Shown one piece after another: positions 1 to 64,000 of a DNA stretch of 64,000 bases; positions within the stretch are counted from its first letter, which is position 1; every line of letters begins with the position of its first letter. Location: positions 11,473-75,472 of the forward strand of contig DASYQZ010000046.1 of NCBI GenBank assembly GCA_036004865.1. The letters are read 5' to 3'. The notes beneath the pieces are model-generated. The model did no database searches, had not been told where the DNA came from, and saw only the letters and a list, made by a program, of their open reading frames with translations. A program made the position numbers and the translations under genes. Origin of the DNA: Vicinamibacterales bacterium (GTDB taxonomy: Bacteria; Acidobacteriota; Vicinamibacteria; Vicinamibacterales; CAVVIG01).

Positions 1-587
1 CGCGCCTCACGTGGTTCGACAATCGCGTGAGGGATCCGATCTCCAATGTCACGCTGACCGCGACGCAAGCGCAGAAGCAGAACCTCGGCCGGACTCGCAT
101 CCGGGGCATCCAGAGCGATGTCGAGTACCGCATCGGCACCGCGTGGAGATTCTCGGGCGCGTATATGTTCGACGACGCGAAAGTGACCGACGGCGGCGTG
201 GCGAACGCCGCGCTCGTCGGGAAGTTCGTGCAGCAGGTGCCGAGGCACCGCGGGTCGCTGCAGGCGGCCTACTCGAGCTCGAAGTACGCGAGCGTGGCCG
301 TCGGCGTGCAATTCGTCGGCTTGCAGTACAACGACGATCTCAACATTAATTTCATTCCGCCCGCGACGCTCACCGAGGCGGGGTACGACGCCTCCTTCGG
401 CGCGGGGCTGCCCGGTTACGGCGTGGTCGATCTGACGGCGTCGCGCGCCCTCGGGCGCAACCTGCAGGTCTTCTTCGGCGTGCAGAATGTGTTCGACAAG
501 GAGTACTTCGTCCAGACGAATCCGTCGACGATCGGCACGCCGCGGCTCGTGAACGGCGGGGTGCGCGTGCGATTCGCAGGCCGGTGA
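1..587 (+). CDS. TonB-dependent receptor, C-terminal fragment (5' end outside window)
   Basis: The frame is open from the window edge. It ends in beta-barrel-like strands (FGVQNVFDKEYF ... GGVRVRFAGR) typical of TonB-dependent receptor C-termini. Confidence 0.8.
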   Translation, partial: RLTWFDNRVRDPISNVTLTATQAQKQNLGRTRIRGIQSDVEYRIGTAWRFSGAYMFDDAKVTDGGVANAALVGKFVQQVPRHRGSLQAAYSSSKYASVAVGVQFVGLQYNDDLNINFIPPATLTEAGYDASFGAGLPGYGVVDLTASRALGRNLQVFFGVQNVFDKEYFVQTNPSTIGTPRLVNGGVRVRFAGR

Positions 588-664
588 GCCGCAAAGGCTG
601 ACGCGAACTCTTCGTGACGCTTGGTGATGACCCGACGGAGCGCCAGAGCTTGACGCGGCCGAGT

Positions 665-679
665 TGGCGAGCAACTTGC
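665..679 (+). promoter_or_regulatory. sigma-54-like -24/-12 box (TGGCGAGCAACTTGC)
   Basis: GG-N10-GC geometry with TTGC at -12. There are 14 nt between the -12 C and ATG 694. The -24 half is imperfect (TGGCGA). Confidence 0.35.
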
Positions 680-693
680 TGGCGCTCAGATTG

Positions 694-1611
694 ATGAAGC
701 TCATCGTTCAGCCGGATGCCGGCATCACGCCCGTCGTCACCGCGATCAAGCAGGCGAAGAAGACGATCGACGTCGTGATCTTCCGGCTCGACCGCTACGA
801 AATCGCGCGCGCGCTCGGTGAAGCCGTGGCGCGCGGCGTCCACGTGCGCGCCCTGACGGCGCACCAGAACCGCGGCGGAACGAAGAGTCTGCGCAAGCTC
901 GAGATGCGGTTGCTCGAGGCCGGCGTCACCGTCTCCCGGACGGCCGACGACCTGGTCAGGTATCACGGCAAGATGATGATTGTCGACAGCCGTGTCTTGC
1001 ACGTGTACGGCTTCAATTTCACCAGCCTCGACATCCAGAAGAGCCGCAGCTTCGGCCTCGTCACAAGCAACCCCAAGCTAATCAAGGAAGCGATGAAGCT
1101 CTTCGAGGCCGATTTCGAGCGCCAGCCGTACGTCCCCGGCAGCGACCGGTTCCTCGTCAGCCCCGAGAACGCGCGCGAGGGCCTGGCGAAATTCATCAAA
1201 TCGGCGCGCAGGCAGCTGCTGATTTACGACCCGCAGGTGACCGACGATGCGATGCTGCGGCTGATCACCGAACGGATCAAGGCGGGCGTCGACGTGAAGA
1301 TCATCGGCAAGGTCGAAGCGAAATGGAACATCAAGGGTGAGAAGTATCAGGGCAAGCGCCTGCACATCCGCGCGATGATTCGTGACGGCAAGCGCGCGTT
1401 CGTCGGCAGCCAGAGCCTGCGGCGCCTCGAGCTCGAGAAGCGGCGCGAGGTGGGCGTCGTCATCACCGACGAAAGCGTCATCCGCGACATGCAGGCGATC
1501 TTCGAGAGCGACTGGGCGCAGACCGAGTCGGGACAGAAGAAAGCAAAGAAAGCGAAGAAGGTAGAGAAGAAGGCGCGGAAGGAAGAGAAAGTGCTGGCGA
1601 AAGCGTCGTAA
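694..1611 (+). CDS. Phospholipase D-like (HKD) family protein with Lys-rich C-terminal tail
   Basis: HGKMMIVD matches HxKxxxxD, and a second degenerate motif HIRAMIRD gives two PLD-like halves. The tail is KKAKKAKKVEKKARKEEK. ATG 694 (MKLIVQPD) is preferred over the track start TTG 664. Confidence 0.7.
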   Translation: MKLIVQPDAGITPVVTAIKQAKKTIDVVIFRLDRYEIARALGEAVARGVHVRALTAHQNRGGTKSLRKLEMRLLEAGVTVSRTADDLVRYHGKMMIVDSRVLHVYGFNFTSLDIQKSRSFGLVTSNPKLIKEAMKLFEADFERQPYVPGSDRFLVSPENAREGLAKFIKSARRQLLIYDPQVTDDAMLRLITERIKAGVDVKIIGKVEAKWNIKGEKYQGKRLHIRAMIRDGKRAFVGSQSLRRLELEKRREVGVVITDESVIRDMQAIFESDWAQTESGQKKAKKAKKVEKKARKEEKVLAKAS

Positions 1612-1640
1612 TCAGGTGGGGCTCTGCCCCACACCCCGGC

Positions 1641-1685
1641 TCGGTCGCTCGCGGGGCCCCTTCGCCCCGCTCGACTCCCTCGCAG
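1641..1685. repeat. GC-rich short repeat GCTCGCGGGGC..TTCGCC..GCTCG..CTCGC, copy 1
   Basis: Shares about 40 nt of similarity with 40529-40570 and partial similarity with 18603-18632. It lies between convergent stops at 1611 and 1701, next to the small hairpin GTGGGGC-TCT-GCCCCAC. Confidence 0.45.
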
Positions 1686-1700
1686 GCGCGCTGTGCGCGC

Positions 1701-2720
1701 CTAAGCAGTCTTTGGCGCGCGAGTCTTCAGACGGGCGTCCTGCGGCGATCTCCAGAAGTCCATTGTCGACACGCGATGGACGCAGCCCACGGTGCAATAC
1801 GGCGCGCACGGCTTGGGCGTCGCGAACTCGCGGCGGATGTCGTCGATCGTGTAGGTCTCGAGCGGCACGGCGGGATAGCCGCGCTGCTGCGAGCAGTAGT
1901 GGACCAGGCCGTCCTCGCACACGTACAAGTAGCGCGCCCCCGCCCGGCATCGCCAGTCGTTCGGCTTGCCGTCCGCCAGGTGGTCCTGAAAGCTGCGAAT
2001 CCCCGAGTAGAGATTTTTCAGCACCTGCCCCGCGCCGTTGATCGCCGCGGACACGTCGTCGTACACCTTGCGCTCGACCGGCCCGAGCGGCTTGAGCCGT
2101 CCCGATCCGTCGTGGATGATGCCGATTGACGTCGAGAACCCGAGCGCGCGCGCGCGCGTGTTGATCGTGCGGGCGTCCTCGGGATTTTTGATCCCGCCGC
2201 CGAGAACCGAGTTGATGTTGACGTCGAACGCCGCGTACGTCTTGAGGTCCTGCAGCTTCCTGTCCAGCAGGCGCAGGCTCTTCTTCGACACGTCGTCGGG
2301 CTCGACGTTGTCGATGCTGATTTGCAGGAAATCGAGGCCGGCGCCGTTCAGTTCCTTGATCCGCTTCGGCACCAGGAAGTAGCCGTTGGTGATGAGCCCT
2401 GCCATCATGCCGCGCGCGCGAATGTGGCGGATGAGATCGTCGAGATCGGGGTGCAGCATCGGCTCGCCGCCGCTGAACGCGACGACCGAGGTGCCGAGCT
2501 CGGCGAGCTTGTCGATCCGCCGCTTCAGCATGCCGGCTGCGACCGGCGGCGACACCTTGTCGTACTCGTTGCAATAGCCGCAGTCGATGTTGCAGCGGCG
2601 AATCGGGATGATCTGCACGAGCAGAGGGTGCGCCGTGTGGACGAGCCCGCGGACGAACTCCCGTACCGATCGCGCTTTGCGGCTGGCGGTGGTGAGCAAG
2701 CCGGGAATTATAGCATTCAC
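1701..2720 (-). CDS. Radical SAM protein with Cys-rich (SPASM/twitch-like) C-terminus
   Basis: CNIDCGYCNEY is a CxxxCxxC motif. C-terminal Cys clusters are present (CRAG..VCEDG..YCSQ..CAPYCTVGC). GTG 2720 overlaps the upstream stop (GTGA). Confidence 0.8.
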   Translation of the reverse strand: MNAIIPGLLTTASRKARSVREFVRGLVHTAHPLLVQIIPIRRCNIDCGYCNEYDKVSPPVAAGMLKRRIDKLAELGTSVVAFSGGEPMLHPDLDDLIRHIRARGMMAGLITNGYFLVPKRIKELNGAGLDFLQISIDNVEPDDVSKKSLRLLDRKLQDLKTYAAFDVNINSVLGGGIKNPEDARTINTRARALGFSTSIGIIHDGSGRLKPLGPVERKVYDDVSAAINGAGQVLKNLYSGIRSFQDHLADGKPNDWRCRAGARYLYVCEDGLVHYCSQQRGYPAVPLETYTIDDIRREFATPKPCAPYCTVGCVHRVSTMDFWRSPQDARLKTRAPKTA

Positions 2721-3700
2721 GCAGCCGGCGACTCGGCCGGACGCAGCCGCTTCACGCGCTCGCCAATTTTCATAGAGCTCGTGAAGAGCGATCCGACCGG
2801 AATGAATCCCCACAACTGATGCCGCGCCATCGCCGCGAGTCCGGCCGACGCGATGCAGCCGCACTGGTTGCAATCGGGCGCGCCGCCGTACTGACAGGGC
2901 GTGATCCGCGTCTCGAGATCGGCCGAGATGCACTTGGTGGTTTTCGCGAACACGCACTCGTCCGGCGACTTCGGCGGGCGGGCGTACACCTCGAGCAGCC
3001 CCTTCGGCGCGAAGAGCTTCGGGTATCGCAGCCGCAGCGCCATCAGATCCTCGACGACCTGCTCACGGTCCGCGGGGCTCAAACGCTCCGCCGACACCTC
3101 GCCGATCTGCGGGGTGTACAGGCTCATCCAAATCTTCTCCACTTCAGGGCGCGCCGACCAGATGCGGAGGAACTCTTCGAGGTATCCGGGGCGATTGACT
3201 TGTTGCCGCGTCACGGTGCAATGAACCGTGATTTTGTGACCTTCGATGTGCTTCAGGATGCGCTCGTAGGTGGCCGGCTTTCGGCGCTCGTCGTGCTCCG
3301 GCTGGAGCCCGTCGATCGACACCACGATCGAGAGGCGAAAGAGTCCGCGCCATTCTTCCGGGATCTCGCGGACCGCGCTCGTCACGAGCTGCGCGTGGAT
3401 GCCGCGCTTCGAGAGCTCAGGCAGGATCGCCTTCAGCTCGCGATACCGCACGAGCGGCTCGCCGCCGACGATCGACACGTGCAGCGGACGGTGGCTGTCG
3501 ACGACGTCGATGAAACGGTCGACGAGCTCCTGTCCCTTGAAGTCGCGCAGTTGCCGGAGTGTGACGCCGCCGCCGAGATGTTCGTCGCCGTACGCGTAGC
3601 AACCTGGACAACGGAGCGGACATTCGCGGGTGATTTCAATCGAAAGTGCCGGGATGTACCCCGTGAGAATTCGCCCCCACGCCGCCAAAATCGCTTCCAT
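2717..3700 (-). CDS. Radical SAM protein with SPASM-like C-terminus
   Basis: CPLRCPGCYAY is a CxxxCxxC motif. The C-terminus has CISADL..TPCQYGGAPDCNQCGC. Confidence 0.8.
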   Translation of the reverse strand: MEAILAAWGRILTGYIPALSIEITRECPLRCPGCYAYGDEHLGGGVTLRQLRDFKGQELVDRFIDVVDSHRPLHVSIVGGEPLVRYRELKAILPELSKRGIHAQLVTSAVREIPEEWRGLFRLSIVVSIDGLQPEHDERRKPATYERILKHIEGHKITVHCTVTRQQVNRPGYLEEFLRIWSARPEVEKIWMSLYTPQIGEVSAERLSPADREQVVEDLMALRLRYPKLFAPKGLLEVYARPPKSPDECVFAKTTKCISADLETRITPCQYGGAPDCNQCGCIASAGLAAMARHQLWGFIPVGSLFTSSMKIGERVKRLRPAESPAA

Positions 3701-3731
3701 AGACCGACAACTATAGCATTAGGATTCGAGC

Positions 3732-4301
3732 ATGCAACGACGCACGATCCTCCAGTGGATCGCATCGACCGCCGCGATCCTTCCCTTCCAGCGCCTGCGC
3801 GTGCTGGCGCAGCCGCGCGAGCTGACGCCGGCCGCGATCGCGATGCTTCACGAAATCTCGCCGACCGTGCTGCCCGCGTCGCTCGGCGTCGAGCGCCTGC
3901 GCGGGACCGTCGACAAGTTCGTGCAGTGGACGCGCGGCTACCGCGAAGGCGTCGCGCTGTCGCACGGGTACGGCCATCCGCGGCTGCAGAAGACCGGCGC
4001 GTCGCCAGTGCCGATGTATGTGTCCCAGCTTGCCGCGCTCGAGGCCGGCGCCCGCGCGAAAGGCGGGACGTGGTCGACGCTCGATCTCGAGACGAGGCGT
4101 GCGCTGCTGGATGCCGCGTTCACCAAGGCAGGCGTACGCGCCCTGCCGCCGCGTCCGATCGGCCAGCACGTCGTCGCCGACCTGATGGCGTTCTACTTCA
4201 GGAGCAGCGAAGCGAACGACGTCTGCTATAGCGCGATGATCCAGCGCGAGGTCTGCCGGCCGATTGCGATCACCGTTCGCAAGCCGCAGCCGCTGCCATG
4301 A
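3732..4301 (+). CDS. Gluconate 2-dehydrogenase subunit 3-like small subunit (Tat signal)
   Basis: Twin-arginine leader MQRRTILQWIASTAAILPF. It is 189 aa and ATGA-coupled to the downstream GMC oxidoreductase, as in that family. Confidence 0.65.
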   Translation: MQRRTILQWIASTAAILPFQRLRVLAQPRELTPAAIAMLHEISPTVLPASLGVERLRGTVDKFVQWTRGYREGVALSHGYGHPRLQKTGASPVPMYVSQLAALEAGARAKGGTWSTLDLETRRALLDAAFTKAGVRALPPRPIGQHVVADLMAFYFRSSEANDVCYSAMIQREVCRPIAITVRKPQPLP

Positions 4302-5890
4302 CACACGAAACAGATATCTGCATCATCGGCGGCGGGATCACCTCCGCGATGCTCGCGCAGAAGCTCTCCGAGCTGCGGCCGGGCGTCCACATCACCGTCG
4401 TCGAGGCCGGCCGATCGATCTTCGACGTCCAGAATCGCGGCCGCTATCGCGAGCGCGCCAACGACTACGGCGAGCATCCATGGCACGACGACTACATCGA
4501 GGATCAGCAGGCATCCGGCATCATCTCCATGACGATGGCGGTCGGCGGGCTCGCGCTGCATTGGGGCGGCGCGTGCAACCGGTTTTCGGAAGAGGACCTG
4601 CGGCTGAAAGCGATGTACGGGCTCGCCGTCGACTGGCCGATCGCGTTCAAAGAGCTCGAGCGCTACTACTGCGAGGCGGAGCGGCGCCTGAACGTGAGCG
4701 GCGCACCGAGTCAGTACTCCGAGGATTGGCGGTCGCAGCCCTATCCGCAGCCGCCGATTCCGCTGTCGTACAACCTGCAGATACTGAAAGCGTGGGCGGA
4801 GAACAGCGGCCTGAAATTCGACGGGCTGCCGATGGCGCGCAATCTGACGCCGTACGGCGGCCGGGGCGCCTGCTGCGTCTACGACACGTGCGGCGAAGTC
4901 TGTCCGTCGGGCGCGCGCTACTCGCCCGACTTCACGTTCCGCCAGTTGATGGAGCCACAAAAGATCGTCCTGCACGATCGCACGCTCGTGCGGCGGCTCG
5001 TGCTCGACGAGCGGCGTCCCGACGTGGTCGCGGCGCAAGGCGTTCATCAGGATCGGCCGGCCGATCCGGTCGAATACCGCGCGAAGACGTTCGTCGTCGC
5101 CTCGGGATACTGCTGGAGCTCGCACTTGCTTCTGCTGTCGTCGAGCTCGCGGTTCCCGAACGGACTCGCGAACAGTTCGGGTCTCGTGGGCCGGTACATG
5201 AACGGCCATTCGTTCATCTCGGCGACCGCGAACATCGACGACCAGACGTTTCCCGGTCAGAACATGACGCACAGCCTGATCTCGCGGCAGTACTTCAGGT
5301 GCGCGACCGACAAACCGTTCGTGCGTCACGACACGCGCGTGTGGGAAAGCTCCGCCGGACGGGATCCTCGACTCCGGACGCCGGAGGGCAAGCTGCTGCT
5401 CGGCGACGAGCTGATGGCGGACTGGCGATCGCGGACGAAGGGCAGCTCCGTGCGTCTGCGCGCGTACGTCGACGTGCATCCGTCGGCTGACAGCCGACTG
5501 ACGCTCGACGCGTCGAAGAAGAATCGCTACGGCGATCCGATGCCGAAGATCGAGCATCGCTTCGATGACGCGACGCGCGCGCGGCAGGCGGCGACGACGG
5601 CGCACGTGCTGAACGTATTCGGCACGCTGGCGAAGGCGAGCAACGGACGAATCGCCAATTCGAGCGAGAGCGACTACCTCGATCATCCGGGCGGTGGGTG
5701 CCGCATGGGCGCCGATGCCGCGACGAGCGTGTGCGACAGCTACGGCCGCACGCACGATCACGCGAACCTGTTCGTCGTCGGCGCGCCGACGACGCCGACC
5801 GGCGGCTGCACGAACGGCACGCTGACCTTCGTCGCGCTGACGCTGCGGTCCGCGGACGAAATCGCGAGCGAATTTCCGACACGACGTTGA
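4298..5890 (+). CDS. GMC family FAD oxidoreductase
   Basis: N-terminal FAD fold DICIIGGGITSAMLA. C-terminal GMC-like region HPGGGCRMG...NLFVVGAP. Confidence 0.85.
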   Translation: MTHETDICIIGGGITSAMLAQKLSELRPGVHITVVEAGRSIFDVQNRGRYRERANDYGEHPWHDDYIEDQQASGIISMTMAVGGLALHWGGACNRFSEEDLRLKAMYGLAVDWPIAFKELERYYCEAERRLNVSGAPSQYSEDWRSQPYPQPPIPLSYNLQILKAWAENSGLKFDGLPMARNLTPYGGRGACCVYDTCGEVCPSGARYSPDFTFRQLMEPQKIVLHDRTLVRRLVLDERRPDVVAAQGVHQDRPADPVEYRAKTFVVASGYCWSSHLLLLSSSSRFPNGLANSSGLVGRYMNGHSFISATANIDDQTFPGQNMTHSLISRQYFRCATDKPFVRHDTRVWESSAGRDPRLRTPEGKLLLGDELMADWRSRTKGSSVRLRAYVDVHPSADSRLTLDASKKNRYGDPMPKIEHRFDDATRARQAATTAHVLNVFGTLAKASNGRIANSSESDYLDHPGGGCRMGADAATSVCDSYGRTHDHANLFVVGAPTTPTGGCTNGTLTFVALTLRSADEIASEFPTRR

Positions 5891-5959
5891 ACGCAGAACA
5901 CGCGGAATCCGCAGAAAAGACGGCTCTGCGAGTTCTGCGGTTTCTGCGTTGATCGTCGT
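5881..5959. repeat. Palindromic periodic-unit element, CGCAGAA(n) family, copy 1
   Basis: The arms ACGACGTTGAACGCAGAACACGCGGAATCCGCAGAA and CTCTGCGAGTTCTGCGGTTTCTGCGTTGATCGTCGT are near reverse complements. It lies between convergent stops (5890, 5968) and is near-identical in design to 33500-33581. Confidence 0.85.
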
Positions 5960-5967
5960 CGGCCAGA

Positions 5968-6603
5968 TTACGAGCGGACGACTTGCAGATGAATCCCGCA
6001 TTCGAGCTTCTGGCCCTGCCAGCGTCCCGATCGCGGATTCGCCGGATCGATCGGCAGCGACGTGCATGGCTCGCAGCCGATGCTCGTGTAGCCGAGCTCG
6101 TACAACGGCAACAGCGGGATGTCGTGCGCCTTCGCGTACTGCCAGACGTCTCGCATCGTCCACGCCGCGAGCGGACTGACTTTGCGGAGCACCTTCGCCG
6201 TCGGCAGCGTGAACGGCTCGACCTCGGCGAGGTTCGCGCGTGACGGCGACTGCTCGCGCCGGAGCGCCGTGAACCACGTGTCGTAGCCCTCGAGCGCCGC
6301 GAACAGCGGCCCTACCTTGTGACGCGCGCAGCACGCGTGCGTGTCGGTTTGCCACAATCCTCGCTGAGGTTCGACGGCGCGCAGATTCACGAGATTGAGG
6401 CGCCAGCGCGCCGTCAGCTCGTCGCGATACGTGTAGGTCTCGGTGAAATGATGCACGGTGTCCAGAAAGAGCACGGGGATGTCGGGCCGCACTTCGCGGA
6501 GCATGTGCACGAGCACGACGCAATCCGCCTGAAAGCTGGCGGTGACGCACGCCGCGTCCGCCCGCGCGAGCTCTGCCGCCACGATCGAATGAACGTCGCT
6601 CAC
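5968..6603 (-). CDS. cysH: Adenylyl-/phosphoadenylyl-sulfate reductase (thioredoxin-dependent), Fe-S type
   Basis: PAPS_reduct fold with LFLDTVHHFTETY. The CC pair (THACCARHK) and C-terminal SIGCEPCT match the CC...CxxC cluster motif. GTG 6603 overlaps the cysN stop (GTGA). Confidence 0.85.
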   Translation of the reverse strand: MSDVHSIVAAELARADAACVTASFQADCVVLVHMLREVRPDIPVLFLDTVHHFTETYTYRDELTARWRLNLVNLRAVEPQRGLWQTDTHACCARHKVGPLFAALEGYDTWFTALRREQSPSRANLAEVEPFTLPTAKVLRKVSPLAAWTMRDVWQYAKAHDIPLLPLYELGYTSIGCEPCTSLPIDPANPRSGRWQGQKLECGIHLQVVRS

Positions 6604-7919
6604 GTCAGCACCTCCTCGAGCACGTGGCGGACCGCCTCGATGGCATCGCCCTCGGTCAAAGCTGCACGTGCGGCCATGGCGATCCGCTCGGCGACGCCGC
6701 GATGCCCCGTAATCGGCGTCGCGGCGGGCGTCTGTCGTACCGCCGCAGTCATCATGCCGGCCCCGGCCGTGAAATGCGTCGCCGGGTCGATGACGATGAA
6801 GCTGCCCGTCGCGCGATTGACGGCGTACGCATCGAAGGTCAGCGGCCGAGCCGTCGAAACGGTCACCGATCCGATCTGATTGAGGACGAGACCGCGATCG
6901 ATCTCCGCGGTGACCGTCCGCGTGCCGTGCTTGAGCAAATAGACCCGCGACGGATCCAGCGGACGCTCGTCCATCCAGACCATCTGCGCGCCGAAGCGCG
7001 CCGACACCTGGATGTCGCTGCCAGGGCCGGCGGCGAGGACGTCGCCGCGGCTCACGTCGATCTCGTCGTCGAGGACGATCGCGATCGACATCGGCGCGAT
7101 CGCCTGCTCGAGATCGCCGTCCCACGTGACGATGCGACGCACCGTCGTGGAGCGGCCGGTGGGCCACGCGGCGATCGCGTCGCCGACGCGCACCGTGCCC
7201 GACACGATCTGGCCGGCGTACCCTCTGAACTCCTGATCGGGCCGCAGCACGAGCTGCACAGGCATCCTGAACGCACCGCCTGCGGCATCGCCGTCGACAT
7301 GCACGGTTTCGAGATAGTCGAGCAGCGGCGGGCCGTCGTACCACGGCAGGCGATCGCTCGGCGTCGTCACGTTGTCGCCGTGGAGTGCGCTGATGGGAAT
7401 CGCCTGCAGCGAAACGTCGCCTGACAGCTCGGCGAAGGAGTCGCGGATGTCGTCGAAGACCTCGCGATCGTAATCGACGAGATCCATCTTGTTGACCGCG
7501 AGGACGAACGTCGAGATGCCGAGCAGCCGGGCGATGCGCGCGTGCCGCTTCGACTGGACCCGTATGCCGTGGCGGGCGTCGACCAGCAGCACCGCGACGT
7601 CGGCGGTCGAGGCGCCTGTGGCCATGTTCCGCGTGTACTGCTCGTGGCCGGGCGTGTCGGCGAGGATGAACTTGCGGCGGGCGGTCGCGAAATACCGGTA
7701 CGCGACGTCGATCGTGATGCCCTGCTCGCGCTCGGCGCGGAGCCCGTCGGTGAAGAGCGAGAAGTCGATCGGCCCCGCGGTGCGATTTCGCGACGCGCGC
7801 TCGACGGACCGCACCTGATCCTCGTAAACGCCGCGCGAGTCGTACAGCAGCCGTCCGATCAGCGTGCTCTTCCCATCGTCGACGCTGCCGGCGGTACAGA
7901 TGCGCAGCAACTCCTTCAT
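6600..7919 (-). CDS. cysN: Sulfate adenylyltransferase subunit 1 (GTPase), no APS-kinase domain
   Basis: G1 motif GSVDDGKST and DTPGHEQY. About 439 aa, with no C-terminal CysC extension. ATGA overlap with cysD. Confidence 0.9.
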   Translation of the reverse strand: MKELLRICTAGSVDDGKSTLIGRLLYDSRGVYEDQVRSVERASRNRTAGPIDFSLFTDGLRAEREQGITIDVAYRYFATARRKFILADTPGHEQYTRNMATGASTADVAVLLVDARHGIRVQSKRHARIARLLGISTFVLAVNKMDLVDYDREVFDDIRDSFAELSGDVSLQAIPISALHGDNVTTPSDRLPWYDGPPLLDYLETVHVDGDAAGGAFRMPVQLVLRPDQEFRGYAGQIVSGTVRVGDAIAAWPTGRSTTVRRIVTWDGDLEQAIAPMSIAIVLDDEIDVSRGDVLAAGPGSDIQVSARFGAQMVWMDERPLDPSRVYLLKHGTRTVTAEIDRGLVLNQIGSVTVSTARPLTFDAYAVNRATGSFIVIDPATHFTAGAGMMTAAVRQTPAATPITGHRGVAERIAMAARAALTEGDAIEAVRHVLEEVLT

Positions 7920-8818
7920 CAGAAGTACCCCTCCCGTTTCTTGAGCTCCATCGACCCGTCCCGATCGTGATCGATGATGCGAAGCTGCCGTTCCGAGTGG
8001 CGCGCGCCAATCAGCTCGTCGATGATCTTCGGCACGGTGTCGGCCTCGGAGCGCACTGCGCCGGTGCACGGCGAGCAGCCGAGCGACCGCATGCGGCACA
8101 CCACGCGCACGGGCCGCTCGCCCGGCAGCAACGGCACGAACGGCTGTTCGACCAGGATGAGCGCGTCGCCGCGCACGACGACCTCGCGTTCGCGCGCGAA
8201 GTACAGCGGGACCACCGGAATCCGCTCGGCGTGGATGTAGTGCCACACGTCGATCTCCGTCCAGTTCGACAGCGGAAACACGCGGATGCTCTCGCCCGGC
8301 TGGACGCGGCCGTTCAACAGGTGCCACAGCTCGGGACGCTGCCGCTTCGGATCCCACTGACCTCGCGCGTCGCGCAGCGAGAAGATCCGTTCCTTCGCCC
8401 GCGAGCGTTCCTCGTCCCGCCGCGCGCCGCCGAACGCGGCGTCGAAGCCGCCGGCCTCGAGCGCATCGAGCAGCGCGCGCGTCTTGAGCAGCCCGCAGCA
8501 TCGCTCGGTGCCGACCAGAAACGGCTGGGTGCCCTGCGCGATGGCTTCTTCGTTGGTGTGCACGATCAGCCGTGCGCCGATCTCGGCCGCATGGCGATCG
8601 CGGAACTCGATCATCTCGCGGAACTTGTAGGTCGTGTCGACGTGCAGCAGCGGAAACGGAATCGGTCCGGGATGAAAGGCCTTCTGCGCCAGCCGCAGCA
8701 GCACGGACGAATCCTTGCCGATCGAGTAGAGCATGACCGGCCGCTCGAATTCGGCGACCACCTCGCGGATGATGTGGATGCTCTCCGCTTCGAGCGCGCG
8801 CAGATGATCAAGCGGCAT
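7919..8818 (-). CDS. cysD: Sulfate adenylyltransferase subunit 2
   Basis: [15 protein letters not shown]-loop region. Colinear with CysD along its 299 aa and directly upstream of cysN. Confidence 0.9.
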
Positions 8819-9665
8819 GCTTCACCAACTGCCCGCGATCGACCGTGAAGAATCGGTAGAGCAGACACGCGTCCGTGGCGATGACGGCGGCCATCACCAG
8901 ATAGGCGGCGCCGCCGTCGACCAGATGGAGATCGCGCAGCAGCGTCGAGACGCCGAACGAAACGACCCAGGCGTCGAAGCTCATACAGACGCGGCGAAAT
9001 GTTTCGGGCGAAATGTGTTGGATGAGGAGCGCGCCAATGGGCACGCCGATGGCGACGCTCGGCAGAATCCACGGGACGAGCGCGAGGCTCTCGCGCGCGA
9101 ACAGACCGGCGGCAAGATACGCCGCCGCCGTCATCGTCGATTCGGCGAGGCGGACGAAGCCGAGCGCGGCGCGGAATTCCTGTTTCGAGAACCCCTGGTT
9201 GTTGAGCGCCACGGCGAGCGGCGGACCGGAGATGGTCGTGACCGCATACAACACGCCGATGCCGGTGCCGAAGGCGAGGCCCGCGGATCGCTCCGCCCGG
9301 ATCGGCCGGCGGTAGCCGGCGGCCTGCACGAGAATCAGCGGCAGCAGCGCGGCGAACGTCGCCAGCTTGAGCCAGCCCGGATGCACGAGCGAGAGGATGG
9401 CCGTGCCCGCCGCGACGCCGGGCGCGAGCCCGATGACGATCGGCAGCACGCGACGCCACACGTGCGGCAGCGCCGCGCGATTCACCCACAGCACGTACGC
9501 GTTCAGCGCCACCTCGATGAGGACGAGCGCCGGGTTGAGGACGCGGTTCGTGAGGAAGAGGAGCGCGAGCGGAACGGTCAGCGACGAAAAGCCGTATCCG
9601 AGCGCGCCGTTGACCACGGCGGCGCCGAATGTGATGAACGCAAGGGCAACGCTGCTGAATGACAT
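8808..9665 (-). CDS. TauE/SafE family sulfite/anion exporter-like membrane protein
   Basis: About 8 TM helices, Gly-rich repeats ([16 protein letters not shown]). First gene of the cys operon. ATG 9665 ([10 protein letters not shown]) is preferred over the track start 9701. Confidence 0.7.
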
Positions 9666-9898
9666 GTGCGCTTCTCCGCCCGCGCAACGTTGAGCGCGCA
9701 AGGGCGATTCACTGCCGCTGATCGGGAATTTGAACGGGGCCGACCGATCAGCGAGGGGAGAAGCGTGAAAGTCGGAAAACTATGAAAGGCTTCTCACCGG
9801 GCGATCGCCGGCCGCATACACGCGCATCGACAGATCGATGCGGCGCCGGGACGACAACAACAGGTGAGGGAGGAGGACATCGAAACTACAGACCAGAG

Positions 9899-9928
9899 AG
9901 ATAACACGGAAGCCCCGCGTCCTGTCAA
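9899..9928 (-). promoter_or_regulatory. Possible sigma-70-type promoter TTGACA-18-TTATCT for the tauE-cysDNH operon
   Basis: On the minus strand, TTGACA lies at 9928-9923 and TTATCT at 9904-9899. This would give a 5' leader of about 225 nt. Confidence 0.3.
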
Positions 9929-10014
9929 GCGCTCATTCACGCCGTTCCACGTCCCGTTCGTGCCAAACCGCTAGGCCGGTCACAGACTTCACCGCATGCT
10001 GATCGCAGGGAGGG

Positions 10015-10410
10015 ATGCGCATGCGCATCATCAAAGTCATCGGGATGTGGACGCTGCAGATTCTGCTCGGCGCGTTGTTCGTCGTGGTGGGCGCGGCGAA
10101 GTTCGGCGATCCGGGCTGGGCGCGGAAGTTCGCCGCCTGGGGATATGCCGACAGTTTTCGAATCGTCGTCGGCGTGCTCGAGATCGCAGGCGGGCTGATG
10201 GTGCTCGTCCCGCGTGTGGCGCCGTACGGATCACTGCTAATCATGACGATTATGGTCGGCGCCGCCATCACGCATCTCCAACACGGCGAAATGCAGCGGC
10301 TCGCCGCGCCGCTGGTCTATCTCGCCGTCGCCGCTGCGGTCGGTTGGCTTCGGCGCTCGTCCGCCATCTCGCCGTCACGCGGCCGGGGACCTGAGCGGGC
10401 AGTGGTATAA
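10015..10410 (+). CDS. DoxX family membrane protein
   Basis: 131 aa with four hydrophobic helices and WTLQILLGALFVVVGAAKF. AGGGAGGG lies upstream of the start. Confidence 0.7.
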   Translation: MRMRIIKVIGMWTLQILLGALFVVVGAAKFGDPGWARKFAAWGYADSFRIVVGVLEIAGGLMVLVPRVAPYGSLLIMTIMVGAAITHLQHGEMQRLAAPLVYLAVAAAVGWLRRSSAISPSRGRGPERAVV

Positions 10411-10418
10411 CCCTGCGC

Positions 10419-11465
10419 GTGGCGTGGTGGCCCATCCTCGGTGTCTATACGGTCCTGGGCCTGCTGTTCACCGGACAGGTCGTCATCGACTACGCGTACG
10501 CGGGACATCCGCTCGCATGGTGGCGCGCGATGGCGCTCGCGTTGATCGAGTGGTACCTGTGGGCGCTCGCGACGCCGATCGTCGTGTGGCTCGCGCGGCG
10601 GTTTCGTCTCGATCGGCGCCATTGGCTCGGCTCGCTCGCCGTGCACATGCCGGCGAGCGTGGTGTGCACCGTCGCGAAGCAGATTGCCGACACGGTGGCC
10701 GCCTCCACGATTACCGGCATCGCGCGCGGACCCTTCTCGTTCATCACAATCAACATGGCGTTTCTGACGTACTGGGTGATCGTGGGCGCCACGTACGCCG
10801 CCGAGCACTATCAGAAGTACCGCGAACGGGAGCTGGAGGCGGCGCGTCTGGAAACCGCGCTCGCGCGATCGGAGCTGCAGTCGCTGCGCATGCAACTCCA
10901 TCCGCACTTTCTGTTCAACACGCTCAACACGATCGCCGCGCTCATGCGCGAAGATGTCGAGGCCGCCGACGTCATGATGGCGCGGCTCGGCGATCTGCTG
11001 CGCGTGACGCTCGCGTCGGCCGACGTCCCGGAGGTGCCGCTCAGACGCGAGCTGGAGCTCGTCGAGATGTACCTGGAGATTCAGCGCGCGCGGATGGGCG
11101 AACGCCTGACGGCCCGCATCGATGCGGCGCCCGACACGCTCGATGCGGCGGTGCCGACACTCCTGCTGCAGCCGATCGTCGAGAACGCCGTGCGGCATGG
11201 GGCGGGGGCGAGGCCGGGCGCGGCGCGCATCGACGTCTCCGCTGTTCGCGAGGGCGACACGTTGATTCTCGACGTGCGGGACGATGGGCCGGGGCCAGCG
11301 CCGGCGGCAGCATTTCGACACGGTCTCGAGAACACGCGCGCGAGACTGGCCGCCGCGCACGGCCCGGCGGCATCGTTCGAGTTGAGCCGCGCGGCCGGCG
11401 GCGGCGCGCTCGCGCGCCTGCGGATGCCGATTCGACCGGTCGAGTTGGCGGGGACCGGCACATGA
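10419..11465 (+). CDS. LytS/YehU-type sensor histidine kinase
   Basis: N-terminal TM helices. H-box LHPHFLFNTLNTI. HATPase boxes QPIVENAVRHG and DDGPG. Confidence 0.8.
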   Translation: MAWWPILGVYTVLGLLFTGQVVIDYAYAGHPLAWWRAMALALIEWYLWALATPIVVWLARRFRLDRRHWLGSLAVHMPASVVCTVAKQIADTVAASTITGIARGPFSFITINMAFLTYWVIVGATYAAEHYQKYRERELEAARLETALARSELQSLRMQLHPHFLFNTLNTIAALMREDVEAADVMMARLGDLLRVTLASADVPEVPLRRELELVEMYLEIQRARMGERLTARIDAAPDTLDAAVPTLLLQPIVENAVRHGAGARPGAARIDVSAVREGDTLILDVRDDGPGPAPAAAFRHGLENTRARLAAAHGPAASFELSRAAGGGALARLRMPIRPVELAGTGT

Positions 11466-12219
11466 CGCTACGCGCGCTCATCGTCGACGACGAGCCGCTC
11501 GCGCGGCGCCGGTTGAGGACGCTGTTGAAGGCCGAAGCAGATCTCGACATCGTCGGCGAGTGCGAAGATGGCGTGTCGGCGATCGCGGAGACCCGGCGAT
11601 TGGCGCCCGACGTGCTGTTCCTCGACGTGCAGATGCCCGGCCTGGACGGCTTCGACGTCATCGAAGCGCTCGGGCCGTCGGCGCGCGCCGCGGTCATCTT
11701 CGTGACCGCGTACGACCAGCATGCGCTGCGGGCGTTCGAGGTCCATGCGGTCGACTATCTGTTGAAGCCGTTCGATCGGGCCCGACTGCGGCAGGCGGTG
11801 GCGCGCGTCCGCGCGCTCCGTGTGGACGCCGCCGAATTGGGCCGGCGCCTGCTCGCGTTGGTCGGCGACGTGACGGCCAATCGGCCGCTCGATCGGGTGG
11901 TCGTGAAGTGCGCGGCCGCGTGTACTTCGTCCGCGCCGACGAGATTGATTGGATCGAGGCCGCCGGACATTACGTGGTCTTGCACATCGCGCGCGAGGAA
12001 CATGTCATTCGCGAGTCGATCAAAACGCTTGCAGAGCGGCTGGACGCCGATCGGTTCGTCCGGATTCACCGATCGATCATCGTGAACATCGATCGCGTGA
12101 AAGCGCTCGCGCCGACGTTCCACGGCGAGTACGAACTGGAGCTGCGCGACGGTACGCGCCTGGCGTCGGCCCGGGGTTATTCGGACCGACTCCAGGCGCT
12201 CGCCAGGGGACACTTCTAA
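11462..12219 (+). pseudogene. LytR/AlgR (LytTR) response regulator, apparent -1 frame break near 11906-11914
   Basis: The receiver domain (MTLRALIVDDEPLAR..FLDVQMPGLDG..LLKPF) is in the frame of ATG 11462. The LytTR domain (RVYFVRADEIDWIEAAGHYVVLH..FVRIHRSIIVN) is in the frame of ORF 11560-12219. The switch lies between AAG (11906) and GGCCGC. Confidence 0.7.
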
Positions 12220-12328
12220 TTGCAGATTGCAGATTGCAGATTGCTGATTCAAATTGCTGATTTGCTGATTGCTGAATGCGTTTGAATTCAATCTGCAATC
12301 TGCAATCTGCAATCTGCAATCTGCAATG
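12219..12328. repeat. Palindromic periodic-unit element, CAGATTG family
   Basis: The left arm is (ATTGCAG)x3 plus ATTGCTG variants. The right arm is (ATCTGCA)x4 ending CTGCAATG. It lies between convergent stops 12219 and 12337. Confidence 0.85.
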
Positions 12329-12336
12329 TCGCGAGG

Positions 12337-13533
12337 CTATTTCGCCGCCGTCAGCATGATCTCGACAAGGCCGTCGGCGCCCATCAGGCCGCTGCCGACG
12401 GTGGCGCGAGCGGGGAAATCCTTCTTGAACGTCTCGCGGTAGCCGGCATTCATACTCTGGTAGTTCGCCATGTTCGTCAGATAGACGACGCCGTCCACGA
12501 CGTGATCCCACTCGAAGCCGGCCGCCTTCAGTGTGCGGCCGATCCGCGCCAGCGCCTCGACGGTCTGTGCTTTCGCGTCGCCCTTGTTGGTCTCGGTGTT
12601 GCCGAGGATCCCCGCGACGTACAGCCGATTGCCGACGCGGATCGCCGAGCTCAGATTCGGATTCGGCTTGCCGGGTGATCCGTCGGCGGCCGGAGTCGTG
12701 ATGGCCGTCCGGCCTGGATCCTTCACTGCGACCATGGTGATCTCGACGACATAGTCGGGGCCCGCCAGTCCGGTTTTCACCGTCGCACGTGCCGGTGGAG
12801 ACGACGGGAAGTACGTCCGGTATGCCGCGTTCATCGCCTGGAACGTGGTGTCGTCGGTCAGATAGACACGCGAGCTCACGACGTCCGCGAAGGTCATGCC
12901 GGCCTGTTTGAGAATCGCCCCCGCGTTGTCGAGCACCGTCTTCGTCTGCGCCGTGATGTCACCCTTCACGACGGAGTTGTCCTTGCCGTTCCGGCTCACG
13001 AGCCCGGCAAGGAACAGCGTGTTGCCGCTCTTGATCCCGTAGCTGTAGGGGCTCGGCGACTTGATCCAGTCGCTCGGGTGCACGACCACGCGCTCGGCGC
13101 CATTCGGCACGGCGACCATCGAGATCTCAATCAGCCCGTCGGGGTTCGCAAACGGCTGCGGGACGATGACGGTCGTGCGCGTTGGCGGATCCTTCGGCCA
13201 GTAGGTCGAGTACACCTCGTTCATCGCGGCGAAGTCGCCCGCGTTCTGCAGGTAGACCATGACGCTCGCGGCATTGGCGAAGCTCGAGCCTGCCGCCTTC
13301 AGCGTCGCGCCGATGTTGTCGAGCGTCTGTCTGGTCTGTGCCTTGATGTCGCCCTTGGCGACCGGGCCGCTGGCGGGACCGATGGTCCCGGCCACGTAGA
13401 TGAGCCCGCCCGCCTTGACCGCGCCACTGAACGGCCGCGTGGCGTCGGGCTTGAAGATTTGTTTCGACGATGACTGAGCGAGCGTCATGGTGATGGCGAG
13501 GCTCGCAAAGGCGAGCACGAGAAACAGGCGCAT
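12337..13533 (-). CDS. Secreted protein with three tandem RidA/YjgF/L-PSP domains
   Basis: Signal peptide MRLFLVLAFASLAITMTLAQ. Three repeats of about 125 aa each end in ..AR(A/T)TV..(V/I)EI(S/T/M).. . AGGAG lies 7 nt before the ATG. Confidence 0.75.
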   Translation of the reverse strand: MRLFLVLAFASLAITMTLAQSSSKQIFKPDATRPFSGAVKAGGLIYVAGTIGPASGPVAKGDIKAQTRQTLDNIGATLKAAGSSFANAASVMVYLQNAGDFAAMNEVYSTYWPKDPPTRTTVIVPQPFANPDGLIEISMVAVPNGAERVVVHPSDWIKSPSPYSYGIKSGNTLFLAGLVSRNGKDNSVVKGDITAQTKTVLDNAGAILKQAGMTFADVVSSRVYLTDDTTFQAMNAAYRTYFPSSPPARATVKTGLAGPDYVVEITMVAVKDPGRTAITTPAADGSPGKPNPNLSSAIRVGNRLYVAGILGNTETNKGDAKAQTVEALARIGRTLKAAGFEWDHVVDGVVYLTNMANYQSMNAGYRETFKKDFPARATVGSGLMGADGLVEIMLTAAK

Positions 13534-13563
13534 GTGTAGCTCCTGAAAAAAGAGAGGGTCATT

Positions 13564-13989
13564 CTACACGTTGTTTCCCTCCGTCGGCCGGCTTTCGCCG
13601 TCCGCCGTGAGCTGCACTTTTGGCGCGAGCGACCAGTCGAACTCCTGCAGGCGTCCGGGTCCCAGGCGCTCGACCTCGTGCAGTGCCGCCGCCGCCGCGT
13701 CGACGAGCGCCTGGACATCGACGCGCTGGCACCGCGGCAGAAACGGCGCGAGATATCGCGGACCGCGCGTCAGGAGGTACACCGTCCCGTGGTGATTCAG
13801 CCGGCGAAGCTGGTAGAACGCGACGCCGATCTGCAGGATGCCCTGGTAGAGGTAGCGGATGTCGCGTCGCTCCGCGATCCAGAGCCGCTCGAGCGTCTCG
13901 TGCTGCTCGAAGTACTCGCCGCGATTGAACTGCGCGATGCCCTCGAGAAGCAGCGGCGGCGGCGGTTCGTCGCATGGTCTGGGCGTCAG
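13564..13989 (-). CDS. DUF309-like protein, start codon unresolved
   Basis: The frame reads LLLEGIAQFNRGEYFEQHETLERLWIAERR...YQGILQIGVAFY. There is no in-frame ATG/GTG/TTG upstream of 13782. ATG 13975 is in another frame just before a (CCG)4 tract, and CTG 13989 is the only in-frame candidate. Confidence 0.5.
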   Translation of the reverse strand: MTPRPCDEPPPPLLLEGIAQFNRGEYFEQHETLERLWIAERRDIRYLYQGILQIGVAFYQLRRLNHHGTVYLLTRGPRYLAPFLPRCQRVDVQALVDAAAAALHEVERLGPGRLQEFDWSLAPKVQLTADGESRPTEGNNV

Positions 13990-14008
13990 GCGCTGTATCT
14001 TAATAGAG

Positions 14009-14401
14009 ATGATCGAGAAGCGGCGATCGAAGATCCATGGATGGGGCGTCTACGCGACCAAACGGATTCCAAGGAACAAGCGCATCATCGACTACGCCGG
14101 CGAGAAGATCTCGAACCAGGAGAGCCTCAGGCGCGAGCGGCGGTACATTCAGCGGGGCCACATCTGGTGTTTCAAGCTGACGAACCGCACCGTCATCGAC
14201 GCCGGCATCGGCGGCAACAACGCGCGCTTCATCAATCATTCCTGCCGCCCCAACTGCTACGTGCACATCGTCGGCGGAATCATCTGGATTCGCGCGGCGC
14301 GGACCATTCGAAAGGGCGAGGAGCTGACCTACAACTACAACACGGACGGTGACGGCCTGATCAAATGCCGATGCCGCCCCGGCTGCCAGAAACTGTTGTG
14401 A
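14009..14401 (+). CDS. SET domain protein (putative protein-lysine methyltransferase)
   Basis: IHGWGVYATKRI, ARFINHSCRPNC, ELTYNY and a C-terminal CRCRPGC post-SET-like motif. Confidence 0.8.
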   Translation: MIEKRRSKIHGWGVYATKRIPRNKRIIDYAGEKISNQESLRRERRYIQRGHIWCFKLTNRTVIDAGIGGNNARFINHSCRPNCYVHIVGGIIWIRAARTIRKGEELTYNYNTDGDGLIKCRCRPGCQKLL

Positions 14402-15072
14402 AGGCCCTTCGACCGGCTCAGGGCAGGCCGCGCGTCGTCTACCTCCACGGCTTCGCCTCGTCTTCTCGTTCGACGAAGGCGGCCTATTTCGGCGACCGGC
14501 TCCGGGAGCACGGGGTCGCGTTCGAATGTCCCGACTTCAACGAGCCGGACTTCGAGACGATGACCGTGACGCGGATGCTCGATCAGCTCGGGACGGCCCT
14601 CGCTCGCGGCGGCGACGGCCCCGTGGCGCTCATGGGATCGAGCCTCGGCGGCACGCTGGCGATTCTCGCGGCCGCGAAATTTCAATCGTCGATCGATCGC
14701 GTCGTACTGCTCGCGCCGGCGGTCATGTTCGCCAAGCCCGGGGATCACGTGTTGCCACCAGAGCGCATCCAGGAGTGGCGGCTGCGGGGCGCGATGCCGT
14801 TTTTTCACCACGGGTACAACGAGGAGCGCCTCCTGAACGTCTCGTTCTACGAGGACAGCCTCGAGTACGATGCGTTCCACACAGCCGTCGAGCAACCGAC
14901 GCTCGTCTTTCAAGGTCTGCGCGACGCGTCGGTGGACTACCGCACGGTCGAAGCGTTCGCGCGCACACGACCGAACGTCACGTTGTCGCTGCTGGACGAT
15001 GATCATCAATTGATGACGAGCCTGCCGCGCATCTGGGAGGGCGTCGCGGATTTCCTGGAGCTCGTCGAGTGA
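14398..15072 (+). CDS. YqiA/UPF0227-like alpha/beta hydrolase (esterase)
   Basis: VVYLHGFASS and the nucleophile elbow GSSLGG. GTG 14398 overlaps the SET stop (GTGA). The track start ATG 14365 is an alternative. Confidence 0.65.
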   Translation: MKALRPAQGRPRVVYLHGFASSSRSTKAAYFGDRLREHGVAFECPDFNEPDFETMTVTRMLDQLGTALARGGDGPVALMGSSLGGTLAILAAAKFQSSIDRVVLLAPAVMFAKPGDHVLPPERIQEWRLRGAMPFFHHGYNEERLLNVSFYEDSLEYDAFHTAVEQPTLVFQGLRDASVDYRTVEAFARTRPNVTLSLLDDDHQLMTSLPRIWEGVADFLELVE

Positions 15073-15095
15073 TTCGCAATCGCCACAGCCGCGAC

Positions 15096-15197
15096 ACACG
15101 GAAACGCAACCACGAAAGCACGAAAGCACGAAAAAGATTTTCTTGTACAAGAATGCGTTCGTGGTTTCGTGGTTTCGTGGTTGCACTTTTCGTCGTG
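15096..15197. repeat. Palindromic periodic-unit element, CACGAAA(G) family
   Basis: Left arm GCAACCACGAAAGCACGAAAGCACGAAAAAG. Centre ATTTTCTTGTACAAGAAT. Right arm CGTTCGTGGTTTCGTGGTTTCGTGGTTGC. It overlaps the start and signal peptide of the SpoIID gene. Confidence 0.85.
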
Positions 15198-16739
15198 GGT
15201 TCACTCGCGAGTGCGATCCAGGAGTCACCCATCCAACTCCGCGTGGGCCTCGCGAGACCCGGCGGCGGATACGCCATCGCGACGCTGCCGCTGGAGACGT
15301 ATGTCGCGCGCGTGCTGGCGGGCGAAGCGGCGCGTGACAGTCAGCCGGCGGCGCTCGAAGCGCTGGCGATCACGATTCGCACGTTCGCGCTCGCGAATCG
15401 CGGGCGGCACCGCGCCGATGGATTCGACCTCTGCGATCAGACGCACTGTCAGGTCGTGCGGACCGCGACATCGTCGACCGAGCGCGCGGCGCAGGCGACT
15501 GCGGGCCGCATCCTGCTGCGTGGACGTGACGTGGCGAGTGTGTACTACACAGCATCGTGCGGAGGACGGACGGAGATTCCATCGGCCGTCTGGCCCGGTC
15601 ACGACGATCCGCCGTACTTGCCGTCGCACGACGACGATGCCTGCGGAGGCACGCCGGCCTGGGTCGCGGAGATTCAGAACGCGGATGTGTTTCGTGCGCT
15701 GCGCGCGGCCGGATTCCGCGGCGAGCGTCTGCGCGACATGCGCGTCGTGTCGCGGAACGGATCGGATCGCGTCGCGCGGCTGCGGGTCGAGGGTCTGCAG
15801 CCGGATCAGATTTCAGGACAGGACCTGCGCGTCGCCGTCGGCCGCACGCTCGGATGGCAGCACATCAAGAGCACCGCGTTCGAGCTGCGCAAGCAGGGCG
15901 ATGCGTACCGGTTCAGCGGTCACGGGTCAGGGCACGGCGTCGGCCTGTGCGTCATCGGATCGGCGCGCCTCGCCGCGGACGGCCGTGACACCAACTACAT
16001 CTTGGGCCGCTATTTCCCCGGCCTCAACATCTCGACGCCGCCAATCATTACAAGTCGGAGTGAAGTCGGAGTGAAGTCGGAGTCCAGTCCGACTGCAGTC
16101 GGAGTGAAGCCGGAGTCCAGTCCGGCCGGAGTCGGGGTGAAGTCGGAGTCAAGTCCGACTGGAGTCGGAGTGAAGTCGGACTCGAGTCGGAGTGGAGACA
16201 TTTGGGTGGCGCTGCCGGATGACGATGGGGGGGAGCAGGCGGCGATCGTCAGGCTGACGCTGCGCGCCCGCGACGAGCTCGCGCGGACGCTTGGCGTTGC
16301 GCCGCCGCCGCGCGTGACGCTGCGGTTCCACCCGACTACCGACGACTACGAGCGCGCCACCGGCCAGCCGTGGTTCACCTCCGCGGCGATCGTCAACGGC
16401 GAGCTGCACTTTCTTCCGCTCGCGGTGCTCCGCGAACGGGGAGTCCTCGATCGCACGATCCGCCACGAGCTGGTGCACGCGATGACCGACGCCGCGCTCG
16501 CGCGCCGGCCGCTGTGGGTCCGGGAAGGCGCGGCGATCCACTTCGCGGGCGAGCCGCCGATTCCGGGCGAGCCGCAGCAGCGGCCCGCGTTCATGCCGGA
16601 GCCGCGCGCCTCATGCCCCGACGACCACGAGCTGCGGCGCCCCGTCTCGGTCGGCGCGCTGACGAACGCCTACGCGCGCGCGCGCGCGTGTTTTGCGAAG
16701 CAGATCCAGGGCGGTAAACCGTGGCGGGATGTGAAGTGA
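15153..16739 (+). CDS. SpoIID/LytB domain protein fused to a C-terminal HExxH domain
   Basis: YYTASCGGRTE and GHGVGLC are SpoIID motifs. The C-terminal part carries HELVHAM. An 11-aa x4 repeat linker joins the two. ATG 15153 (MRSWFRGFVVALFVV) is preferred over 15069. Confidence 0.75.
   Translation: MRSWFRGFVVALFVVGSLASAIQESPIQLRVGLARPGGGYAIATLPLETYVARVLAGEAARDSQPAALEALAITIRTFALANRGRHRADGFDLCDQTHCQVVRTATSSTERAAQATAGRILLRGRDVASVYYTASCGGRTEIPSAVWPGHDDPPYLPSHDDDACGGTPAWVAEIQNADVFRALRAAGFRGERLRDMRVVSRNGSDRVARLRVEGLQPDQISGQDLRVAVGRTLGWQHIKSTAFELRKQGDAYRFSGHGSGHGVGLCVIGSARLAADGRDTNYILGRYFPGLNISTPPIITSRSEVGVKSESSPTAVGVKPESSPAGVGVKSESSPTGVGVKSDSSRSGDIWVALPDDDGGEQAAIVRLTLRARDELARTLGVAPPPRVTLRFHPTTDDYERATGQPWFTSAAIVNGELHFLPLAVLRERGVLDRTIRHELVHAMTDAALARRPLWVREGAAIHFAGEPPIPGEPQQRPAFMPEPRASCPDDHELRRPVSVGALTNAYARARACFAKQIQGGKPWRDVK
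16053..16195 (+). repeat. In-frame tandem array, 13 x 11 nt (AGTCGGAGTGA variants)
   Basis: 143 nt. Three units make a 33-nt super-period, read as VGVKSESSPTA x4 inside the SpoIID ORF. Units alternate AGTCGGAGT and AGTCCGACT, giving local palindromes. Confidence 0.85.
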
Positions 16740-16744
16740 CATGA

Positions 16745-16922
16745 CATTGCGGATTGCGGATTGCGGATTGCGGATTTATTGACGATTGCCGGATTGTGGA
16801 TTGTTGATTCGATCGGGGTTACGAGCGGCGATTCGGTTGGGGGACTCGCGAATGACGAATGCCCAAATCATCGATGACAAATCAACAATGAATCCGCATT
16901 CCGCAGTCCTCAATCCGCAATG
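16745..16922. repeat. CGGATTG-family palindromic element, long form
   Basis: Termini are CATTGCGGATTGCGGATTGCGGATTGCGGATTTATTGACG and CCGCAGTCCTCAATCCGCAATG. The internal module is shared with 63484-63677. It lies between convergent stops 16739 and 16930. Confidence 0.9.
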
Positions 16923-16929
16923 ACACGAT

Positions 16930-17697
16930 TCACCGATCTCCCCACCGCACTTCGCTGCCGTGCCCGAGCAGGATCTTGCGCAGCTGCAGGTAGCGTTCGC
17001 CGCCGACGCGCTTGCTGATCTTCTTCGCGTTCCACACCACCGCCTGCCGCGCGCACGGGAGCCACTCGCCGGCGGCGAGCCGGGCGGCCGTGTCCGCCGC
17101 GGTCCAGCGTGTGATCGTGAAGCGGCCGAGGAGCGTGAGACCGAACGCATGGCGCACGTGGCGCGTCGGCTCGGACGTGAAGAGGCGCGTGAATCCCGCT
17201 CTGGCCGCTGCCTCGGCGACCTGCGGCGCGAAATCGCCGCCGGGGACCGAGGCGACCTGGACGTCCTCGCCCAGGACGTCGGCGAGCATCGATCGGCTGC
17301 GCGTCCATTCGTCCAGCAACTGCGGCCACGAACAGTGACCCATGCGCAGTGGATGCGAGCACGAATGACTGCCGACCACGTGGCCGCGCGCGCGCAGCTC
17401 GCGCAGGTCGCGGTCAGCGACGAATCCGCGCGTGCCGATGTACTTCGTGGTGATGAAGAAGTGCCCGATGAAACCGTGCCGCTCGAGCGCATCGGCCGCG
17501 ACCATTGCGCTGATGCCCCCGTCGTCGAAGGTGATCACAGGGTCGGGTAGGTCGAGTGGGTCGCTCGCGATTGCCTCGAGATGCGCCTCGAATTGCTCCG
17601 GCGTCACCTTGTACAACGCCGCATCGCGACCGGGGAATCCGCTCGCCTCCGCATCGTCTGCGGCGACGACGTCGTGATACATCAGCGCGGTCGTCAC
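16930..17697 (-). CDS. Polysaccharide deacetylase (NodB homology) family protein
   Basis: MYHDV, ITFDDGG and GSHSCSHP motifs. The GTG start overlaps the upstream stop (GTGA). Confidence 0.75.
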   Translation of the reverse strand: MTTALMYHDVVAADDAEASGFPGRDAALYKVTPEQFEAHLEAIASDPLDLPDPVITFDDGGISAMVAADALERHGFIGHFFITTKYIGTRGFVADRDLRELRARGHVVGSHSCSHPLRMGHCSWPQLLDEWTRSRSMLADVLGEDVQVASVPGGDFAPQVAEAAARAGFTRLFTSEPTRHVRHAFGLTLLGRFTITRWTAADTAARLAAGEWLPCARQAVVWNAKKISKRVGGERYLQLRKILLGHGSEVRWGDR

Positions 17698-18596
17698 GGC
17701 TGTGACTTGAAAGTCTGAAGTCTTAGGTCTGAAGTCTGAGCTGTCGAAAGGATCCCGGCTCCGTCAGACTTCAGACTTCCGACTGCAGACTTACGAGTGC
17801 GTCGTCGCATCGTCAGATAAGCGGACAGCCACGGTTGTCCCCACGTGGCCGAGTGGCGGCCCGCAGTGTCGATGCGTTCGGCGGTGCCGGCCTCGATCTC
17901 CAGCAGTTTGTCGCGGATGGCGTCGAGATGTTCGAGCACGACGCGGTGCTGCGTGATGACGTGCGATTCGGCGTTGTCGGCCCCGTCGGCCCCGTCGGCC
18001 CCGTCGGCCCCGTCGGCGTTGACGCGGAAATAGCCGTACACCGGACCCGTGTCGACACCCGTGTCGATGCGCAGCAGCGTCATGCCGACGTTCCGGTCGT
18101 CGCCGGTCGCGCGCGCCCAGAAACAGCCGTGCGCGTTGCGGTACTCAGGACAGATACCTGGATGCATCACGTACGTCCCGAGCTGCGGGATCGTGAAGAT
18201 CCGCTCCTTGAGCAGCGTTTTGCAACGCGCGAGCACGAGTTCAGGCTGATGCTCGCGGATGAACGCCTCAGCCTCGGGCGAGTTCGGCGACGACACGATC
18301 AATTCCGGCGTGTCGGGCCGTTCGGGAAACCAGGTGCGCAGCCGCGCCAGCTCGCGTTGCTCCCACACGCGGTCGCCGCGCGCATGCGCGAGCCGGTAGT
18401 ACAGACGAAACGCCAACACGTCGAAAAATCGCCAGAAGCCGACGCGCGACATCTCGCGTTTGATCCGGTTCTTCAGCCGGCCGCCCGGTTCGCGGATCAC
18501 GACGGTGCCGGTGAAGGTCGAAAACGAGGCGAGCCATCGCACGAGCCCCTCGCGATCGAGCGCGGCGTCGTCATGGCAAATGAGCAGTGTCTTCAT
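17694..18596 (-). CDS. Formyltransferase-like protein (Fmt/PurN N-terminal fold)
   Basis: YVMHPGICPEYRNAHGCFWA..GMTLLRIDTGVDTGPVY resembles the formyl_trans_N core. It contains a (GAD)4 insert, and its last 30 aa or so are encoded by a GAAGTCT palindromic element. Confidence 0.6.
   Translation of the reverse strand: MKTLLICHDDAALDREGLVRWLASFSTFTGTVVIREPGGRLKNRIKREMSRVGFWRFFDVLAFRLYYRLAHARGDRVWEQRELARLRTWFPERPDTPELIVSSPNSPEAEAFIREHQPELVLARCKTLLKERIFTIPQLGTYVMHPGICPEYRNAHGCFWARATGDDRNVGMTLLRIDTGVDTGPVYGYFRVNADGADGADGADGADNAESHVITQHRVVLEHLDAIRDKLLEIEAGTAERIDTAGRHSATWGQPWLSAYLTMRRRTRKSAVGSLKSDGAGILSTAQTSDLRLQTFKSQP
17706..17797. repeat. Palindromic periodic-unit element, GAAGTCT family, copy 1
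   Basis: The arms CTTGAAAGTCTGAAGTCTTAGGTCTGAAGTCTGAG and GTCAGACTTCAGACTTCCGACTGCAGACTTACGAG are near reverse complements. It lies inside the 3' end of ORF 17694-18596. Confidence 0.85.
17976..18018 (-). repeat. 9-nt tandem repeat (GTCGGCCCC x4 plus partial) encoding GADGADGADGAD
   Basis: Perfect direct repeats, in frame, inside the formyltransferase-like ORF. Confidence 0.9.
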
Positions 18597-18602
18597 TTTT
18601 GA

Positions 18603-18632
18603 TGCTCGCGGGGCCCCGCCCCCACTCGCTAC
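18603..18632. repeat. GC-rich short repeat GCTCGCGGGGC.., partial copy
   Basis: GCTCGCGGGGCCCCGCCCCCACTCGCTACC in the 32-nt spacer between stop 18629 and start 18596. Confidence 0.35.
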
Positions 18633-19945
18633 CAGCAGATACCGCGATAGTCTGCCTTCACGAGCGAGCCGTCGAACGGCAGCCGCACGAGGTCGATGAC
18701 GATCTGATCCGGCCGCGTGCGGGTGAGCGCGTCGACGAACTCCGGCGACTGGTTGCCGACGACGATGACCTCGGACTTCTCGATGATTTCGTCGATGGTC
18801 GTGCAGAGCAGCGACGAAAGATGCGGAATCTGCTTCTCGATGTATTCCTTGTTCGCGCCGACCAGCTTCGCGAGCGACACGTTCTTGTCGTAGATGCAGA
18901 GCGATCGGCCCTTGCCGAGCAGCTGCTCCGCGAGGATGACGATCGGGCTCTCGCGCAAATCGTCGGTGCCCGCTTTGAAGCTGAAGCCGAGCAATCCGAT
19001 CTTCTGCTTGCCCGTGTCCATGACCTCGTCGAACGCGCGCTGAATCTGCAGCTTGTTGCTCGGCAGAATCTGCGAGATGACGGGGAGCTCGACGTCCATC
19101 TCCTTCGCGCGGTACTGCAGCGCGCGAACGTCTTTCGGCAGGCACGAGCCGCCGAACGCGAACCCCGGCTTCAGGTAGTACGGCGACAGGTTCAGCTTCT
19201 CGTCACGGCAGAAGATGTCCATCACCTCGTGGCTGTCGACGCCGACGCGCTTGCACAGGTTGCCGATCTCGTTCGCGAAGCACACCTTCAGCGCGTGCCA
19301 GGCGTTGCTCGTGTACTTCATCATCTCGGCGACGCAGATGCTGGTGCTGACGAGCGGCGCGTCGATCGCCTGATACAGCGCGATCGTCCCGCTCGCGTCC
19401 GCCGCATGGTTGTGGCCGACGAGCGTCAGCGGCGGCTTGCGGAAGTCCTTGAGCGCCGTGCCTTCGCGGAGGAACTCGGGATTGACCGAGACGCCGAAGC
19501 CGTCGCCGTACTTCTTGCCCGACTCGCGCTCGAGCGCGGGAATCACCATCTCGTGCGTCGTGCCGGGCAGCACGGTGCTGCGGACGACGACGACGTGATA
19601 GGACGACTTGTTCTTCAGGGCGACGCCGATCTGCTCGGCGACGCGCTCCAGATAGGTCAGATCGAGGCTGCCGTTCTTCCGGCTCGGCGTGCCGACGCAC
19701 AGCAGCGAGACGTCCGAGTCGGCAATCGCGTCGGCCGTGTTCGTCGTCGCGCGCAGGCGTCCGTCCGCCACCGCGCGCGCGAGCAGGCCGTCGAGCCCGG
19801 GTTCGACAATCGGGCTGCGGCCGGCATTGACCGTCGCGACCTTGTCGGCGTTGACGTCGACGCCGATCACTTCATGACCATCAGCGGCGAACGAGGCCGC
19901 CGAGACGCTTCCAACGTAACCGAGACCGAACACTGAGACTCTCAT
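18629..19945 (-). CDS. GDP-mannose 6-dehydrogenase-like nucleotide-sugar dehydrogenase (AlgD type)
   Basis: MRVSVFGLGYVGSVSAASFAADGHEVIGVDVN Rossmann start, SPIVEPGL and LCVGTPS. About 438 aa and colinear with AlgD as recalled from memory. Confidence 0.8.
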   Translation of the reverse strand: MRVSVFGLGYVGSVSAASFAADGHEVIGVDVNADKVATVNAGRSPIVEPGLDGLLARAVADGRLRATTNTADAIADSDVSLLCVGTPSRKNGSLDLTYLERVAEQIGVALKNKSSYHVVVVRSTVLPGTTHEMVIPALERESGKKYGDGFGVSVNPEFLREGTALKDFRKPPLTLVGHNHAADASGTIALYQAIDAPLVSTSICVAEMMKYTSNAWHALKVCFANEIGNLCKRVGVDSHEVMDIFCRDEKLNLSPYYLKPGFAFGGSCLPKDVRALQYRAKEMDVELPVISQILPSNKLQIQRAFDEVMDTGKQKIGLLGFSFKAGTDDLRESPIVILAEQLLGKGRSLCIYDKNVSLAKLVGANKEYIEKQIPHLSSLLCTTIDEIIEKSEVIVVGNQSPEFVDALTRTRPDQIVIDLVRLPFDGSLVKADYRGICW

Positions 19946-19958
19946 AGGGCGGACCTTT

Positions 19959-20065
19959 GTATTGCGGATTGAGGATTGCGGATTGCGGATTTATTGGGGA
20001 TTGACAGGTGAGCGGCTTGCGAATCGCGCAAAGAATCCGCATTCCGCATTCCGCAATCCGCAATG
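19959..20065. repeat. CGGATTG-family palindromic element, short form
   Basis: GTATTGCGGATTGAGGATTGCGGATTGCGGATTTATTGG ... AATCCGCATTCCGCATTCCGCAATCCGCAATG. It lies within the 3' end of ORF 19942-21282. Confidence 0.9.
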
Positions 20066-21238
20066 ACTTGGAGCGCGCTTTCCAGCGCTCCGGCAACGGC
20101 AGACCAGTCGTACTTCTCGACTACGAGCGAGCGGGCGGCGGCTTCGAGCTGGCGCCGGCGATCGATGTCGCGCAACAGGTGCACCACCGCGCGCGCGAAT
20201 GTGTTCGGCTCGTCGGCCAGCAGCACGTGCTCGCCGTTGGTGACGGGCAGCCCCTCGGCGCCGATCGTCGTCGACACGACCGCCTTGCCCATGGCCATCG
20301 CTTCGAAGATCTTCAGGCGAGTGCCGCCGCCGATGCGCAGCGGCACGATGTACACCGCTGCATCCCGCATGTACGGCCGCACGTCGTCGACGCGACCGGT
20401 GACGCGGACGTTCGCGTGGTCGGCGAGCTGTTTGACCGCAGGCGTCGGCGCGCGGCCGACGATCGAGAGACGCACATCCGGCTCTTCGGCGCGAATGAGC
20501 GGCAGCACGTCGCGGCAGAAGAACAGCATCGCGTCTTCGTTCGGCAGCCAATCCATCGATCCGGTGAACACGATCTCGCGCGAGACCGCCTCGCTCGCTG
20601 ACGCGGTGAAGTAATCCGTGTCCACGCCGGTCGGCACGACATGCGCCGGATTGCGGACCGCACCGGGATAGATCCGTGCGAACGTGTCGCGATCCGCGTC
20701 CGAGACGGCGAGGACGCCGTCGAAGCGGGCGAGCGTGTTCCCTTCGTAGCGCAGCATCCGCCGATACTGCATGCCGTACAGCCATTTCGAGAGCGCGCTG
20801 GTCTTCGTTTCCGCATGCCGCCGCCAGATCTCCGCCTCGACGTTGTGCGTGAAGATGACGGCGGGGCAGGGGAGCCGCTTCGGCAGATTGACGGCCGGGA
20901 AGAGGAAGTCGCAGACGATCAGATCGAAGTTGCCGTTGGCGAGCAGCGCGTCGAGCCGCTGCCTGAATGCGGCCGAGCGGTATTTGCCGACGGCGTACGG
21001 CAGCGGATCCACGAGGTGCTTGGCGGCGTCGGCGTAGAACTCCCACGTGCCTTTTGTCGGCTCCGATCGCGTGATGGTCTCAACCCGCGCGGCGACCTCG
21101 CGCATCGCATTGCCGCTCGGGCTGGCGCCCACGCCATGTCCAGAGGTGTCGCCAGGCTCCGCGAACGCGAGATACGTGATCTCGTGATGCTTCGCGAGGT
21201 GGCGCATCAGGTGCCACGTGCGGAGCTTGCCGCCCTTG

Positions 21239-23200
<1,962 letters not shown>

Positions 23201-23202
23201 GA

Positions 23203-25128
23203 CTACGCTGCCTCGCTCGACCGCGCCGCCGCCGGCGTCGCATCGACGAATTGCCGGAACCAGAGCTCCAGCATCACCAGGCTCCAGAGACGATGACGGT
23301 GGTCGGCGGCCTGCGTGCGATGCTCGCGCCAGAGGCGCGCCACCTCGCGGTCGTCGAAGATGCCGCGGCCCCGCAGCCGGCCGTCGAGCAGCAGGTCGTC
23401 GACCATCGGGGCGAGCGGTCCGCGCAGCCATTCGCCGGTCGGCGCCTCGAAGCCGTGCTTCGGCCGATCGACGATGGATTTCGGCACGCGCCGCTCGAGC
23501 AGCCGGCGCAGCAGGTATTTGCTGCGGCCGTTCTTCAGCTTGAGCGCGCTCGGCACCTTCGCCGCGAACTCGAGCAGCGTGTGATCGAGCAGCGGCTCGC
23601 GCGACTCGAGCGACACCGCCATGCTCATCCTGTCGACCTTGGTCATGATGTCGTCGACGAGGTACGTCTTGACGTCGACGTACAGCGCGCGATCGACCGG
23701 GTCGGGCGACGCGCACGAGTCGTAGGCGAGGCGGAAGCCGATGAACGGATCGGCGTCGCGCACTTCGGTCGCGAAGTCGCGCGAGTAGAGCGCCTCGCGC
23801 GCGTCCGATTCGAAGAGGCCATACGCGTGCTTGCGCGCGCACGCGTCGGCAGGCGAGAGCGCGAGATGCCGCAGCGATCGCGCCCCTTTGAGGCCGAGCG
23901 GCAGGCGATTCGCGAGCCGGCCCACGAGATTCGTGCTGCCGCCGAGCCACTGCCGCGCCGACGCCTCCCATCGCTCGACACGATGACGCGCGTAGCCGGC
24001 CCACAGCTCGTCGCCGCCGTCGCCCGACAGCGCCACCGTCACGTGTTCGCGCGCCGCTTTCGAGACGTAGTACGTCGGCACCGCCGAGGAGTCGGCGAAC
24101 GGTTCGTCCAGGTGCCATGCGAGCGCGGGCAGCAGATTGACGATGGCCTGGCCGCCGGGCTTGACGATGGTCTCGTGCTGCTCGGTGCCGAGATGCTGCG
24201 CGACCACGCGCGCGTGTTCGAGCTCGTTGAACGCGTCCTCGTCGAAGCCGACCGACGTCGTGACGACGCGGCCGGCGCTCGTCGCGACCATCGCCGCCAC
24301 GACGGCGCTCGAGTCGATGCCGCCCGAGAGGAACGCGCCGAGCGGGACGTCGCTGATCAGGCGCAGGCGCACCGACTCGGTGACGAGCGCGTCGAGCCGA
24401 TCGAGGTATTCGTCTTCGTCCTGCTTGTCGATCGCGCGATCGGCCTCGCCGGTGAACGCGAGATCCCAGTACCGTCGAATCGAAACGCGGCCGTTCTCGG
24501 CGACGAGGAGATGCGCGGGCGGCAGCTTCCAAATCGCGCGATAGATCGTCTGCGGACACGGTACGTACTGCAGCGTGAGGTACGCGTCGAGCGCCTCGGG
24601 ACTCCAGTCGCGCGTGACGGCCGGATCCTCGAGCAGCGACTTGATCTCCGATCCGAACGTCACGCCATGAGGCGTCACGGCGTAGTGGAGCGGTTTGACG
24701 CCGAGGCGGTCGCGCACGAGCACCAGCCGGCGCCGGCGCTCGTCCCAGAGCGCGTACGCGAACATGCCGCGGAAGCGCTCGACCGCGCTATCGCCCCACT
24801 GCTCGTGCGCGTGCACGATGACCTCGGTGTCGCTGTTCGTACGGAACCGGTGGCCCGACGCGACGAGCTCCGCGCGAACGTCCGCGAAGTTGTAGATCTC
24901 GCCGTTGAAGACGACCCACACCGTGCCGTCCTCGTTCGACATCGGCTGATCGCCGGTCGAGAGATCGATGATGCTGAGCCGCCGGTGGCCGAGGCCGATG
25001 CCCGGCCCGACGTGGAAGCCGTCGGCGTCGGGACCGCGATGCGCGACGGCGGAGGTCATCGCCGTCAGACGCTCGGTGTCGATGGGCTGCGTCGGATCGA
25101 AATTGAATTTTCCCGCGATACCACACAT
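23203..25128 (-). CDS. Asparagine synthase-like amidotransferase, paralog 2
   Basis: MCGIAGKF, RRLSIIDLSTGDQP and SGGIDSS. The start at 25128 lies 1 nt after the upstream stop. Confidence 0.9.
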   Translation of the reverse strand: MCGIAGKFNFDPTQPIDTERLTAMTSAVAHRGPDADGFHVGPGIGLGHRRLSIIDLSTGDQPMSNEDGTVWVVFNGEIYNFADVRAELVASGHRFRTNSDTEVIVHAHEQWGDSAVERFRGMFAYALWDERRRRLVLVRDRLGVKPLHYAVTPHGVTFGSEIKSLLEDPAVTRDWSPEALDAYLTLQYVPCPQTIYRAIWKLPPAHLLVAENGRVSIRRYWDLAFTGEADRAIDKQDEDEYLDRLDALVTESVRLRLISDVPLGAFLSGGIDSSAVVAAMVATSAGRVVTTSVGFDEDAFNELEHARVVAQHLGTEQHETIVKPGGQAIVNLLPALAWHLDEPFADSSAVPTYYVSKAAREHVTVALSGDGGDELWAGYARHRVERWEASARQWLGGSTNLVGRLANRLPLGLKGARSLRHLALSPADACARKHAYGLFESDAREALYSRDFATEVRDADPFIGFRLAYDSCASPDPVDRALYVDVKTYLVDDIMTKVDRMSMAVSLESREPLLDHTLLEFAAKVPSALKLKNGRSKYLLRRLLERRVPKSIVDRPKHGFEAPTGEWLRGPLAPMVDDLLLDGRLRGRGIFDDREVARLWREHRTQAADHRHRLWSLVMLELWFRQFVDATPAAARSSEAA

Positions 25129-25129
25129 G

Positions 25130-26260
25130 TTAGGAAGCTGCCCAGACAGGTTGGTCCGCCGCGACAATGCCGCGGCGGGTGAGCTCGGTGACGTAGACGA
25201 ATTCGAAGGCGGCGACCATGCGGTCGAATGAAAAGCGCGCGCACACGTCGGCGCGGGCCGCATCGCCAAGACGGCTCGCCAGAGGCGGATCGGCCATCAG
25301 CCGGCACAGTCGATCGGCGAGCGACGCCGAATCGCCTGCGGGCGCCAGCAGTCCCGTGCGCTCGTGGTCGATCAGCTCGAGGATGCCGCCGACGCCCGAT
25401 GCGACGATCGGCAGCCCGGACGCCATCGCTTCGAGCACCGCATTCGGGAACGCCTCCGATCGCGACGGCAGGACGAACACATCCGCTTCCGCCAGCTTCG
25501 CCGGCACATCGTCGTGATGCCCGACGAACGTGAAGGCGTGCAGCACGCCGCGCGTCTCGGCGCGCGCCACGAGCGTTTGAAGCTCTGGTCCGCCGCCCAC
25601 GCATTCGAAGTGCGCGTCGGGGAAGCGGCGCAGGACGTCGACGGCCGCGTCGATCAGGACGTCGTGACCTTTTTCGCGCCGGAGGTTCGCGACGCAGACG
25701 ATGTTGCGGAGCCGCGCGGCGGGCCGCCGCGCCTGGAATCGCTGAACGTCGAGACCATTCGGCACGACGGCGATCCTGCGCGGTGGGATGCGCTCGGCGA
25801 TCAGCCGATCGGCTGCCGCGTGAGAGTTCGCGATGATCTTGTGGGCGAAGCTGTAGGCGCCGCGCTGCATGGCGATTTGCGCCGCCGACTTGTCCGGGTT
25901 GATTTCGCGCCGGTTGCCGATTCGCACCGGCACGCCCGCGAGCGCCGCGCCCGGCAATCCGAAGATGTTCGAGTAGAGCTCGGTTGTATGGACAACTGCA
26001 ATGCGCTGCGCGCGGCACCAGTGAGCGAAGGACCAGAGGTGCCGCAGCGTCTTCGGCGAGCTGAAGCTCGTGACCGGAAAGACCGCGACCGATGAGGCGG
26101 CTTCCCGCACGCGTTCGAACCACGCACCGCGAGTGTGAAAGCAGGCGACGTGTACGTCCCAGCGCCTCGGATCGAGACGGCGCACCAGCTCGATCATTTG
26201 GCGCTCGGTTCCACCAGGATCGAAGCTGGTCATCACGATCGCGATCGGGAGCGTGCTCAT
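25130..26260 (-). CDS. Glycosyltransferase family 4 (resembles stp2 type)
   Basis: IAIVMTSFDPGGTERQMIELVRRL and EAFPNAVLEAMASGLPIVAS. ATG 26260 is preferred because ATG 26275 lies inside the sigma-54 box. Confidence 0.8.
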   Translation of the reverse strand: MSTLPIAIVMTSFDPGGTERQMIELVRRLDPRRWDVHVACFHTRGAWFERVREAASSVAVFPVTSFSSPKTLRHLWSFAHWCRAQRIAVVHTTELYSNIFGLPGAALAGVPVRIGNRREINPDKSAAQIAMQRGAYSFAHKIIANSHAAADRLIAERIPPRRIAVVPNGLDVQRFQARRPAARLRNIVCVANLRREKGHDVLIDAAVDVLRRFPDAHFECVGGGPELQTLVARAETRGVLHAFTFVGHHDDVPAKLAEADVFVLPSRSEAFPNAVLEAMASGLPIVASGVGGILELIDHERTGLLAPAGDSASLADRLCRLMADPPLASRLGDAARADVCARFSFDRMVAAFEFVYVTELTRRGIVAADQPVWAAS

Positions 26261-26279
26261 CGGCACGCCAGCCATCTGA

Positions 26280-26294
26280 GCAAGGCAGGTGCCA
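26280..26294 (-). promoter_or_regulatory. sigma-54 promoter, perfect core TGGCACCTGCCTTGC
   Basis: Matches TGGCAC-N5-TTGC on the minus strand, in the 51-nt spacer after the AsnB paralog 3 stop. There are 19 nt from the -12 C to ATG 26260. Confidence 0.6.
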
Positions 26295-26326
26295 GCAGAG
26301 TTCAGGAAAAGCGGCCGTTTTTACCG

Positions 26327-28264
26327 TCAGCGCGACCGTACCGCCGCGCTGGAGGGAACCGCTGGTGCGGAGAGTGGAAAGCGTTTGCTGTCCACATACT
26401 CCTGATGCCAACGCTCGAACACGACGAGTTGCCAGAGGCGCAGCGTGTGGTCGCGCTTGCCCGCGACGTGCTCGTCGACGAGCTGACGGACGAAGAGCGG
26501 CTGGAAGTAGCCGCGCTGCAGGCTCGCCGGCGAGAGCAGCGTGTCGGCGAACAGCTCGCGCAGATTGCCTCTGAACCACGTGCCGAGGGGCACGCCGAAG
26601 CCCTGCTTGCGGCGGTTCAGAATCTCCGGCGGCAGCAGTGTCGCCGCCACCGCTTTCAGCACGTGCTTGCGGCGGCCGTCTTTGATTTTCAGTGAAGCCG
26701 GCAGCGTCGACGCGAGCTCGATGACCTCGTTGTCGAGGAGCGGCACGCGCGATTCGATCGAGTGCGCCATGCTCATGCGATCGACTTTCGTCAGCACGTC
26801 CTCGGGGAGATACGTCTCGGCGTCGAAGCGCATCATCTGACTCGGCCACGGCAGATGCGCGTACCGCTCGAAATGCGACGCGAGCCGCGTCTCGGGATCC
26901 TGACCGTCGAGCCGCTGCCGGACGTCGCCGGCGAGCAGCGCCGGCTTCTCGTCGGCGCTGAAGAAGCGGATCGAGTCGAGATAGCGTCCCTGCTCGTCGC
27001 GCGCGACGTGGCGCAGGAAGTTCTTGCCGCGCGCGCCGTGCGGCAGCTTCGCGGCGGCAATCGCGGCCACGCGGCGAAACGCGCGCGGGCTGTAGCGATC
27101 GAACGCGACGACGCGCGGATGCGGGACGTAGCGATCGTAGCCGCCGAACAGCTCGTCGCCGCCGTCGCCGGAGAGCACGACGGTGACGTGCCGGCGCGCC
27201 ATCTCGGAGACGTACCACGTCGGGATCGCGGACGAATCGGCGAACGGCTCGTCGAAATGCCAGACGAGGCGATCGAGGATGGCGACGCCGTCCGGCTTCA
27301 CCACGAACTCGTGATGATCGGTGCCGAAGTGCCGCGCGACGCGCCGCGCGTGCTCGAGCTCGTCGAACGCCGGCTCGTCGAAGCCGATGGAGAACGTCTT
27401 CACGCGCGCGCCCGACGTCTCGGTCATCAGCCCGACGACGAGGCTCGAATCGATGCCGCCCGAGAGAAACGCGCCGAGCGGCACGTCGCTGACCAGGTGC
27501 GATCGCACGGCGTCCGCCAGCACCTGCCGCAGATCGCGGATCGCGTCGGCCTCCGATCCGGTGTACGTCTCGGCGGCCGGGAGCTGCCAGTACCGCTCGA
27601 TCGCGAGGTGGCCGTCGTGCCAGGTCATCAGATGTCCGGGCGGCAGTTTCCGGACGCTCTTGAAGATGGATCCGTCGCGAGGCGTGTACAGGAACGACAG
27701 GTAATGGTCGAGCGCGTCGAGATCGAGATCGCGCGGCAGATCCGGCGCCTCGAGCAGCGACTTCAGCTCCGAGCCGAAGTACAGGCGGCCGTTTTCTTCC
27801 GCGTAGTAGATCGGCTTGATGCCGATGCGATCGCGCGCGACGAGCAGCGATTTCGACCGGTCGTCCCAGATCGCCAGGCCGAACATCCCGCGCAGCCGCG
27901 CGATCGCGTTCGCGCCCCACTGCTCGTAGGCGTGCACGATGACTTCGGTGTCCGTGGCCGTGTAGAAGCGGTGCCCCTCCGCCTCGAGCCGGGCGCGGAG
28001 CTCGCGGAAATTGTAGATCTCGCCGTTGAACACGATCCAGATCGTGCGGTCCTCGTTGTGAATCGGCTGGTGGCCGGTCGACAGATCGATGATGCTCAGG
28101 CGCCGCATCCCGAGCGCGACGCCTTCGGCGACGAACATACCCTCATCGTCCGGACCGCGATGCCGGATGACGTCGCACATGCGATGAATCAGATCGTGCG
28201 CCTCGTCGGGGCCGAACGGAGCGTGCGCGCCGGAAGACTCTACGAAACCTGCGATACCGCACAT
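26327..28264 (-). CDS. Asparagine synthase-like amidotransferase, paralog 3
   Basis: MCGIAGFV, RRLSIIDLSTGHQP and SGGIDSS. Confidence 0.9.
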   Translation of the reverse strand: MCGIAGFVESSGAHAPFGPDEAHDLIHRMCDVIRHRGPDDEGMFVAEGVALGMRRLSIIDLSTGHQPIHNEDRTIWIVFNGEIYNFRELRARLEAEGHRFYTATDTEVIVHAYEQWGANAIARLRGMFGLAIWDDRSKSLLVARDRIGIKPIYYAEENGRLYFGSELKSLLEAPDLPRDLDLDALDHYLSFLYTPRDGSIFKSVRKLPPGHLMTWHDGHLAIERYWQLPAAETYTGSEADAIRDLRQVLADAVRSHLVSDVPLGAFLSGGIDSSLVVGLMTETSGARVKTFSIGFDEPAFDELEHARRVARHFGTDHHEFVVKPDGVAILDRLVWHFDEPFADSSAIPTWYVSEMARRHVTVVLSGDGGDELFGGYDRYVPHPRVVAFDRYSPRAFRRVAAIAAAKLPHGARGKNFLRHVARDEQGRYLDSIRFFSADEKPALLAGDVRQRLDGQDPETRLASHFERYAHLPWPSQMMRFDAETYLPEDVLTKVDRMSMAHSIESRVPLLDNEVIELASTLPASLKIKDGRRKHVLKAVAATLLPPEILNRRKQGFGVPLGTWFRGNLRELFADTLLSPASLQRGYFQPLFVRQLVDEHVAGKRDHTLRLWQLVVFERWHQEYVDSKRFPLSAPAVPSSAAVRSR

Positions 28265-30528
28265 ACATAGTCCTTGGTCGTTGGTCGTGGGTCGTGGGTC
28301 CGACGGCGAAACAGCTTGCGAACGTCTGATTCGGCAAACGCCACGTCGTCTATCGAACGCGCGCGAGTGATGCGGAGCGTGGTGTCGGCGAGCCATGCCA
28401 CGTCGGAGATTGGATTCGCGGCGTCGAGGCCGAACACGGTCGCGATCGAGAACGGCCCGTCCGCCTCGCGCCTCACGCGTACGGTGGTGGTCGGCTCCAC
28501 GCGTCCGTAGGCGGGCGAATACCAGCCGAGGCCGGACGGCTCGCCGTGGAAGACCTCGACGACGCCCTCCGGAACGATGAGCGACACGGCACAAGGCGTT
28601 GAGCGCGAAGAACCCTTCTTCAACGAGCACGTGACACGCCGTCCGCTGACGTCGACGATCCACCGCGGATCGAAATGCCAGTGGACGGCCGCCGCGTGCC
28701 GGCCTTCCGCGTCGACGAAATCGGCGACCACGAGCAGATCGCCATGTCGCGCGAGAACGCGGCGGCGATGCTCGATCGGCGCGTAACCGTCGTGCGCGCC
28801 GTCGAAATAGTCGAAGCCGTCGACATTTTCGACATTGTCCCCAGGCGCCCACCGATTCATGCGCGCCCGGGCGATATGCGTCCAGTGAAACGGCCCGTTC
28901 GGCACCGACTGCGAGCGGCCGTCAACGGTCAGCGTGTTGTGCATCGCCGAGGAACGCAGGCGATCGCGCAGCTCGGGGTCGGTCGTGTAGGAGGCGGTGC
29001 CGGGATCGATCAGCAGCGGAACGCCGCGCATCGTGAAGGTGAGCGACAAGGCATCTGCGTGCGCGTGGCCGCCGTTCTGATACCCGTGAGGGCCCGCGTC
29101 GATGACGAGATGATCGCCGTTGGTCGATCGCGAGACGTAGTAGCCGGTCTCGGGCAGAGCGTTCGAAGGAATGTGGAATTCGGAATTTGGAATTTGGAAT
29201 GCGTTCTCGGCGCCGAACCAAAGTGTCTCTTCGGCGGCTCCGCCAGTCTGGAGATCGGGCCGGTTGAGCAGCGCCGCCGCGATGGCGAGGCTGTCGCGGG
29301 CATCGTCCGGCTCCCGGCCCGTGAGCGGCAGCAGCGCGCCGCCATCGTCGTCGCCGAAATGCGGCAGACGCCCGGCGTCATCCGCGAGCAATCGCGCGGC
29401 CGATGACAGACGGCCGGCCGCGCGCTCGAAGTCGGCGGCCATCGAATCGCCGGTCGCGCGCGCGACGGCGAGCGCGAGGAGATAGAAATCGAGCGCGTAG
29501 CGATGGTAATGCGCCGAGCGCTCACAGTGACCGCCGTCCGCGGCGATTTGCCGATCCATCTCCACCGCGAGAATGCGCCGGCCGGTCGCGGCGCGGCGCG
29601 CGCTGGCCGCGAGCTCAGGGAGCGCGCACCCCGCGACGTACAGCGCGAGCGCTTCCCCGAGCAGATGCGTGTTCGGGCTGAAGTAGTACGAAAGATTCCG
29701 CTCGACGTGTGCGAGCTGACGATCGAGGCCGAGCAGCAGATCGACCGTCCACGGGTGGTCGTCGGCCACCTCGGGCTCGACGAAGAACTGCAGCGCCCAC
29801 AGCCACGAGAGCGATCGAAAGGCGAGCTCGAGCATGCTCGCCCAGTTGATGCCGGTCAGCGGCGGGTTCGCCTGCATCCAGCTCGTGAGCTCGGCGATGA
29901 CGCGCGCGCGGTACTTCGCATCGCCGGTCAGCCAGTACGCGCGGCCAAGCGAAAGCCAGTGCTGATGCCGATTGAGCTCCCAGATGATCTTGTGATCGCC
30001 GCACACCGGATCCAGGTAAGGGATGGAGGACCAGAACGCCTGCGGAGCGCGGCGGTCGTGGACGGGATCTCTGTGCCAGTCTGGTAGGTCCGGTAGGCCT
30101 GCCAGGACGGGTGGGGCTGGTGGGGCAAAACGCAGACCTCGATAACCCAGCAGGTCGTACTCGCCGGCGAGGATTCGATTGGCGCGGACGGAGGCGTCGT
30201 GTGCGCTGTCCGGAAATTCGCCGCGGATGCGATCGGCGAGCGCATCTTTCATCGCTCGACGGATCACGAAACGCTGTGGCGTCGAGATCGTTGCGAAGTG
30301 ACGCGAGAGCTCGCGGTGCGCATCGCGCCATCGTCCGGCGGCGAGTGCCGTCCGCACAGCGGCAAGCTCGGGAAGCGGCGCGAGCGCCGCATGCAGGTCG
30401 TACCGGTCCCAACGCGGAGGAGTGACGGCGGCTCGCATGCGATCGCCGGCGATTCGCGCCGCGGCAGCGCCGCGCCACGCCAGTTCCGCGCGATCCATGC
30501 GCGCGACCCGCGACAGGAGGCGGCGCAT
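28240..30528 (-). CDS. Heparinase II/III-like family protein (no signal peptide)
   Basis: GDHKIIWELNRHQHW and GHAHADALS motifs. About 762 aa. ATG 30528 (MRRLLSRV) is preferred. It carries two in-frame heptamer arrays. Confidence 0.75.
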   Translation of the reverse strand: MRRLLSRVARMDRAELAWRGAAAARIAGDRMRAAVTPPRWDRYDLHAALAPLPELAAVRTALAAGRWRDAHRELSRHFATISTPQRFVIRRAMKDALADRIRGEFPDSAHDASVRANRILAGEYDLLGYRGLRFAPPAPPVLAGLPDLPDWHRDPVHDRRAPQAFWSSIPYLDPVCGDHKIIWELNRHQHWLSLGRAYWLTGDAKYRARVIAELTSWMQANPPLTGINWASMLELAFRSLSWLWALQFFVEPEVADDHPWTVDLLLGLDRQLAHVERNLSYYFSPNTHLLGEALALYVAGCALPELAASARRAATGRRILAVEMDRQIAADGGHCERSAHYHRYALDFYLLALAVARATGDSMAADFERAAGRLSSAARLLADDAGRLPHFGDDDGGALLPLTGREPDDARDSLAIAAALLNRPDLQTGGAAEETLWFGAENAFQIPNSEFHIPSNALPETGYYVSRSTNGDHLVIDAGPHGYQNGGHAHADALSLTFTMRGVPLLIDPGTASYTTDPELRDRLRSSAMHNTLTVDGRSQSVPNGPFHWTHIARARMNRWAPGDNVENVDGFDYFDGAHDGYAPIEHRRRVLARHGDLLVVADFVDAEGRHAAAVHWHFDPRWIVDVSGRRVTCSLKKGSSRSTPCAVSLIVPEGVVEVFHGEPSGLGWYSPAYGRVEPTTTVRVRREADGPFSIATVFGLDAANPISDVAWLADTTLRITRARSIDDVAFAESDVRKLFRRRTHDPRPTTKDYVCAVSQVS
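28274..28301. repeat. Half-array of heptamers (TTGGTCG TTGGTCG TGGGTCG TGGGTCC)
   Basis: Direct repeats only, with no partner arm. Located in the overlap between the heparinase-like 3' end and the region just upstream of the AsnB paralog 3 start. Confidence 0.7.
29168..29202. repeat. Half-array of heptamers (GGAATGT GGAATTC GGAATTT GGAATTT GGAATGC) inside the CDS
   Basis: Five direct 7-nt units read as FQIPNSEFHIPSN on the minus strand, within the heparinase-like ORF. Confidence 0.8.
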
Positions 30529-30536
30529 AAGCAAAA

Positions 30537-31721
30537 TCAGCTCTCCACCACAGAGGACACGGAGGACACGGAGGTTAAATCGGTTTTGTCCTCCGCGTCC
30601 TCCGTGTCCTCTGCGGTGGAGATGTCGCGGATATCCGCACTCGAACCAAGCACGTCGCGATATGCCGCTAACCACTGCTCCCGGACCGACGACCACGTGC
30701 ACGATTGCACACGCGCGCATGCCGCGCGGATGAGACGGTCGGCGTACGGCTGGTCATCGAGCAATCGCAGGACGTGCGCGGCGAGGCGCTCGTGATCGTT
30801 GAGCGGTGCGAGCAGTCCGCGCTCGCCGTGCGTGAGAATCGCCGGTACGCCTCCGGCTTCGGTCGAGACCACCGGCAGGCCGCTCGCGAACGCCTCGAGC
30901 ACGGAGGTCGGCATGTTGTCGATGTTCGGCGACTGAACGTAGATGTCGTTGGCGGCGTAGTAGTCCGCGATCCGATCCGGCGGCACGCGGCCGGTGAACT
31001 CGACCCCCGTCACACCCAGCTCGGTGACGAGGGCGCGGAGTGCGGCCTCCTCACTGCCGGCGCCCACCAGTGTCAGCGTCGCGTGGGGATGCCGATCCTG
31101 CACGAGCCGGAACGCGCGAATCGTGCAGGCGACGTTGTAGAGCTCGTCGAAGTTTCTCGTCGAAACCAGCCGCGGGCGAAGCGGGGCGCGCGCGCGAAAC
31201 GCGAATCGATCGAGGTCCACGATGTTCGGGATGACGCTGGCCTGGATGCCGAATTCGCGGAACACGTCGACCAGGAACTGCGACGGGACGATGTTCGCGT
31301 CGGCCTCGGCGACGGTCTTCCGCGCGATGGCCGATCGGCTGAGGTGATCGGGCGCCTCGCCGCTCCGGTAGTTCAGGATGACCGGCTTGCCCAGCGCCCG
31401 GCCGATGAGCATGGCCGGCAGCGGGGCGAGCAGATACGAGGCGTACGACGCGGAGAACACGTGCACGACGTCCGCGCGTGCGAGCTCGCGCACCAGCAGC
31501 GGCAGGTAGGTGAGCTCGTTGATCACCGTGCGCAGGTACTTGATGCCGAGCGCGAACCGCAGGCCCCTGGGCGGTAGAGGATTCACGGGCACGAGCCACG
31601 CGTCGACGTCCGGATCGTTCTCCCATGCCCGCAGCAATCGATCCGCCTGCACGGCCTGCCCGCCAAGAATCCGCAGCGAGGGCGCCACCACCGCGACCTT
31701 CAATCGCCGTCCGCCATCCAT
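30537..31721 (-). CDS. Glycosyltransferase family 4
   Basis: KVAVVAPSLRILGGQAV and NMPTSVLEAFASGLPVVSTEAGG. ATG 31721 is preferred. The C-terminal tail (STAEDTEDAEDKTDLTSVSSVSSVVES) is encoded by a palindromic element. Confidence 0.8.
   Translation of the reverse strand: MDGGRRLKVAVVAPSLRILGGQAVQADRLLRAWENDPDVDAWLVPVNPLPPRGLRFALGIKYLRTVINELTYLPLLVRELARADVVHVFSASYASYLLAPLPAMLIGRALGKPVILNYRSGEAPDHLSRSAIARKTVAEADANIVPSQFLVDVFREFGIQASVIPNIVDLDRFAFRARAPLRPRLVSTRNFDELYNVACTIRAFRLVQDRHPHATLTLVGAGSEEAALRALVTELGVTGVEFTGRVPPDRIADYYAANDIYVQSPNIDNMPTSVLEAFASGLPVVSTEAGGVPAILTHGERGLLAPLNDHERLAAHVLRLLDDQPYADRLIRAACARVQSCTWSSVREQWLAAYRDVLGSSADIRDISTAEDTEDAEDKTDLTSVSSVSSVVES
30543..30621. repeat. Palindromic periodic-unit element, GGAGGACAC (9-nt) family
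   Basis: The arms CTCCACCACAGAGGACACGGAGGACACGGAGG and CCTCCGCGTCCTCCGTGTCCTCTGCGGTGGAG are near reverse complements. It lies inside the 3' end of ORF 30537-31721. Confidence 0.85.
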
Positions 31722-31735
31722 CGATCCACCATTAC

Positions 31736-31750
31736 GCAAGAGCCGCGCCG
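31736..31750 (-). promoter_or_regulatory. sigma-54-like box CGGCGCGGCTCTTGC
   Basis: GG-N10-GC with TTGC at -12. There are 14 nt to ATG 31721. The -24 half is weak. Confidence 0.35.
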
Positions 31751-31998
31751 CAGCTCGTGTGTGTCGTCTGTCAAGACAGTTTTCTGCCGCGCTCACACCT
31801 GATTGATCGCAGTGTTTCTGATCACGACGCGACCGTTTCGGCACTCCAGCTTGAATCGGCTATTTTCCGAGCGAATTTGCATGCCCGCTCAAGCACCGTG
31901 TAGAAGAGGTCGAACGGCCGAGTCCGCATTCGCAACGCAGCGATCGCTTCGATCTGAACATCTCGAGAATTCCTCGGATTTCCAGCCAATGCCGGGAT

Positions 31999-32013
31999 TG
32001 GTCACGGCTTTGC
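31999..32013 (+). promoter_or_regulatory. sigma-54-like box TGGTCACGGCTTTGC
   Basis: GG-N10-GC with TTGC at -12. There are 52 nt to ATG 32066, which has a GGAGG Shine-Dalgarno sequence. Confidence 0.45.
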
Positions 32014-32065
32014 CCTGACGCGCGCGGTTCCCTACAACTGATCAAACGGCTGACCTGGAGGCTCA

Positions 32066-33490
32066 ATGCGGAAGGACGTGTCTCGTGTGTGCGCTCGCGC
32101 GATGTTCGGAGTGGTTGTGTTCGCGGCGTCGGTGTCGGCGGTGGCCGCCCAGACGACGGTCACGTTGAACCAATCGAGGCCGCAGGTGGTTTACGCGACG
32201 CTTCGCGCCGGAGCGTATGCCAACACGAACTATCCGACCGTGCTGACGACGCGCGCAGCCGACACGGCCGACAACCACCGCCGAGCGCTCCTGAAGTTCG
32301 ACACGCAGAACACGATTCCCGCCGGGAGCGCTGTCACCTCCGCGCTGCTGACGGTGACGGTCAAGAGCGGTGGCGCGACGACGCCACGAACCATCGGTGC
32401 CTATCAGGTCACGACTTCGTGGGCCGAGACCGAGACAACCTGGAACCGCCGCCGCACGACCGCCGAATGGATGACCCACGGCGGCGATCTCGGCTCGCTC
32501 ATCGCCCAGTGGGACGTCTCGAACGTCGCCGGCACCAAGGTGACCTTCGACGTCACGCCGCTGGTCAAACAGGCCGTCTCCGGCGCGCTCGGCAGCTCGC
32601 GCTACACGCGCATGGCGCTCGTCGATCTCGATCCGGCGAGTGGCGATTCGACGCGGAATTTCTACACGCCCGATGAATCGAACTCGGCGCTGCGCCCGAC
32701 ACTGAAAGTCGTCTACGGCGGGACGACGACGACCGCTGGAAGCACGACGACGCTGCGCGTGCTCGACTGGAACACGCATCATGGTGGCGTCGGCACCGAT
32801 GGCAAGCTCGACGCGGATCGCCTCATCAAGAAGGCGGCGAGCTTCAAACCCGACATCGTGTCGTTCAACGAAGTGGAGCGCTATACCGGCTGGGGAAATT
32901 ACGACGGACCTGCGGTCATGGCTGCCCTGATGAAGAAGTACACCGGTCTGACCTGGTACTACAAGTTCGCGACCGCCACCGGCGCGGCTACGGGCAACGG
33001 CAACCTGATCCTTTCGCGCTTTCCGTTCGCTGCGACCGACGTTCAACTGCTCAGCCACAATCGGTCCGCCGTGAACGCCACGATCAACGTCAACGGCCGG
33101 TCGATCAACTTCTTCTCGACACATCTCGACGCCGATTCGACGAGCTACAGGCTGCAGGAGATCGGAGAGCTGACCTCGTGGGCGAAAGGCATTGCGGAGC
33201 AACGCATCATCGCCGGCGATTTCAACGCGTGGCCCGGGTCGACCGAGAACAAGACAATGACGATCACCTACGTCGACTCGTGGGCGCAGGCGCAGACCGA
33301 CGGCACGGCGGTCGCGTATTCCGCCAACACCGCGGGCAACACGCGCAACAGCCGCATCGACTACATCTACTACTCGAAGGGCGCGACGGCCCTGAAGCTC
33401 GTGTCGTCGCAAGTGTTCGACGTCCGCGACGCGAACGGCGTGATGCCGTCGGATCACCGTCCGGTGCTGTCCGTCTTCACGGTGAAATAA
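32066..33490 (+). CDS. Secreted DNRLRE-like domain plus endonuclease/exonuclease/phosphatase (EEP) family protein
   Basis: Signal peptide, then DNHRRALLKFD...TSWAETETTWNRR. The EEP motifs are LRVLDWNTHHG, SFNEVE and SDHRPVLSVF. Confidence 0.75.
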   Translation: MRKDVSRVCARAMFGVVVFAASVSAVAAQTTVTLNQSRPQVVYATLRAGAYANTNYPTVLTTRAADTADNHRRALLKFDTQNTIPAGSAVTSALLTVTVKSGGATTPRTIGAYQVTTSWAETETTWNRRRTTAEWMTHGGDLGSLIAQWDVSNVAGTKVTFDVTPLVKQAVSGALGSSRYTRMALVDLDPASGDSTRNFYTPDESNSALRPTLKVVYGGTTTTAGSTTTLRVLDWNTHHGGVGTDGKLDADRLIKKAASFKPDIVSFNEVERYTGWGNYDGPAVMAALMKKYTGLTWYYKFATATGAATGNGNLILSRFPFAATDVQLLSHNRSAVNATINVNGRSINFFSTHLDADSTSYRLQEIGELTSWAKGIAEQRIIAGDFNAWPGSTENKTMTITYVDSWAQAQTDGTAVAYSANTAGNTRNSRIDYIYYSKGATALKLVSSQVFDVRDANGVMPSDHRPVLSVFTVK

Positions 33491-33499
33491 GTCAGGACT

Positions 33500-33581
33500 C
33501 ACGACGTTCAACGCAGCACTCGCAGAAACCGCAGAGCCAACTTTTTCTGCGAGTTCTGCGAGTTCTGCGTTGCATGTCGTG
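33500..33581. repeat. Palindromic periodic-unit element, CGCAGAA(n) family, copy 2
   Basis: CACGACGTTCAACGCAGCACTCGCAGAAACCGCAGAG ... CTGCGAGTTCTGCGAGTTCTGCGTTGCATGTCGTG, between convergent stops 33490 and 33583. Confidence 0.85.
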
Positions 33582-33582
33582 T

Positions 33583-36192
33583 TCAGGATCCCGGGTTCTC
33601 AGTCAGGATCGTCGCGTCGTTCTGACGAGGACCCGGCGGCGTGCTCAGATACGTGTTCGGGCTGAGCACGATTTGATCGACGATGGCGCCGTCCTCGCGT
33701 TGCTGAATCCGCAGCGTGTGCGTCCCTGTCGCGGCGAAGAACACGTCGACGCCGGCCGCGCCCCATCCATTGTCGGCCCAGCCCCAACCCTGATCCGCCG
33801 TACCGCTCGGACCATTCTGCAGGATGACCTCCGCGGAGCTCGTGGATCCGATCTGCATGGTCGACCCGCCGGATGAATTGACCGAGTCGCTGAACTGCAC
33901 GTGCACCGAGTCGTTCGAGAACGAATCGTTCTGCGCGCGCAATCGCACCCAGAGGTGATACGGGATGCCGGCGGTGGCGCTGAACGTCAGCTCGACGTAG
34001 CTCGCCGGATTCGCGATCGCGGGTGAAATCTTCGGCTGCGCCGCATCGGGATTCCAGGTGGCTGATCCGCTCGCGGCGGACGCGTCCGTCAGCAGTTGCC
34101 ACGCCGTGCCGACCATGCCCGACGGCGGCGCATGCGCCGTCCACAGGACGATCGTCGGATCGCCCGGCGGTGGAGGCGGCGGGGGCGGGGGTGGCGGCGG
34201 CGAGCTCGATCCGTCGTTCTCGGGCAAGATCGTCGAATCGTTGTCGCGCGGCCCCGGCGCGTTCGAGAGGTACGTGTCGGGACTCAGGACGATCTCGTCG
34301 ACGATCGCGCCGTCCTCGCGTTGCTGCACGCGAACCGTCTGCTCGCCGTCGGCAGCAAAGTAGATGTTCGAGCCGGGCGCGCCCCATCCGTTGTCCGCCC
34401 ATCCCCATCCGTTGTCCGATGGATCGCTCGTACCGTTCTGCAGCACGACCTCGGCCGAGCTCGTCGTGCCGATGCGCCACGTCGCCGTGCCGAGCGAGTC
34501 TACCGATCCGCTGAACTGGAGATGGACCGAGTCGTTGCCGAGCGAGTTGCTCTGCGCGCGCAGACGCACCCACACGTGATACGCGACACCGTGGAACGCG
34601 ACGAACGTCCGCTCGAAGTAATTCGTGGGATTCGCCAGCGCGGGCGAAATCTTCGATTGCCCCTGGTCTGGATTGTGGAGCGCGGCGCCGCCGGATGCGC
34701 TCGCGTCGGAGAGCAGCATCCAGTTGCCGTGCAGGTTGCCGGCCGACGTGTTCGACGACCAGAGAACGATCGTCGTCGCGCCCGACGGCGGCGGTGGCGG
34801 CGGCGGCGGCTCGCCGGTGGTGGTGAAGCTCCAGATGTCGCCGGTCTTCGTGAGGTTCGCGGCGGTTCGCGACACGATCTTCCAGTAGTACGTCGCACCC
34901 GACGTCAGCGTGGGCAGCGCGAAGGTCTGATTCTCCGACGTCGTTTCGCTGGGCCCGAGCGGCTGATTCGCCGCGAAGAGCGGCGGATTGGGATTGGTGC
35001 CGAAGTAAATGTCGTACGTGTGCGCCCACGGTCCGCCGGACCACGTCAGGGTCTGCCCGGTGGTCGGGACGCCGACCGCGCCGTTCGCGATCGAGATGTT
35101 CGACGGCTTGTCGGGCGGCAGCGGCACGAACGGCTGCGATTCGACGAAGCCGCCCGGCGCCGTGTTGTTCCACTTCCGCTCGAACTGATCCACGAACCAG
35201 GTGAAGATCCAGCTCTTGGTCGTGAAGTAGTTGTGCTCCTGCTGAGAGTTCGCCGACGGCGACGTCCAGTTCGACGACCCGAAGATCGTGAGGCCTTGCG
35301 AGTAGAGCAGAACCACCTTCTCGTGATTCTGGCCGTCGCTGGCGCGTACCCGCATCGGGATGCCGGCCGCGTACATCCGATCCATGTTCCACGAGACCCA
35401 GAGCCGATCGACGTCGCGGTACTCGACGGTCTCGCCCAGGTAGCGGACCGGAATGCCGCGCGCCTGGGCCGCAATCATCGCGTCGCTGTGCCGCTTGTCG
35501 GTGATGCGGTACATGATCACGTCGATCTTCTGCGTCTCGGCGTTGTATTTCTTCACCGCGCGGGTCGCGTAGTCCTGCCCCGGCGGGAAATTCATGTCGG
35601 CGCTGATCGTGAACGTCGGATAGACGCGCACGCGCGAGGTGACGTTCGCGTACGGGCTGTAGTTGACCGTGTCGGTCCACAGATCGTCGAATTTGGTCTT
35701 GAAGCTGTCGACGATCGCCGGATCGTCCTCGAAGAAAATCGTCTCCGACACGTAATTGCTGTACGGCGCGACGGGCACGAATGCGTTGTCGCTGTAGTTG
35801 GCCGATCCGAACTCGACGACGTTCTGGCCGGCGAACAGCATCGTCTTCCAGTGCATGATGCCGCCGGCGGTCTTCTTCATCATCGGAATGCCGGCGTTCT
35901 GCAACTCGTTGAGGCTCGTGGCATTCAACGGATACGTCGGATTGGCTCTCGGGTCGACGATGAGCCGCACGGGGACGCCGGCCCGCTTGCGCGCGATGAG
36001 CTCGTTGACGTAGCGCTGGTCCTCCATGAACCAGAAGCCGACGTCGATGCCGGCGGTTTCGGCGCGGATGAGATTGATGAGCGGCGTCCGGCAATCCTGG
36101 AACGATGAATCGCAGAGGCTTTCCGCGGCGTGTGCAGGCGCCGCGACGGCCAACACGAACGCGAAAACAATCGATAAATTGAGCTTTTGCAC
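33583..36192 (-). CDS. Secreted PLD-like (two HKD) enzyme with an Fn3-like domain and two tandem C-terminal modules of about 195 aa
   Basis: Signal peptide MQKLNLSIVFAFVLAVAAPAHA. HKD-like motifs HWKTMLF and HEKVVLLYS..GSSNW. YYWKI..WSFTT is Fn3-like. Two poly-Pro linkers are each followed by a homologous module (..WVRLRAQ..NDSVH.QFS..GWGWADNGWGA..QQREDGAIVD.IVLSP). Confidence 0.75.
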   Translation of the reverse strand: MQKLNLSIVFAFVLAVAAPAHAAESLCDSSFQDCRTPLINLIRAETAGIDVGFWFMEDQRYVNELIARKRAGVPVRLIVDPRANPTYPLNATSLNELQNAGIPMMKKTAGGIMHWKTMLFAGQNVVEFGSANYSDNAFVPVAPYSNYVSETIFFEDDPAIVDSFKTKFDDLWTDTVNYSPYANVTSRVRVYPTFTISADMNFPPGQDYATRAVKKYNAETQKIDVIMYRITDKRHSDAMIAAQARGIPVRYLGETVEYRDVDRLWVSWNMDRMYAAGIPMRVRASDGQNHEKVVLLYSQGLTIFGSSNWTSPSANSQQEHNYFTTKSWIFTWFVDQFERKWNNTAPGGFVESQPFVPLPPDKPSNISIANGAVGVPTTGQTLTWSGGPWAHTYDIYFGTNPNPPLFAANQPLGPSETTSENQTFALPTLTSGATYYWKIVSRTAANLTKTGDIWSFTTTGEPPPPPPPPSGATTIVLWSSNTSAGNLHGNWMLLSDASASGGAALHNPDQGQSKISPALANPTNYFERTFVAFHGVAYHVWVRLRAQSNSLGNDSVHLQFSGSVDSLGTATWRIGTTSSAEVVLQNGTSDPSDNGWGWADNGWGAPGSNIYFAADGEQTVRVQQREDGAIVDEIVLSPDTYLSNAPGPRDNDSTILPENDGSSSPPPPPPPPPPPPGDPTIVLWTAHAPPSGMVGTAWQLLTDASAASGSATWNPDAAQPKISPAIANPASYVELTFSATAGIPYHLWVRLRAQNDSFSNDSVHVQFSDSVNSSGGSTMQIGSTSSAEVILQNGPSGTADQGWGWADNGWGAAGVDVFFAATGTHTLRIQQREDGAIVDQIVLSPNTYLSTPPGPRQNDATILTENPGS

Positions 36193-36204
36193 GCTGTCGG
36201 GATT

Positions 36205-36219
36205 GCCAGATGAGTGCCA
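36205..36219 (-). promoter_or_regulatory. sigma-54-like box TGGCACTCATCTGGC
   Basis: The -24 half is a perfect TGGCAC. The -12 half is TGGC, one mismatch from TTGC. There are 12 nt to GTG 36192. Confidence 0.35.
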
Positions 36220-36336
36220 CGGATTCGCGTGGCGCGCGAAACCGTGAGGCGTCAGATGCTTGCGACGAGTGAGAAAACGGTGTGACAGACGAGCGCGGAA
36301 ACGTATTTCCGCTTCTGGGTTGTTGCGCGGCCCAGA

Positions 36337-37374
36337 TTAGGTCGGCGCATAAGGCCCGAGGTTGACTTTTATTTCAGATTGCAACGGGCTCGACCGATGA
36401 GCCCGGCTGCCGCGCGCATACCCGGCGAAATAGCAGAGCATGGCTTCGTGACGCATGCGGCGCACGGCGTCGCGCGCCAGCCACGCGCTCAGCCAGCCGG
36501 ACAGGTCGCGGATCGCGGAGCCGACCATGAAGCGCGGCACGCCGGCGATTCGCGGCACGGTCGCCAGGTCGACGCCGAGCTCGGTGACCGGATGATGCCG
36601 ATCGAGCCGCGATCGCGCCACGCCTTTCCAGTACCACCACCTTCGAAAATAGTCGCGCGTCAGCCGCCGCGCGGGCACGTGGTGGTGCAGCGACATCCCG
36701 GGCACGTAGAGTCCGCGAGCGCCGATCGCGCGCGAACGGCAGAAGAACTCTGCCTGCTCCTGCCCGAGCAGGGAATTGCCGCGGCGGCCCAGCCCGGGAT
36801 CGAAACCGCCGATGCGATCGATCAGCTCGCGCCGCACCGCCATGTTCGCCCCAAGCGGGACGCGGCGGCGATCCTCGAACACGAACGGCTCGGGCCCGTA
36901 ATCCAGAATCGCGAGCGTGCCCCAGAGATCCGAGCGCGTTTCATCAAGCCAGGGCGGACATGGCCGTTCCCAGATCGGGCGAACTGGTCCGCCTGTGTAG
37001 TCGACACTCGCGTCGCCGGTCGCCGCCAGCATCGGCCGGCAGCCCGCTTCCAGCCAGTCCTCGTTCACGCGCACATCGTCGTCGGTGAACACGATGATCG
37101 CCGCGTCGCTTTCCGCGATCCCGGTGTTCAGCGCGTGCGACTTGCCCTGACGCGGCTCGAACACATACCGGAGCTCGACCGGATACCCGGCGATGCGCGA
37201 TTTGACGACGGCGGCCGTGTGATCCGTCGAGTTGTTGTCGACAACGATGACGTTCCAGCGCAAGCCGCCGCTGGTGCGGCTGAGCGCGAGGCTGTCGAGC
37301 GTCTCCGCGAGGAGATCGCCGCGGTTATAGGTGCAAATCAGGACGGTCGCGTCAAGCGGTCGAGCTACGGACAT
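36337..37374 (-). CDS. Glycosyltransferase family 2 (paralog a)
   Basis: VLICTYNRGDLL, VVDNNSTD and FTDDDV. About 45 percent identical by eye to 38213-39208. ATG 37374 is preferred over 37419. Confidence 0.8.
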   Translation of the reverse strand: MSVARPLDATVLICTYNRGDLLAETLDSLALSRTSGGLRWNVIVVDNNSTDHTAAVVKSRIAGYPVELRYVFEPRQGKSHALNTGIAESDAAIIVFTDDDVRVNEDWLEAGCRPMLAATGDASVDYTGGPVRPIWERPCPPWLDETRSDLWGTLAILDYGPEPFVFEDRRRVPLGANMAVRRELIDRIGGFDPGLGRRGNSLLGQEQAEFFCRSRAIGARGLYVPGMSLHHHVPARRLTRDYFRRWWYWKGVARSRLDRHHPVTELGVDLATVPRIAGVPRFMVGSAIRDLSGWLSAWLARDAVRRMRHEAMLCYFAGYARGSRAHRSSPLQSEIKVNLGPYAPT

Positions 37375-37389
37375 CGGCTGAGTAACGTT

Positions 37390-37404
37390 GCAAACGGCCT
37401 GCCT
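37390..37404 (-). promoter_or_regulatory. sigma-54-like box AGGCAGGCCGTTTGC
   Basis: GG-N10-GC with TTTGCA at -12. There are 15 nt to ATG 37374. The -24 half is imperfect. Confidence 0.35.
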
Positions 37405-37551
37405 GATGGGGACGGGCAATCATTGTGCTCAGGCAGCTATCGTGAGCGTCAGACCCACACATTTCGGCAGGCACGATGAGGGCGCGATTCTTCTTTTTCA
37501 CTCTGCGCGGGGGCCCACCCGGCCGAAGCCTTCGCGCTCGAACGACTCGAA

Positions 37552-37938
37552 CTACCAGACGCGCTTCACGCCGTACTTTTCGAAGAGCGGATCGGCAGAG
37601 ACGACCGTCAGCTCCCGTTCGAGTGCCTGTGCGGCCATCATTCGGTCGAACGGGTCGCGGTGATGAAACGGCATCTTCTCGACGCGGGCGAGATCGCCGA
37701 AACCGACTGGCAGCAATTCGATACGGTTGGCCGGGAGGTGTTCCTGGATGAAGCGACCAATCGGGAGGGGCAACTTGAGACTGCCGATCGAGCTCTTGAT
37801 CGCCATTTCCCAAGCGGCGGCGATGCTCAGGAACTGATCGTATTCGGCCTTGGCGAGGACTCGACGGGCCGATGCGGGCAGTCGCTTGTCATCGTTGAGC
37901 CACCAGAGTGCGGCATGGGTATCCAGCAACAGTCGCAC
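37552..37938 (-). CDS. vapC: Type II toxin, PIN-domain VapC family
   Basis: MRLLLDTHAALWW N-terminus, 128 aa, acidic PIN residues. It immediately follows the antitoxin gene. Confidence 0.85.
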   Translation of the reverse strand: MRLLLDTHAALWWLNDDKRLPASARRVLAKAEYDQFLSIAAAWEMAIKSSIGSLKLPLPIGRFIQEHLPANRIELLPVGFGDLARVEKMPFHHRDPFDRMMAAQALERELTVVSADPLFEKYGVKRVW

Positions 37939-38166
37939 TCACATGTACTCCTTAAAATCCTCCAGGGATTCGTCGAAATCGTCTGACATCCAGATTTGAC
38001 CCTTGGCGGAGCCAGGTTTTCGTGGCTGCTTCTTCCTATCCTGATACGGGACGAGCTTGAGCAGCGGCTTGTGATGGCGAGCGATGATCACTTCCTCGCC
38101 GGCCATCGCTTTGTCCACGAGCTCCGAGAACTTCGTTTTGGCCTGGGCGATATTGTATCGAGCCAT
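37939..38166 (-). CDS. Type II antitoxin, Phd/YefM-like
   Basis: 75 aa, MARYNIAQAKTKFSELVDKAMAGEEVIIARHHKPLLKLVP. Its stop abuts the vapC start. Confidence 0.75.
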   Translation of the reverse strand: MARYNIAQAKTKFSELVDKAMAGEEVIIARHHKPLLKLVPYQDRKKQPRKPGSAKGQIWMSDDFDESLEDFKEYM

Positions 38167-38212
38167 ATGGTCATTTTAGATGACCATCCTGGCGGGACGC
38201 AACCGACGCCGA

Positions 38213-39208
38213 TCAACCGGCTGCCAGACGCGTCGTCGGCGCGATGGCGCGCTGGCGATCGCGCCAGCGCTGCTTCACGACGCCGGCGAAGAAGCAGAGC
38301 CACAGCTCGCGATCGAAGCTGGCGATCGGATCGCCTTTGATCGCGGCGGCGATGGACTCCTTCAGCGCCTTCACGGCGCTGCGGAACATGTAGCGCGGGA
38401 CGCCGGCGATGTGCGGCACCGCGGAGAAATCGAGCGTCGTCTGTTCCGGCTTCTCCATGTCGAGGCCGGTCTCGGCGTAGAGCATCGCCCGGCTGATGCC
38501 GCGCCAGTAGAACCAGCGCCGGAAGTACTGCTTCGTCAGCCGATCGGCCGGAATGATGTGCTGCACGACGAGGTCGGGAATGTAGAAGCCGGTGAGGCCC
38601 GCGGCGTGCGCGCGCAGGCACCACTCGCGCACTTCCTGACCGAGCAGCGTCCCGGCCTTGCGTCCGATGCGAGGATCGAACCCGCCGACGCGATCGATCG
38701 CCGACTTCCGCATCGCCATGTTGACGCCGAGCGGCACGCGCTTGCCGAACTGGAGGGGCGCCCGTCCGTAGTCGAGCAGCGCGATGACCGCCCAGAGCTG
38801 ACCGTTGGTCTTCGGCAGCCAGCGCGGCGGCTCGGCGCCCCACAGCGGCAGCACGCGGCCGCCGACGTAGTCGCACTGCTCGGACGCGAGACCGGCCTCG
38901 ATCCGGTTCAACCAATCCGGCTCGACGCGGACGTCGTCGTCGGTCGTCACGATGATGTCGCCCTGTGCGAGGCGGAAGCCGCAGTTGAGCGCCGCGCTGC
39001 GTCCCTGTTCGCGCTCGAAGGCATATCGCAGCGGGACCGGAAATGCCGGCATGGCGCGTTCGACGATCTCACGCGTGCTGTCCGGCGAGTTGTTGTCGAT
39101 GACGATCACTTCCCACGGCGCGCGCGGCTGCAGACGAGCGAGACTGGCGAGCGTGTCGCCGAGCATCGCCGCGCGGTTGTAGGTCGCGATGAGGATCGAG
39201 AAGGTCAT
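38213..39208 (-). CDS. Glycosyltransferase family 2 (paralog b)
   Basis: FSILIATYNRAAML, VIDNNSPD and TTDDDV. The track ORF has a spurious N-terminal extension to 39550. Confidence 0.8.
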   Translation of the reverse strand: MTFSILIATYNRAAMLGDTLASLARLQPRAPWEVIVIDNNSPDSTREIVERAMPAFPVPLRYAFEREQGRSAALNCGFRLAQGDIIVTTDDDVRVEPDWLNRIEAGLASEQCDYVGGRVLPLWGAEPPRWLPKTNGQLWAVIALLDYGRAPLQFGKRVPLGVNMAMRKSAIDRVGGFDPRIGRKAGTLLGQEVREWCLRAHAAGLTGFYIPDLVVQHIIPADRLTKQYFRRWFYWRGISRAMLYAETGLDMEKPEQTTLDFSAVPHIAGVPRYMFRSAVKALKESIAAAIKGDPIASFDRELWLCFFAGVVKQRWRDRQRAIAPTTRLAAG

Positions 39209-39215
39209 GCTGGCC

Positions 39216-40469
39216 TCACGTGTGGCGCAGCCGCCTGCGCGCGGCTTCGGCGTGCCTCGCCGTAGCTCGCCCGGACCGCGAGCGAGCGGAGGCGGGCGCC
39301 CTGCGTCGTGCGCCGGACGCGGCCGTGAAGGGCTGCGCCGCATCCGCCCGGAGATCGAGCAGCTCGTACACCATGGTGAGCGCGCGCTCGGTCGCGGTGC
39401 CCGGCTCGTAGAACATGTCGCGGACGACAGCATGGCGCGCGGCCGAGAGGCGCTCGCGGTGATCGATCTCGTCGAGCGCGGCCGGACCCGCGTCCTCGGC
39501 GGTGCGCACGACGCGCGCGGCGCTGCGGAGCAGCGCGATTTTGTCGGCACTGATCCGCGCGACGCGCGCGAGATCGGGTGCGTCGAATACGACGAGCGGC
39601 CGATCGAGCAGGCAGAACTCGAAGCCGATGGAGCTGTGGTCGGTCACCATGACGTCGCTGGCGGCGAGGAGCGGCGACGAGTCGGCCCACTCGACGAACG
39701 CGATGCGGCCCGGCCGGTGGAGCTGCGCGAAGCGGGCGCGCCAGTCGATGCCGCCGCTGAACTTCTCGTCCGACAGGTCGAGCGACCGGTCGTGCAGCTT
39801 CACGATGACGTTGAAGCCGGCGTTCACGAGGCTGGTGACGATGGCTTCGCCGGCGAGATGCAGCGATGAGGCCGGCGACCACGTCGGCGCGTAGATCGCC
39901 GTCGGCCGGTGCATTTCGAGCTGCAGCCGCGAATGGACCGCGGCCGCATCGTATCGACCGTTCACCAGCGAATCCACCTTCGGATAGCCGACGAGGACCG
40001 CGGCGTCGCGCCGCACGATGCCGGCGTCGACGTAGCGCCGCAGGCGGTCCGCGTTGACGAATGCGACGCGATCGTAGAGGTCGAAGCCAATCGGCAGGTG
40101 CGACGGCGAGTCGAGATCGTACTTGCCCGCCATGCCGTGGAAGAAGTTCGCGCGGCGGCGGCACCGCCGCAGCCGAATGGGATCCCACGGATCGGCCGAC
40201 AGGCAGAGATCGATTCGCCGCCAGGCCATCGCGGCTCTCGAATGGATCTTCGCCTGAATGCCGGACGCCGCCGCCGCCTCGCCGAGGGCGGCGGGGCGAT
40301 CGGCGCAAAAGACCACGTCGATCCGCGGATCGCGCTGCAGACGTTCGACGATCGGGCCGAGAATCGCGAAGTTCATCGCCGTCCGGGCATCGACCACCAC
40401 GCGGCGGCGGCCGCTGAGCCGCGCGAGCGCGGCATCGACGCGGCGAAACCCGGTGCCGATCCAACTCAT
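39216..40469 (-). CDS. CDP-alcohol (glycerol/ribitol) phosphotransferase, TagB/TagF family, paralog 1
   Basis: FFHGMAGKY (catalytic His region), IYAPTWSP and VMVTDHSSIGFEFCLLDRPLVVF. Confidence 0.75.
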   Translation of the reverse strand: MSWIGTGFRRVDAALARLSGRRRVVVDARTAMNFAILGPIVERLQRDPRIDVVFCADRPAALGEAAAASGIQAKIHSRAAMAWRRIDLCLSADPWDPIRLRRCRRRANFFHGMAGKYDLDSPSHLPIGFDLYDRVAFVNADRLRRYVDAGIVRRDAAVLVGYPKVDSLVNGRYDAAAVHSRLQLEMHRPTAIYAPTWSPASSLHLAGEAIVTSLVNAGFNVIVKLHDRSLDLSDEKFSGGIDWRARFAQLHRPGRIAFVEWADSSPLLAASDVMVTDHSSIGFEFCLLDRPLVVFDAPDLARVARISADKIALLRSAARVVRTAEDAGPAALDEIDHRERLSAARHAVVRDMFYEPGTATERALTMVYELLDLRADAAQPFTAASGARRRAPASARSRSGRATARHAEAARRRLRHT

Positions 40470-40482
40470 GGGTGACTGTGTC

Positions 40483-41478
40483 TCACTGCGTGGGGCCCCA
40501 CCGCCACGCCGACGTCCTCGCGACGCGCTCCGGCGCTCGCGGGGCTTCGCCTTCGCTCGCCTCGCTCACCGGTTCGCGCTCATGTGATTCACGGGCGCTG
40601 CGCTCGGACGCATCGAGCACAGAACGCCGCAGGGTCCGCCGCAGCCGGAGCAGCGCATCTCCCAGGACGGGCGCGCGCATCAGCAGGCGCTGTTTGCGTT
40701 CGATCGCCGCGATCTCCGCCTCGAACCGCGCGACCTGGCGATCGAGAATCGCGCGCTCGGGCAATCCGGCGGGCCCCGAACGCAACATCGGACGCGTCTT
40801 CGCATACACCCGCAGGATGCCGGTCAGCATGCGCGTGTCGCTCGACGACAGGCTGTCGGGACGGCAGGTGTACCAGCCGAGCGGCTTCGTGTGCCGAGTG
40901 AACCTGAATCCGGCCAGCGCGGCGCGGATCCACATCTCGTACTCCTCGTTCGTCAGCAGCGTCGGATCGAAACCGCCGACCGCGTCGACGACCTCGCGGC
41001 GGAACACGGTCATGATGAAGAGGCACGTCTCGTCGGCCAGGATCTCGGCGAGCGTGATCGGCAGCCCTTCGCCGCGTACGGGCCGCGACGGCAGGCCGTC
41101 GCGCGGTCCGCCGCGATTGCGCGCGTTGCCGATGACGACGTCGACGTCCGGTCGCGCGTCGAGGACGGCGACCTGTTCGGCCAGGAACGTGTCGTCCCAC
41201 TGATCGTCGCTGTCGAGGAACGCGAAGTAGCGTCCGGCGGCCGCGCGAAAGCCGGCGTTCCGCGCCGGACCGGGCCCGGCGTTGTTCTGCCGCAGCACCC
41301 GCACGCGCGGGTCGCGATCCGCGTACCACTCGCCAATCGCGACCGTCTCGTCCATCGATCCGTCGTCCACGATGAGCAGCTCGAGGTCGGCGAACGTCTG
41401 CCGCAGCACCGAGTCGATGGCCAGGTGCAGATACCGTTCCGCGTTGTACGCCGGCATGATGACGGAAACGGTCGGCAT
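40483..41478 (-). CDS. Glycosyltransferase family 2 (type c)
   Basis: VSVIMPAYNAERYL, LIVDDGSMD and LDSDD. The C-terminal tail is encoded by the GC-rich short repeat. Confidence 0.85.
   Translation of the reverse strand: MPTVSVIMPAYNAERYLHLAIDSVLRQTFADLELLIVDDGSMDETVAIGEWYADRDPRVRVLRQNNAGPGPARNAGFRAAAGRYFAFLDSDDQWDDTFLAEQVAVLDARPDVDVVIGNARNRGGPRDGLPSRPVRGEGLPITLAEILADETCLFIMTVFRREVVDAVGGFDPTLLTNEEYEMWIRAALAGFRFTRHTKPLGWYTCRPDSLSSSDTRMLTGILRVYAKTRPMLRSGPAGLPERAILDRQVARFEAEIAAIERKQRLLMRAPVLGDALLRLRRTLRRSVLDASERSARESHEREPVSEASEGEAPRAPERVARTSAWRWGPTQ
40529..40570. repeat. GC-rich short repeat GCTCGCGGGGC..TTCGCC..CGCTCG..CTCGCTCAC, copy 2
   Basis: About 40 nt similar to 1641-1685. It lies inside the 3' end of ORF 40483-41478 and reads VSEASEGEAPRAP. 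Confidence 0.45.
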
Positions 41479-41479
41479 A

Positions 41480-42631
41480 TCAGCGGCCGCCCGCCACGGG
41501 CTGAAGACCGTGCCTGACCTGTCGCGTGACGCCAGGGCTCGCAGGCCTGACGGGCTGCGCCAGATGCGCGGGTTGCAGGCCGATCGCCTCGTACAGCGCC
41601 GCGGCGCAGCGTGCGGTCGCCGTGCCGGGCTCGTGAAACAAGTCGGCGGCAATGGCGCGGCGCGTGGACGAAAGCGCGTCCGGATTCGCGAGCGCGCGCT
41701 CGACCGCAGCGATGGTGTCCTCGACGTCGCTCGTCGATTCCGAGACGCTGGCGAGCAGGCGGACGTAGTCGTCGTGGATGTTCGCCAGATCGATCAGTTC
41801 GGGCACATGGATGCGGACGAGCGGGCGATCGCGGAGCAGGTACTCGAATCCCGCCGAGCTGTGATCGGTGATCATCGCGTCGGCGGCGACGAGATACGGA
41901 CAGATGTCCGCACCGGGCGCCAGAATGGCGGAGCCCTTTTGCAGATGCGGGACCAGGGCCGCGCGCCAGTCGATGCCCCCGGAGTACTGCGGGCGCCGAT
42001 CGCACGAACGATCATGCAGCTTGACGATGATGTTGATCGGCAGTTGGCGCAGCCGTTCCACGAGATCGATGCCGACGCGGTTGAGCGACGAAGCGGGCGA
42101 CCAGGTTGGCGCGTAGAGGACGGTCGGCCGCTCGGGCGGCAGACCGATCGATCGCAGCACCGCATCGCGATCGAGGGAGCCGTCGACGAGGCAGTCGACC
42201 TTCGGCATGCCGATGAGCCGAATCGCGGGGCTGCCGGCGTCGACCGCGCCGGCGGCGACGCAGTTGTTCAGCCGCCGCGCGTTGACGAAGAAGAGGCGGT
42301 CCCACGCGCGCAGCGAGTCGGTCGGCGCATCGAAGCCGTACTTGCCGCCGACGCCGTGAAACATCTGGATGCGGCACGTCTCGAGGAGCAGCCGCGCCCA
42401 CATGAAGTCGGAGGTCAGATACGCGTCGAACTTCGTGACGGCCGCGCGCGCCGGTCCGATGACGCGCGCGCCGGGTCCCGCGTCGCGGAAGATGCGGCCG
42501 GCGTTCGACGGTTCCTCGCTCGCGACGAAGAAGAACCGCACGCGGTCGTCCTCGTCCATCGCCGCGTGCACGGGCGCGAACATCGTGTAGTGCACCGGCG
42601 TCCGCGCATCGACCAATACTCGTTTCATCAT
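41480..42631 (-). CDS. CDP-alcohol phosphotransferase, TagB/TagF family, paralog 2
   Basis: MFHGVGGKY, LYAPTWSP and AMITDHSSAGFEYLLRDRPLV. Confidence 0.75.
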   Translation of the reverse strand: MMKRVLVDARTPVHYTMFAPVHAAMDEDDRVRFFFVASEEPSNAGRIFRDAGPGARVIGPARAAVTKFDAYLTSDFMWARLLLETCRIQMFHGVGGKYGFDAPTDSLRAWDRLFFVNARRLNNCVAAGAVDAGSPAIRLIGMPKVDCLVDGSLDRDAVLRSIGLPPERPTVLYAPTWSPASSLNRVGIDLVERLRQLPINIIVKLHDRSCDRRPQYSGGIDWRAALVPHLQKGSAILAPGADICPYLVAADAMITDHSSAGFEYLLRDRPLVRIHVPELIDLANIHDDYVRLLASVSESTSDVEDTIAAVERALANPDALSSTRRAIAADLFHEPGTATARCAAALYEAIGLQPAHLAQPVRPASPGVTRQVRHGLQPVAGGR

Positions 42632-42648
42632 GTCACCGGCCGCAGGCG

Positions 42649-44148
42649 CTACGCATGAACTCGAATCAGCGTCGGCACGGTCTTCGATTCCGATTCGACC
42701 GCGTCTTCTGCCGCCGCCGCCGCCTCGGCCCGGCGGCTCGCGACGATTTCGCGTCCCGCCACTGCGAGCGCGAGCACGTAATAGAAGGTCCAGTTGAAGG
42801 CGACCGACGCGAAGAACGAGCAGACGGTCCAGCCGACGATCGCCGCCATCATCCCCTTCGCGTTCATGTCGAGGATGACGCGCTCGGTGTCGGTCATCAT
42901 CAGAGGGTCGGCCTCCGCCTCGGTGTCGGCCTTCGCCGCCCGCGAGGGCCCTGCGGTGCGCTTCTTCCTTGGCAGTCTGAGCATGCGCAAGGCCCGGAAG
43001 CTCGCCGAGTACGCGCGGACGACGAGGAACGAAAACACGATCAACCCGAAGATGCCGAGCTCGGCGGCGACCTGAAGCCACACGTTGTGCGTCACGCGCC
43101 ACTTCTCGATGACGCCCGGCGCGTTGTAGTTCTGGAACTGACCCGCGCCGATGCCGGTCACCGGGTTGTCCGCGAAGACCTCCATGCCCTGATTCAGCAG
43201 CCGCACGCGCGCGGCGCGCGATCCGGTCGGATCGGTGTCGGCGTTCGTGATGCTGTCCATGCGGTTCCAGAACGAATCGGGCATCACGGGCAGCGCCAGC
43301 AGGCCGGCGACGACGATGGCGAGAATGACGCCGGGCTTCACCCGCGCGGTGTAGTAGACGACCACGAGGCCCATCGCCACGAGGCCGAGGAAGCCGCTGC
43401 GCGATTTGGTCGCCACGGTCGCGGCGAGCATCAGCGCGGCGAGCAGGGAGGCGAACAGCCGCCTCGAGGTCTTGCCGTCCTGGATGATGATGAACAGCGT
43501 CGGCGCGAGGAACGTGACGAGGTTCAGCGCGAGATCGTTCGGGTTCTCGAACATGCCGCCGACCGCGCCGCGCAGGCGATCGCCCTCGACGAGGTTCACG
43601 CCCCGGAGATAGTCGAAGACGCCGCGGCCGGCGATGTAGCCCGAGGCGATGATCATGATCCACGTCATCTGCCGCACGCGGCGCGGCGAGGTGATCGTGC
43701 TGATCATCAGCGCGAAGATCAGGATGATTTTCACGTAGATGTCGCTGAACACCTTCAGCGATCCGCTGGGCCAGATCGACAACGGGATCGTCAGCACGAT
43801 GACGCCGCCCAGCAGAATCACGCCGATGACTTCGGCGTTGACCTTCGCGACCGTCTGCCCTGCGCGCAGACGCCGCACCGCCATCGCGGCGAGGCCGGCG
43901 ATGGCCGTCAATTCGGCGAGATGCAGCGATTCGAGCGCCTGCAGGTGATCCTGCGGGCGGAAGAAGAGCAGCGTGGTGAACGCCAGCATCCAGAGGTAGT
44001 CCCAGTCGTAGCGCTCGCGCGTCGCCGCGAGGTGCTTCTTGATCCGCGCGAGCCGCGAAACCGGCCCCGCTGCCTTCGGCATCGTTCTGCCGGAGACGAC
44101 AACCGGGCCGCTGCGCGGCGATCCGACGTTGAAGGTTAGGCGCTCCAT
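42649..44148 (-). CDS. O-antigen ligase/Wzy-like polysaccharide polymerase (multi-pass membrane)
   Basis: At least 10 hydrophobic helices. THNVWLQVAAELGIFG resembles the Wzy_C/O-antigen-ligase loop. The start is uncertain (44148 or 44082). Confidence 0.7.
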   Translation of the reverse strand: MERLTFNVGSPRSGPVVVSGRTMPKAAGPVSRLARIKKHLAATRERYDWDYLWMLAFTTLLFFRPQDHLQALESLHLAELTAIAGLAAMAVRRLRAGQTVAKVNAEVIGVILLGGVIVLTIPLSIWPSGSLKVFSDIYVKIILIFALMISTITSPRRVRQMTWIMIIASGYIAGRGVFDYLRGVNLVEGDRLRGAVGGMFENPNDLALNLVTFLAPTLFIIIQDGKTSRRLFASLLAALMLAATVATKSRSGFLGLVAMGLVVVYYTARVKPGVILAIVVAGLLALPVMPDSFWNRMDSITNADTDPTGSRAARVRLLNQGMEVFADNPVTGIGAGQFQNYNAPGVIEKWRVTHNVWLQVAAELGIFGLIVFSFLVVRAYSASFRALRMLRLPRKKRTAGPSRAAKADTEAEADPLMMTDTERVILDMNAKGMMAAIVGWTVCSFFASVAFNWTFYYVLALAVAGREIVASRRAEAAAAAEDAVESESKTVPTLIRVHA

Positions 44149-44158
44149 GACCTGGTCC

Positions 44159-44272
44159 TCATCTCCACACTCTGCGGCCGCGCGCGGCGGCGAACAGCCC
44201 CGCGACCGCGGCGTAGTTCATGAGCACGAACGTGTACGCGACCTTCGCGAGGCGCACGAAGCAGCGCGACAT
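44159..44272 (-). CDS. 37-aa hydrophobic ORF resembling the detached C-terminal helix of the upstream GT2
   Basis: MSRCFVRLAKVAYTFVLMNYAAVAGLFAAARGRRVWR. Its ATG overlaps the GT2 stop (TGATG). From memory, homologous membrane GT2 proteins end with ..YF.LMN.AA..G......VW. Confidence 0.4.
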   Translation of the reverse strand: MSRCFVRLAKVAYTFVLMNYAAVAGLFAAARGRRVWR

Positions 44273-45456
44273 CACGCCACCCTCTGCGCCGGCACCGGCA
44301 GCGCGGCGAATTTCCCATCGGCGATGCGTCCGCGGTATTCGATGAGCGCGCCGCACCCCGCCAGCAGGAAGAGGCCGACCTGTCCGCCCAGCACGAGGGC
44401 GTAGAACAGGTGATCGACGGCGAGCACGACGCTCGCGCAGAACATCGTGAGCATCGCGTAGGGCACCACGAGACGGCCAATCTTGTGCGACAGGTACTGC
44501 AGCCAGACGCGGTTGCGCCACGGCAGCAGCAGCCGCGGCTCGAGCGCGAGAATCTGATAGTTGCCGGCGAGCGTCCGCACCTTGCGCCGCGCCTCGGCGT
44601 CGGCGTCGACCGCCGCGCGATCGAAGGCGCGCGCGCGCTCGTTGAACACGACGCGAAATCCCGCCAGCACCACGCGCATCGGCGTCATGACGTCGTCCAG
44701 CACCGTGTCGGCCGGCAGCGGCTGAAACAGCGAGCGGCGCATCGCGTAAATGGCGCCCGTGGCGCCCAGCGTCGAGTCGATCGCGCTCTCGAGCCGCCGA
44801 ATCTGCTTCTCGTATTTCCAGTACAGCCCGACGCCGTCGGCGATGGTGGATCGCACGGTCCGGCGCCGATCGTCGATCCGGCGATCGCTGCCATCATCGC
44901 GCGCCACCTGCCGCCGCTCGAACGCCCGGCGGTCGCGGCCGGCGCGGCGGCAGGGCGACTCGGCGTCGAGCAACAGCTCGCCGGTGACCGCGCCCACGGC
45001 CGGATCGCTGAGCGGCGCGACGAGCTCGACGAGCGCGTCGGACGCGAACACCTGCCGCGCGTCCGCGAAGACGATCACGCCGAATCTGGCCCGCGCGACG
45101 CCGGCGTTCAACGCGAGCGCTTTGCCGCTCGCCGGAATCGTCACGGCGTCGACCAGGCCGTCATAGCGCGCGAGCACGTCGACCGTGTTGTCCGTCGATC
45201 CGTCGGAGACGACGACGATCTGCCGGCGGTCGGCCGGATAGTCGAGCGCCAGGAGATTCTCGATGCGGGCGGAGAGCCGCGAACCTTCGTTGCGCGCCGC
45301 GATGACAATCGACACGCCGGGCCAATCGTCAATCAATCCGCAATCCGCAATCCGCAATCCGCAGTGTCGCGCTCGTGCCCAAACGCGGAGCATCAACGGA
45401 TACCCCGCGTAGACGTAGGCGACCACCGCGATCGAGAGCCAGAACAGCAGTGTCAT
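44272..45456 (-). CDS. Membrane-anchored glycosyltransferase family 2
   Basis: N-terminal TM helix, VSIVIAARNEGSRL, VVSDGSTDNT and C-terminal TM helices. A CGGATTG half-array (HCGLRIADCGLIDDWP) sits between the TM helix and the GT domain. Confidence 0.8.
   Translation of the reverse strand: MTLLFWLSIAVVAYVYAGYPLMLRVWARARHCGLRIADCGLIDDWPGVSIVIAARNEGSRLSARIENLLALDYPADRRQIVVVSDGSTDNTVDVLARYDGLVDAVTIPASGKALALNAGVARARFGVIVFADARQVFASDALVELVAPLSDPAVGAVTGELLLDAESPCRRAGRDRRAFERRQVARDDGSDRRIDDRRRTVRSTIADGVGLYWKYEKQIRRLESAIDSTLGATGAIYAMRRSLFQPLPADTVLDDVMTPMRVVLAGFRVVFNERARAFDRAAVDADAEARRKVRTLAGNYQILALEPRLLLPWRNRVWLQYLSHKIGRLVVPYAMLTMFCASVVLAVDHLFYALVLGGQVGLFLLAGCGALIEYRGRIADGKFAALPVPAQRVA
45323..45366. 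repeat. CGGATTG-family half-element inside a CDS
   Basis: CAATCGTCAATCAATCCGCAATCCGCAATCCGCAATCCGCAGTG. No partner arm lies nearby. It is in frame in the GT2 ORF. Confidence 0.8.
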
Positions 45457-45462
45457 CGTCCT

Positions 45463-46851
45463 TCACACCACCGCATGTTCGGCGTCGGACGCCGGATGTT
45501 TCCGCTTCGACCCGTCGCCCGCCGGCGCCGGCGCGCCGAGCTTCAGCACGTGCGGGTGATGACCCGCAATCGCGTTGCGCGTGTCGACGATGAGCTTCGC
45601 CGACTTGACGACCATCGCGTAGTCGACGGTCTTGTGCTCGGTGAGAATCGCGACGCAGTCGGCGGCGGCGAGTGCCGCCGCGGTCAGCGGCTCGCTCTTC
45701 AACTCGAACGCGCCGGGCCAGGCGCGCGCGGCGAGCACCGGCACGTACGGATCGGCGTAGCGGACGTCCGCGCCTTTCTTGTGCAGCAGCGTCATCACGT
45801 CGAGCGACGGCGATTCGCGGATGTCGTCGATGTCGCGCTTGTACGCGAGGCCGAGGACGAGCACCGTCGATCCGTTCACCGCCTTGTGATGCCCGTTCAG
45901 CGCGTCGCCGATCTTGTCGACGACAAAATGCGGCATCGCGCCGTTCACCTGACCGGCGAGCTCGATGAAGCGCGGATCGAAACCGAACTGCTTCGCTTTC
46001 CACGAGAGGTAGAACGGATCGATGGGGATGCAGTGCCCGCCGAGGCCGGGGCCGGGATAGAACGGCATGAACCCGAACGGCTTGGTCGCGGCGGCCTTGA
46101 CGACTTCCCACACGTCGATCCCGAGGCGATCGCACATGAGCGCGATTTCGTTCACCAGACCGATGTTCACCATGCGGAACGTGTTTTCGAGCAGCTTCAC
46201 CATCTCGGCCGACTGCGTCGAGCTGACGGGCACGATGGTGTCAATCGCCGCGCCGTAGAGCATCGAGGCGAGCACGGTCGATTGGGCGCCGACGCCGCCG
46301 ACGACCTTCGGCACGTTGCGCGTGTTGAACGTCGGGTTGCCGGGGTCGACGCGCTCCGGCGAGAAGGCGAGGAAGAAATCGGAGTCGGCCTGCAGGCCAG
46401 TGGCTTCGAGCATCGGCCTCACGACTTCTTCGGTCGTGCCCGGATACGTCGTGGACTCCAGGATGACGAGCGTGCCGGGATGCAGGTACTTCGCGATCTG
46501 CTCGACCGCCGACACGATGTACGACATGTCGGGGTCCTTCGTCTTGCGGAGCGGTGTCGGGACGCAGATGTTGATCGTGTCGAGTTCGGCGACGGCGGCG
46601 AAATCGGTCGTCGCGCGCAGCCGCTCGTCGCCGACGAGCCGCGCGACGTCTCCCGCCGGCACGTCGGGGATGTACGACGTGCCGCGATTCACCGCGTCGA
46701 CCTTCCGCACATCGAGATCGATGCCGGTCGTCGCAAAGCCGGCTCGCGCGAATTCCACGGCGAGCGGCAGGCCGACGTAGCCGAGGCCGACGACGCCGAC
46801 GCGCGCGGATCGATTCGCGATCCGATCGCGCAGGGACCCCACATCACTCAC
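45463..46851 (-). CDS. Nucleotide-sugar 6-dehydrogenase (UDP-GlcNAc/UDP-ManNAc dehydrogenase-like)
   Basis: VGVVGLGYVGLPLAVEFARAGF, ICVPTPL and GGHCIPIDP. GTG 46851 overlaps the upstream stop (GTGA). Confidence 0.85.
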   Translation of the reverse strand: MSDVGSLRDRIANRSARVGVVGLGYVGLPLAVEFARAGFATTGIDLDVRKVDAVNRGTSYIPDVPAGDVARLVGDERLRATTDFAAVAELDTINICVPTPLRKTKDPDMSYIVSAVEQIAKYLHPGTLVILESTTYPGTTEEVVRPMLEATGLQADSDFFLAFSPERVDPGNPTFNTRNVPKVVGGVGAQSTVLASMLYGAAIDTIVPVSSTQSAEMVKLLENTFRMVNIGLVNEIALMCDRLGIDVWEVVKAAATKPFGFMPFYPGPGLGGHCIPIDPFYLSWKAKQFGFDPRFIELAGQVNGAMPHFVVDKIGDALNGHHKAVNGSTVLVLGLAYKRDIDDIRESPSLDVMTLLHKKGADVRYADPYVPVLAARAWPGAFELKSEPLTAAALAAADCVAILTEHKTVDYAMVVKSAKLIVDTRNAIAGHHPHVLKLGAPAPAGDGSKRKHPASDAEHAVV

Positions 46852-48158
46852 AGCGAATCCTCCAGAATGGGCTCGGGCGTGCCCAGCAGGGTTTGTTTGA
46901 CGCGCCGCCAGAAGCTGCTGCGGCGGCGCGGTTGGAACATGTAGCTCGGAGCCTGTGGCCGCGGCGCCGGCGGCCACGCGGCCGCGCCGCCGGAGGATGT
47001 CCCCGGGGCCGCTCCGGTCGCCGCGGCTGCGGGCTTGCCTTCGAGCGGATGACTGCGCAGCAGCCGGTACTGTTCGGCGAGCACGCGCCGCTGTTCCGCC
47101 AGCTCGCGCTCGCGGCCGGCGATGTCGGCCTCGCGCGCCCGCATCTGACTTTCCCGGTCGGCGAGCTCACGCGCCCGCTTCTCGTCCTCCGCGGTCCGCG
47201 CCATGACCGCAGCCGCTGTAGCCGCCGCGGCAAGCTGCGCCCCGTTCGGATCGATGACCGCGCCGACGCCTTGCATCGCCACGGCCGCGGCCGCCGGATC
47301 GGCGGGCACCACCGACGCGTGGCGATTCGGATTGGATCGCGGGCCGAGCACGCCGGTCGCATCGAGATCGGCGATGACGTCGTCGATCAGCGCCGCGTCG
47401 ATTTCGCTCCGCTCCTCGCCGTACCCGAACACGAGCGTCGCGTCGGCGATGACGTTGATCAGCCGCGGCACGCCGCCGCTGCGGGCGTGAATGCGATCGG
47501 TGCCGGCGCGCTCGAACTCCATCGGCGCGCCGACCGCGGCGCGCTGGAGCCGGTGATTGATGTAGCGCGACGTCTCCTCGGCGTCGAGCGCCTCGAGGTG
47601 ATAGCTGACCGTGATGCGCTGGCGGAGCTGCTCGAGCTCCGGCCGATCGAGCTTGTCTCGCAGATCCGGCTGCCCGATCAGGATGATCTGCAGCAGCTTC
47701 GACTTCTCGGTTTCGAGGTTCGACAGCATCCGGATTTCCTCGAGCGCCGGCAGCGTCAGGTTCTGGGCTTCGTCGATGACGAGCAGCACGAGCCGTCCGG
47801 CCGCACGCTCGTTGACGAGGAACTCGCCGAACTCCTTCAGCATGATCGGCTTCGATTTGCCCGTCGGATCGAGGCCGACGTCGATCATCGCGGCTTCGAG
47901 CAGCTCTCGCGGATCGAGCAGCGTGTTCATCACGCGCGCGACCGTCGTCTGGCTGTCGAGGCCGCGAACCAGCGTCTGCAACAGCGTCGTCTTGCCGGAT
48001 CCGATCGCCCCGGTGATGACCACGAATCCGGCGTGGCTCTCGATGCCGTACCGGAGATAACTGAGCGCCTCTTTGTGAACCCGGCTCGGATAGAGGTAGT
48101 CGGGGTCGGGCGTCAGAGCGAAGGGCCGTTCGCGGAGGCGATAGAAGCGTTCGTACAT
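46848..48158 (-). CDS. ExeA/GspA-like AAA ATPase (PEP-CTERM-locus secretion ATPase type) with coiled-coil tail
   Basis: FALTPDPDYLYPS, Walker A GAIGSGKTT and Walker B LLVIDEAQ. GGAGAG lies before the ATG. Confidence 0.85.
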   Translation of the reverse strand: MYERFYRLRERPFALTPDPDYLYPSRVHKEALSYLRYGIESHAGFVVITGAIGSGKTTLLQTLVRGLDSQTTVARVMNTLLDPRELLEAAMIDVGLDPTGKSKPIMLKEFGEFLVNERAAGRLVLLVIDEAQNLTLPALEEIRMLSNLETEKSKLLQIILIGQPDLRDKLDRPELEQLRQRITVSYHLEALDAEETSRYINHRLQRAAVGAPMEFERAGTDRIHARSGGVPRLINVIADATLVFGYGEERSEIDAALIDDVIADLDATGVLGPRSNPNRHASVVPADPAAAAVAMQGVGAVIDPNGAQLAAAATAAAVMARTAEDEKRARELADRESQMRAREADIAGRERELAEQRRVLAEQYRLLRSHPLEGKPAAAATGAAPGTSSGGAAAWPPAPRPQAPSYMFQPRRRSSFWRRVKQTLLGTPEPILEDSL

Positions 48159-48170
48159 GGGTTCTCTCCG

Positions 48171-49010
48171 TTACTCGCCGGCTGCGCGAGGCAACGCGGC
48201 AACGTCGCCGGCGAGGGGCGGACACGCGGGTCCGCCCCTACCAAACAGCGCGTTGTCTGCGACTCTTGTAGGGGCCGACCCACGTGTCGGCCCTTCGAAT
48301 TCCTCGATCGCGGGCAAGACGTCGTGGATCGCGCGCTCGTAATCCTCGGGGAAGTCAATTTCCGTCCAGGGATATCCGCGCGTGCCAATCACGTGCAGCG
48401 GCCGCCGCTGCGCGAAGTCGCCGAACGCTCTCGGCGCCCAGTCCCGCAGGTGGCCGCCGGCGACCCGCTCGTCCAGCAGCCGGCTCAGCAGCCGGGCGCC
48501 GTCGCCGCCGAACTTGACGATGCCGAGGTTCTCGCCGTCGGTGTCCTCGGGCGCGAGCGTCTTCGCGATGTCGACGACGCAGCCGCGCCGGACTTTGATC
48601 TTCATTTCCTCATCCGTGAACGGGCCGTCGCTGTACGCCATCAGCAGCGCGTCGGCGTGCCGCGCGGTCACCAGGTCCTCGAGCAGCTGCGGATGGAAGA
48701 GCACGTCACAGTTCATCACGACGAAACCGTCGAGCAGCAGAGGCCGTGCCAGCCAGAGCGAATACAGACTGTTCGTCTGCGCGAACCGCGTGTTCTCGAC
48801 GTAGGTGAGCCCGTGCCCACACGTGCGCCGTACGCGCTCGGCCTGGCAGCCGACGACGACGGCGATGTCGTCGATGCCTACCGCGCGCAAGGAATCGATT
48901 TGCCGTTCCACCAAGGTGCGATCGCCGACACGCAGCAGGCATTTGGGCTTGTCGCCAAGCGTCCCGTTCAAGCGCGACCCTTTGCCCGCCGCGAGAATGA
49001 TCCCGCGCAT
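48171..49010 (-). CDS. Nucleotidyltransferase (LicC/MobA-like, probable cytidylyltransferase)
   Basis: GIILAAGKGSRL signature with a GGAGG Shine-Dalgarno sequence. The last 45 aa or so run through two REP-like hairpins. Confidence 0.7.
   Translation of the reverse strand: MRGIILAAGKGSRLNGTLGDKPKCLLRVGDRTLVERQIDSLRAVGIDDIAVVVGCQAERVRRTCGHGLTYVENTRFAQTNSLYSLWLARPLLLDGFVVMNCDVLFHPQLLEDLVTARHADALLMAYSDGPFTDEEMKIKVRRGCVVDIAKTLAPEDTDGENLGIVKFGGDGARLLSRLLDERVAGGHLRDWAPRAFGDFAQRRPLHVIGTRGYPWTEIDFPEDYERAIHDVLPAIEEFEGPTRGSAPTRVADNALFGRGGPACPPLAGDVAALPRAAGE
48214..48239. repeat. REP-like hairpin (GTAGGGGCGGACCCGCGTGTCCGCCCC on the minus strand)
   Basis: The stem AGGGGCGGAC / GTCCGCCCCT has a 6-nt loop. 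It is inverted relative to the 48271-48293 copy. Confidence 0.7.
48271..48293. repeat. REP-like hairpin (GTAGGGGCCGACCCACGTGTCGGCCC on the plus strand)
   Basis: Stem GGGGCCGAC / GTCGGCCC. It pairs with 48214-48239 as an inverted doublet. Confidence 0.7.
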
Positions 49011-49023
49011 CTGTCCTCCGACC

Positions 49024-49043
49024 GGACGGCCTGAAGGCCGTCC
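49024..49043. repeat. Hairpin GGACGGCC-TGAA-GGCCGTCC (ATAGGG-prefixed on the minus strand)
   Basis: Perfect 8-bp stem in the 64-nt spacer between the flippase stop and the nucleotidyltransferase start. No U-tract follows it. Confidence 0.6.
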
Positions 49044-49074
49044 CTATCGTGTTGTTCGTCCCAACGCGGCGCGC

Positions 49075-50652
49075 TTATGCCGCCGCGACGATGTTTCTCC
49101 GTGCCCGCATCAACTCCATCGCCTTCGCGATGTACGTCCGCCGCTCATCTCTCTTCACAGCGAATGCCAGAAACGTGACGGCATAGCAGATGCCGCCGAC
49201 GGCCGCGACGAATCCGACGCTGACCAGCCCCATCGGCAGCGCCTCGCGCAGCGGGACGACGACCAGCGCCATCACCGCAATCGGCCACAACGCCGGCCAC
49301 ACCGCCTCGAGAAACGCACTCGCGGCGTTGACGCCGACGCGGCGGCATGCCGCAGGCCACAGCACGAAGATCGAGGTGAGCGCCACCGGCACGAGCGTTC
49401 CCATGGCCTGACCGACGAGGCCGTAGCGACGAATCCACAGCAGGCTCAGCGCGAGGTTCGCGAGCGCCGCGCCCGCGTTGGTGAACGCGAGCAGCCGGTG
49501 CCGTCCCGCGCCTTTCAGTAGCGTCGTCGCGGTCGCGCTGCCGACGCGAATGGCGACCACCCCGACGAGAATCTGCGCGACGAGGACGCTCTCGTCGAAC
49601 CGCGGGCCGACCCAGGCGTGAATGAGGGGCGCCGCCAGCATCACGAGCGCCGCCGCGATCGGCACCACGCTGACGAGCGAGAGCCGGGTCCCTTCGATGA
49701 AAATCGCGCGCAGCCGCTCCGGCTTTTGCCCGGCGTCGCTGTCGACGACGACGGGGAAGAGGACGCCGTTCAACTGATTCGTGAGCCGCTGCAGCATCTC
49801 GGCGAGGCGCTGCGGCACGGTCCACAGCGTGACGGCGGCGGCCGACATGAAGGCGCCGATCACGATCGCGTCGATCGAGTAGTTCAGCTTGTTCGACCAG
49901 TCGATGATCGAGACGTAGACGCTGAAGCCGGTCAGCTCGCGTACGCGCGACCAGAGAAACAGCGACGGCCGCAGCGACAGTGCCGGAAATACTCGATACG
50001 CATTGAGGCGGTACACGAAGTAGGTGAGCAGACGTACGGTCGTCGTCACCAGCACGAGCTGCACGAGACCGAAGCCCATCATCAGCATGGCGACGTTCAC
50101 AGCCGCGACAATCAGGCTGCTCACGACGCCGACGAGGTTGTTCAGGTCGTAGCGCTGGAAGCCGTTGATGATGCCGCCGAAGACGCTGAACGGGAACCCG
50201 AGCGAGACGTAGACGCCGATGATGAGCATCAGCGAGCGCGCCGTCGCTTCCTGCTCCGGCGTGATATTGACGATGCGGCCAACGTAGAAGCTCAGCGTGA
50301 CGAAGACGAGATACGCGAGCGTGCCCGTCACCGCGAAGATGCCGAAGAGCGTGCTGGCGATTTCGTTCAGACTGCGGACGTCCCGCTTCGCGCGATAGTG
50401 CGCGACGAACTTCACGATCGATCCGCCGAAGCCGAGATCGAGGACCGAGAAATACGTCGTCATCGATGCCGTCAGCATCCACAGCCCGTACGCCGAGGGC
50501 CCGAGATGGCTGATGTTGAAAGGGAGCAGCATCAACCCGATCACCGCGTCGACGCCGATGGCGAGATAGCGAGTCGACACGTTGCGCGCGACGGTCACGA
50601 GCCGACGGTCGTCGTCGCCCCACGGATCGGTGCGCACCTGGCCGCCGATCAC
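49075..50652 (-). CDS. MOP-superfamily polysaccharide flippase (Wzx-like)
   Basis: About 12-14 hydrophobic helices. GTG 50652 overlaps the upstream stop (GTGA). Confidence 0.8.
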   Translation of the reverse strand: MIGGQVRTDPWGDDDRRLVTVARNVSTRYLAIGVDAVIGLMLLPFNISHLGPSAYGLWMLTASMTTYFSVLDLGFGGSIVKFVAHYRAKRDVRSLNEIASTLFGIFAVTGTLAYLVFVTLSFYVGRIVNITPEQEATARSLMLIIGVYVSLGFPFSVFGGIINGFQRYDLNNLVGVVSSLIVAAVNVAMLMMGFGLVQLVLVTTTVRLLTYFVYRLNAYRVFPALSLRPSLFLWSRVRELTGFSVYVSIIDWSNKLNYSIDAIVIGAFMSAAAVTLWTVPQRLAEMLQRLTNQLNGVLFPVVVDSDAGQKPERLRAIFIEGTRLSLVSVVPIAAALVMLAAPLIHAWVGPRFDESVLVAQILVGVVAIRVGSATATTLLKGAGRHRLLAFTNAGAALANLALSLLWIRRYGLVGQAMGTLVPVALTSIFVLWPAACRRVGVNAASAFLEAVWPALWPIAVMALVVVPLREALPMGLVSVGFVAAVGGICYAVTFLAFAVKRDERRTYIAKAMELMRARRNIVAAA

Positions 50653-52022
50653 TTCGCGCCCTTTCCGAAGAGGATGACTTTCACCGTGTCGAGCACGATC
50701 GTCAGGTCGAAGAAAATCGACAGGTGCTTGATGTAGTAGAGGTCGTAGCGGAGCTTCTCCATCGCATCTTCGATGCTGGAGCCGTAGCGGTACTTGACCT
50801 GGGCCCATCCGGTCACGCCCGGCTTCACCGCGTGGCGCTGCATGTAGAAGGGAATCTCCTGCGCGAGCTGCGCGACGAAGAACGGGCGCTCGGGCCGCGG
50901 ACCGACGAAGCTCATGTCGCCGTTCAGCACGTTCCAGAGCTGCGGCAGCTCGTCGAGCCGCGTCAGGCGGATGAACCGGCCGACGCGCGTCACGCGCGGA
51001 TCCCGATCGGTCGCCCAGATCGGCGCCCCCGCCAGCTCGGCGTCGGTGCGCATCGAACGGAACTTGTAGATCTTGAAGACGCAGCCGTTCTCGCCGACGC
51101 GCTCCTGGCTGTAGAGCGCGGGACCGGCGGAGTCGAGCTTCACGGCAATCGCCGTCAGCAGCATCAACGGCGACGCCAGGATGAAGCCGATGAGCGAGAG
51201 CGAGAGATCGAGCATGCGCTTGACGAACCGCGTCCAGCGCGACGCGCGGAACCCGTCCGAGAAAATCAGCCAGCTTGGCTTCAGGTCGTCGATCAGAATC
51301 TTGCCCGTGAGCCGCTCGTAGGTCGTCGTCGCGTCCTCGACGCGGACGCCCGACAGCTTCGCGCGCAGCAGCGGCTCGATCGGCAGCCGGCCGCGCCGGT
51401 CCGACAGCCCGACGACGATGCGATCGACGCGGCGTTGAGCGACGAGACGGTCGATGTCGTCGACGCCGCCGAGGACATCGTGCCGGCGGACGACGGAGCG
51501 GGCTTCGCGATCGTCCCGGTCGGAAATGAAGCCGACGAGGCGATACGCGAAGTCCTGCTGCGTGCCGATTTGCTGCGCGACTCGCTGCGCCGTGTGGCCG
51601 GTGCCCAGAATCAGCACGCGCTCCTCGAGATGCGGATCGCGCGCGAAGTAGTTGAAGGTGACGCGCCAGGTGAGCACGGCGACGACGAAGACACCGAGCG
51701 CCGTGACGAACGTGCCGGGATCCAGCGCCAGCGAGGGGGTGACGAACGCGGCGAACGCGAGCACGATGGCCGCGGCCCCCGCCGCCTGCAAGAGACGGAC
51801 GACCAGCTCACGATTCGAATGGACGACGGTGAGGTCGTAGAGATCGTTGTAGTAGAAGCACAACTGGCAGAGCGCCGTGACGACGGCGATCTGCCACAAC
51901 GTGGTCCCGAGCGCCGCGCCGTGAAGACTCGTCGCCAGCGCCATTGAACCCGAGATGAGAATCACCTCGAAGCCGAAAACGGTCAGGCCTCTGACCGACA
52001 CGTTGCGATTGAAGACCTGCAT
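50649..52022 (-). CDS. Polyprenyl-phosphate glycosyl-phosphotransferase (priming sugar transferase, PEP-CTERM-associated type)
   Basis: N-terminal TM block, then [26 protein letters not shown]. Confidence 0.85.
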
Positions 52023-52038
52023 CTCCGTGGATCCCTGT

Positions 52039-52155
52039 CATTGCGGATTGAGGATTGCGGATTGCGGATTTATTGGTGATTCATTGCGGATTCATGTGTC
52101 GAGTCAATCCCAAATCCCCAATAAATCCGCAATCCGCAATCCGAGATCCGCAATG
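52039..52155. repeat. CGGATTG-family palindromic element, short form
   Basis: CATTGCGGATTGAGGATTGCGGATTGCGGATTTATTGG ... CCAATAAATCCGCAATCCGCAATCCGAGATCCGCAATGG. It fills the spacer between stop 52157 and start 52022. Confidence 0.9.
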
Positions 52156-52156
52156 G

Positions 52157-53146
52157 CTAATGCCGCGTGGCCTCGTATCGATAATCGTCTTCGAGACCCG
52201 ACTCGTTCAGCACGATGCCGATCAGGCGGGATGAATCGAAGCCGCGCAGCGCGTTCTCGATCGCCGGCTTCGGCGTGACGCCGGCGCGGACGACGAGCAG
52301 CGCGCCGTCGACCATCGGCGCCAGCACGGCGACGTCGGCGAGCGGCAGGACCGGCGGCGTGTCGAGAATGACGCGATCGAACCGCGTGCGGAGCTGATCG
52401 AGCACGCGCCGCATCGCCGTCGAGCCGAGGAGCTCCGCCGGATTGGTCGGCGTCGCGCCGGCCGGAATCACCGTGAGGTTGTAATCCGGCAGGAACTTCA
52501 TCACGTCTTTCAGCTCCGCGGCGCCCGCGAGGAACTCGGCGAGACCGGGACCCGGCGGCAGTCCGAACAGATACTGCAGCGACGGCTTCCGCAGATCGGC
52601 TTCGAGAACCACCACACGCCGCTGCAGCTCCTGCGCCATCGTCAGCGCGAGGTTGGCGGCCGTGATCGATTTGCCCTCGCCCTTCTGCGGGCTGGTGACG
52701 AGCACCGAGCGCAACGCGTGCGCGTTTTCGGCGTGCGCGAGGCGCGTCCGGAGCTGGCGGTACTGTTCCGCCGCGAGCGACTTCGGCGCGAGGCCCGCGA
52801 CGAGCAGCGGGTTCAAGCGCGTCGTGAAGCTGTCAATCTCGGTCGCGGCCAGTGAGGCCGCGCTCGTGACTGCCGCCGGCGCCGCGGCCGTGGCCCCGGC
52901 GTAAGCGGTCTGATTCGGGACCGGCGTGCCCGGAACGATCAGCGCCGGCGCTTCGAGGACCGCGGGCGGCGTCGGAATCTCAATCGTCACGGGAACGGCG
53001 GCCGTCGTAATCGGTGCGATCGGAGCGGCCGGCGGCGGCGGAGCCGGCGCCGGCGCCGGAGTCGACACGTGACTGGCCAGACGGCTCGTCCGCAGGGCGG
53101 TGCCCTCGCGTTCTGCCTTCTCCAAAATATTCTGAATGCGACTCAT
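52157..53146 (-). CDS. CapB/CpsD-like P-loop ATPase (EPS tyrosine autokinase type)
   Basis: MSRIQNILEKAERE start, Pro/Ala-rich linker, Walker A SPQKGEGKS and DTPPVLP. Confidence 0.8.
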   Translation of the reverse strand: MSRIQNILEKAEREGTALRTSRLASHVSTPAPAPAPPPPAAPIAPITTAAVPVTIEIPTPPAVLEAPALIVPGTPVPNQTAYAGATAAAPAAVTSAASLAATEIDSFTTRLNPLLVAGLAPKSLAAEQYRQLRTRLAHAENAHALRSVLVTSPQKGEGKSITAANLALTMAQELQRRVVVLEADLRKPSLQYLFGLPPGPGLAEFLAGAAELKDVMKFLPDYNLTVIPAGATPTNPAELLGSTAMRRVLDQLRTRFDRVILDTPPVLPLADVAVLAPMVDGALLVVRAGVTPKPAIENALRGFDSSRLIGIVLNESGLEDDYRYEATRH

Positions 53147-53162
53147 CTTCGTATCCTCTCGT

Positions 53163-53271
53163 CATTGCGGATTGCGGATTGCGGAGTGCGGATTCATTTC
53201 GGATTGAATTGACCAATCGGCAATCGTCAATCGGCAATCAATCCGCATTCCGCAATCCTCAATCCGCAATG
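53163..53271. repeat. CGGATTG-family palindromic element, short form
   Basis: CATTGCGGATTGCGGATTGCGGAGTGCGGATTC ... AATCCGCATTCCGCAATCCTCAATCCGCAATG. It fills the spacer between stop 53278 and start 53146. Confidence 0.9.
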
Positions 53272-53277
53272 TCGCTG

Positions 53278-54750
53278 TCACACAGCCGGTTCGATGCGTG
53301 GGATTTCTGCGAGCACCGGCAGCTCGAACTCATCACGCAGACCGCGTGCGTCGTGCACCGAGCGATCCATATATTCGCGGCCGACCATCGCGGCGCCGCC
53401 GAGGACGAAGCCCGCCGCCAGCGCCATCAACATCACGCGAAACGGCTTCGGCTTGAACGGCTCGCTCGGCAGGCCGGCGGGCACCAGCACGGCGAACTGC
53501 TCGCCGCCCTGCTTGCGCTGCAGCTCTTCGTTCAGCAGCGACGCCTGCTTCTTCTGCGTCAGATCGTTGTAGGCGTTGCGCTCGAGGTCGTACTCGCGCT
53601 GCACCGCCACCATCTGCTGCTCGACGCGGGGGGCCGATTCGACGCGCGCCTGATAGCCGCCGATCTGCGAGTTGATGGCGGCGGTCTGCCGCTGCAGCTC
53701 GGTGATGCGCATCCTGGTCGTGTCGCGATCCTTCACGAGCTGGCGGTACTCAGGGTTCGAATTGAGGATCGCCATGCGATCGGCGGCGGGACGCGTCCGC
53801 TCGGCGGCCGCCGTTTTCTCGGCGGTGGCGAGCTCGTCCTTCAGCCGGATCACCTCGGGGTGCTTGTCGGTGTAGGCGAGCTGCGCGGTGGCGAGCTCGT
53901 GGCGCAGCGCGATGAGGCGCGTGGCCGCGGTCTCGCCGGGCGTGCCCTTCGCCATCGCGACGGCATCGTCCGCGCCCTGCTGCATCGATTCGATCTGCCG
54001 CTCGATCATCGACAGGCGATCCTGCTCGCCGCGCGTCGCCGTCGCGTTCGACTCGAGCTGCCGCTGCAGCGCCGAGACCATCGCGAGGTTCGCGTTGGTC
54101 TGCTCGGGCAGGCGTCCCATGTTGGACTCTTTCGTCTGCCGCAGACGCGCTTCGAGCGAACCCAGACGCGTCTCGCTCGCGCGCAGCTGGCCCTCGATGA
54201 ACTGCGAGGTGTCCTGCGCGCGAATCTCGCGCGACTTGCTGTTCTCGTCGGCGAACACCTGCGCGAGGCGGTTGACGATGCGCTGCGCGTCTTCCGGCGT
54301 GTCGTCGGTGTACGACACGATGTAGGTGTCGAGCGACGCCTTCTGATCGGCTGAGAGCTGCGTGCCCGGACCGCTCGAACCCGGCGTGATCGAGTCGGGC
54401 ATCGACACGGAGACCCCGCCGCGCAGCTGGGCGATCGCCGAATCGATCGAGCCCTGCTTGTCGAGGTGCTCGAGGCGCGCGGTGCGCTCGAGGACGGGCC
54501 GGCTCAGGAGCTGCTGCGACACGGCGCGCATGCGCTCCTGTTTGTCGATTTCAATCGGCTGGCCCACCAGATTCGGCGCGACGCGCGCCAGGCCGACCGC
54601 AATCGTGGTGGTCGCCTGGTAGGAGCGGGGCAGCGTCCACACGAGCGCCGTGCCGATGATGATCGCCAGCACGACCGGGACGATGAACCACCATTTGCGC
54701 CGATTGAATACCGAGATGTAGTCGAGCGGATCGAAACGAGGTTCTTCCAT
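53278..54750 (-). CDS. Polysaccharide chain-length determinant (Wzz/GumC-like)
   Basis: N-terminal TM helix (WWFIVPVVLAIIIG), a long coiled-coil periplasmic region and a C-terminal TM helix (VMLMALAAGFVLGGAAMV). ATGA overlap with the upstream gene. Confidence 0.8.
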   Translation of the reverse strand: MEEPRFDPLDYISVFNRRKWWFIVPVVLAIIIGTALVWTLPRSYQATTTIAVGLARVAPNLVGQPIEIDKQERMRAVSQQLLSRPVLERTARLEHLDKQGSIDSAIAQLRGGVSVSMPDSITPGSSGPGTQLSADQKASLDTYIVSYTDDTPEDAQRIVNRLAQVFADENSKSREIRAQDTSQFIEGQLRASETRLGSLEARLRQTKESNMGRLPEQTNANLAMVSALQRQLESNATATRGEQDRLSMIERQIESMQQGADDAVAMAKGTPGETAATRLIALRHELATAQLAYTDKHPEVIRLKDELATAEKTAAAERTRPAADRMAILNSNPEYRQLVKDRDTTRMRITELQRQTAAINSQIGGYQARVESAPRVEQQMVAVQREYDLERNAYNDLTQKKQASLLNEELQRKQGGEQFAVLVPAGLPSEPFKPKPFRVMLMALAAGFVLGGAAMVGREYMDRSVHDARGLRDEFELPVLAEIPRIEPAV

Positions 54751-55958
54751 CACTGCACCCTCACAGGCTTGGACGTCACGATCTGAATTCCCACGCGATT
54801 GCGATACAACTGGCCGCCCGCGCGCAGGCTGGTCTGCTGCACGCGCGCGTAGAACCCTTCGAATCGCACCCATCGCTGCGGCTCCCAGCCGACGACCGAA
54901 TAGGTGCGCAACGACCGCAACGGGAGCTGCTGCACCAGATCGGTGAGCGGCTGGTTGTCGCGGTAGACAATGGAGTTGTCGGTGTAGAAATGGCGGCTGC
55001 CGAAGAGCGGCGCGTGGAATCCGAGGCCGACCTCGTCGTTCTGAATCGTGCCGCCGAAGCCGAACGAGGGGATGTACGAACGCGAATAGCCGACGTGGAA
55101 TGCGGACGCGCCGCGATGCCGCTCGAGCGAGATGCGCCAGGCGGGCCCGGTTCGCGCCGACGTCACCGCCGTGCTTTCGAGGTAGACCGCGCCGCCGCCG
55201 CCGCTGAACGACCAGCTCGGCGAGAGCTCGTAGTCGACGGCGCCTTCGGCCGTGTGGATGTTGAACGTTTCCAGATCGCCGACGACGTGCGCGCGGCGGA
55301 ACGAGTAGTCGGTGCCGAACGCCAGGCGCGAGTCGATCCTGTGGCGCCAGATGTTCAGCGACTCGAGGACGTCGCCGCCGCGCAGGATCGCGCGCACATC
55401 GGGCGGGCGATCGAACTCGACGTGCTGAAAGTTCACCGAGCTCGTCAACGAATCGCGCGCGCCGAACGTGTATTCGACACCGCCGCGGCCGTCAGCCGTC
55501 TTCGCGCCGGTGTGGCGATACGGGAGGCCGCCGAGCTCGACGAGGTCGGTCGACGGCAGCATCGACGCGGCGGCGCGCGCGAACCAGTTCACCCGGGCCG
55601 TCTCCTGCCGCCGGAGCTCGATCCTCATGCGCTGGTCCCAGCGATTCAGCAGGGAGAACGTCCGGTAGTTGAGAAAGCTGCCGCTGTACGAGGAGCCGAA
55701 CCGCGTGTGCTTGCCCGAGTAGTGCAGATCCAACGCGGGAAAGAACGTCGTGATGTAGTCGTCGTTCTGATTCTCCGCCGTGTTCTGACCGAACAACGAG
55801 ATGTTGTCGTCATAGGTCTCGGCGAAGCCCAGCGTCGGCGTGATCGTCCACCCTGCGCGGTAGGTCTGCGGCCTGTTGCTCGATCCGACCCGCTCCTGCG
55901 CATGCGCAGTCGCGGCGACCAGCAGCGCGGCCAGCACGACGGTTATGCGTTTCGTCAT
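54750..55958 (-). CDS. Putative outer-membrane beta-barrel protein (PEP-CTERM-locus associated type)
   Basis: Signal peptide MTKRITVVLAALLVAATAHA. The composition is Tyr/Arg/Gly/Ser-rich and alternating. It lies between the exporter and the chain-length genes. Confidence 0.55.
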   Translation of the reverse strand: MTKRITVVLAALLVAATAHAQERVGSSNRPQTYRAGWTITPTLGFAETYDDNISLFGQNTAENQNDDYITTFFPALDLHYSGKHTRFGSSYSGSFLNYRTFSLLNRWDQRMRIELRRQETARVNWFARAAASMLPSTDLVELGGLPYRHTGAKTADGRGGVEYTFGARDSLTSSVNFQHVEFDRPPDVRAILRGGDVLESLNIWRHRIDSRLAFGTDYSFRRAHVVGDLETFNIHTAEGAVDYELSPSWSFSGGGGAVYLESTAVTSARTGPAWRISLERHRGASAFHVGYSRSYIPSFGFGGTIQNDEVGLGFHAPLFGSRHFYTDNSIVYRDNQPLTDLVQQLPLRSLRTYSVVGWEPQRWVRFEGFYARVQQTSLRAGGQLYRNRVGIQIVTSKPVRVQ

Positions 55959-55960
55959 AC

Positions 55961-55994
55961 GAATCCCAATCCCAAATCCCAAATCCCGAATCCC
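55961..55994. repeat. Half-array GAATCCC AATCCC AAATCCC AAATCCC GAATCCC
   Basis: Direct 6-7 nt units fill the spacer between the Wza-like stop (55995) and start 55958. Confidence 0.75.
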
Positions 55995-56597
55995 TTACGG
56001 AACGATCACCGTATCGCCCGACCGCAGGTAAAACGGCTTCGCATCGCCGTTGATCACGTCCTTGTAGTTGAACCGGATCGTGTCGATGCCGCCGCGGTTC
56101 GGCCGCAGCACCTTCACGTCCTTCGTGTTCGCGAACTCCTTGAAGCCGCCGGCCATCGCGAGTGCCTGGAGAATCGTGGTCGGCCCGTGGAGCTGCATCG
56201 TGCCGGGGTGCGTCACCTCGCCCATCACGAACACCTGCGACGCGAGCGCTTCGACGACGATGACCGTGACCGTCGGGTTGTTGATGTAGTCCTTCAGCGA
56301 CTTCGCGATGGTGTCGCGGAGTTCGATTGGCGTCCGGCCGGTCGCTTCCATGTCGCCGACGAGCGGCAGCGTGATCTTGCCGTCGGGGCGCACCTGCACC
56401 GACTGTGAGAGCTGCGCATCCTTGTAGACCTCGATGCGCAGCTTGTCGCCGGGGCCGACCTTGTACTCGTCGTTGACCGGGGCGAGCGCCTGCGCCTTGG
56501 CTTTCTTGTCGGCGTCCTTGTCGTCCTTGGCGGCGAGCGGCGCCGCGGCGAGGCACGCCGCGAACAGGGCGGTGGAGAACGTGAGCGTCTGCTTCAT
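55995..56597 (-). CDS. Polysaccharide export protein (Wza-like, Poly_export plus SLBB)
   Basis: Signal peptide, then YKVGPGDKLRIEVY..VRPDGKITLPLVGD. Confidence 0.85.
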   Translation of the reverse strand: MKQTLTFSTALFAACLAAAPLAAKDDKDADKKAKAQALAPVNDEYKVGPGDKLRIEVYKDAQLSQSVQVRPDGKITLPLVGDMEATGRTPIELRDTIAKSLKDYINNPTVTVIVVEALASQVFVMGEVTHPGTMQLHGPTTILQALAMAGGFKEFANTKDVKVLRPNRGGIDTIRFNYKDVINGDAKPFYLRSGDTVIVP

Positions 56598-56609
56598 GGC
56601 TGTTCTACC

Positions 56610-57089
56610 TCAGTTATTTTCCATGGGCGTTTTGATGCCGCCGCGCCAGTTCACGAGCGGGCGCGACATGGCGGTGCGCTTCAGCGAATCGGCGTCGACC
56701 GCGTGGGTCGGGTAGCAGGCGGCGCCGACCGCGATCCGCATCTGCGTGGCGAACTCGTAGTTCTCGATCCGCGAGACCAGGCGATCGATGACGCGCGTCG
56801 AGTGCTCGAAGTCGGCGTCGAGCAGCACGACGGCGAGCGTCCCTTTGTCGGTGTGGCCGATCAGGTCCGTGTCGCGGACCTCCTTGCCGATGATCTCGGC
56901 CACCTCGTGCACCGTGCCGTCGTCGGCGGTCACCAGCACGCCGTCCCACTCGCGCGCCGCCTCCACGGTCACCAGCGTCAGAAAGTTCTGGGACCGGACC
57001 GCGCGCTTGAGCTCGGAGTCCAGCACGAATTCGAAGGCGCCGGGCGTGAGGAGCTTCGACCCCTCTTCGTAAAAGGAACTGCTCGTCAT
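56610..57089 (-). CDS. Degenerate GGDEF-like domain protein (GGDEF replaced by DKGTL)
   Basis: Colinear with a GGDEF fold (F..VLDSELKRAVRSQNFLTLVTVE ... VRDTDLIGHTDKGTLAVVLLDAD ... IAVGAACYP), but the catalytic motif is absent. Confidence 0.6.
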   Translation of the reverse strand: MTSSSFYEEGSKLLTPGAFEFVLDSELKRAVRSQNFLTLVTVEAAREWDGVLVTADDGTVHEVAEIIGKEVRDTDLIGHTDKGTLAVVLLDADFEHSTRVIDRLVSRIENYEFATQMRIAVGAACYPTHAVDADSLKRTAMSRPLVNWRGGIKTPMENN

Positions 57090-57103
57090 TGTTTCCAGGG
57101 CCT

Positions 57104-58672
<1,569 letters not shown>

Positions 58673-58685
58673 GCGGGCCTGTTGA

Positions 58686-58700
58686 GCAATGCCAGTGCCA
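58686..58700 (-). promoter_or_regulatory. sigma-54 promoter, perfect core TGGCACTGGCATTGC
   Basis: Matches TGGCAC-N5-TTGC on the minus strand. There are 13 nt from the -12 C to GTG 58672 and 16 nt to ATG 58669. Confidence 0.6.
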
Positions 58701-58866
58701 GAAGTGTAAAAAATTGGCGATGTTGGCGAAACCGGAGGGTTTATTCGACGGACAGCGCGCTCAGCGGGAGGAAATTCGGAGGACGCGAGGAAGGAAAGTT
58801 CTCAGAGTAGAACGGCGGCGGGTTCTTTACAGTCCCGCCACTGCTTACTCAGCGTGACATCCACCT

Positions 58867-60378
<1,512 letters not shown>

Positions 60379-60384
60379 GTCTGA

Positions 60385-61107
60385 CTACTCCGTAACCGGC
60401 AGGGAGATGATAGCGGACCCGCGCGCCAGCGCGTCGCGCGGTTCACTGCCGTCGGCCGCGCCGTCGGCGGCAGCAGGCGACCAGACGCGGCCGCCGTGAC
60501 CTTCGATGACCCGCCGCGCGAGCGGCAGCGCCAGCCCGAGGCCGCCCCGCTTTTCATCGAACGGTCCGGGGACGCGCTCGTATGCCGCCTGTACGCTCGA
60601 TTCGTCGGCGATGACGACCACCGCGGCCATGACGCCGCCGCGCGCGTCGAGGCGGCGCTCCGCGATGACGGTGGCAGGGCCGGGCTTTTCCCGCAGAATT
60701 GCCCGAAAAATCGCATCGAATGCGCTGCGCAGCCGGGTCGCGTCGCCTGACACCCGCGCGCCCGCACGTTCGCCGCGCACCTCGAGCCGCACATCGCGAT
60801 CCCTCGCCTCTTGCACGAGCTCGGCCACTTCGCCGACCAGCGTGAAGACGTCGACCGGCTGGCGCACGAAGACGATCAGCCCCGCATCGAGCTTCGAGAT
60901 GTCGCTCAGTTCGCCGATCAGCGCAACGAGCCGGCCGCACGATTTCTCGGCCTCGTCGATCATCTTGCGCTGGCGCTCGGTCAGGTTCGCCTCAGGATCC
61001 CGCTGCAGCATGCGGAGATATCCACCCACGACGCTGGCCGGCGTCCGGAATTCGTGGACGGCGAGCGAGAGGAGTTGGGGATACCCGTGTTTGGACGCGG
61101 TCGACAT
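60385..61107 (-). CDS. Soluble histidine kinase (HisKA plus HATPase_c only, no sensor domain)
   Basis: H-box LAVHEFRTP and G-box GGLGLALPLARR. 240 aa with no TM helices. Confidence 0.8.
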   Translation of the reverse strand: MSTASKHGYPQLLSLAVHEFRTPASVVGGYLRMLQRDPEANLTERQRKMIDEAEKSCGRLVALIGELSDISKLDAGLIVFVRQPVDVFTLVGEVAELVQEARDRDVRLEVRGERAGARVSGDATRLRSAFDAIFRAILREKPGPATVIAERRLDARGGVMAAVVVIADESSVQAAYERVPGPFDEKRGGLGLALPLARRVIEGHGGRVWSPAAADGAADGSEPRDALARGSAIISLPVTE

Positions 61108-61480
61108 AGGGAACCCGGCGTCGGCGGATGAGCTGCTTCCGCGTCGCCGACCAGCGCACGCGCCTCGATACATCTCATCGGCGGAGCGCGCACGGTTGAG
61201 CGTAGCACAACGGCGGTGCGCCACCCGCGGCGTCGCCAACTTGTGAAAACTCGTTCCGCGCAATGCCTCGCGCCGGCCGCCGCCACGGCGGCGGCGGCGG
61301 CGCGTACGGGGCACGAACTCGCGTCTTTTTCATTGAGATCTGCGCGGCGCGCGCATGCGCGTGGCCAATCGACCACCGTGGCATCTTGCTTGTAAATCTG
61401 TTCGTGAGCGGGCGATACGGTCGACCTGACGATCGTCCGCGGAGCACGAATCCAGGTCGTCGTGGTTAGAGTGCGGGGAA

Positions 61481-61789
61481 ATGCGTAAACGAACCAGAGT
61501 TCTGCTGCTCGCGGCCGTCGTCGCCGCGTTCGTCGTGCCGGTCAGCTTCGCGTGGTCGATCGATTCCGGCAACGTACAAAGTCCAGTCGGTCATCTTCCA
61601 GCGGCCGCAGTCGCCGCCTCGACTGCCGCCAGCGTGACCTCGTCGGTCGTCATCGCCGCGCCGGCGCCAACCAACATCGCCGGCCCGCGGTCCGGCGCCG
61701 GCTCGCTGCACGTACCCGATTCTGCGAAGCTGCTGCTCGTGGGGACGGTGCTGTTCGGGCTCGCGGCATTCGTGCGCAGAGCCATTTGA
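61481..61789 (+). CDS. Small secreted protein with a PEP-CTERM-like C-terminal sorting signal (VPDS variant)
   Basis: Signal peptide MRKRTRVLLLAAVVAAFVVPVSFA. Ala/Ser/Val-rich middle region. C-terminus VPDSAKLLLVGTVLFGLAAFVRRAI, read as motif, TM helix and basic cluster. Confidence 0.5.
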   Translation: MRKRTRVLLLAAVVAAFVVPVSFAWSIDSGNVQSPVGHLPAAAVAASTAASVTSSVVIAAPAPTNIAGPRSGAGSLHVPDSAKLLLVGTVLFGLAAFVRRAI

Positions 61790-61835
61790 AAGTCTGAAGT
61801 CTGAAGTCTAAAGTCTGAAGTTCAGACTTCAGACG
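61786..61835. repeat. Palindromic periodic-unit element, GAAGTCT family, copy 2 (asymmetric arms)
   Basis: TTGAAAGTCTGAAGTCTGAAGTCTAAAGTCTGAAG / TTCAGACTTCAGACG. It starts inside the stop codon region of ORF 61481-61789. Confidence 0.85.
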
Positions 61836-61838
61836 TTC

Positions 61839-62519
61839 GTGATCTCCGTCATCATTCCGGTCTATCGGGATACCGACGCGCTGGCACGCACACTTCAGAA
61901 AACTGACTTTGGCGGCGCCGAGGTCGCCGAGGTCATCGTGGCCTCGACGCGCGAGGATGCGGAGTCGCTCGCGCCGCTGCGCGCCGCGCATCCCGGCGTT
62001 CTCTGGATCGACGCGCCGCGGGGACGCGCGTCGCAGATGAACGCGGGCGCGGCGAAGGCCTCCGGATCGTGGCTTCTGTTCCTGCATGCCGACACACGAT
62101 TGCCCGGCGGCTGGCCGTCGGCCATCGCCGATGCGGAGCGGCGCGCCGGCGTCGTGTTCGGCTGTTTCCGCTTTGCGCTCGATTCGCCGCGGGCCATCGC
62201 GCGCGCGATCGAAATCGGCGTTCGCGTGCGCGTCGCGTTGTTCGGCCTGCCCTACGGCGATCAGGCGATTTTCGTGCGGCGCGAGACCTTCGACGCGATC
62301 GGCGGCTATTCGGCGCTGCCGATTATGGAAGATGTGGACCTGGTGAGGCGCCTCGGTGCAACCGGGCGGCTGTGGCCGGCATCCTACGTAGCGGTCATTT
62401 CAGCGCGGCGCTGGGAGCGTCTCGGCTGGTTCCGGGTTACCGCTCAGCATCTGCGTCTGATCGTCTTGTATTTCCTCGGCGTCGCGCCCGAACGGTTAAA
62501 ATGTTCCCATGCTGATTAA
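61839..62519 (+). CDS. Glycosyltransferase family 2, rSAM/selenodomain-associated (arsenosugar-type) subfamily-like
   Basis: [21 protein letters not shown] and [32 protein letters not shown] start. Confidence 0.7.
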
Positions 62520-63483
62520 GCCCGCGTCGGACATCCGGAGCTCGGAAATCACCGACAAAAAGCTCTATCTGAACCGGCGCGAGTTCATCCGTGCCGGCGC
62601 AATCACGGGCGCCACCGCCGCGGCTGCTGCGAGCGGGATTCTCGGAGCGGGAGCGTTGCTCGAGGCCAAGGGCGCGCCGCACGGGCGCAAGGTGCCGAAC
62701 ATCAAGAAGGGCTTCGCGCTCAACGCGACCGACAAGCTGAACGCGTGGGAAGACATCACCAGCTACAACAACTACTACGAGTTCGGCATCGACAAATCCG
62801 ACCCCGCCGAGTACGCGAAAAACTTCAAGACCGAGCCGTGGAAAGTGACGGTCGAGGGAGAGTGCGCGAAGAAAGGCGTGATGGACCTCGAGGACGTGCT
62901 CAAGGGGGAAACGCTCGAGGAGCGCGTCTACCGTCACCGCTGCGTCGAAGCGTGGTCGATGATCATTCCGTGGGTCGGCTTCCCGCTGGCCAACTTCATC
63001 ACGCGCTGCGAGCCGACGTCGAAGGCGAAATACGTCGAGTTCTACACGTTGTACGACCCGAAGCAGATGCCGGGCACGCGCTCGCCAGTGCTGCGCTGGC
63101 CGTACGTCGAAGGGCTGCGGATGGACGAAGCGATGCATCCGCTGACGATCCTCGTCGCGGGTCTCTATGACGAGGTGCTGCCGAACCAGGACGGCGCGCC
63201 GCTGCGGCTCGCGGTCCCCTGGAAGTACGGGTTCAAGCACATCAAGTCGATCGTCAAGGTGCGGTTCGTCGAGAAGCAGCCGCTGAACTCCTGGCAGTTG
63301 CAGGCGCCGGACGAATACGGCTTTTACGCGAATGTGAACCCCGGCGTCGATCATCCGCGCTGGAGTCAGAGCACCGAGCGACGCATCGGCGAGTTCCTCC
63401 GCCGCAGGACGCTGATGTTCAACGGCTACGGCGATCAGGTCGCCTCACTTTACACTGGACTCGATCTTCGGCGGAATTACTGA
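62509..63483 (+). CDS. msrP: Protein-methionine-sulfoxide reductase catalytic subunit
   Basis: Tat leader [22 protein letters not shown]. Colinear with YedY/MsrP ([30 protein letters not shown]). Confidence 0.9.
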
Positions 63484-63677
63484 CATTGAGGATTGCGGAT
63501 TGCGGATTGCGGATTTATTGACGATTGCGCGATTGTTGATTGTCGATTCGATCGGGGTTTTGCGGTGCGTTTGGTCGGGGATGACCTCGGCGACGTCGTC
63601 AATCAACAATGAGCAATCGCAATCATCAATGACAAATCGACAATAAATCCGCAATCCGCAATCCTCAATCCGCAATG
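63484..63677. repeat. CGGATTG-family palindromic element, long form
   Basis: CATTGAGGATTGCGGATTGCGGATTGCGGATTTATTGACGATTGCGCGATTGTTGATTGTCGATTCGATCGGGG ... CAATAAATCCGCAATCCGCAATCCTCAATCCGCAATG. Its last ATG is the msrQ start. Confidence 0.9.
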
Positions 63678-64000
63678 ACGATTCGTTTTCTCAAGGTTGT
63701 CGTCTTTGTAGCAGCCCTCGGTCCCGTCGCGTGGCTCGTGTGGGCCGCGCTCACGAATAATCTCAGCGCGAACCCGCTCGAAGACATCACCCACGAAACC
63801 GGCGTCTGGGCGCTGCGCCTCCTCTGCGCCACGCTCGCGATGACGCCGCTGCGGCGGCTCACCGGCTGGAATGCGATCATCAGGTTCCGGCGTATGAGCG
63901 GGTTATTCGCGTTCTTCTACGGCGTGGTGCACTTCCTCATCTACGTCATCGCCGACCGCTTCGCCGGCCTCGACTTTCCCGGCGGCGAAGTCACGTGGTC
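63675..64000 (+). CDS. msrQ: Protein-methionine-sulfoxide reductase heme-binding subunit (3' end outside window)
   Basis: Not in the ORF track because the frame stays open to the window end. My translation reads MTIRFLKVVVFVAALGPVAWLVW...NPLEDITHETGVWALRLLCATLAMTPLRR...GLFAFFYGVVHFLIY, which is YedZ-like. Confidence 0.8.
   Translation, partial: MTIRFLKVVVFVAALGPVAWLVWAALTNNLSANPLEDITHETGVWALRLLCATLAMTPLRRLTGWNAIIRFRRMSGLFAFFYGVVHFLIYVIADRFAGLDFPGGEVTW

Follow-up and report, generated by a model that had tools for sequence, protein, structure and literature searches.

Mirrored arrays of short tandem units form long hairpins at gene ends in Vicinamibacterales and may constitute a REP/MITE-like superfamily

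The window, by which we mean the whole 64,000-nucleotide stretch of DNA analysed, comes from a Vicinamibacterales (Acidobacteria gp6) bacterium, a soil acidobacterium. A sequence-only reading had pointed to seven elements in it, starting at 5881, 12219, 15096, 17706, 30543, 33500 and 61786; their coordinates and units were confirmed, and each consists of two inverted arrays. They are listed below with the elements of the main ATTGCGG family and one solo array.

5881-5959, no strand: CGCAGAA hairpin between the convergent GMC oxidoreductase (+) and PAPS-reductase (-) genes; -46.8 kcal/mol, z -6.4.
12219-12328, no strand: ATTGCAG/CAATCTG hairpin between the convergent stops of a LytTR response regulator gene (+) and a RidA-like gene (-); -55.8 kcal/mol.
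15096-15197, no strand: CACGAAAG hairpin, period 8, between an abhydrolase stop (15072) and a SpoIID-like gene.
16746-16921, no strand: ATTGCGG main-family hairpin, a comparison element of the same class.
17706-17797, no strand: AAGTCTG/CAGACTT hairpin (GAAGTCT family) between formyltransferase-like and deacetylase genes (both -).
19961-20064, no strand: ATTGCGG main-family hairpin between GT and UDP-glucose dehydrogenase genes (both -).
30543-30621, no strand: GGAGGACAC hairpin with a 9-nt period; no other of the seven is as stable (-68/-73 kcal/mol). The contigs of strains L206 and L207 break within it, at 30550.
33500-33581, no strand: second CGCAGAA hairpin, between the convergent genes 32066-33490 (+) and 33583-36192 (-); -54 kcal/mol, z -9.9.
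45323-45367, minus strand: half (right-arm) ATTGCGG element, which encodes HCGLRIADCGLIDDW in frame within the N-terminal linker of a GT2-like ORF.
52040-52154, no strand: ATTGCGG main-family hairpin.
53164-53270, no strand: ATTGCGG main-family hairpin.
55962-55994, minus strand: solo heptamer array (GGGATTY)n between two minus-strand genes.
61786-61835, no strand: asymmetric AAGTCTG element (GAAGTCT family), 4.6 units then 2 inverted, which fills the space from the stop of ORF 61481-61789 to the GT2 gene start at 61839 (both +); -24.8 kcal/mol. In strain L208 an IS481-family element, the sole IS seen, is inserted in this array; its ends are unrelated.
63485-63676, no strand: ATTGCGG main-family hairpin, within which strain contig L211 terminates.

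All elements follow one plan, a loop of 5-130 nt with an array of 7-9 nt units on either side, the two arrays being inverted relative to each other. An arm consists of direct tandem repeats over 24-39 nt and is not self-complementary, and the palindrome needs both arms. On either strand, every one of the seven folded into a single long imperfect hairpin (-24.8 to -72.7 kcal/mol, z -4.2 to -14.7), and shuffled sequences never folded as well as the real elements (0/200). The stems are interrupted by periodic 1x1 or 2x2 internal loops; in 15096-15197 each unit carries a G.G mismatch. Heptamer arms contain about 4.4 units (~31 nt) and 8-9-mer arms about 3 units (24-27 nt). Period 7 was found in 62 of 100 partnered arms regardless of unit sequence, the modal arm length was 30-32 nt even after ATTGCGG-like units were removed, and the length of ~31 nt was constant over at least 18 unrelated units. 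The two arms of an element were matched in length (median difference 0.29 unit vs 1.09 permuted), and partner scores were bimodal. Units free of stops on both strands numbered 44 of 58, with 37.4 expected. A G3 run within the unit occurred in none of five families (CGCAGAA, CAGATTG, CACGAAA, GAAGTCT and GGAGGACAC), and GGGATTY units were found only in the solo array at 55962-55994 and in some relatives (L003, L028).

In our own scan, a tandem array was counted when a complementary partner lay at most 260 nt away. Results showed 22 partnered arrays in the window, where 30 order-2 Markov simulations averaged 0.17 and never exceeded 1, and 78 partnered arms in 80 related loci against 3 simulated, so the mirrored-array elements are far above chance frequency. 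The 1.4 Mb from the 80 relatives contained about 58 of these elements, whose units are of dozens of kinds, and several families occurred together on single short contigs. Solo heptamer arrays were also abundant (193 long ones vs 15 simulated). The proposed sharing of one architecture by many families that differ in their units holds throughout the order Vicinamibacterales, and no single mobile sequence accounts for all elements. In the window, copies of the CGCAGAA (two), GAAGTCT (two) and ATTGCGG (at least six) families are dispersed and extragenic, downstream of genes.

Both CGCAGAA elements of the window combine the unit with a 2-nt spacer (period 9). They open with ACGACGTT(G/C)AACGCAG and sit between convergent genes, two features that had been noticed from the sequence. 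The left arm of 5881-5959 reads ACGACGTTGAACGCAGAA-CA-CGCGGAA-TC-CGCAGAA and the right arm TCTGCG-AG-TTCTGCG-GT-TTCTGCGTTGATCGTCGT; the element has an ortholog in L001 and is unchanged in strains L201 and L202. The element at 33500-33581 is identical in strains L206 and L207, and its termini are common to about 12 metagenomic copies. The non-periodic ends ACGACGATCAACGCAG...CTGCGTTGATCGTCGT recur in about 12 copies on metagenome contigs of different genomes, and in seven copies the arm asymmetry is identical, with unit 2 CGCGGAA opposite TTCTGCG. Because the ends and the asymmetry are common to so many copies, these elements must have been copied whole. L183 holds two copies 6.6 kb apart, and the copies beside same-strand genes lie antisense in four cases and sense in two. 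No direct repeat was found in the flanks of 9 copies, just one extra paired C...G. These results show a dispersed family whose members are copied whole, in either orientation, without target-site duplication.

The ATTGCGG family likewise has non-periodic segments common to copies at non-homologous sites and in other genomes. Its copy at 19961-20064 has an ortholog in L002 and, in L014, a hybrid counterpart with a non-complementary left array. The units of the families had been called unrelated, which is only partly right. The ATTGCAG unit of the 12219 element is one base from ATTGCGG, a link expected for ~2% of pairs of random heptamers, and the end CAATG is common to both. GAAGTCT is tied to ATTGCAG through ATTTCAG units in relatives, and one array in L013 mixes ATTTCAG with ACTTCAG. 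Among families other than CGCAGAA, no common end tag was found, and GTAG was absent. Common descent of copies appears weaker for the GAAGTCT, CACGAAAG and GGAGGACAC elements; clear non-periodic parts common to different copies were present only in CGCAGAA and ATTGCGG.

Arm unit numbers were compared between close strains, 99.3-100% identical to the window, and the differences amounted to exactly one unit in one arm. In L203 and L204 a CAATCTG unit was lost at 12289-12295, which left the right arm of the 12219 element one unit shorter; in L215 an ATTGCGG unit was gained at 16745, which lengthened the left arm of 16746-16921 by one. Such single-unit, single-arm changes between near-identical strains are slipped-strand mispairing; slippage was directly seen. 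Whole elements were also present or absent between close strains. In L205 the entire 12220-12328 hairpin is absent and the convergent stops lie 8 nt apart; because the flanks differ too, this gap may reflect import of an allele and not an exact excision or insertion of the element. In L217 the 15096 region is hyper-divergent: both CACGAAAG units have become CACGAAAC, and the arm-1 units now pair with arm 2. Related genomes differ at one and the same intergenic site: the units vary, a plain GC hairpin takes their place, or the site is empty. At the GMC oxidoreductase/RidA site, the window and L001 carry CGCAGAA, L003 GGGATTC, L009 CACGAAG and L013 ATTGCWA, while L002 has a plain GC hairpin and L004 and L007 have nothing. 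At the formyltransferase/deacetylase junction, L002 has a single arm, L013 and L014 long solo arrays of related units, the window both arms, and L004 none.

These observations bear on the idea that each element is born locally, slippage growing an array and template switching (fold-back synthesis) making the second arm, with no copying between sites. The single-unit indels, the abundance of solo arrays, the single arm and solo arrays at the formyltransferase/deacetylase junction and the paired change in L217 are all in its favour. It does not explain the non-periodic segments that CGCAGAA and ATTGCGG copies share between non-homologous sites and genomes; fold-back templating would also erase the conserved G.T asymmetry of the CGCAGAA arms, the indels were seen in one arm only, and free slippage should not give a sharp arm-length mode of ~31 nt. 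We regard independent local birth as rather improbable. The structure-driven origin suggested by the sequence-only reading stands for slippage and fails for CGCAGAA as far as independent origin is concerned, and its fold-back templating was not seen at strain level because unit changes hit one arm at a time.

Of the element sites classified, 17 were convergent, 24 tandem and 1 divergent, with strands called by a crude GC3-based caller that made at least one error (the site at 30549 is tandem, not convergent). The elements favour gene 3' ends and junctions and almost never lie between divergent genes. Four elements had been placed where bidirectional terminators would be expected, but only three of the seven (5881, 12219 and 33500) are between convergent genes, and the other four stand at same-strand junctions in apparent operons. 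Three of these four overlap ORFs. The 30543 element codes for the final 28 residues of a glycosyltransferase ORF (-) and ends ~20 nt before the start of a heparinase-like gene, the formyltransferase ORF runs through the 17706 element, which reads as its C-terminal tail, and the right arm of 15096-15197 encodes the signal-peptide start MRSWFRGFVVA of the SpoIID-like gene. The last has orthologs in L001 and L002; in several relatives without the element the stop and start codons overlap there, as they do at the GT/heparinase junction of L014, where the window has the 30543 element.

It is conceivable that the elements are selected terminators without a U-tract, bidirectional between convergent genes, whose unit sequence drifts because selection acts only on the hairpin. 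The 17-to-1 ratio of convergent to divergent sites, the three elements between convergent stops, the length-matched arms, the strong folding of all elements on both strands and the ordinary GC hairpin at the orthologous site in L002 would all fit, and hairpins followed by a T-run were not enriched in positions 1-20000 of the window (10 vs 11.1 expected), with none at gene ends. None of these ten terminator-like matches fell among the seven elements, and one weak match lay in the main-family hairpin 16746-16921. The claim that the elements lack a U-tract held in that no run of five or more T follows any of the seven, with the qualification that a weak CUUUUC lies two bases past the 15096 stem. 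Against selected termination stand the four elements at same-strand junctions, where relatives have overlapping or abutting stop and start codons, the elements translated as ORF tails or as a signal peptide, and the half elements and arrays inside coding sequence. The hairpin is also missing at convergent stops in L205, and in L004 and L007; CGCAGAA copies occur in both orientations; and sense and antisense energies are alike (15 vs 9, p = 0.42, 25 same-strand contexts). The position bias speaks for termination, and operon junctions, ORF read-through, the hairpin-less L205 and the lack of energy asymmetry speak against it. The earlier terminator reading is equivocal, and we consider selected terminators unlikely.

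Alternatively, the arrays might be register-specific binding or processing sites, either for a protein with a 7-nt step (e.g. of the OB-fold cold-shock type) or as dsRNA stems of 25-31 bp cut by RNase III in operon transcripts. The dominance of period 7, the ~31 nt arms over unrelated units, the periodic internal loops and the location at junctions within apparent operons would suit such sites, and in L028 and L064 the ends of solo arrays coincide exactly with start codons. MacGregor (2015, PMC4679880) raised the idea that CspB binds heptamer repeats. However, the units have no common motif, so binding would need to be independent of sequence, and the elements are dispensable between close strains. 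This explanation seems to us very improbable.

Xanthomonas campestris and X. axonopodis provide the closest precedent, inverted pairs of GGGAATC heptamer arrays (Rehm et al. 2015, PLoS One, PMC4692102), with 70-75 cases per genome of two convergent arrays as potential stem-loops; array length varies among related genomes, and the single or inverted-pair arrangement is usually kept. As in Xanthomonas, our tandem heptamer arrays mostly have ~4 units, are intergenic and nearer the end of the upstream ORF, and same-unit arrays stand close together on opposite strands. Xanthomonas has essentially one G-rich unit (GGGNATC), studied as a G-quadruplex former, whereas here dozens of units coexist in one genome, most without G4 potential, in a host of the phylum Acidobacteriota and with evidence of dispersed families with non-periodic ends and of strain-level unit indels. 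The present elements extend this single-unit repeat type to many units. REP/REPIN sequences, mobilised by RAYT tyrosine transposases (Bertels & Rainey 2011, PMC3116915; Nunvar 2010, PMC2817692; Di Nocera 2013, PMC3733652), are also dispersed extragenic palindromes after genes, between same-strand and convergent ORFs, with several families per genome, inverted dimers forming long hairpins, singletons as remnants, occasional intragenic copies and no target-site duplication. REPs are single palindromes of 20-40 bp with an unpaired GTAG/CGTC tag, whereas here the arms are tandem arrays and the tag is absent; the CGCAGAA terminus CGTCGT is paired with ACGACG. MITEs have a target-site duplication beside terminal inverted repeats, in contrast to the CGCAGAA flanks. 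Cyanobacterial STRR heptanucleotide repeats (cited in PMC4692102) and the TAACTGA repeats of Beggiatoaceae, mainly just upstream of start codons and inverted in one case among 170 sets (MacGregor 2015, PMC4679880), are intergenic tandem heptamers too, with several unit types per genome and variable copy number, but they are almost always direct arrays and ours are mirrored. Like intrinsic terminators, the elements are stable hairpins, and several of them directly follow stop codons, also where genes converge; unlike them, they have 25-35 bp stems far above the typical length and no U-tract, and several lie in ORF ends or operon junctions. The Foldback (FB) transposons of Drosophila, a eukaryote, have kilobase-scale inverted arms of short tandem subrepeats and sometimes coding sequence. 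A likeness to them would extend to the arm plan only.

Taken together, we find it somewhat probable that the elements form a REP/MITE-like superfamily of 'microsatellite palindromes' in Vicinamibacterales, evolving by slippage and concerted unit change. We infer that all families may descend from one ancestor; they would be one superfamily by descent that inherited the architecture of a 7-nt step and ~31-nt arms. Concerted evolution may overwrite the unit sequence as mutations spread along an array and into its mirrored partner, which would explain constant architecture with divergent sequence; the change from CACGAAAG to CACGAAAC in both units of L217 and the mixed array of L013 are cases of such change. 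Spread to new sites would be REP/MITE-like, probably via single-stranded hairpin DNA, and overlap with coding sequence is tolerated. In ~2.2 Mb of sequence no gene flanked by distant inverted arrays was found; neither a transposase nor another mobilising gene turned up, and no RAYT gene was found nearby. Once transcribed, the elements would fold into highly stable stem-loops that overlap the end of the upstream ORF or follow it directly, probably acting as barriers at 3' ends, as processing sites or as weak terminators without a U-tract; this effect may be a by-product or local exaptation rather than an essential function. The elements might thus serve as terminators or RNA-stability hairpins, though in a dispensable role. 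Selection for a functional hairpin would account for the 3'-end bias and the arm length matching just as well.

It is also possible, though we think it doubtful, that the elements represent an unrecognised kind of bacterial repeat with constrained geometry (7-nt step, mirrored arms of ~31 nt) and freely overwritten unit sequence. If so, these bacteria would have a dedicated machine that measures register and length independently of sequence, such as a HUH-type enzyme that recognises hairpins, or a primase or polymerase whose slippage step is 7 nt, or else a lineage-specific, U-tract-independent system of termination or processing made of microsatellites.

Direct reading of the window found all seven elements listed by the sequence-only reading in place, and Tandem Repeats Finder and an inverted-repeat search gave the same arms. 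The elements, named below by their start coordinates, are two inverted tandem arrays (arms) of a short unit:

5881-5959 and 33500-33581, hairpin of CGCAGAA plus a 2-nt spacer
12219-12328, ATTGCAG hairpin
15096-15197, CACGAAAG hairpin
17706-17797 and 61786-61835, AAGTCTG hairpin
30543-30621, GGAGGACAC hairpin

In predicted folding, all seven formed a single long hairpin on both strands (-24.8 to -72.7 kcal/mol, z -4.2 to -14.7), and none of their shuffled versions matched the native folding. Internal loops (1x1 or 2x2) recurred periodically at the unit boundaries of several stems. An Rfam search of the window at the gathering threshold returned zero matches. A CRISPR reading was rejected, as the direct repeats have no spacers between them, and so was a G-quadruplex reading, as G-runs are absent from the units of these elements.

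To count such structures, we used a detector of non-simple tandem arrays (period 5-12) with a reverse-complementary partner aligning no more than 260 nt away; it replaced a stricter one, based on shared exact k-mers, that missed half of the elements. The sequence-only reading implied an excess over random sequence, and this was borne out: the window held 22 paired arms, whereas thirty order-2 Markov simulations averaged 0.17 and never exceeded 1. There were 34 long arrays with a period of at least 7 (1.4 expected), and the partner scores of arms were bimodal, so the elements form a discrete class. In 80 related loci (1.38 Mb), 78 paired arms were found vs 3 in a simulation. The 58 elements of the window and related loci together were built from dozens of different units, among them CGCAAAGGC, CACGAAGA, TCGGGAT, AAAAGTG, GAGAGTT, TTGGTGAA, GGGACTG and CAGTTGACT; period 7 accounted for 62 of 100 paired arms, and long solo arrays (one arm only) were also numerous. 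Element density in the window genome was about six times that of the average relative. The window has a GC content of 63-70% and encodes polysaccharide-synthesis genes, and the relatives of its UDP-glucose dehydrogenase all came from Vicinamibacterales / Acidobacteria gp6 MAGs (best, 91% amino-acid identity). Inverted pairs of heptamer and 9-mer arrays, such as TTAGGAG and CGCAGAACT, were also seen on four metagenome contigs of 48-55% GC (L126, L184, L148 and L168), which are probably from other phyla.

The two arms of an element were matched in length, with a median difference of 0.29 unit vs 1.09 when permuted and less than one unit in 28 of 39 pairs. Heptamer arms peaked sharply at 30-32 nt (about 4.4 units), a mode that survived removal of units like ATTGCGG, the main family in the window (16 of 43 arms, 36 distinct units), and 8-9-mer arms peaked at 24-26 nt. 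Free slippage would not yield such a mode, which either descends from a common ancestral element or is maintained by selection or a length-measuring mechanism. The units had been described as unrelated, a description that holds only in part. ATTGCAG (12219) is one base off ATTGCGG, with the CAATG end common to both, and a one-step series runs from ATTGCAG through ATTTCAG to ACTTCAG, the reverse complement of GAAGTCT, with the intermediate found at orthologous sites. A second, loose cluster comprises CACGAAAG, CACGAAGA, CACGAAGGC and CGCAAAGGC. About 2% of random heptamer pairs are expected to be linked by one mismatch, and site-level evidence therefore outweighs unit distances.

Synteny of the window with its relatives was good. 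Between the GMC-oxidoreductase and RidA stops, the window carries two hairpins, CGCAGAA and CAGATTG, separated by an extra gene block of 6.4 kb. The same gap in related loci held an orthologous CGCAGAA hairpin (L001), a GGGATTC hairpin (L003), CACGAAG hairpins (L009), an ATTGCWA hairpin (L013), an ordinary GC hairpin (L002) or no hairpin (L004 and L007). The 6.4-kb block (5968-12219), which lies between two different hairpins and encodes CysH/CysD/CysN-like sulfate-assimilation proteins, TauE, DoxX and a LytTR two-component pair, was missing from the orthologous convergent gap of all seven of these relatives. At the formyltransferase/deacetylase junction, the site of 17706, there was a single arm of the AAGTCTG unit in L002, long solo arrays mixing ATTTCAG and ACTTCAG units in L013 and L014, an unrelated hairpin in L006 and an empty site in L004. 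Immediately downstream of the UDP-glucose dehydrogenase stop, six different units were found in as many genomes. At the site of window 19961-20064, L014 had a hybrid element (about 9885-9986), its left (AGATTTC)n array being non-complementary to its right (AATCCGC)n arm; from this hybrid, the arms appear to be replaceable modules.

Turnover was followed in near-identical contigs (99.3-100% identity to the window), which exact-protein look-up retrieved from at least 8 soil metagenome samples; the look-up with UDP-glucose dehydrogenase gave no record, as its start codon is placed differently in the database. An assembly artefact was rejected, as the same elements recur in these independent assemblies. 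Differences between the strains were concentrated in repeats. A comparison of unit numbers between close strains, as the sequence-only reading had proposed, revealed single-unit changes in the arms of two elements: L203 and L204 lacked one CAATCTG unit in the right arm of 12219, and L215 had one more ATTGCGG unit in the left arm of 16746. Every unit change hit one arm only. An in-frame (GTCGGCCCC)x4.7 array in a formyltransferase-like gene (17976-18017) was one unit longer in the window than in nine near-identical strains. In L205 the entire 12220-12328 hairpin was missing and the convergent stops lay 8 nt apart; its flanks also differ and leave no precise insertion boundary, and it was rejected as a clean empty site. 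At 15096, L217 differed at 20 positions over about 100 nt (15118-15214; hairpin plus 30 nt downstream) vs about 0.3% elsewhere; among these differences, the same G to C change in the two units abolishes the G.G mismatches of this element. The divergence could reflect local hypermutation or an imported allele. In L208 (1-1430), an IS481-family insertion sequence lay within the AAGTCTG array of 61786. The 33 nt left of it differ from the window's upstream sequence, and the junction may represent another copy or an assembly join. At this depth, 5881, 33500, 17706 and 19961 were invariant. Independent metagenome contigs began or ended inside hairpins (L206 and L207 at 30550, L211 at 63568). Short-read assemblies break at the elements.

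A metagenome scan with TCTGCGAGTTCTGCG yielded 120 loci, about 12 of them complete CGCAGAA hairpins. These copies had common non-periodic ends, (C)ACGACGATCAACGCAG ... CTGCGTTGATCGTCGT(G), and a common three-unit layout, and in seven of them the second unit of arm 1 was CGCGGAA facing TTCTGCG, a conserved G.T. The CGCAGAA hairpin behaves as a copied element, a pattern that repeated local birth would not give, and the structure-driven origin put forward in the sequence-only reading did not stand for this family. Two copies lay 6.6 kb apart in one metagenome contig (L183), and no target-site duplication was visible around the copies. In same-strand contexts four copies were antisense and two sense; an RNA of fixed orientation would not behave in this way. 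Short contigs with CGCAGAA copies also bore other families (ATTTGGTT, CACGAAAA, CGCAAAG and TGGAATT). To look for a possible autonomous element, about 2.2 Mb of sequence was searched for genes with distant inverted arrays on either side; only neighbouring same-family hairpins came up.

Coding-strand calls on the flanks placed the elements in 17 convergent, 24 tandem and 1 divergent contexts; these flank-frame calls are still crude, and 30549 was scored convergent, its true context being tandem. A simple GC3 gene caller missed or miscalled several genes and was set aside. Convergent and divergent gaps are necessarily about equal in number within a genome. By our binomial arithmetic, which assumes equal gap frequencies, 16-17 convergent vs 1 divergent has a probability near 1e-4, so the elements avoid promoter regions and favour gene ends. 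Four elements had been assigned to sites expected of bidirectional terminators; three of the seven lie between convergent stops (5881, 12219 and 33500), and the other four between same-strand genes. Coding sequence was also involved: 30543 forms the final 28 residues of a glycosyltransferase ORF (STAEDTEDAEDKTDLTSVSSVSSVVES, then the stop), and in L014 the stop and start codons of the same flanking gene pair overlap. Element 17706 is read as a formyltransferase ORF tail; 15096 sits between an ancestral GTGA stop/start overlap and a SpoIID-like signal peptide, its right arm encoding MRSWFRGFVVA; and 61786 occupies the whole of a 49-nt gap between a stop and a start codon. At 45323-45367, a GT2-like gene (44272-45456) carries in frame the right half of an ATTGCGG element, non-periodic inner segment included, in the part that encodes the protein's N-terminal linker (HCGLRIADCGLIDDW). 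Units without stops on either strand numbered 44 of 58 vs 37.4 for shuffled units (P about 0.01).

Other arrays were observed near or within genes. A solo (GGGATTY)n array (- strand reading, 55962-55994) between two - strand genes is of the G-rich type of the quadruplex-forming heptamers of Xanthomonas and Nostoc. Solo (AGGGATT)n arrays stop exactly at the UDP-glucose dehydrogenase ATG in L028 (about 9800-10000) and L064 (about 9967-9999), resembling the TAACTGA repeats of Beggiatoaceae, which end 1 nt before start codons. Within the SpoIID-like ORF, an 11-nt array at 16052-16197 (AAGTCGGAGTG, with inverted CAGTCCGACTG units) is an in-frame low-complexity linker of VGVKSESSPTA repeats, and the surrounding 200 nt (16047-16246) fold at -85.9 kcal/mol; in each of L001, L004, L007 and L014 an 11-nt array of a different unit is present in this region, orthology being inferred from coordinates. 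A small, conserved zinc-ribbon-like ORF of about 60 aa (...CPKCG...FCNIC...) lies between inverted arrays in four genomes, so that the hairpin loop is a whole gene; the unit varies by genome (GGTCCGCT, CCGGGAT, CGCGGTC and CGAGGGG). The ORF with its flanking arrays occupies:

L045, 20585-20865
L047, 19613-19836
L063, 20843-21104
L074, 19774-19974

Canonical hairpin-plus-T-run sites were not enriched in window positions 1-20000 (10 vs 11.1 expected), with zero at gene ends, and it is therefore plausible that the elements serve as terminators lacking a U-tract or as hairpins that protect 3' ends. Several observations speak against an essential, selected terminator role: several elements overlap ORFs or sit at junctions within apparent operons, some sites have no hairpin in close strains and relatives, copies occur in both orientations, and folding energy did not differ between sense and antisense strands (15 versus 9, p = 0.42). 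We therefore rank above dedicated terminators the reading that they are palindromic repeats, copied and prone to slippage, whose presence at gene boundaries is tolerated and has side effects on transcripts. Downstream of UDP-glucose dehydrogenase, strong folds were found in all 77 loci, arising from high GC and the next gene, whatever the hairpin conservation.

The nearest described case is Xanthomonas, each of whose genomes has 70-75 inverted pairs of GGGAATC heptamer arrays, with about four units to an array; array length differs between species, and no function has been assigned (PMC4692102). Cyanobacterial STRR and Beggiatoa TAACTGA are likewise heptamer arrays, yet nearly always direct rather than inverted. 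REP/REPIN share position, multiple families, inverted dimers and the lack of target duplication with the window elements, but differ in anatomy and tag. Our literature search found no account of such repeats in Vicinamibacterales or Luteitalea. The window elements combine many coexisting unit families, a conserved geometry and direct evidence of turnover.

Vicinamibacterales rank with the most abundant bacteria of soil, and their genetics has barely been studied. Very stable hairpins at many of their gene ends bear on how transcripts are ended or processed without canonical terminators in high-GC genomes. The hairpins account for some contig breaks in soil assemblies, and their unit-number polymorphism offers ready-made strain-typing markers for metagenomes. 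The elements could also offer a way into two questions: the cause of the excess of 7-nt repeats in several bacterial phyla, and the birth and divergence of families of palindromic repeats.

Follow-up and report, generated by a model that had tools for sequence, protein, structure and literature searches.

Gene content of the locus and its sigma-54-type boxes

The DNA analysed here (the window) is a 64-kb stretch of a metagenome contig from a soil member of the Vicinamibacterales (Acidobacteriota), and it carries an exopolysaccharide locus that resembles the XrtA/PEP-CTERM type. When the families of XrtA loci were sought (priming transferase, ATPase, export protein, chain-length determinant, tyrosine kinase and amidotransferases), the XrtA-system family TIGR03013 was matched above its cut-off (491 versus 393) and TIGR03015 at its cut-off (322.6 versus 324.5), and TIGR03027, TIGR03007, TIGR03018, TIGR03108, TIGR03087 and TIGR03088 gave best matches below cut-off; no exosortase gene was identified within the window. 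Six boxes of the sigma-54 (RpoN) -24/-12 type lie close to start codons, as follows.

26280..26294, minus strand: box 1, TGGCACCTGCCTTGC, a perfect -24/-12 box, 16.3 bits
25130..26266, minus strand: GT4 glycosyltransferase, best match TIGR03088-like, below cut-off
58686..58700, minus strand: box 2, TGGCACTGGCATTGC, a perfect sigma-54 box, 17.6 bits, between the two activator genes
57104..58672, minus strand: RR2, NtrC-type sigma-54 activator, receiver plus AAA+ domain with GAFTGA
58867..60378, minus strand: RR1, second NtrC-type sigma-54 activator, with GAFTGA
37390..37404, minus strand: box 3, AGGCAGGCCGTTTGC, 13.7 bits, ATG 37374 15 nt on
36337..37374, minus strand: GT2 glycosyltransferase downstream of box 3, same start in the public gene call (345 aa)
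31736..31750, minus strand: box 4, CGGCGCGGCTCTTGC, weak, 5.9 bits, ATG 31721 14 nt on
30537..31721, minus strand: GT4 glycosyltransferase downstream of box 4, 394 aa in the public call
36205..36219, minus strand: box 5, TGGCACTCATCTGGC, -12 half TGGC, 13.0 bits, GTG 36192 12 nt on
33583..36192, minus strand: secreted 869-aa protein with PLD-like/GH115_C domain, starting at GTG 36192
665..679, plus strand: box 6, TGGCGAGCAACTTGC, 11.9 bits, ATG 694 14 nt on
694..1611, plus strand: PLD-like protein of 305 aa downstream of box 6, outside the polysaccharide array

Boxes 1, 3 and 5 are located inside a long co-directional gene array with short gaps, so that some transcripts must also read into them from upstream; box 1 occupies a 60-nt gap after an AsnB-like amidotransferase gene. 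The initial annotation had stated that the locus encodes two sigma-54 activators, and both are real: RR1 and RR2 each carry GAFTGA at residue 226 and are matched by the NtrC, AtoC and PEP_resp_reg models, with scores below the TIGR02915 equivalog cut-off (407.8 and 377.1 bits, respectively, versus 502.6) and with the AtoC and NtrC models scoring higher. The RR1 gene comes after a histidine kinase gene (60385-61314), and its start, TTG 60378, is preceded by an ordinary GGAG Shine-Dalgarno (SD) site. GTG 58672 of RR2 is 14 nt after the -12 C of box 2, and because RR2 itself lies behind the box-2 promoter, it is probably autoregulated, positively. The presence of GAFTGA activators implies that rpoN is present in the genome; it is not among the genes of the 64-kb window.

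Sequence and placement of the boxes in the window

All six boxes were found where the initial annotation had placed them, and their distances to the start codons it named are correct as read from the sequence. Its claim of two perfect matches also held, these being boxes 1 and 2 (TGGCAC-N5-TTGC); its further claim that the mismatches of the other boxes fall in the -24 half needs correcting for box 5, whose mismatch is in the -12 half (TGGC for TTGC). Set against the consensus TGGCAC-N5-TTGCW, boxes 1 and 2 match throughout; the scores are 11.9-13.7 bits for boxes 3, 5 and 6 and only 5.9 for box 4. The bare GG-N10-GC geometry is uninformative, with 1146 occurrences in the window against 1145 expected. 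Perfect sites are more than 20-fold over chance: TGGCACNNNNNTTGC has 2 matches against 0.09 expected, a number reached in none of 100 shuffles.

The scores come from a sigma-54 weight matrix that approximates the compilation of Barrios et al. 1999. With this approximate matrix, the window contained 2 matches of at least 16 bits (0.09 expected), 5 of at least 13 bits (1.25 expected), 7 of at least 11.8 bits (2.7 expected) and 87 of at least 5.5 bits (84 expected). Of the six top matches, five (58686, 26280, 37390, 36205 and 679) fall between genes, and in each of these the -12 C precedes a start codon by 13-16 nt. By sequence alone box 4 is at chance level, and its sole support is position and conservation. 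A conserved intragenic sigma-54-like site is also present at 48737. Activator-binding sequences would be expected some 80-150 bp from a sigma-54 box, but upstream of the boxes no k-mer of 8-10 nt was common to the six regions; conserved blocks were seen upstream of box 2 across species.

Conservation of the boxes and of their distance to the start codon

The window was compared with 156 related loci (2.04 Mb in total, window included), whose kinship means that the counts of orthologous loci given below overstate the number of independent events. Box 1 was kept as TGGCAY-N5-TTGCT in all seven loci with the orthologous gene, window included. Box 3 was present in 25 of 33 orthologous loci, 23 of which had the form [AG]GGCA[AG]-N5-TTGCA with a start codon 14-17 nt after the -12 C, and box 5 was present in 40 of 56, in 35 of these as TGGCAY-N5-T[GCA]GCA with a start at 13-17 nt. 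Ten of 13 orthologous loci conserved box 4 as CGGC[GT]TG-N4-TTTGCA, with starts at 12-19 nt. For box 6, support came from the single orthologue found (locus L017, 71% identity), which has the identical 16-nt box (the 15-mer plus the next base, T); its C-to-start distance is 69 nt, with GGAG ahead of a GTG.

Box 2 was found in all 55 orthologous loci, and its RR2 genes fell into two states. In 33 of the 55, an in-frame start follows the -12 C by 13-17 nt, and this short state is largely one clade; the other 22 have a leader, the first usable start being at 21-77 nt (at 43 nt or more in 19), with an SD-like site in 18. At least five switches between the short and leadered states were counted on the RR2 tree. 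In two families (RR2 and box 6), some orthologues keep the box ahead of a leader of about 40-80 nt, mostly with an SD site of the GGAAGGA or GGAG type. Since the box is kept at either distance, the motif works, like a promoter, irrespective of how far away the start codon is.

In dozens of related species, the orthologues of boxes 1, 2, 3 and 5 are followed by an in-frame GTG or ATG 13-17 nt beyond the -12 C, and the spacer itself drifts in sequence. Counted at 12-17 nt, in-frame open starts were found in 33 (box 2), 35 (box 5), 23 (box 3), 7 (box 1) and 5 (box 4) loci, or 103 loci over the five families, against 7 loci with an out-of-frame codon only. Across the 2.04 Mb, the correct spacer gave 249 matches of at least 12 bits, 100 of them with the start of a coding ORF at 12-17 nt, whereas decoys with wrong spacers (N2, N3, N5 and N6) gave 52-73 matches each, about 4-5 times fewer, with 0-1 such starts and no placement at gene starts. 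The distance distribution was bimodal, with 100 cases at 12-17 nt (mode 14-15), 13 at 18-23 nt, none at 24-35 nt and 43 at 36-100 nt. The enrichment near start codons that had been anticipated for such a plot therefore appeared as a sharp peak at 13-15 nt, which was absent with the wrong-spacer decoys.

Start codons of the boxed genes

For box 1, the initial annotation had taken ATG 26260, at 19 nt, as the start. GTG 26266, at 13 nt, is the likely start instead, because a GTG lies 13-15 nt after the -12 C in all seven box-1 loci, window included. With GTG 26266 as the probable start of the GT4 gene on this comparative basis (14 nt after the -12 C), the C-to-start distance is 13-16 nt at all six sites. 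SD sites elsewhere in the window are present at 13533, 32066, 48158 and 49010, as had been noted; in the spacers upstream of the starts of the six boxed genes, no GGAG, GAGG or AGGA was found.

These starts might nevertheless be mis-assigned, with real sigma-54 promoters followed by ordinary leaders and translation from a downstream in-frame codon. High-GC ORFs offer many alternative starts, and in some RR2 orthologues with long N-terminal extensions an internal ATG stands shortly ahead of the conserved NGKPQVMVVDDD, in some cases preceded by a weak GGA or GGGA. Several other RR2 orthologues, however, lack an internal ATG. The box-5 ORF has no start codon ahead of GTG 36192, and the signal peptide (MQKLNLSIVFAFVLAVAAPAHA) begins there; in the box-1 and box-3 glycosyltransferases only a few residues separate the called starts from the N-terminal strands, so that a downstream start would cost these enzymes their first beta-strand. 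Orthologues have either GTG or ATG at this position, and the excess of in-frame over out-of-frame codons (103 versus 7 loci) also argues against this explanation, which we regard as improbable. Upstream, many loci have no in-frame start at all, and where one is present, the extension is inconsistent (2-316 codons). Judged by these comparisons, the box-proximal codon is the true translation start.

Further signs bear on the mode of translation. TANNNT, a signature of sigma-70-type leaderless genes, is enriched exactly 6 nt ahead of first start codons in the same lineage (17 versus a background of about 3), making leaderless translation in this lineage plausible. A pyrimidine directly precedes the start in 64 of 70 cases from three families, compared with 61% in the window gene map, and lends the leaderless reading weak support. 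The short-class starts are mostly GTG, which counts against that reading in that GTG is a poor leaderless start in E. coli. The canonical C-to-start distance of sigma-54 is 12 nt, so leaders here would at face value be 1-4 nt and not 0; a few extra 5' nucleotides reportedly, in work of Krishnan and colleagues from 2010, already lower leaderless translation in E. coli.

Probable near-leaderless transcription from sigma-54 promoters

The reading originally put forward, sigma-54 promoters with near-leaderless transcripts, is supported by the conservation of the boxes, the in-frame starts, the distance peak and the SD sites of the leadered orthologues. We consider it likely that the boxes are genuine sigma-54 (RpoN) -24/-12 promoters with the start codon 13-16 nt after the -12 C, giving leaderless mRNAs. 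Judging from promoter geometry, the predicted leaders are 0-4 nt, and the boxed genes probably have mRNAs with almost no leader and without a ribosome-binding site. We infer the transcription start positions, the pairing of activators with boxes and the translation mechanism as follows. Sigma-54 RNA polymerase would bind each box as a closed complex, which an NtrC-type enhancer-binding protein would open through ATP hydrolysis; RR1 and RR2, fed by the adjacent histidine kinase, are the obvious candidates. Transcription would begin at the GTG/ATG or 1-4 nt before it. Such an mRNA has no room for an SD site, and translation would therefore have to use the leaderless route, in which the ribosome and initiator tRNA recognise the 5'-terminal start codon. 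With less assurance, although we still favour it, we propose that start codons directly adjoining sigma-54 promoters are routine in Vicinamibacterales (Acidobacteriota subdivision 6), so that tightly gated, activator-dependent transcription would directly yield leaderless, often GUG-initiated mRNAs, and that orthologues have moved repeatedly between this state and an SD-led leader behind the same box.

Another explanation is that the boxes hold non-productive sigma-54 closed complexes, which act as roadblocks or occluders of read-through, while the mRNAs are polycistronic and leadered. The position of boxes 1, 3 and 5 within the co-directional array and the conserved intragenic site at 48737 would suit such a role, and non-productive, intragenic sigma-54 binding is known from enterobacteria. 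A roadblock, however, has no need of a fixed 13-15 nt spacing to an in-frame start, and the boxed genes lack the SD sites normally used in polycistronic translation. Boxes 2 and 6 lie in non-array contexts, and in the leadered orthologues the box is still present at 40-80 nt from the start, as expected of a promoter. We thus give roadblocks as little credence as mis-assigned starts.

Still less probable is that the conserved 16-mer acts in RNA, as an SD-independent translation signal or as a protein- or sRNA-binding site located 13-16 nt ahead of the start on read-through transcripts. The constant distance from motif to start and the absence of SD sites would be explained; however, both halves and the exact spacing fit the sigma-54 consensus, decoys with other spacers show neither enrichment nor placement, orthologues with SD-led starts retain the motif 40-80 nt ahead of them, and two sigma-54 activators are encoded beside it. 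Finally, that the boxes are chance matches in GC-rich DNA is scarcely credible: the geometry count and box 4 are at chance level and the excess at 11.8 bits is small, but the excess of perfect sites, the highly non-random placement of five of the six top matches, the cross-species conservation and the lack of a comparable signal in the decoy controls refute a chance origin for boxes 1, 2, 3 and 5.

Discussion

Much is known about sigma-54 promoters and about leaderless mRNAs, but the two are usually treated separately. If the sigma-54 reading is true, the promoter-ORF architecture would be one not yet reported for sigma-54, leaderless expression would be independent of promoter class, and GUG-initiated leaderless translation would work in Acidobacteria. 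The boxes would also form a natural system for examining where the sigma-54 holoenzyme starts relative to the -12 element, as the conserved distance of 14-15 nt predicts a start 2-3 nt downstream of the textbook 12. Within the operon-like array, a translatable 5'-terminal start would be found on the activator-dependent transcript alone, so that transcriptional gating would be coupled to translatability. Pairs of leadered and leaderless orthologues would show directly what a leader costs and what it brings, and the annotation of start codons and regulons would be improved in a very abundant, poorly cultured soil phylum.

To our knowledge, sigma-54 is largely absent from Actinobacteria and Deinococcus-Thermus, the lineages best known for leaderless genes. 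Their sigma-70-type leaderless mRNAs (PMC3160421, PMC12340547) resemble the genes described here in the fixed short distance from promoter element to start, the absence of SD sites and the use of GTG or ATG, but they differ in promoter class, sigma-54 being enhancer-dependent and unrelated to sigma-70. Genome surveys recognise leaderless genes by -10-like signals only, a limitation stated in PMC3160421, and would therefore miss leaderless genes with sigma-54 promoters. The Streptomyces gene whiH, leaderless with a sigma-WhiG promoter (cited in PMC3160421), is a precedent for a leaderless state not tied to the housekeeping sigma factor, yet one still within the sigma-70 family. No published sigma-54-driven leaderless mRNA was found in the literature searched.

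Canonical sigma-54 promoters (such as glnAp2, nifH and pspA) share with the boxes the TGGCAC-N5-TTGCW sequence, the GG-N10-GC spacing, nearby GAFTGA activators and conservation of the box whatever the leader length, whereas their leaders are long enough for an SD site and the window boxes leave 0-4 nt. Mapped starts in C. jejuni follow the GGaa-N6-tTGCTt motif at 8-13 nt (PMC3847290), so the box-to-start distance in the window fits mapped sigma-54 starts.

In the PrsR-PrsK-PrsT region, sigma-54 motifs precede exopolysaccharide genes of the XrtA/PEP-CTERM type together with NtrC-like regulators, much as in the XrtA/PEP-CTERM-like locus of the window; the window sites differ in lying 12-15 nt ahead of genes for glycosyltransferases, PLD-like proteins and a regulator. 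Haft et al. 2006 (PMC1569441) described sites ahead of PEP-CTERM protein genes, with motifs in Proteobacteria only, where the distance from motif end to start averages 71 nt (minimum 23) and the sigma-54 motif is preceded, at about 63 nt, by a TTTACA-containing motif 1. Motif 1 was not found upstream of the six boxes. Among the window sites, only a weak one precedes a PEP-CTERM-like ORF:

61379..61394, plus strand: sigma-54-like box, TGGCATCTTGCTTGTA, -12 GC changed to GT, 11.8 bits

This box lies 88 nt upstream of ATG 61481, the start of a small ORF whose PF07589 match is below threshold (E=0.085), and GGGGA stands before the ATG. It is a leadered counter-example within the same locus, and TGGCAC-N5-TTGAA sites related to it occur at the corresponding place in many loci.

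Sigma-54-type boxes immediately upstream of start codons

The initial annotation listed six candidate sigma-54 -24/-12 sites close to start codons, and all six positions and their gaps to the named starts proved correct in the sequence:

Box 1, 26280-26294 (-), upstream of a GT4 glycosyltransferase gene
Box 2, 58686-58700 (-), upstream of RR2 (57104..58672, -), an NtrC-type sigma-54 activator
Box 3, 37390-37404 (-), upstream of a GT2 glycosyltransferase gene
Box 4, 31736-31750 (-), upstream of a GT4 glycosyltransferase gene
Box 5, 36205-36219 (-), upstream of the gene for a secreted PLD-like protein
Box 6, 665-679 (+), upstream of a further PLD-like gene

The strict pattern TGGCACNNNNNTTGC occurs twice in the window, at 26280-26294 (-) and 58686-58700 (-), against 0.09 occurrences expected, and none of 100 shuffles reached two. 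The bare GG-N10-GC geometry was rejected as evidence because its frequency is that of chance (1146 matches in the window, 1145 expected). An approximate sigma-54 weight matrix, modelled on the Barrios et al. 1999 compilation, returned two matches at ≥16 bits (0.09 expected), five at ≥13 bits (1.25 expected) and seven at ≥11.8 bits (2.7 expected). Five of its top six matches are intergenic and face the next gene, whose start codon has its first base 13-16 nt after the -12 C (this distance is called d below). At 5.9 bits, box 4 is indistinguishable from chance on sequence alone. A sigma-70 reading of box 4 (TTGACA upstream, CGTAAT over the -12 half) was discarded because its elements would be ~32 nt apart and orthologues do not keep the TAAT. 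Mismatches had been placed in the -24 half; in box 5 the deviation (TGGC) is instead in the -12 half. For three of the genes (345, 869 and 394 aa), the public gene calls agree with the starts of the initial annotation. Clear Shine-Dalgarno (SD) sites were found at many genes of the window, including those named as carrying one, and at none of the six box-adjacent genes, as had been claimed. The boxes conform to the sequence definition of sigma-54 promoters, boxes 4 and 6 being the weaker cases.

A short, preferred distance in related loci

Species-representative genomes searched with RR2 as query yielded 79 loci, nearly all from Vicinamibacterales or Acidobacteriota, and orthologues of the box-5 protein (44-93% identity) yielded 77; together with the window, these gave a comparison set of 157 sources and 2.04 Mb. 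Decoy matrices, in which the two half-sites were shifted closer or further by one or two bases, were run on the same 2.04 Mb. At ≥12 bits, the true spacing gave 249 matches and the decoy spacings 52-73, whereas matches followed at d=12-17 by a start opening a coding ORF numbered 100 for the true spacing and 0-1 for the decoys. The initial annotation had proposed plotting such distances over a whole genome and looking for a peak at 12-20 nt; here that test was run on related loci. Measured to the first usable start of the coding ORF that follows, d has a bimodal distribution, with a peak of 100 matches at 12-17 nt (mode 14-15) and a second group of 43 at 36-100; between them, 13 matches fall at 18-23 and none at 24-35.

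The 100 short-distance matches represent 11 protein families, two of which, an NTP-transferase site (window 48737) and a flippase-like fragment (d=15), were discounted as internal to longer ORFs. The former, TGGCACGGCCTCTGC at 48737-48751 (-), reaches 15.5 bits within the NTP-transferase gene 48171-49010 and is kept in at least seven related loci. An internal sigma-54 site is possible at this position; however, the match lies inside the ORF in every locus, always 96 or more codons in, and encodes the conserved LARPL that is followed by VVMNCDVLF. These two features count against a seventh promoter, and the match is probably, and most simply, a coding coincidence.

For each family, a box was counted in an orthologous locus at ≥8 bits, and a start had to be in-frame, stop-free and at d=12-17.

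Conservation of boxes and of box-to-start distance (related species are among the loci counted, and the counts do not stand for independent events)
Box 2, RR2 activator: box in 55 of 55 loci; start at d=12-17 in 33 (30 GTG, 3 ATG), mostly at d=13-15
Box 5, secreted PLD-like protein: box in 40 of 56 loci; start at d=12-17 in 35 (23 GTG, 12 ATG)
Box 3, GT2 glycosyltransferase: box in 25 of 33 loci; start at d=12-17 in 23
Box 1, GT4 glycosyltransferase: box in 7 of 7 loci; start at d=12-17 in 7 (all GTG, d=13-15)
Box 4, GT4 glycosyltransferase: box in 10 of 13 loci; start at d=12-17 in 5, and at d=18-19 in 5 more; weak CGGC[GT]TG-N4-TTTGCA

When the five families were pooled, an in-frame start lay at d=12-17 in 103 loci, and only 7 had nothing but an out-of-frame one there. 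Between orthologues the box-to-start interval keeps its length while its nucleotides are not conserved, and GTG and ATG exchange at one position (for example, between the orthologous loci L012 and L013). In-frame extension upstream of the box-proximal starts was either impossible or wildly inconsistent in length (2-316 codons). Box 1 itself stood, although its proposed start, ATG 26260, did not: the orthologues place the start at GTG 26266, so the 19-nt outlier disappears.

One box, two leader architectures

In 22 RR2 orthologues the box is kept and the first usable start lies 21-77 nt downstream, at 43 nt or more in 19 of them; an SD-like site (for example, GGAAGGA) stands just before the ATG in 18 of the 22. 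The box-6 gene has a single orthologue, L017, with an identical 16-nt box, a distance of 69 nt and GGAG before a GTG. A neighbour-joining tree of RR2 mostly separates the short and long states by clade and implies at least five changes of state; L036 and L037, for instance, belong to the short class and their near relatives L040 and L057 to the long one. The pattern of two architectures argues against the reading of the motif as a translation signal and fits a promoter behind which there may be an SD-bearing leader or no leader at all.

A weak sigma-54-like site precedes a further small ORF:

61379-61394 (+), weak sigma-54-like site TGGCATCTTGCTTGTA, 88 nt upstream of the ORF
61481-61789 (+), PEP-CTERM-like small ORF

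Its product combines an N-terminal signal anchor with a C-terminal segment of PEP-CTERM-like make-up (VPDS, a hydrophobic stretch, RRA); the PF07589 match, at E=0.085, is below threshold. In related loci the place of the site is taken by TGGCAC-N5-TTGAA, in which the -12 GC is changed to GA or GT, ~17 nt or ~80 nt from the ATG. Sigma-54 motifs precede PEP-CTERM genes in the regulon described by Haft et al., found in Proteobacteria only, at an average of 71 nt and a minimum of 23 nt from the start codon (PMC1569441). In the window, by contrast, only the weak 61379-61394 site precedes a PEP-CTERM-like ORF.

Plausibility of leaderless expression

The textbook sigma-54 start lies 12 nt after the -12 C, a distance from which leaders of 1-4 nt would be predicted. 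Mapped sigma-54 starts in C. jejuni lie 8-13 nt past the end of the GGaa-N6-tTGCTt motif (PMC3847290), so that initiation 13-15 nt past the -12 C falls within the observed range. A pyrimidine immediately precedes the start codon at 64 of 70 sites (three families), compared with 61% in the window gene map, which is weakly compatible with a pyrimidine-purine start site, the genome being C-rich.

A -10-type signal close before the start codon is the published signature of sigma-70-type leaderless genes; leaderless genes have been described behind -10-type promoters and also with some alternative sigma-70-family factors (PMC3160421). In the 2.04 Mb, the first start codons of coding ORFs show an excess of TANNNT at an offset of exactly 6 nt upstream (17 cases versus ~3 at other offsets). 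Three hexamers in the window, each before a start codon with no SD, look like the sigma-70-type -10 elements of classical leaderless genes:

2707-2712 (-), TATAAT, 7 nt before TTG 2699
38173-38178 (-), TAAAAT, 6 nt before ATG 38166
10406-10411 (+), TATAAC, 6-7 nt before GTG 10419

Sigma-54 promoters and leaderless genes are each known. No description of a sigma-54-driven leaderless mRNA was found in the papers covered that mention both leaderless and sigma-54/RpoN (PMC3616915, PMC5243855, PMC12754779, PMC3847290, PMC4842269, PMC12403871, PMC12340547), which is absence of evidence only; within the literature covered, the combination is apparently not described.

We propose that each box would be bound by sigma-54 holoenzyme and that open complex formation would be driven by RR2 and/or RR1 (58867..60378, -), the second NtrC-type activator, phosphorylated by the adjacent kinase. 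RNA synthesis would begin at the GTG or ATG, or 1-4 nt before it, and the SD-less mRNA would be translated via its 5'-terminal start codon. Positive feedback is suggested because RR2 sits behind its own promoter of this type. Boxes 1, 3 and 5 lie inside a co-directional array, where read-through transcripts would present SD-less starts internally, so that the activator-dependent transcript may be the main translatable form.

Genomic context

The window belongs to a soil metagenome contig of 102 kb (JGI). An XrtA/PEP-CTERM-like exopolysaccharide locus occupies its minus strand between ~17 and 61 kb, encoding a priming transferase (TIGR03013, above cut-off), an XrtA-associated ATPase, an export protein, a chain-length determinant, a tyrosine kinase, several glycosyltransferases and three tandem AsnB-like amidotransferase paralogues of XrtA/PEP-CTERM type (TIGR03108-like; 21239-23179, 23203-25128 and 26327-c.28250, -), the third of which box 1 immediately follows. 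No exosortase gene was identified within the 64-kb window. The upstream end of the locus carries a histidine kinase and the two tandem NtrC-type activators, each with a GAFTGA sigma-54 contact motif. RR1 and RR2 score under the curated PrsR cut-off, and the locus was therefore not filed as a PrsR regulon.

Among the six box-adjacent genes, two code for PLD-like (PLDc_2) proteins (33583-36192, - and 694-1611, +); the larger (33583-36192) carries a signal peptide and a C-terminal GH115 domain as well. A PhdYeFM antitoxin/PIN toxin pair (37552-38166, -) interrupts the polysaccharide gene array just upstream of box 3, and occupies the same position in the near-identical contigs L001-L005. Directly downstream of RR2, a 159-aa ORF (56610-57089, -) with a weak partial GGDEF match (PF00990, 24.4 bits) possibly represents a diguanylate cyclase gene, truncated or degenerate, that is transcribed together with RR2.

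Comparison of the 200-nt stretches preceding the six boxes (k = 8-10, both orientations) brought up no activator-binding motif common to them. Upstream of box 2, an alignment shows conserved blocks and, past the end of RR1, a variable hairpin: at 58740-58866 (-), and in the same region of L007-L062, the RR1 stop codon is followed by a conserved GAAnTTTCCTTCC block and the hairpin, whose sequence varies while its pairing is often kept (for example, CGCGTCTTCAGC...GCTGAAGACGCG in L014). Lying ~80-150 nt upstream of box 2, this element could be the RR1 terminator or an activator site.

Many intergenic gaps in the window contain paired tandem arrays of heptamers in inverted orientation, such as (ATTGCGG)x4 followed some tens of bases on by (AATCCGC)x4; other pairs are AAGTCTG/TCAGACT and ATTGCTG/CAATCTG:

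12219-12279 / 12289-12327, heptamer arrays
16746-16776 / 16891-16921, heptamer arrays
17711-17739 / 17764-17792, heptamer arrays
19961-19991 / 20034-20064, heptamer arrays
52040-52070 / 52124-52154, heptamer arrays
53164-53194 / 53214-53270, heptamer arrays
61790-61821, heptamer array
63485-63515 / 63646-63676, heptamer arrays

These arrays could fold into long hairpins of 7-nt repeats and are possible terminators or REP-like elements.

What the first reader, a model, noticed from the sequence alone, without database searches (positions are those of the whole stretch)
38213..42631. Duplicated GT2 plus TagF-like module suggests a teichoic-acid-like polyol-phosphate polymer in a diderm EPS locus
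The gene order is GT2-b, TagF-like 1, GT2-c, TagF-like 2. Both TagF-like proteins carry the FHG.GGKY, YAPTWSP and TDHSS..FE motifs of CDP-glycerol/ribitol phosphotransferases.

The same locus encodes a LicC/MobA-like nucleotidyltransferase (48171-49010) that could make a CDP-activated donor. No TagD-type (HxGH) cytidylyltransferase is visible.

Between GT genes sit two secreted enzymes from phosphodiesterase-capable superfamilies: the EEP protein (32066-33490) and the PLD-like protein (33583-36192). Together these suggest that phosphodiester-linked units are built into, and possibly trimmed from, the exported polymer. That would be unusual for a Wzx/Wzy plus Wza pathway.
Basis: inference. Interest (0 to 1): 0.7.

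Follow-up and report, generated by a model that had tools for sequence, protein, structure and literature searches.

The report
Polyol-phosphate transferases in acidobacterial EPS locus
A soil acidobacterium's slime-polysaccharide gene cluster holds two intact teichoic-acid-type phosphotransferases paired with sugar transferases, so its exported polysaccharide probably carries phosphate-linked glycerol-like units; this is known chemistry in a new lineage, with an undescribed link to exported phosphate-cleaving enzymes.

Summary
Four tightly packed minus-strand genes lie at 38213-42631: GT2b, TagF-like 1, GT2c, TagF-like 2. Both TagF-like proteins pass Pfam PF04464 and keep both catalytic histidines of TagF. 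The TagF1 model matches TagF best by fold.

- The locus is a Wzx/Wzy_C/PCP/OPX locus of XrtA/PEP-CTERM type from a Vicinamibacterales acidobacterium. It has no TagD, TagO or ABC exporter.
- The likeliest product is a heteropolysaccharide repeat unit with one or two phosphodiester-linked polyol phosphates, probably glycerol phosphate. A poly(polyol-phosphate) teichoic acid is unlikely.
- A conserved LicC-type cytidylyltransferase is the probable donor synthase.
- The module was not duplicated as a unit. TagF1/TagF2 are 40% identical and GT2b/GT2c only 29%; GT2b's paralogue is GT2a.
- It is not unusual for Wzx/Wzy. E. coli O antigens and pneumococcal capsules already show polyol phosphates.

New here:
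- A relative fuses GT2c and TagF1 orthologues.
- Exported PLD-like or EEP genes accompany the TagF-like gene in 18 of 18 informative relatives.
- Some relatives tether TagF-like domains through one membrane helix to EEP or phytase domains.

Verdict: new variant of a known kind, moderate interest.

The parts
41480..42631 (-). TagF-like 2 (383 aa), predicted CDP-polyol:acceptor polyol-phosphate transferase. It is the first of the four genes in transcription order.
   Evidence: PF04464 52.0 bits against a cutoff of 22.1. It is 40% identical to TagF1. H92 (MFHGVGGKY) and H206 (VKLHD) sit at the positions that align to TagF H444 and H584 in the paralogue. An orthologue lies upstream of TagF1 in 29 of 35 informative loci.
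40483..41478 (-). GT2c (331 aa), GT-A family 2 glycosyltransferase and predicted partner of TagF1.
   Evidence: PF00535 126.8 bits. P0361 (721 aa) is a natural fusion of a GT2c orthologue (69% identity) and a TagF1 orthologue (57% identity), in the same order as these adjacent genes.
39216..40469 (-). TagF-like 1 (417 aa; residues 379-417 are predicted disordered), predicted CDP-polyol:acceptor polyol-phosphate transferase.
   Evidence: PF04464 59.7 bits. hhalign against a Firmicute TagF profile gives 97.2% probability, with H111 aligned to TagF H444 and H226 aligned to TagF H584. The AF2 model has pLDDT 84 and pTM 0.81. Foldseek's best PDB hits are TagF 3L7x at E 3e-13 and TM about 0.6, then Cps3D, Bcs3 and TarL.
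38213..39208 (-). GT2b (331 aa), GT-A family 2 glycosyltransferase and paralogue of GT2a.
   Evidence: PF00535 102.5 bits. It is 45% identical to GT2a and 29% to GT2c. P0372 fuses a GT2b-like domain (39% identity) to a TagF2-like domain (51% identity).
36337..37419 (-). GT2a (360 aa), part of the conserved sub-block GT2b/GT2a-PLD-EEP.
   Evidence: PF00535 85.3 bits. It is conserved next to the PLD-like gene in relatives and in the reduced cassette of L074 and L076.
33583..36192 (-). Secreted PLD-superfamily protein (869 aa): signal peptide, two HxK...GSxN motifs (H114, H290), Pro-rich linkers and two GH115_C-like beta-sandwich modules.
   Evidence: PF13091 112 bits with two stretches, and PF17829 34.6 bits. 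N-terminus and motifs were read. The closest solved relatives are Nuc and Zucchini/MitoPLD. A PLD-like gene is present in 16 of 22 loci with at least 5.5 kb downstream of TagF1.
32066..33490 (+). Secreted EEP-family protein (474 aa): signal peptide, CBM96/DNRLRE module and an endonuclease/exonuclease/phosphatase domain.
   Evidence: PF03372 73.5 bits and PF24517 53.1 bits. The signal peptide is MRKDVSRVCARAMFGVVVFAASVSAVAA|Q. Some EEP gene is present in 17 of 18 loci with at least 7.5 kb downstream of TagF1.
48171..49010 (-). LicC-type nucleotidyltransferase (279 aa), the probable CTP:alcohol-phosphate cytidylyltransferase that makes the CDP donor.
   Evidence: PF12804 69.6 bits. Best solved relatives are LicC 1JYK at E 3e-14, PntC 6PD1 at 1e-10 and IPCT 2XME at 2.5e-5. 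It is present in 11 of 14 loci with at least 9.7 kb upstream. Two of the three misses stop at the adjacent AAA22 gene and the third is the reduced cassette L076. Starting from its homologues leads back to loci with Glyphos_transf genes.
42649..44148 (-). Wzy_C-family membrane protein (499 aa): repeat-unit polymerase, or possibly an O-linking ligase.
   Evidence: PF04932 82.8 bits. The best NCBIfam hit is TIGR03097, the exosortase-A-associated putative O-glycosylation ligase, at 104 bits against a cutoff of 188. It lies immediately upstream of TagF2 in 22 of 23 informative loci.
49075..50808 (-). Wzx-type MOP flippase. The true start is probably downstream of 50808, because this ORF overlaps the 3' end of the PGT gene.
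   Evidence: PF13440 and PF01943; best NCBIfam hit is the MOP flippase family (NF007773, 46.4 bits, below its cutoff of 273).
50649..52022 (-). Initiating polyprenyl-phosphate hexose-1-phosphate transferase (Bac_transf).
   Evidence: TIGR03013, the XrtA/PEP-CTERM system glycosyltransferase, scores 491.4 bits against a cutoff of 393. PF02397 scores 231 bits.
52157..56597 (-). Export block: tyrosine autokinase (52157-53146), chain-length determinant (53278-54873), TIGR03016-like outer-membrane protein (54750-55982) and Wza-like OPX (55995-56597).
   Evidence: Best NCBIfam hits are the XrtA-associated families TIGR03018, TIGR03007, TIGR03016 and TIGR03027. Pfam finds Wzz/GNVR and Poly_export/SLBB.
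44272..48158 (-). Conserved genes between the LicC-like gene and Wzy_C: membrane GT2d (44272-45456), NDP-sugar dehydrogenase (45463-46977) and XrtA/PEP-CTERM-associated ATPase (46848-48158).
   Evidence: The order is conserved in relatives.

Best explanation
The four genes are the variable, serotype-like part of a Wzx/Wzy_C-dependent exopolysaccharide locus of XrtA/PEP-CTERM type in a Vicinamibacterales acidobacterium.

Proposed mechanism:
- TagF1 and TagF2 are active cytoplasmic TagF-family phosphotransferases.
- Each transfers one alcohol phosphate from a CDP-activated donor onto a hydroxyl of the undecaprenyl-diphosphate-linked repeat unit, forming a phosphodiester. The alcohol phosphate is most simply sn-glycerol 3-phosphate.
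- The donor is made by the conserved in-locus LicC-type cytidylyltransferase from a central-metabolism alcohol phosphate.
- The interleaved GT2 enzymes work with them, GT2c with TagF1. They most likely glycosylate the newly added polyol or supply its acceptor sugar, so the repeat unit carries one or two in-chain or side-chain phosphodiesters.
- The finished unit is flipped by Wzx, polymerised or ligated by the Wzy_C protein, and exported by the PCP/OPX proteins.
- After export, the secreted EEP and PLD-like enzymes probably act on the phosphodiester-containing polymer by trimming, cleaving or remobilising it.

Shown: family membership, intact catalytic residues, TagF-like fold, conserved synteny and the fusions. 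Inferred: the donor's identity, single versus repeated addition, the acceptor, and the EEP and PLD substrates.
For: TagF-family identity:
- PF04464 scores are above cutoff for both proteins.
- Both catalytic His residues align to TagF H444 and H584. The hhalign probability is 97.2%. TagF numbering was verified by counting. The role of these residues is from PMC5974469.
- Both His residues are invariant in 20 family members.
- The TagF1 model is confident, and TagF is its best PDB fold match.

Donor synthesis:
- The in-locus nucleotidyltransferase is LicC-like and closer to alcohol-phosphate cytidylyltransferases than to sugar-1-phosphate enzymes.
- It is conserved in the same block.
- No kinase, reductase or PEP-mutase gene that another CDP-alcohol pathway would need was found in the window.

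Pathway type:
- The locus has a PGT of TIGR03013 type above cutoff, a Wzx, a Wzy_C protein and PCP/OPX proteins, and no ABC exporter.

GT2 coupling:
- P0361 fuses orthologues of GT2c and TagF1. P0372, P0364 and P0367 are similar fusions.

Serotype-like variation:
- The number of TagF-like genes varies from 1 (L089) to 2 (the window) to 3 (L005).

Phosphoesterase link:
- PLD-like or EEP genes are present in 18 of 18 informative loci.
- A reduced GT2-TagF-PLD-EEP cassette lies outside any EPS locus.
- TagF-TM-EEP and TagF-TM-phytase fusions exist.
Against: - No chemistry or enzymology exists for this clade.
- The LicC family's characterised substrates are phosphocholine, 2-aminoethylphosphonate, phosphoglutamine and inositol phosphate. 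I found no characterised LicC-fold glycerol-3-phosphate cytidylyltransferase with these tools. The usual enzyme, TagD, is absent from the window but could be encoded elsewhere in the genome.
- All comparative evidence comes from one clade (TagF1 identity 51-97%), so co-occurrence counts are not phylogenetically independent.
- The closest solved relatives of the PLD-like and EEP proteins are nucleases.
- The EEP hit in the P0031 and P0032 fusions is below Pfam's cutoff (18.9-20.3 bits against 24.5).
- The window itself lacks the short lipoprotein EEP that many relatives carry.
- The Wzy_C protein may be a ligase rather than a polymerase.
Confidence: 0.6

Rival explanations
1. A true teichoic-acid-like polymer. 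TagF1 and TagF2 act processively with the GT2 enzymes, like the multi-domain TagF-like capsule polymerases. They would build a long poly(glycosyl-polyol-phosphate) chain on a lipid primer, and that chain is the exported polymer.
For: The alternating TagF/GT2 order and the natural GT2-TagF, TagF-GT4, TagF-2xGT2 and GT2-2xTagF fusions resemble the GT + TagF-like architecture of Cps1B, Cps3D and Cps7D (PMC5974469). Cps3D and Bcs3 are among the best fold matches.
Against: No ABC transporter (TagGH or KpsMT type), no TPR domain and no TagO/TagA/TagB-type priming genes were found in the window. The locus instead has a Wzx flippase and a Wzy_C protein directly adjacent to TagF2 in 22 of 23 informative loci, which implies short lipid-linked units. 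The proteins are about 380 aa core-only enzymes, like the single-addition TagB and TarF enzymes (own knowledge), and lack TagF's long N-terminal domain.
Confidence: 0.12
2. The phosphotransfer chemistry is the same but the alcohol is different. The LicC-like enzyme makes a CDP-alcohol other than CDP-glycerol, for example CDP-ribitol, CDP-inositol or CDP-2-glycerol, and the TagF-like enzymes install that group.
For: The nucleotidyltransferase resembles LicC, PntC and inositol-1-phosphate cytidylyltransferases (NCBIfam IPCT/DIPPS at 65 bits) and not TagD. Different annotation sources name its homologues differently: choline kinase, phosphocholine cytidylyltransferase or L-glutamine-phosphate cytidylyltransferase. 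TagF-family enzymes also use CDP-ribitol, as in TarL 8VA1. The fused or co-located phosphoesterase folds (EEP, beta-propeller phytase) both include inositol-phosphate-acting members (own knowledge).
Against: No reductase (TarJ-like), kinase (LicA-like), inositol-phosphate synthase or PEP-mutase gene is in the window. Known phosphocholine and phosphonate transfer uses LicD-type transferases, not TagF-type (own knowledge).
Confidence: 0.2
3. The EEP and PLD-like proteins are unrelated to the phosphodiester chemistry. They would be secreted nucleases or phosphatases, for example for extracellular DNA turnover in the matrix or for phosphate scavenging, that merely sit in the locus.
For: The closest solved relatives are the Nuc endonuclease and Zucchini/MitoPLD for the PLD-like protein, and a generic EEP for the other. 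The NCBIfam best hit for the PLD-like protein is nuclease NucT. A second small PLD-like gene lies elsewhere in the window at 664-1611.
Against: They carry carbohydrate-binding-type modules (CBM96; GH115_C-like) rather than nucleic-acid-binding ones. They travel with a TagF-like gene even in a reduced cassette outside any EPS locus. EEP and phytase domains are fused to TagF-like domains through a membrane helix in relatives.
Confidence: 0.25
4. The glycan is not a free EPS. It would be an oligosaccharide transferred en bloc onto PEP-CTERM or other surface proteins or lipids by the Wzy_C-family protein acting as an O-linking ligase.
For: The best NCBIfam match of the Wzy_C protein is TIGR03097, 'putative O-glycosylation ligase, exosortase A system-associated', and TfpM also hits. 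The locus is of XrtA/PEP-CTERM type.
Against: The TIGR03097 score is below its cutoff (104 against 188). A full PCP (Wzz/GNVR + tyrosine kinase) and OPX export set is present, which argues for a high-molecular-weight polymer. No exosortase gene was found in the window.
Confidence: 0.1

Closest known systems
Polyol-phosphate-containing polysaccharides made by repeat-unit pathways: E. coli O antigens with glycerol phosphate (the O-antigen review PMC7685785 cites papers on O28ab, O29, O33, O37, O100 and O130) or ribitol phosphate (O118, O151), and pneumococcal capsules with glycerol-1-P, glycerol-2-P, arabinitol-P or mannitol-P (PMC1391919)
   Same: The repeat unit is built on a lipid carrier from an initiating phosphoglycosyl transferase. 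A CDP-activated polyol donor is made by an in-locus cytidylyltransferase. A dedicated polyol-phosphate transferase sits among ordinary glycosyltransferases. A Wzx flippase and a Wzy_C-family protein are present.
   Different: The lineage is different (Acidobacteriota, Vicinamibacterales) and the export context is XrtA/PEP-CTERM type. The nucleotidyltransferase is LicC-type rather than TagD/Gct or TarI type. There are two paralogous TagF-like genes interleaved with GT2 genes, varying from 1 to 3 between relatives. Exported EEP and PLD-like enzymes are conserved partners. That the cited E. coli serogroups are Wzx/Wzy-dependent is my own knowledge and was not checked per serogroup.
TagF-like capsule polymerases of Gram-negative group 2 capsules: Cps1B, Cps3D, Cps7D, Bcs3 and C. 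jejuni HS:1 (PMC5974469, PMC10299916, PMC11924219)
   Same: A TagF-like domain with the two catalytic His residues works with a glycosyltransferase domain in a diderm. Relatives of the window proteins occur as GT2-TagF fusions. Cps3D and Bcs3 are strong fold matches.
   Different: Those enzymes are large multi-domain processive polymerases, mostly with TPR domains. They act on a glycolipid primer in ABC-transporter-dependent pathways and use TagD-type donor synthesis. Here the genes are separate, about 330-420 aa each, and sit in a Wzx/Wzy_C locus with no ABC transporter.
Gram-positive wall teichoic acid enzymes TagB, TagF, TarF and TarL
   Same: Same Pfam family, same fold and same catalytic histidines.
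   Different: Sequence identity is only 14-18% in the structural alignments. The TarF equivalog model scores 34 and 16 bits against a cutoff of 550. No TagO, TagA, TagD or TagGH genes were found, and the organism is a diderm.
XrtA/PEP-CTERM exopolysaccharide loci, defined by the TIGR03013-TIGR03109 family set
   Same: The initiating transferase scores above its cutoff. The ATPase is at its cutoff. The amidotransferases, tyrosine kinase, chain-length determinant, OPX, outer-membrane protein and stp1/stp2-type GT4s are all best hits to the XrtA-associated families. Two sigma-54 response regulators also match the XrtA-associated PEP-CTERM-box regulator family, but rank third behind AtoC and NtrC.
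   Different: Most scores fall below the equivalog cutoffs, so this is a divergent acidobacterial version. No exosortase gene lies in the window. I know of no description of TagF-like, LicC-like, EEP or PLD genes as part of this locus type, and literature searches found none.

Membership tests
TagF-like / Glyphos_transf family (PF04464) | Significant match to the family HMM above the curated gathering score | tested here: met
   59.7 bits (TagF1) and 52.0 bits (TagF2) against a cutoff of 22.1.
TagF-like / Glyphos_transf family (PF04464) | The two conserved catalytic histidines, equivalent to S. epidermidis TagF H444 and H584 | tested here: met
   hhalign at 97.2% probability aligns TagF1 H111 to H444 (FFHG/TWHG) and H226 to H584 (VKLHD/LRMHY). 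TagF numbering was checked by counting. TagF2 has H92 and H206 in the same motifs. Both are invariant in 20 homologues. Their catalytic role is from PMC5974469.
TagF-like / Glyphos_transf family (PF04464) | GT-B-like two-Rossmann-domain fold closest to TagF | tested here: met
   The TagF1 AF2 model has pLDDT 84 and pTM 0.81. Foldseek's top hits are TagF 3L7M, 3L7K and 3L7J at E about 1e-12 to 3e-13 and TM about 0.6, followed by Cps3D, Bcs3 and TarL. TagF2 was not modelled.
TagF-like / Glyphos_transf family (PF04464) | CDP-glycerol- or CDP-ribitol-dependent polyol-phosphate transfer with CMP release | not testable with these tools
   This needs an enzyme assay.
TarF/TagB/TagF orthologues (NCBIfam equivalogs) | Score above the equivalog cutoff | tested here: not met
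   NF041712 (TarF) scores 34.4 and 15.6 bits against a cutoff of 550. These are family members, not orthologues of any named teichoic acid enzyme.
Wall teichoic acid pathway (Gram-positive type) | TagD-type cytidylyltransferase, TagO/TagA priming enzymes and a TagGH ABC exporter in the system | tested here: not met
   None was found among about 60 scanned window ORFs or by a TagD motif scan. The initiating enzyme is Bac_transf/TIGR03013. Genes elsewhere in the genome cannot be excluded.
TagF-like capsule polymerases (group 2, ABC-dependent) | A multi-domain polymerase (TagF-like + GT, with or without TPR) in a KpsMT/KpsCS-type locus | tested here: not met
   The window's genes are separate and no ABC transporter or TPR domain was found. 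GT2-TagF fusions do exist in relatives.
Wzx/Wzy-dependent polyol-phosphate-containing heteropolysaccharide | Initiating PGT, Wzx flippase and a Wzy-family protein in the same locus as the polyol-phosphate transferase | tested here: met
   The order is conserved in relatives. Caveat: the Wzy_C protein could be a ligase.
Wzx/Wzy-dependent polyol-phosphate-containing heteropolysaccharide | An in-locus enzyme that makes the CDP-polyol donor | tested here: inconclusive
   A LicC-type cytidylyltransferase is present and conserved, but its substrate is unknown and no TagD or TarI gene is present.
Wzx/Wzy-dependent polyol-phosphate-containing heteropolysaccharide | Phosphodiester-linked polyol in the purified polymer | not testable with these tools
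   This needs 31P-NMR, HF treatment and composition analysis.
XrtA/PEP-CTERM EPS system | System-specific marker families above their cutoffs | tested here: inconclusive
   TIGR03013 scores 491 against 393 (met). TIGR03015 scores 322.6 against 324.5 (borderline). TIGR03108, TIGR03018, TIGR03007, TIGR03027, TIGR03087 and TIGR03088 are best hits but below their cutoffs.
XrtA/PEP-CTERM EPS system | An exosortase XrtA gene | tested here: not met
   No exosortase-family hit was found in any window ORF scanned. It may lie outside the 64 kb window.
LicC-type CTP:alcohol-phosphate cytidylyltransferases | NTP_transf_3 fold with LicC as the closest characterised relative | tested here: met
   PF12804 scores 69.6 bits. 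1JYK (LicC) is the best solved relative at E 3e-14, ahead of sugar-1-phosphate nucleotidyltransferases at about 1e-5.

The most novel reading that the evidence does not exclude
The TagF-like transferases and the exported phosphoesterases (EEP, PLD-like and, in relatives, beta-propeller phytase) form an obligately coupled 'make-and-break' module. The cell builds phosphodiester bonds into its exopolysaccharide and keeps dedicated extracytoplasmic enzymes to cut or strip them. In some relatives those enzymes are tethered to the transferase through a single membrane helix. This would make the matrix of very abundant soil Acidobacteria a self-cleavable polymer, an extracellular phosphorus reserve, or both. 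The installed alcohol could also turn out to be something other than glycerol, such as inositol.
Probability: 0.25. Interest if true: 0.65.

Novelty: new variant of a known kind. Interest (0 to 1): 0.4.

Why it matters
Vicinamibacterales are among the most abundant soil bacteria, and this locus is common in soil metagenomes: more than 500 matching stretches in one capped scan. If their exopolysaccharide carries phosphodiester-linked polyols, it would be an anionic, phosphorus-containing matrix polymer. That bears on soil aggregation, cation binding and organic-phosphorus cycling.

The conserved pairing, and in relatives the fusion across the membrane, of TagF-like transferases with exported phosphoesterases has no description I could find. 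It gives a concrete hypothesis for what these orphan EEP and PLD proteins act on.

For glycobiology it adds a LicC-type enzyme as a candidate CDP-polyol synthase. It also adds natural GT2-TagF fusions outside pathogen capsules. The core chemistry itself is already well known, so the finding extends existing knowledge.

Tried and rejected
- Direct phmmer and profile searches of the PDB aligned only the YAPTW and TDxSS blocks. They misplaced or skipped the catalytic His regions. I solved this by fetching Firmicute TagF fragments, building profile A2 and running hhalign.
- Single-sequence AlphaFold of the secreted EEP protein failed (pLDDT 30). No fold-based subfamily assignment was possible, and the model was not used.
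- I first read the short EEP-only genes and the TagF-EEP fusion as a cytoplasmic phosphatase partner. I rejected this: the short EEPs have lipoprotein signal peptides, and the fusions have a hydrophobic helix between the domains.
- I looked for a remnant of the short EEP gene in the 37420-38212 gap and found none. The gap holds a VapBC-type pair instead.
- Literature searches for this system in Acidobacteria, Vicinamibacterales or PEP-CTERM loci found nothing relevant. Acinetobacter Pgt1 is a different, sulfatase-type family and not a useful precedent.
- The genome-contig scan with a single sequence returned only six close relatives. I therefore could not test distribution in named genomes outside this clade, or whether tagD, tarIJ or ino1 lie elsewhere in the genomes.
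- I considered pseudogenisation or chance ORFs and rejected it. Codon-position GC, tight packing, invariant motifs and conservation down to 51% identity all argue for functional genes.

Full report
**What is at the coordinates**

The window is about 66% G+C, so raw ORF lists are full of spurious frames. Third-codon-position GC resolves four real genes on the minus strand that fill 38213-42631 exactly:
- GT2b, 38213-39208, 331 aa
- TagF-like 1, 39216-40469, 417 aa
- GT2c, 40483-41478, 331 aa
- TagF-like 2, 41480-42631, 383 aa

The gaps between them are only 1-13 nt. Transcription order is TagF2, GT2c, TagF1, GT2b. Pfam gives PF04464 (Glyphos_transf) at 59.7 and 52.0 bits against a cutoff of 22.1, and PF00535 (GT2) at 102.5 and 126.8 bits. 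YAPTWSP and TDHSS..FE occur in both proteins. FHG.GGKY is literal in TagF2, while TagF1 reads FHGMAGKY.

**Is the module duplicated?**

Only in part. TagF1 and TagF2 are clear paralogues, 40% identical over 369 aa. GT2b and GT2c share just 29% over about 200 aa of GT-A core, which is ordinary for any two GT2 enzymes. GT2b's real paralogue is GT2a (36337-37419), at 45% over 318 aa. So this is two TagF paralogues interleaved with unrelated GT2s, not a tandem duplication of a GT2+TagF unit.

**Are the TagF-like proteins likely to be active?**

- Direct PDB searches aligned only the central blocks.
- I located TagF H584 by counting along the alignment to 3L7I. It falls in 'LLRMHY', and the 3L7M variant sequence has Ala there.
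- I located H444 by counting back in P0242, a close homologue of S. epidermidis TagF. It falls in 'TWHGTPLK'.
- A profile-profile alignment of the Vicinamibacterales family against Firmicute TagF sequences gave 97.2% probability. It places TagF1 H111 (FFHG) on H444 and H226 (VKLHD) on H584.
- TagF2 has H92 and H206 in the same motifs.
- Both histidines are invariant in 20 family members.
- The literature names these two residues as the catalytic pair of the family (PMC5974469).
- An AlphaFold model of TagF1 is confident (pLDDT 84, pTM 0.81). Its best PDB matches are TagF itself (E about 3e-13, TM about 0.6), then the TagF-like domains of the Gram-negative capsule polymerases Cps3D and Bcs3, then TarL.

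Family membership is therefore well supported. Orthology to any named teichoic acid enzyme is not: the TarF equivalog model scores 34 and 16 bits against a cutoff of 550.

**Context**

The nearest named relatives are from Vicinamibacterales, phylum Acidobacteriota. The surrounding locus encodes:
- a Bac_transf initiating transferase that passes the TIGR03013 (XrtA/PEP-CTERM system) cutoff
- a MOP flippase and a Wzy_C-family protein
- a Wzz/GNVR chain-length protein with a separate tyrosine kinase
- a Wza-like OPX and a TIGR03016-like outer-membrane protein
- the XrtA-associated ATPase, at its cutoff
- two XrtA-type amidotransferases, GT4s of stp1/stp2 type, a heparinase II/III-like protein and two sigma-54 response regulators

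No exosortase, ABC exporter, TagO/TagA, TagD, or TarI/TarJ gene is in the window. This is a divergent XrtA/PEP-CTERM-type, Wzx/Wzy_C-dependent EPS locus, not a teichoic acid pathway.

**The donor**

The gene at 48171-49010 has a LicC fold. Its best solved relative is CTP:phosphocholine cytidylyltransferase 1JYK (E 3e-14). Next come the phosphonate cytidylyltransferase PntC and inositol-1-phosphate cytidylyltransferases. Sugar-1-phosphate enzymes follow at about 1e-5.

This enzyme class makes CDP-activated alcohol phosphates, which is the donor type used by TagF-family enzymes. The gene sits in a conserved block, Wzx-LicC-ATPase-dehydrogenase-GT2d-Wzy_C-TagF2. It is present in 11 of 14 loci with at least 9.7 kb upstream of TagF1. 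Two of the three misses end at the neighbouring ATPase gene, and the third is the reduced cassette L076. Starting from its homologues leads back to loci with Glyphos_transf genes.

The window encodes no kinase, reductase, inositol-phosphate synthase or PEP mutase. The simplest substrate is therefore sn-glycerol-3-phosphate from central metabolism. That is an inference, and the LicC-type rather than TagD-type enzyme keeps other alcohols open.

**Comparative genomics**

I fetched 86 related loci, all from one clade with 51-84% TagF1 identity, mostly from soil metagenomes. The order Wzy_C-TagF2-GT2c-TagF1-GT2b-GT2a-PLD-EEP is conserved. Counts:

| Feature | Loci with it / informative loci |
|---|---|
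| TagF2 upstream of TagF1 | 29 / 35 |
| Wzy_C | 22 / 23 |
| PLD-like or EEP gene downstream | 18 / 18 |

The number of TagF-like genes varies: one in L089, two in the window, three in L005. That is typical of serotype-like variable regions. A reduced cassette, GT2-TagF-PLD-EEP, also occurs away from any EPS locus, flanked by housekeeping or adhesin genes (L074, L076, L077).

**Fusions**

An exhaustive HMM search found 302 representative clusters at E<=1e-30 and 4,983 at E<=1e-3. Among the closest:
- P0361 is a single protein made of a GT2c orthologue (69% identity) and a TagF1 orthologue (57% identity), in the same order as the adjacent window genes.
- P0372, P0364 and P0367 are similar GT2-TagF fusions.
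- Others fuse TagF-like domains to GT4, to a methyltransferase, or to further GT2 or TagF copies.

This is Rosetta-stone evidence that each TagF-like enzyme works with its neighbouring glycosyltransferase, as in the GT + TagF-like capsule polymerases of Gram-negative pathogens.

Two independent fusions have the layout TagF-like domain, one hydrophobic helix, then a phosphoesterase domain:
- P0031 and P0032 carry an EEP domain. The hit is weak and below Pfam's cutoff, but the ORF is uninterrupted in L087.
- P0448 carries a beta-propeller phytase domain at 208 bits.

Many relatives also carry short EEP-only genes next to the TagF genes. These have lipoprotein signal peptides. The window lacks this short EEP.

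**The two secreted enzymes**

Both window proteins have signal-peptide-like N-termini.
- The EEP protein carries a CBM96/DNRLRE module.
- The PLD-like protein has two HxK...GSxN motifs, Pro-rich linkers and two GH115_C-like modules.

Their closest solved relatives are nucleases, so a secreted-nuclease role is a genuine rival. The carbohydrate-binding modules, the reduced cassette and the fusions favour a link to the phosphodiester-containing glycan. It remains inference.

**Most likely mechanism**

1. The LicC-type enzyme makes a CDP-alcohol, probably CDP-glycerol.
2. At the cytoplasmic face, TagF2 and TagF1 each add one alcohol phosphate to the undecaprenyl-PP-linked repeat unit.
3. GT2c and GT2b act in alternation with them.
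4. Wzx flips the unit, the Wzy_C protein polymerises (or ligates) it, and the PCP/OPX proteins export it.
5. Exported EEP and PLD enzymes act on the phosphodiester-bearing polymer.

Shown: family, catalytic residues, fold, synteny and fusions. Inferred: donor, acceptor, stoichiometry and the phosphoesterase substrates.

**Comparison with what is known**

- TagF-like enzymes in diderms are established for ABC-transporter-dependent capsules (PMC5974469, PMC10299916).
- The E. coli O-antigen literature includes glycerol-phosphate-containing O-polysaccharides, one called 'teichoic-acid like' (O29), and ribitol-phosphate-containing ones (PMC7685785).
- Wzy-polymerised pneumococcal capsules carry polyol phosphates made from CDP-activated donors (PMC1391919).
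- The claim that this would be unusual for a Wzx/Wzy pathway therefore does not hold.
- NCBI already labels the Vicinamibacterales homologues 'CDP-glycerol glycerophosphotransferase family protein'.
- I found no description of the following: this module in Acidobacteria or in XrtA/PEP-CTERM-type loci, a LicC-type rather than TagD-type donor enzyme beside TagF-like genes, or the conserved and sometimes fused partnership with exported phosphoesterases.

**Verdict**

This is a real feature with correct family calls and a partly correct interpretation. It is a new variant of a known kind, of moderate interest (0.4). The most novel surviving reading is an obligately coupled synthesis-and-cleavage module for a phosphodiester-containing matrix polymer in abundant soil bacteria. 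I give it about 25% probability. It would deserve about 0.65 interest if true.

Noticed in passing
window 37552-38170 (minus strand): A VapBC-type toxin-antitoxin pair is inserted inside the EPS cluster between GT2b and GT2a. The PIN-domain toxin lies at 37552-37938 (PF01850, 52.6 bits). A small upstream ORF, 'MARYNIAQAKTKFSELVDKAMAGEEVIIARHH...', resembles an antitoxin. In many relatives this same spot holds a short lipoprotein EEP gene instead, and no remnant of that gene is left here.
   Followed up: partly
L087 5785-7914 (P0032); P0031; P0448: These proteins have the layout TagF-like domain, one membrane helix, then an exported phosphoesterase domain: EEP in P0031 and P0032, beta-propeller phytase in P0448. 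A cytoplasmic phosphotransferase appears to be tethered to a periplasmic phosphoesterase. I found no description of this architecture.
   Followed up: partly
L074 2314-8928; L076 7875-15380; L077: A reduced cassette, GT2(-GT2)-TagF-like-PLD-like-EEP, occurs outside any Wzx/Wzy locus. It is flanked by housekeeping genes (AMP-binding enzyme, PfkB kinase, acyl-CoA dehydrogenase) or by a giant Big_9/cadherin-repeat adhesin.
   Followed up: partly
window 5968-9701 (minus strand): Sulfate-assimilation-type genes lie upstream of the polysaccharide genes: two PAPS_reduct/CysD-like ORFs and a TauE/SafE exporter-family gene. Whether they relate to EPS sulfation is unknown.
   Followed up: no
window 664-1611 (+): A second, small (315 aa) PLD-like protein with two PLDc_2 stretches lies far from the EPS locus, next to two radical-SAM genes.
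   Followed up: no
window 21264-22907 (minus strand): A 547-aa ORF inside the polysaccharide region, between a stp1-type GT4 and an XrtA-type amidotransferase, has no Pfam or NCBIfam match and no hydrophobic segments. Its coding status was not confirmed by GC3.
   Followed up: partly
window 56610-57089 (minus strand): A small (159 aa) degenerate GGDEF-like protein sits between the Wza-like exporter gene and the sigma-54 response regulators. It is conserved at the same position in L088 and L089 and could be a c-di-GMP-related regulator of the locus.
   Followed up: no
PDB entry 3L7M (fold search output): The entry title says 'TagF, H548A'. By counting, the 3L7M sequence has Ala at position 584, where 3L7I and 3L7J have His ('RMHY' becomes 'RMAY'). 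The title appears to contain a digit transposition.
   Followed up: partly
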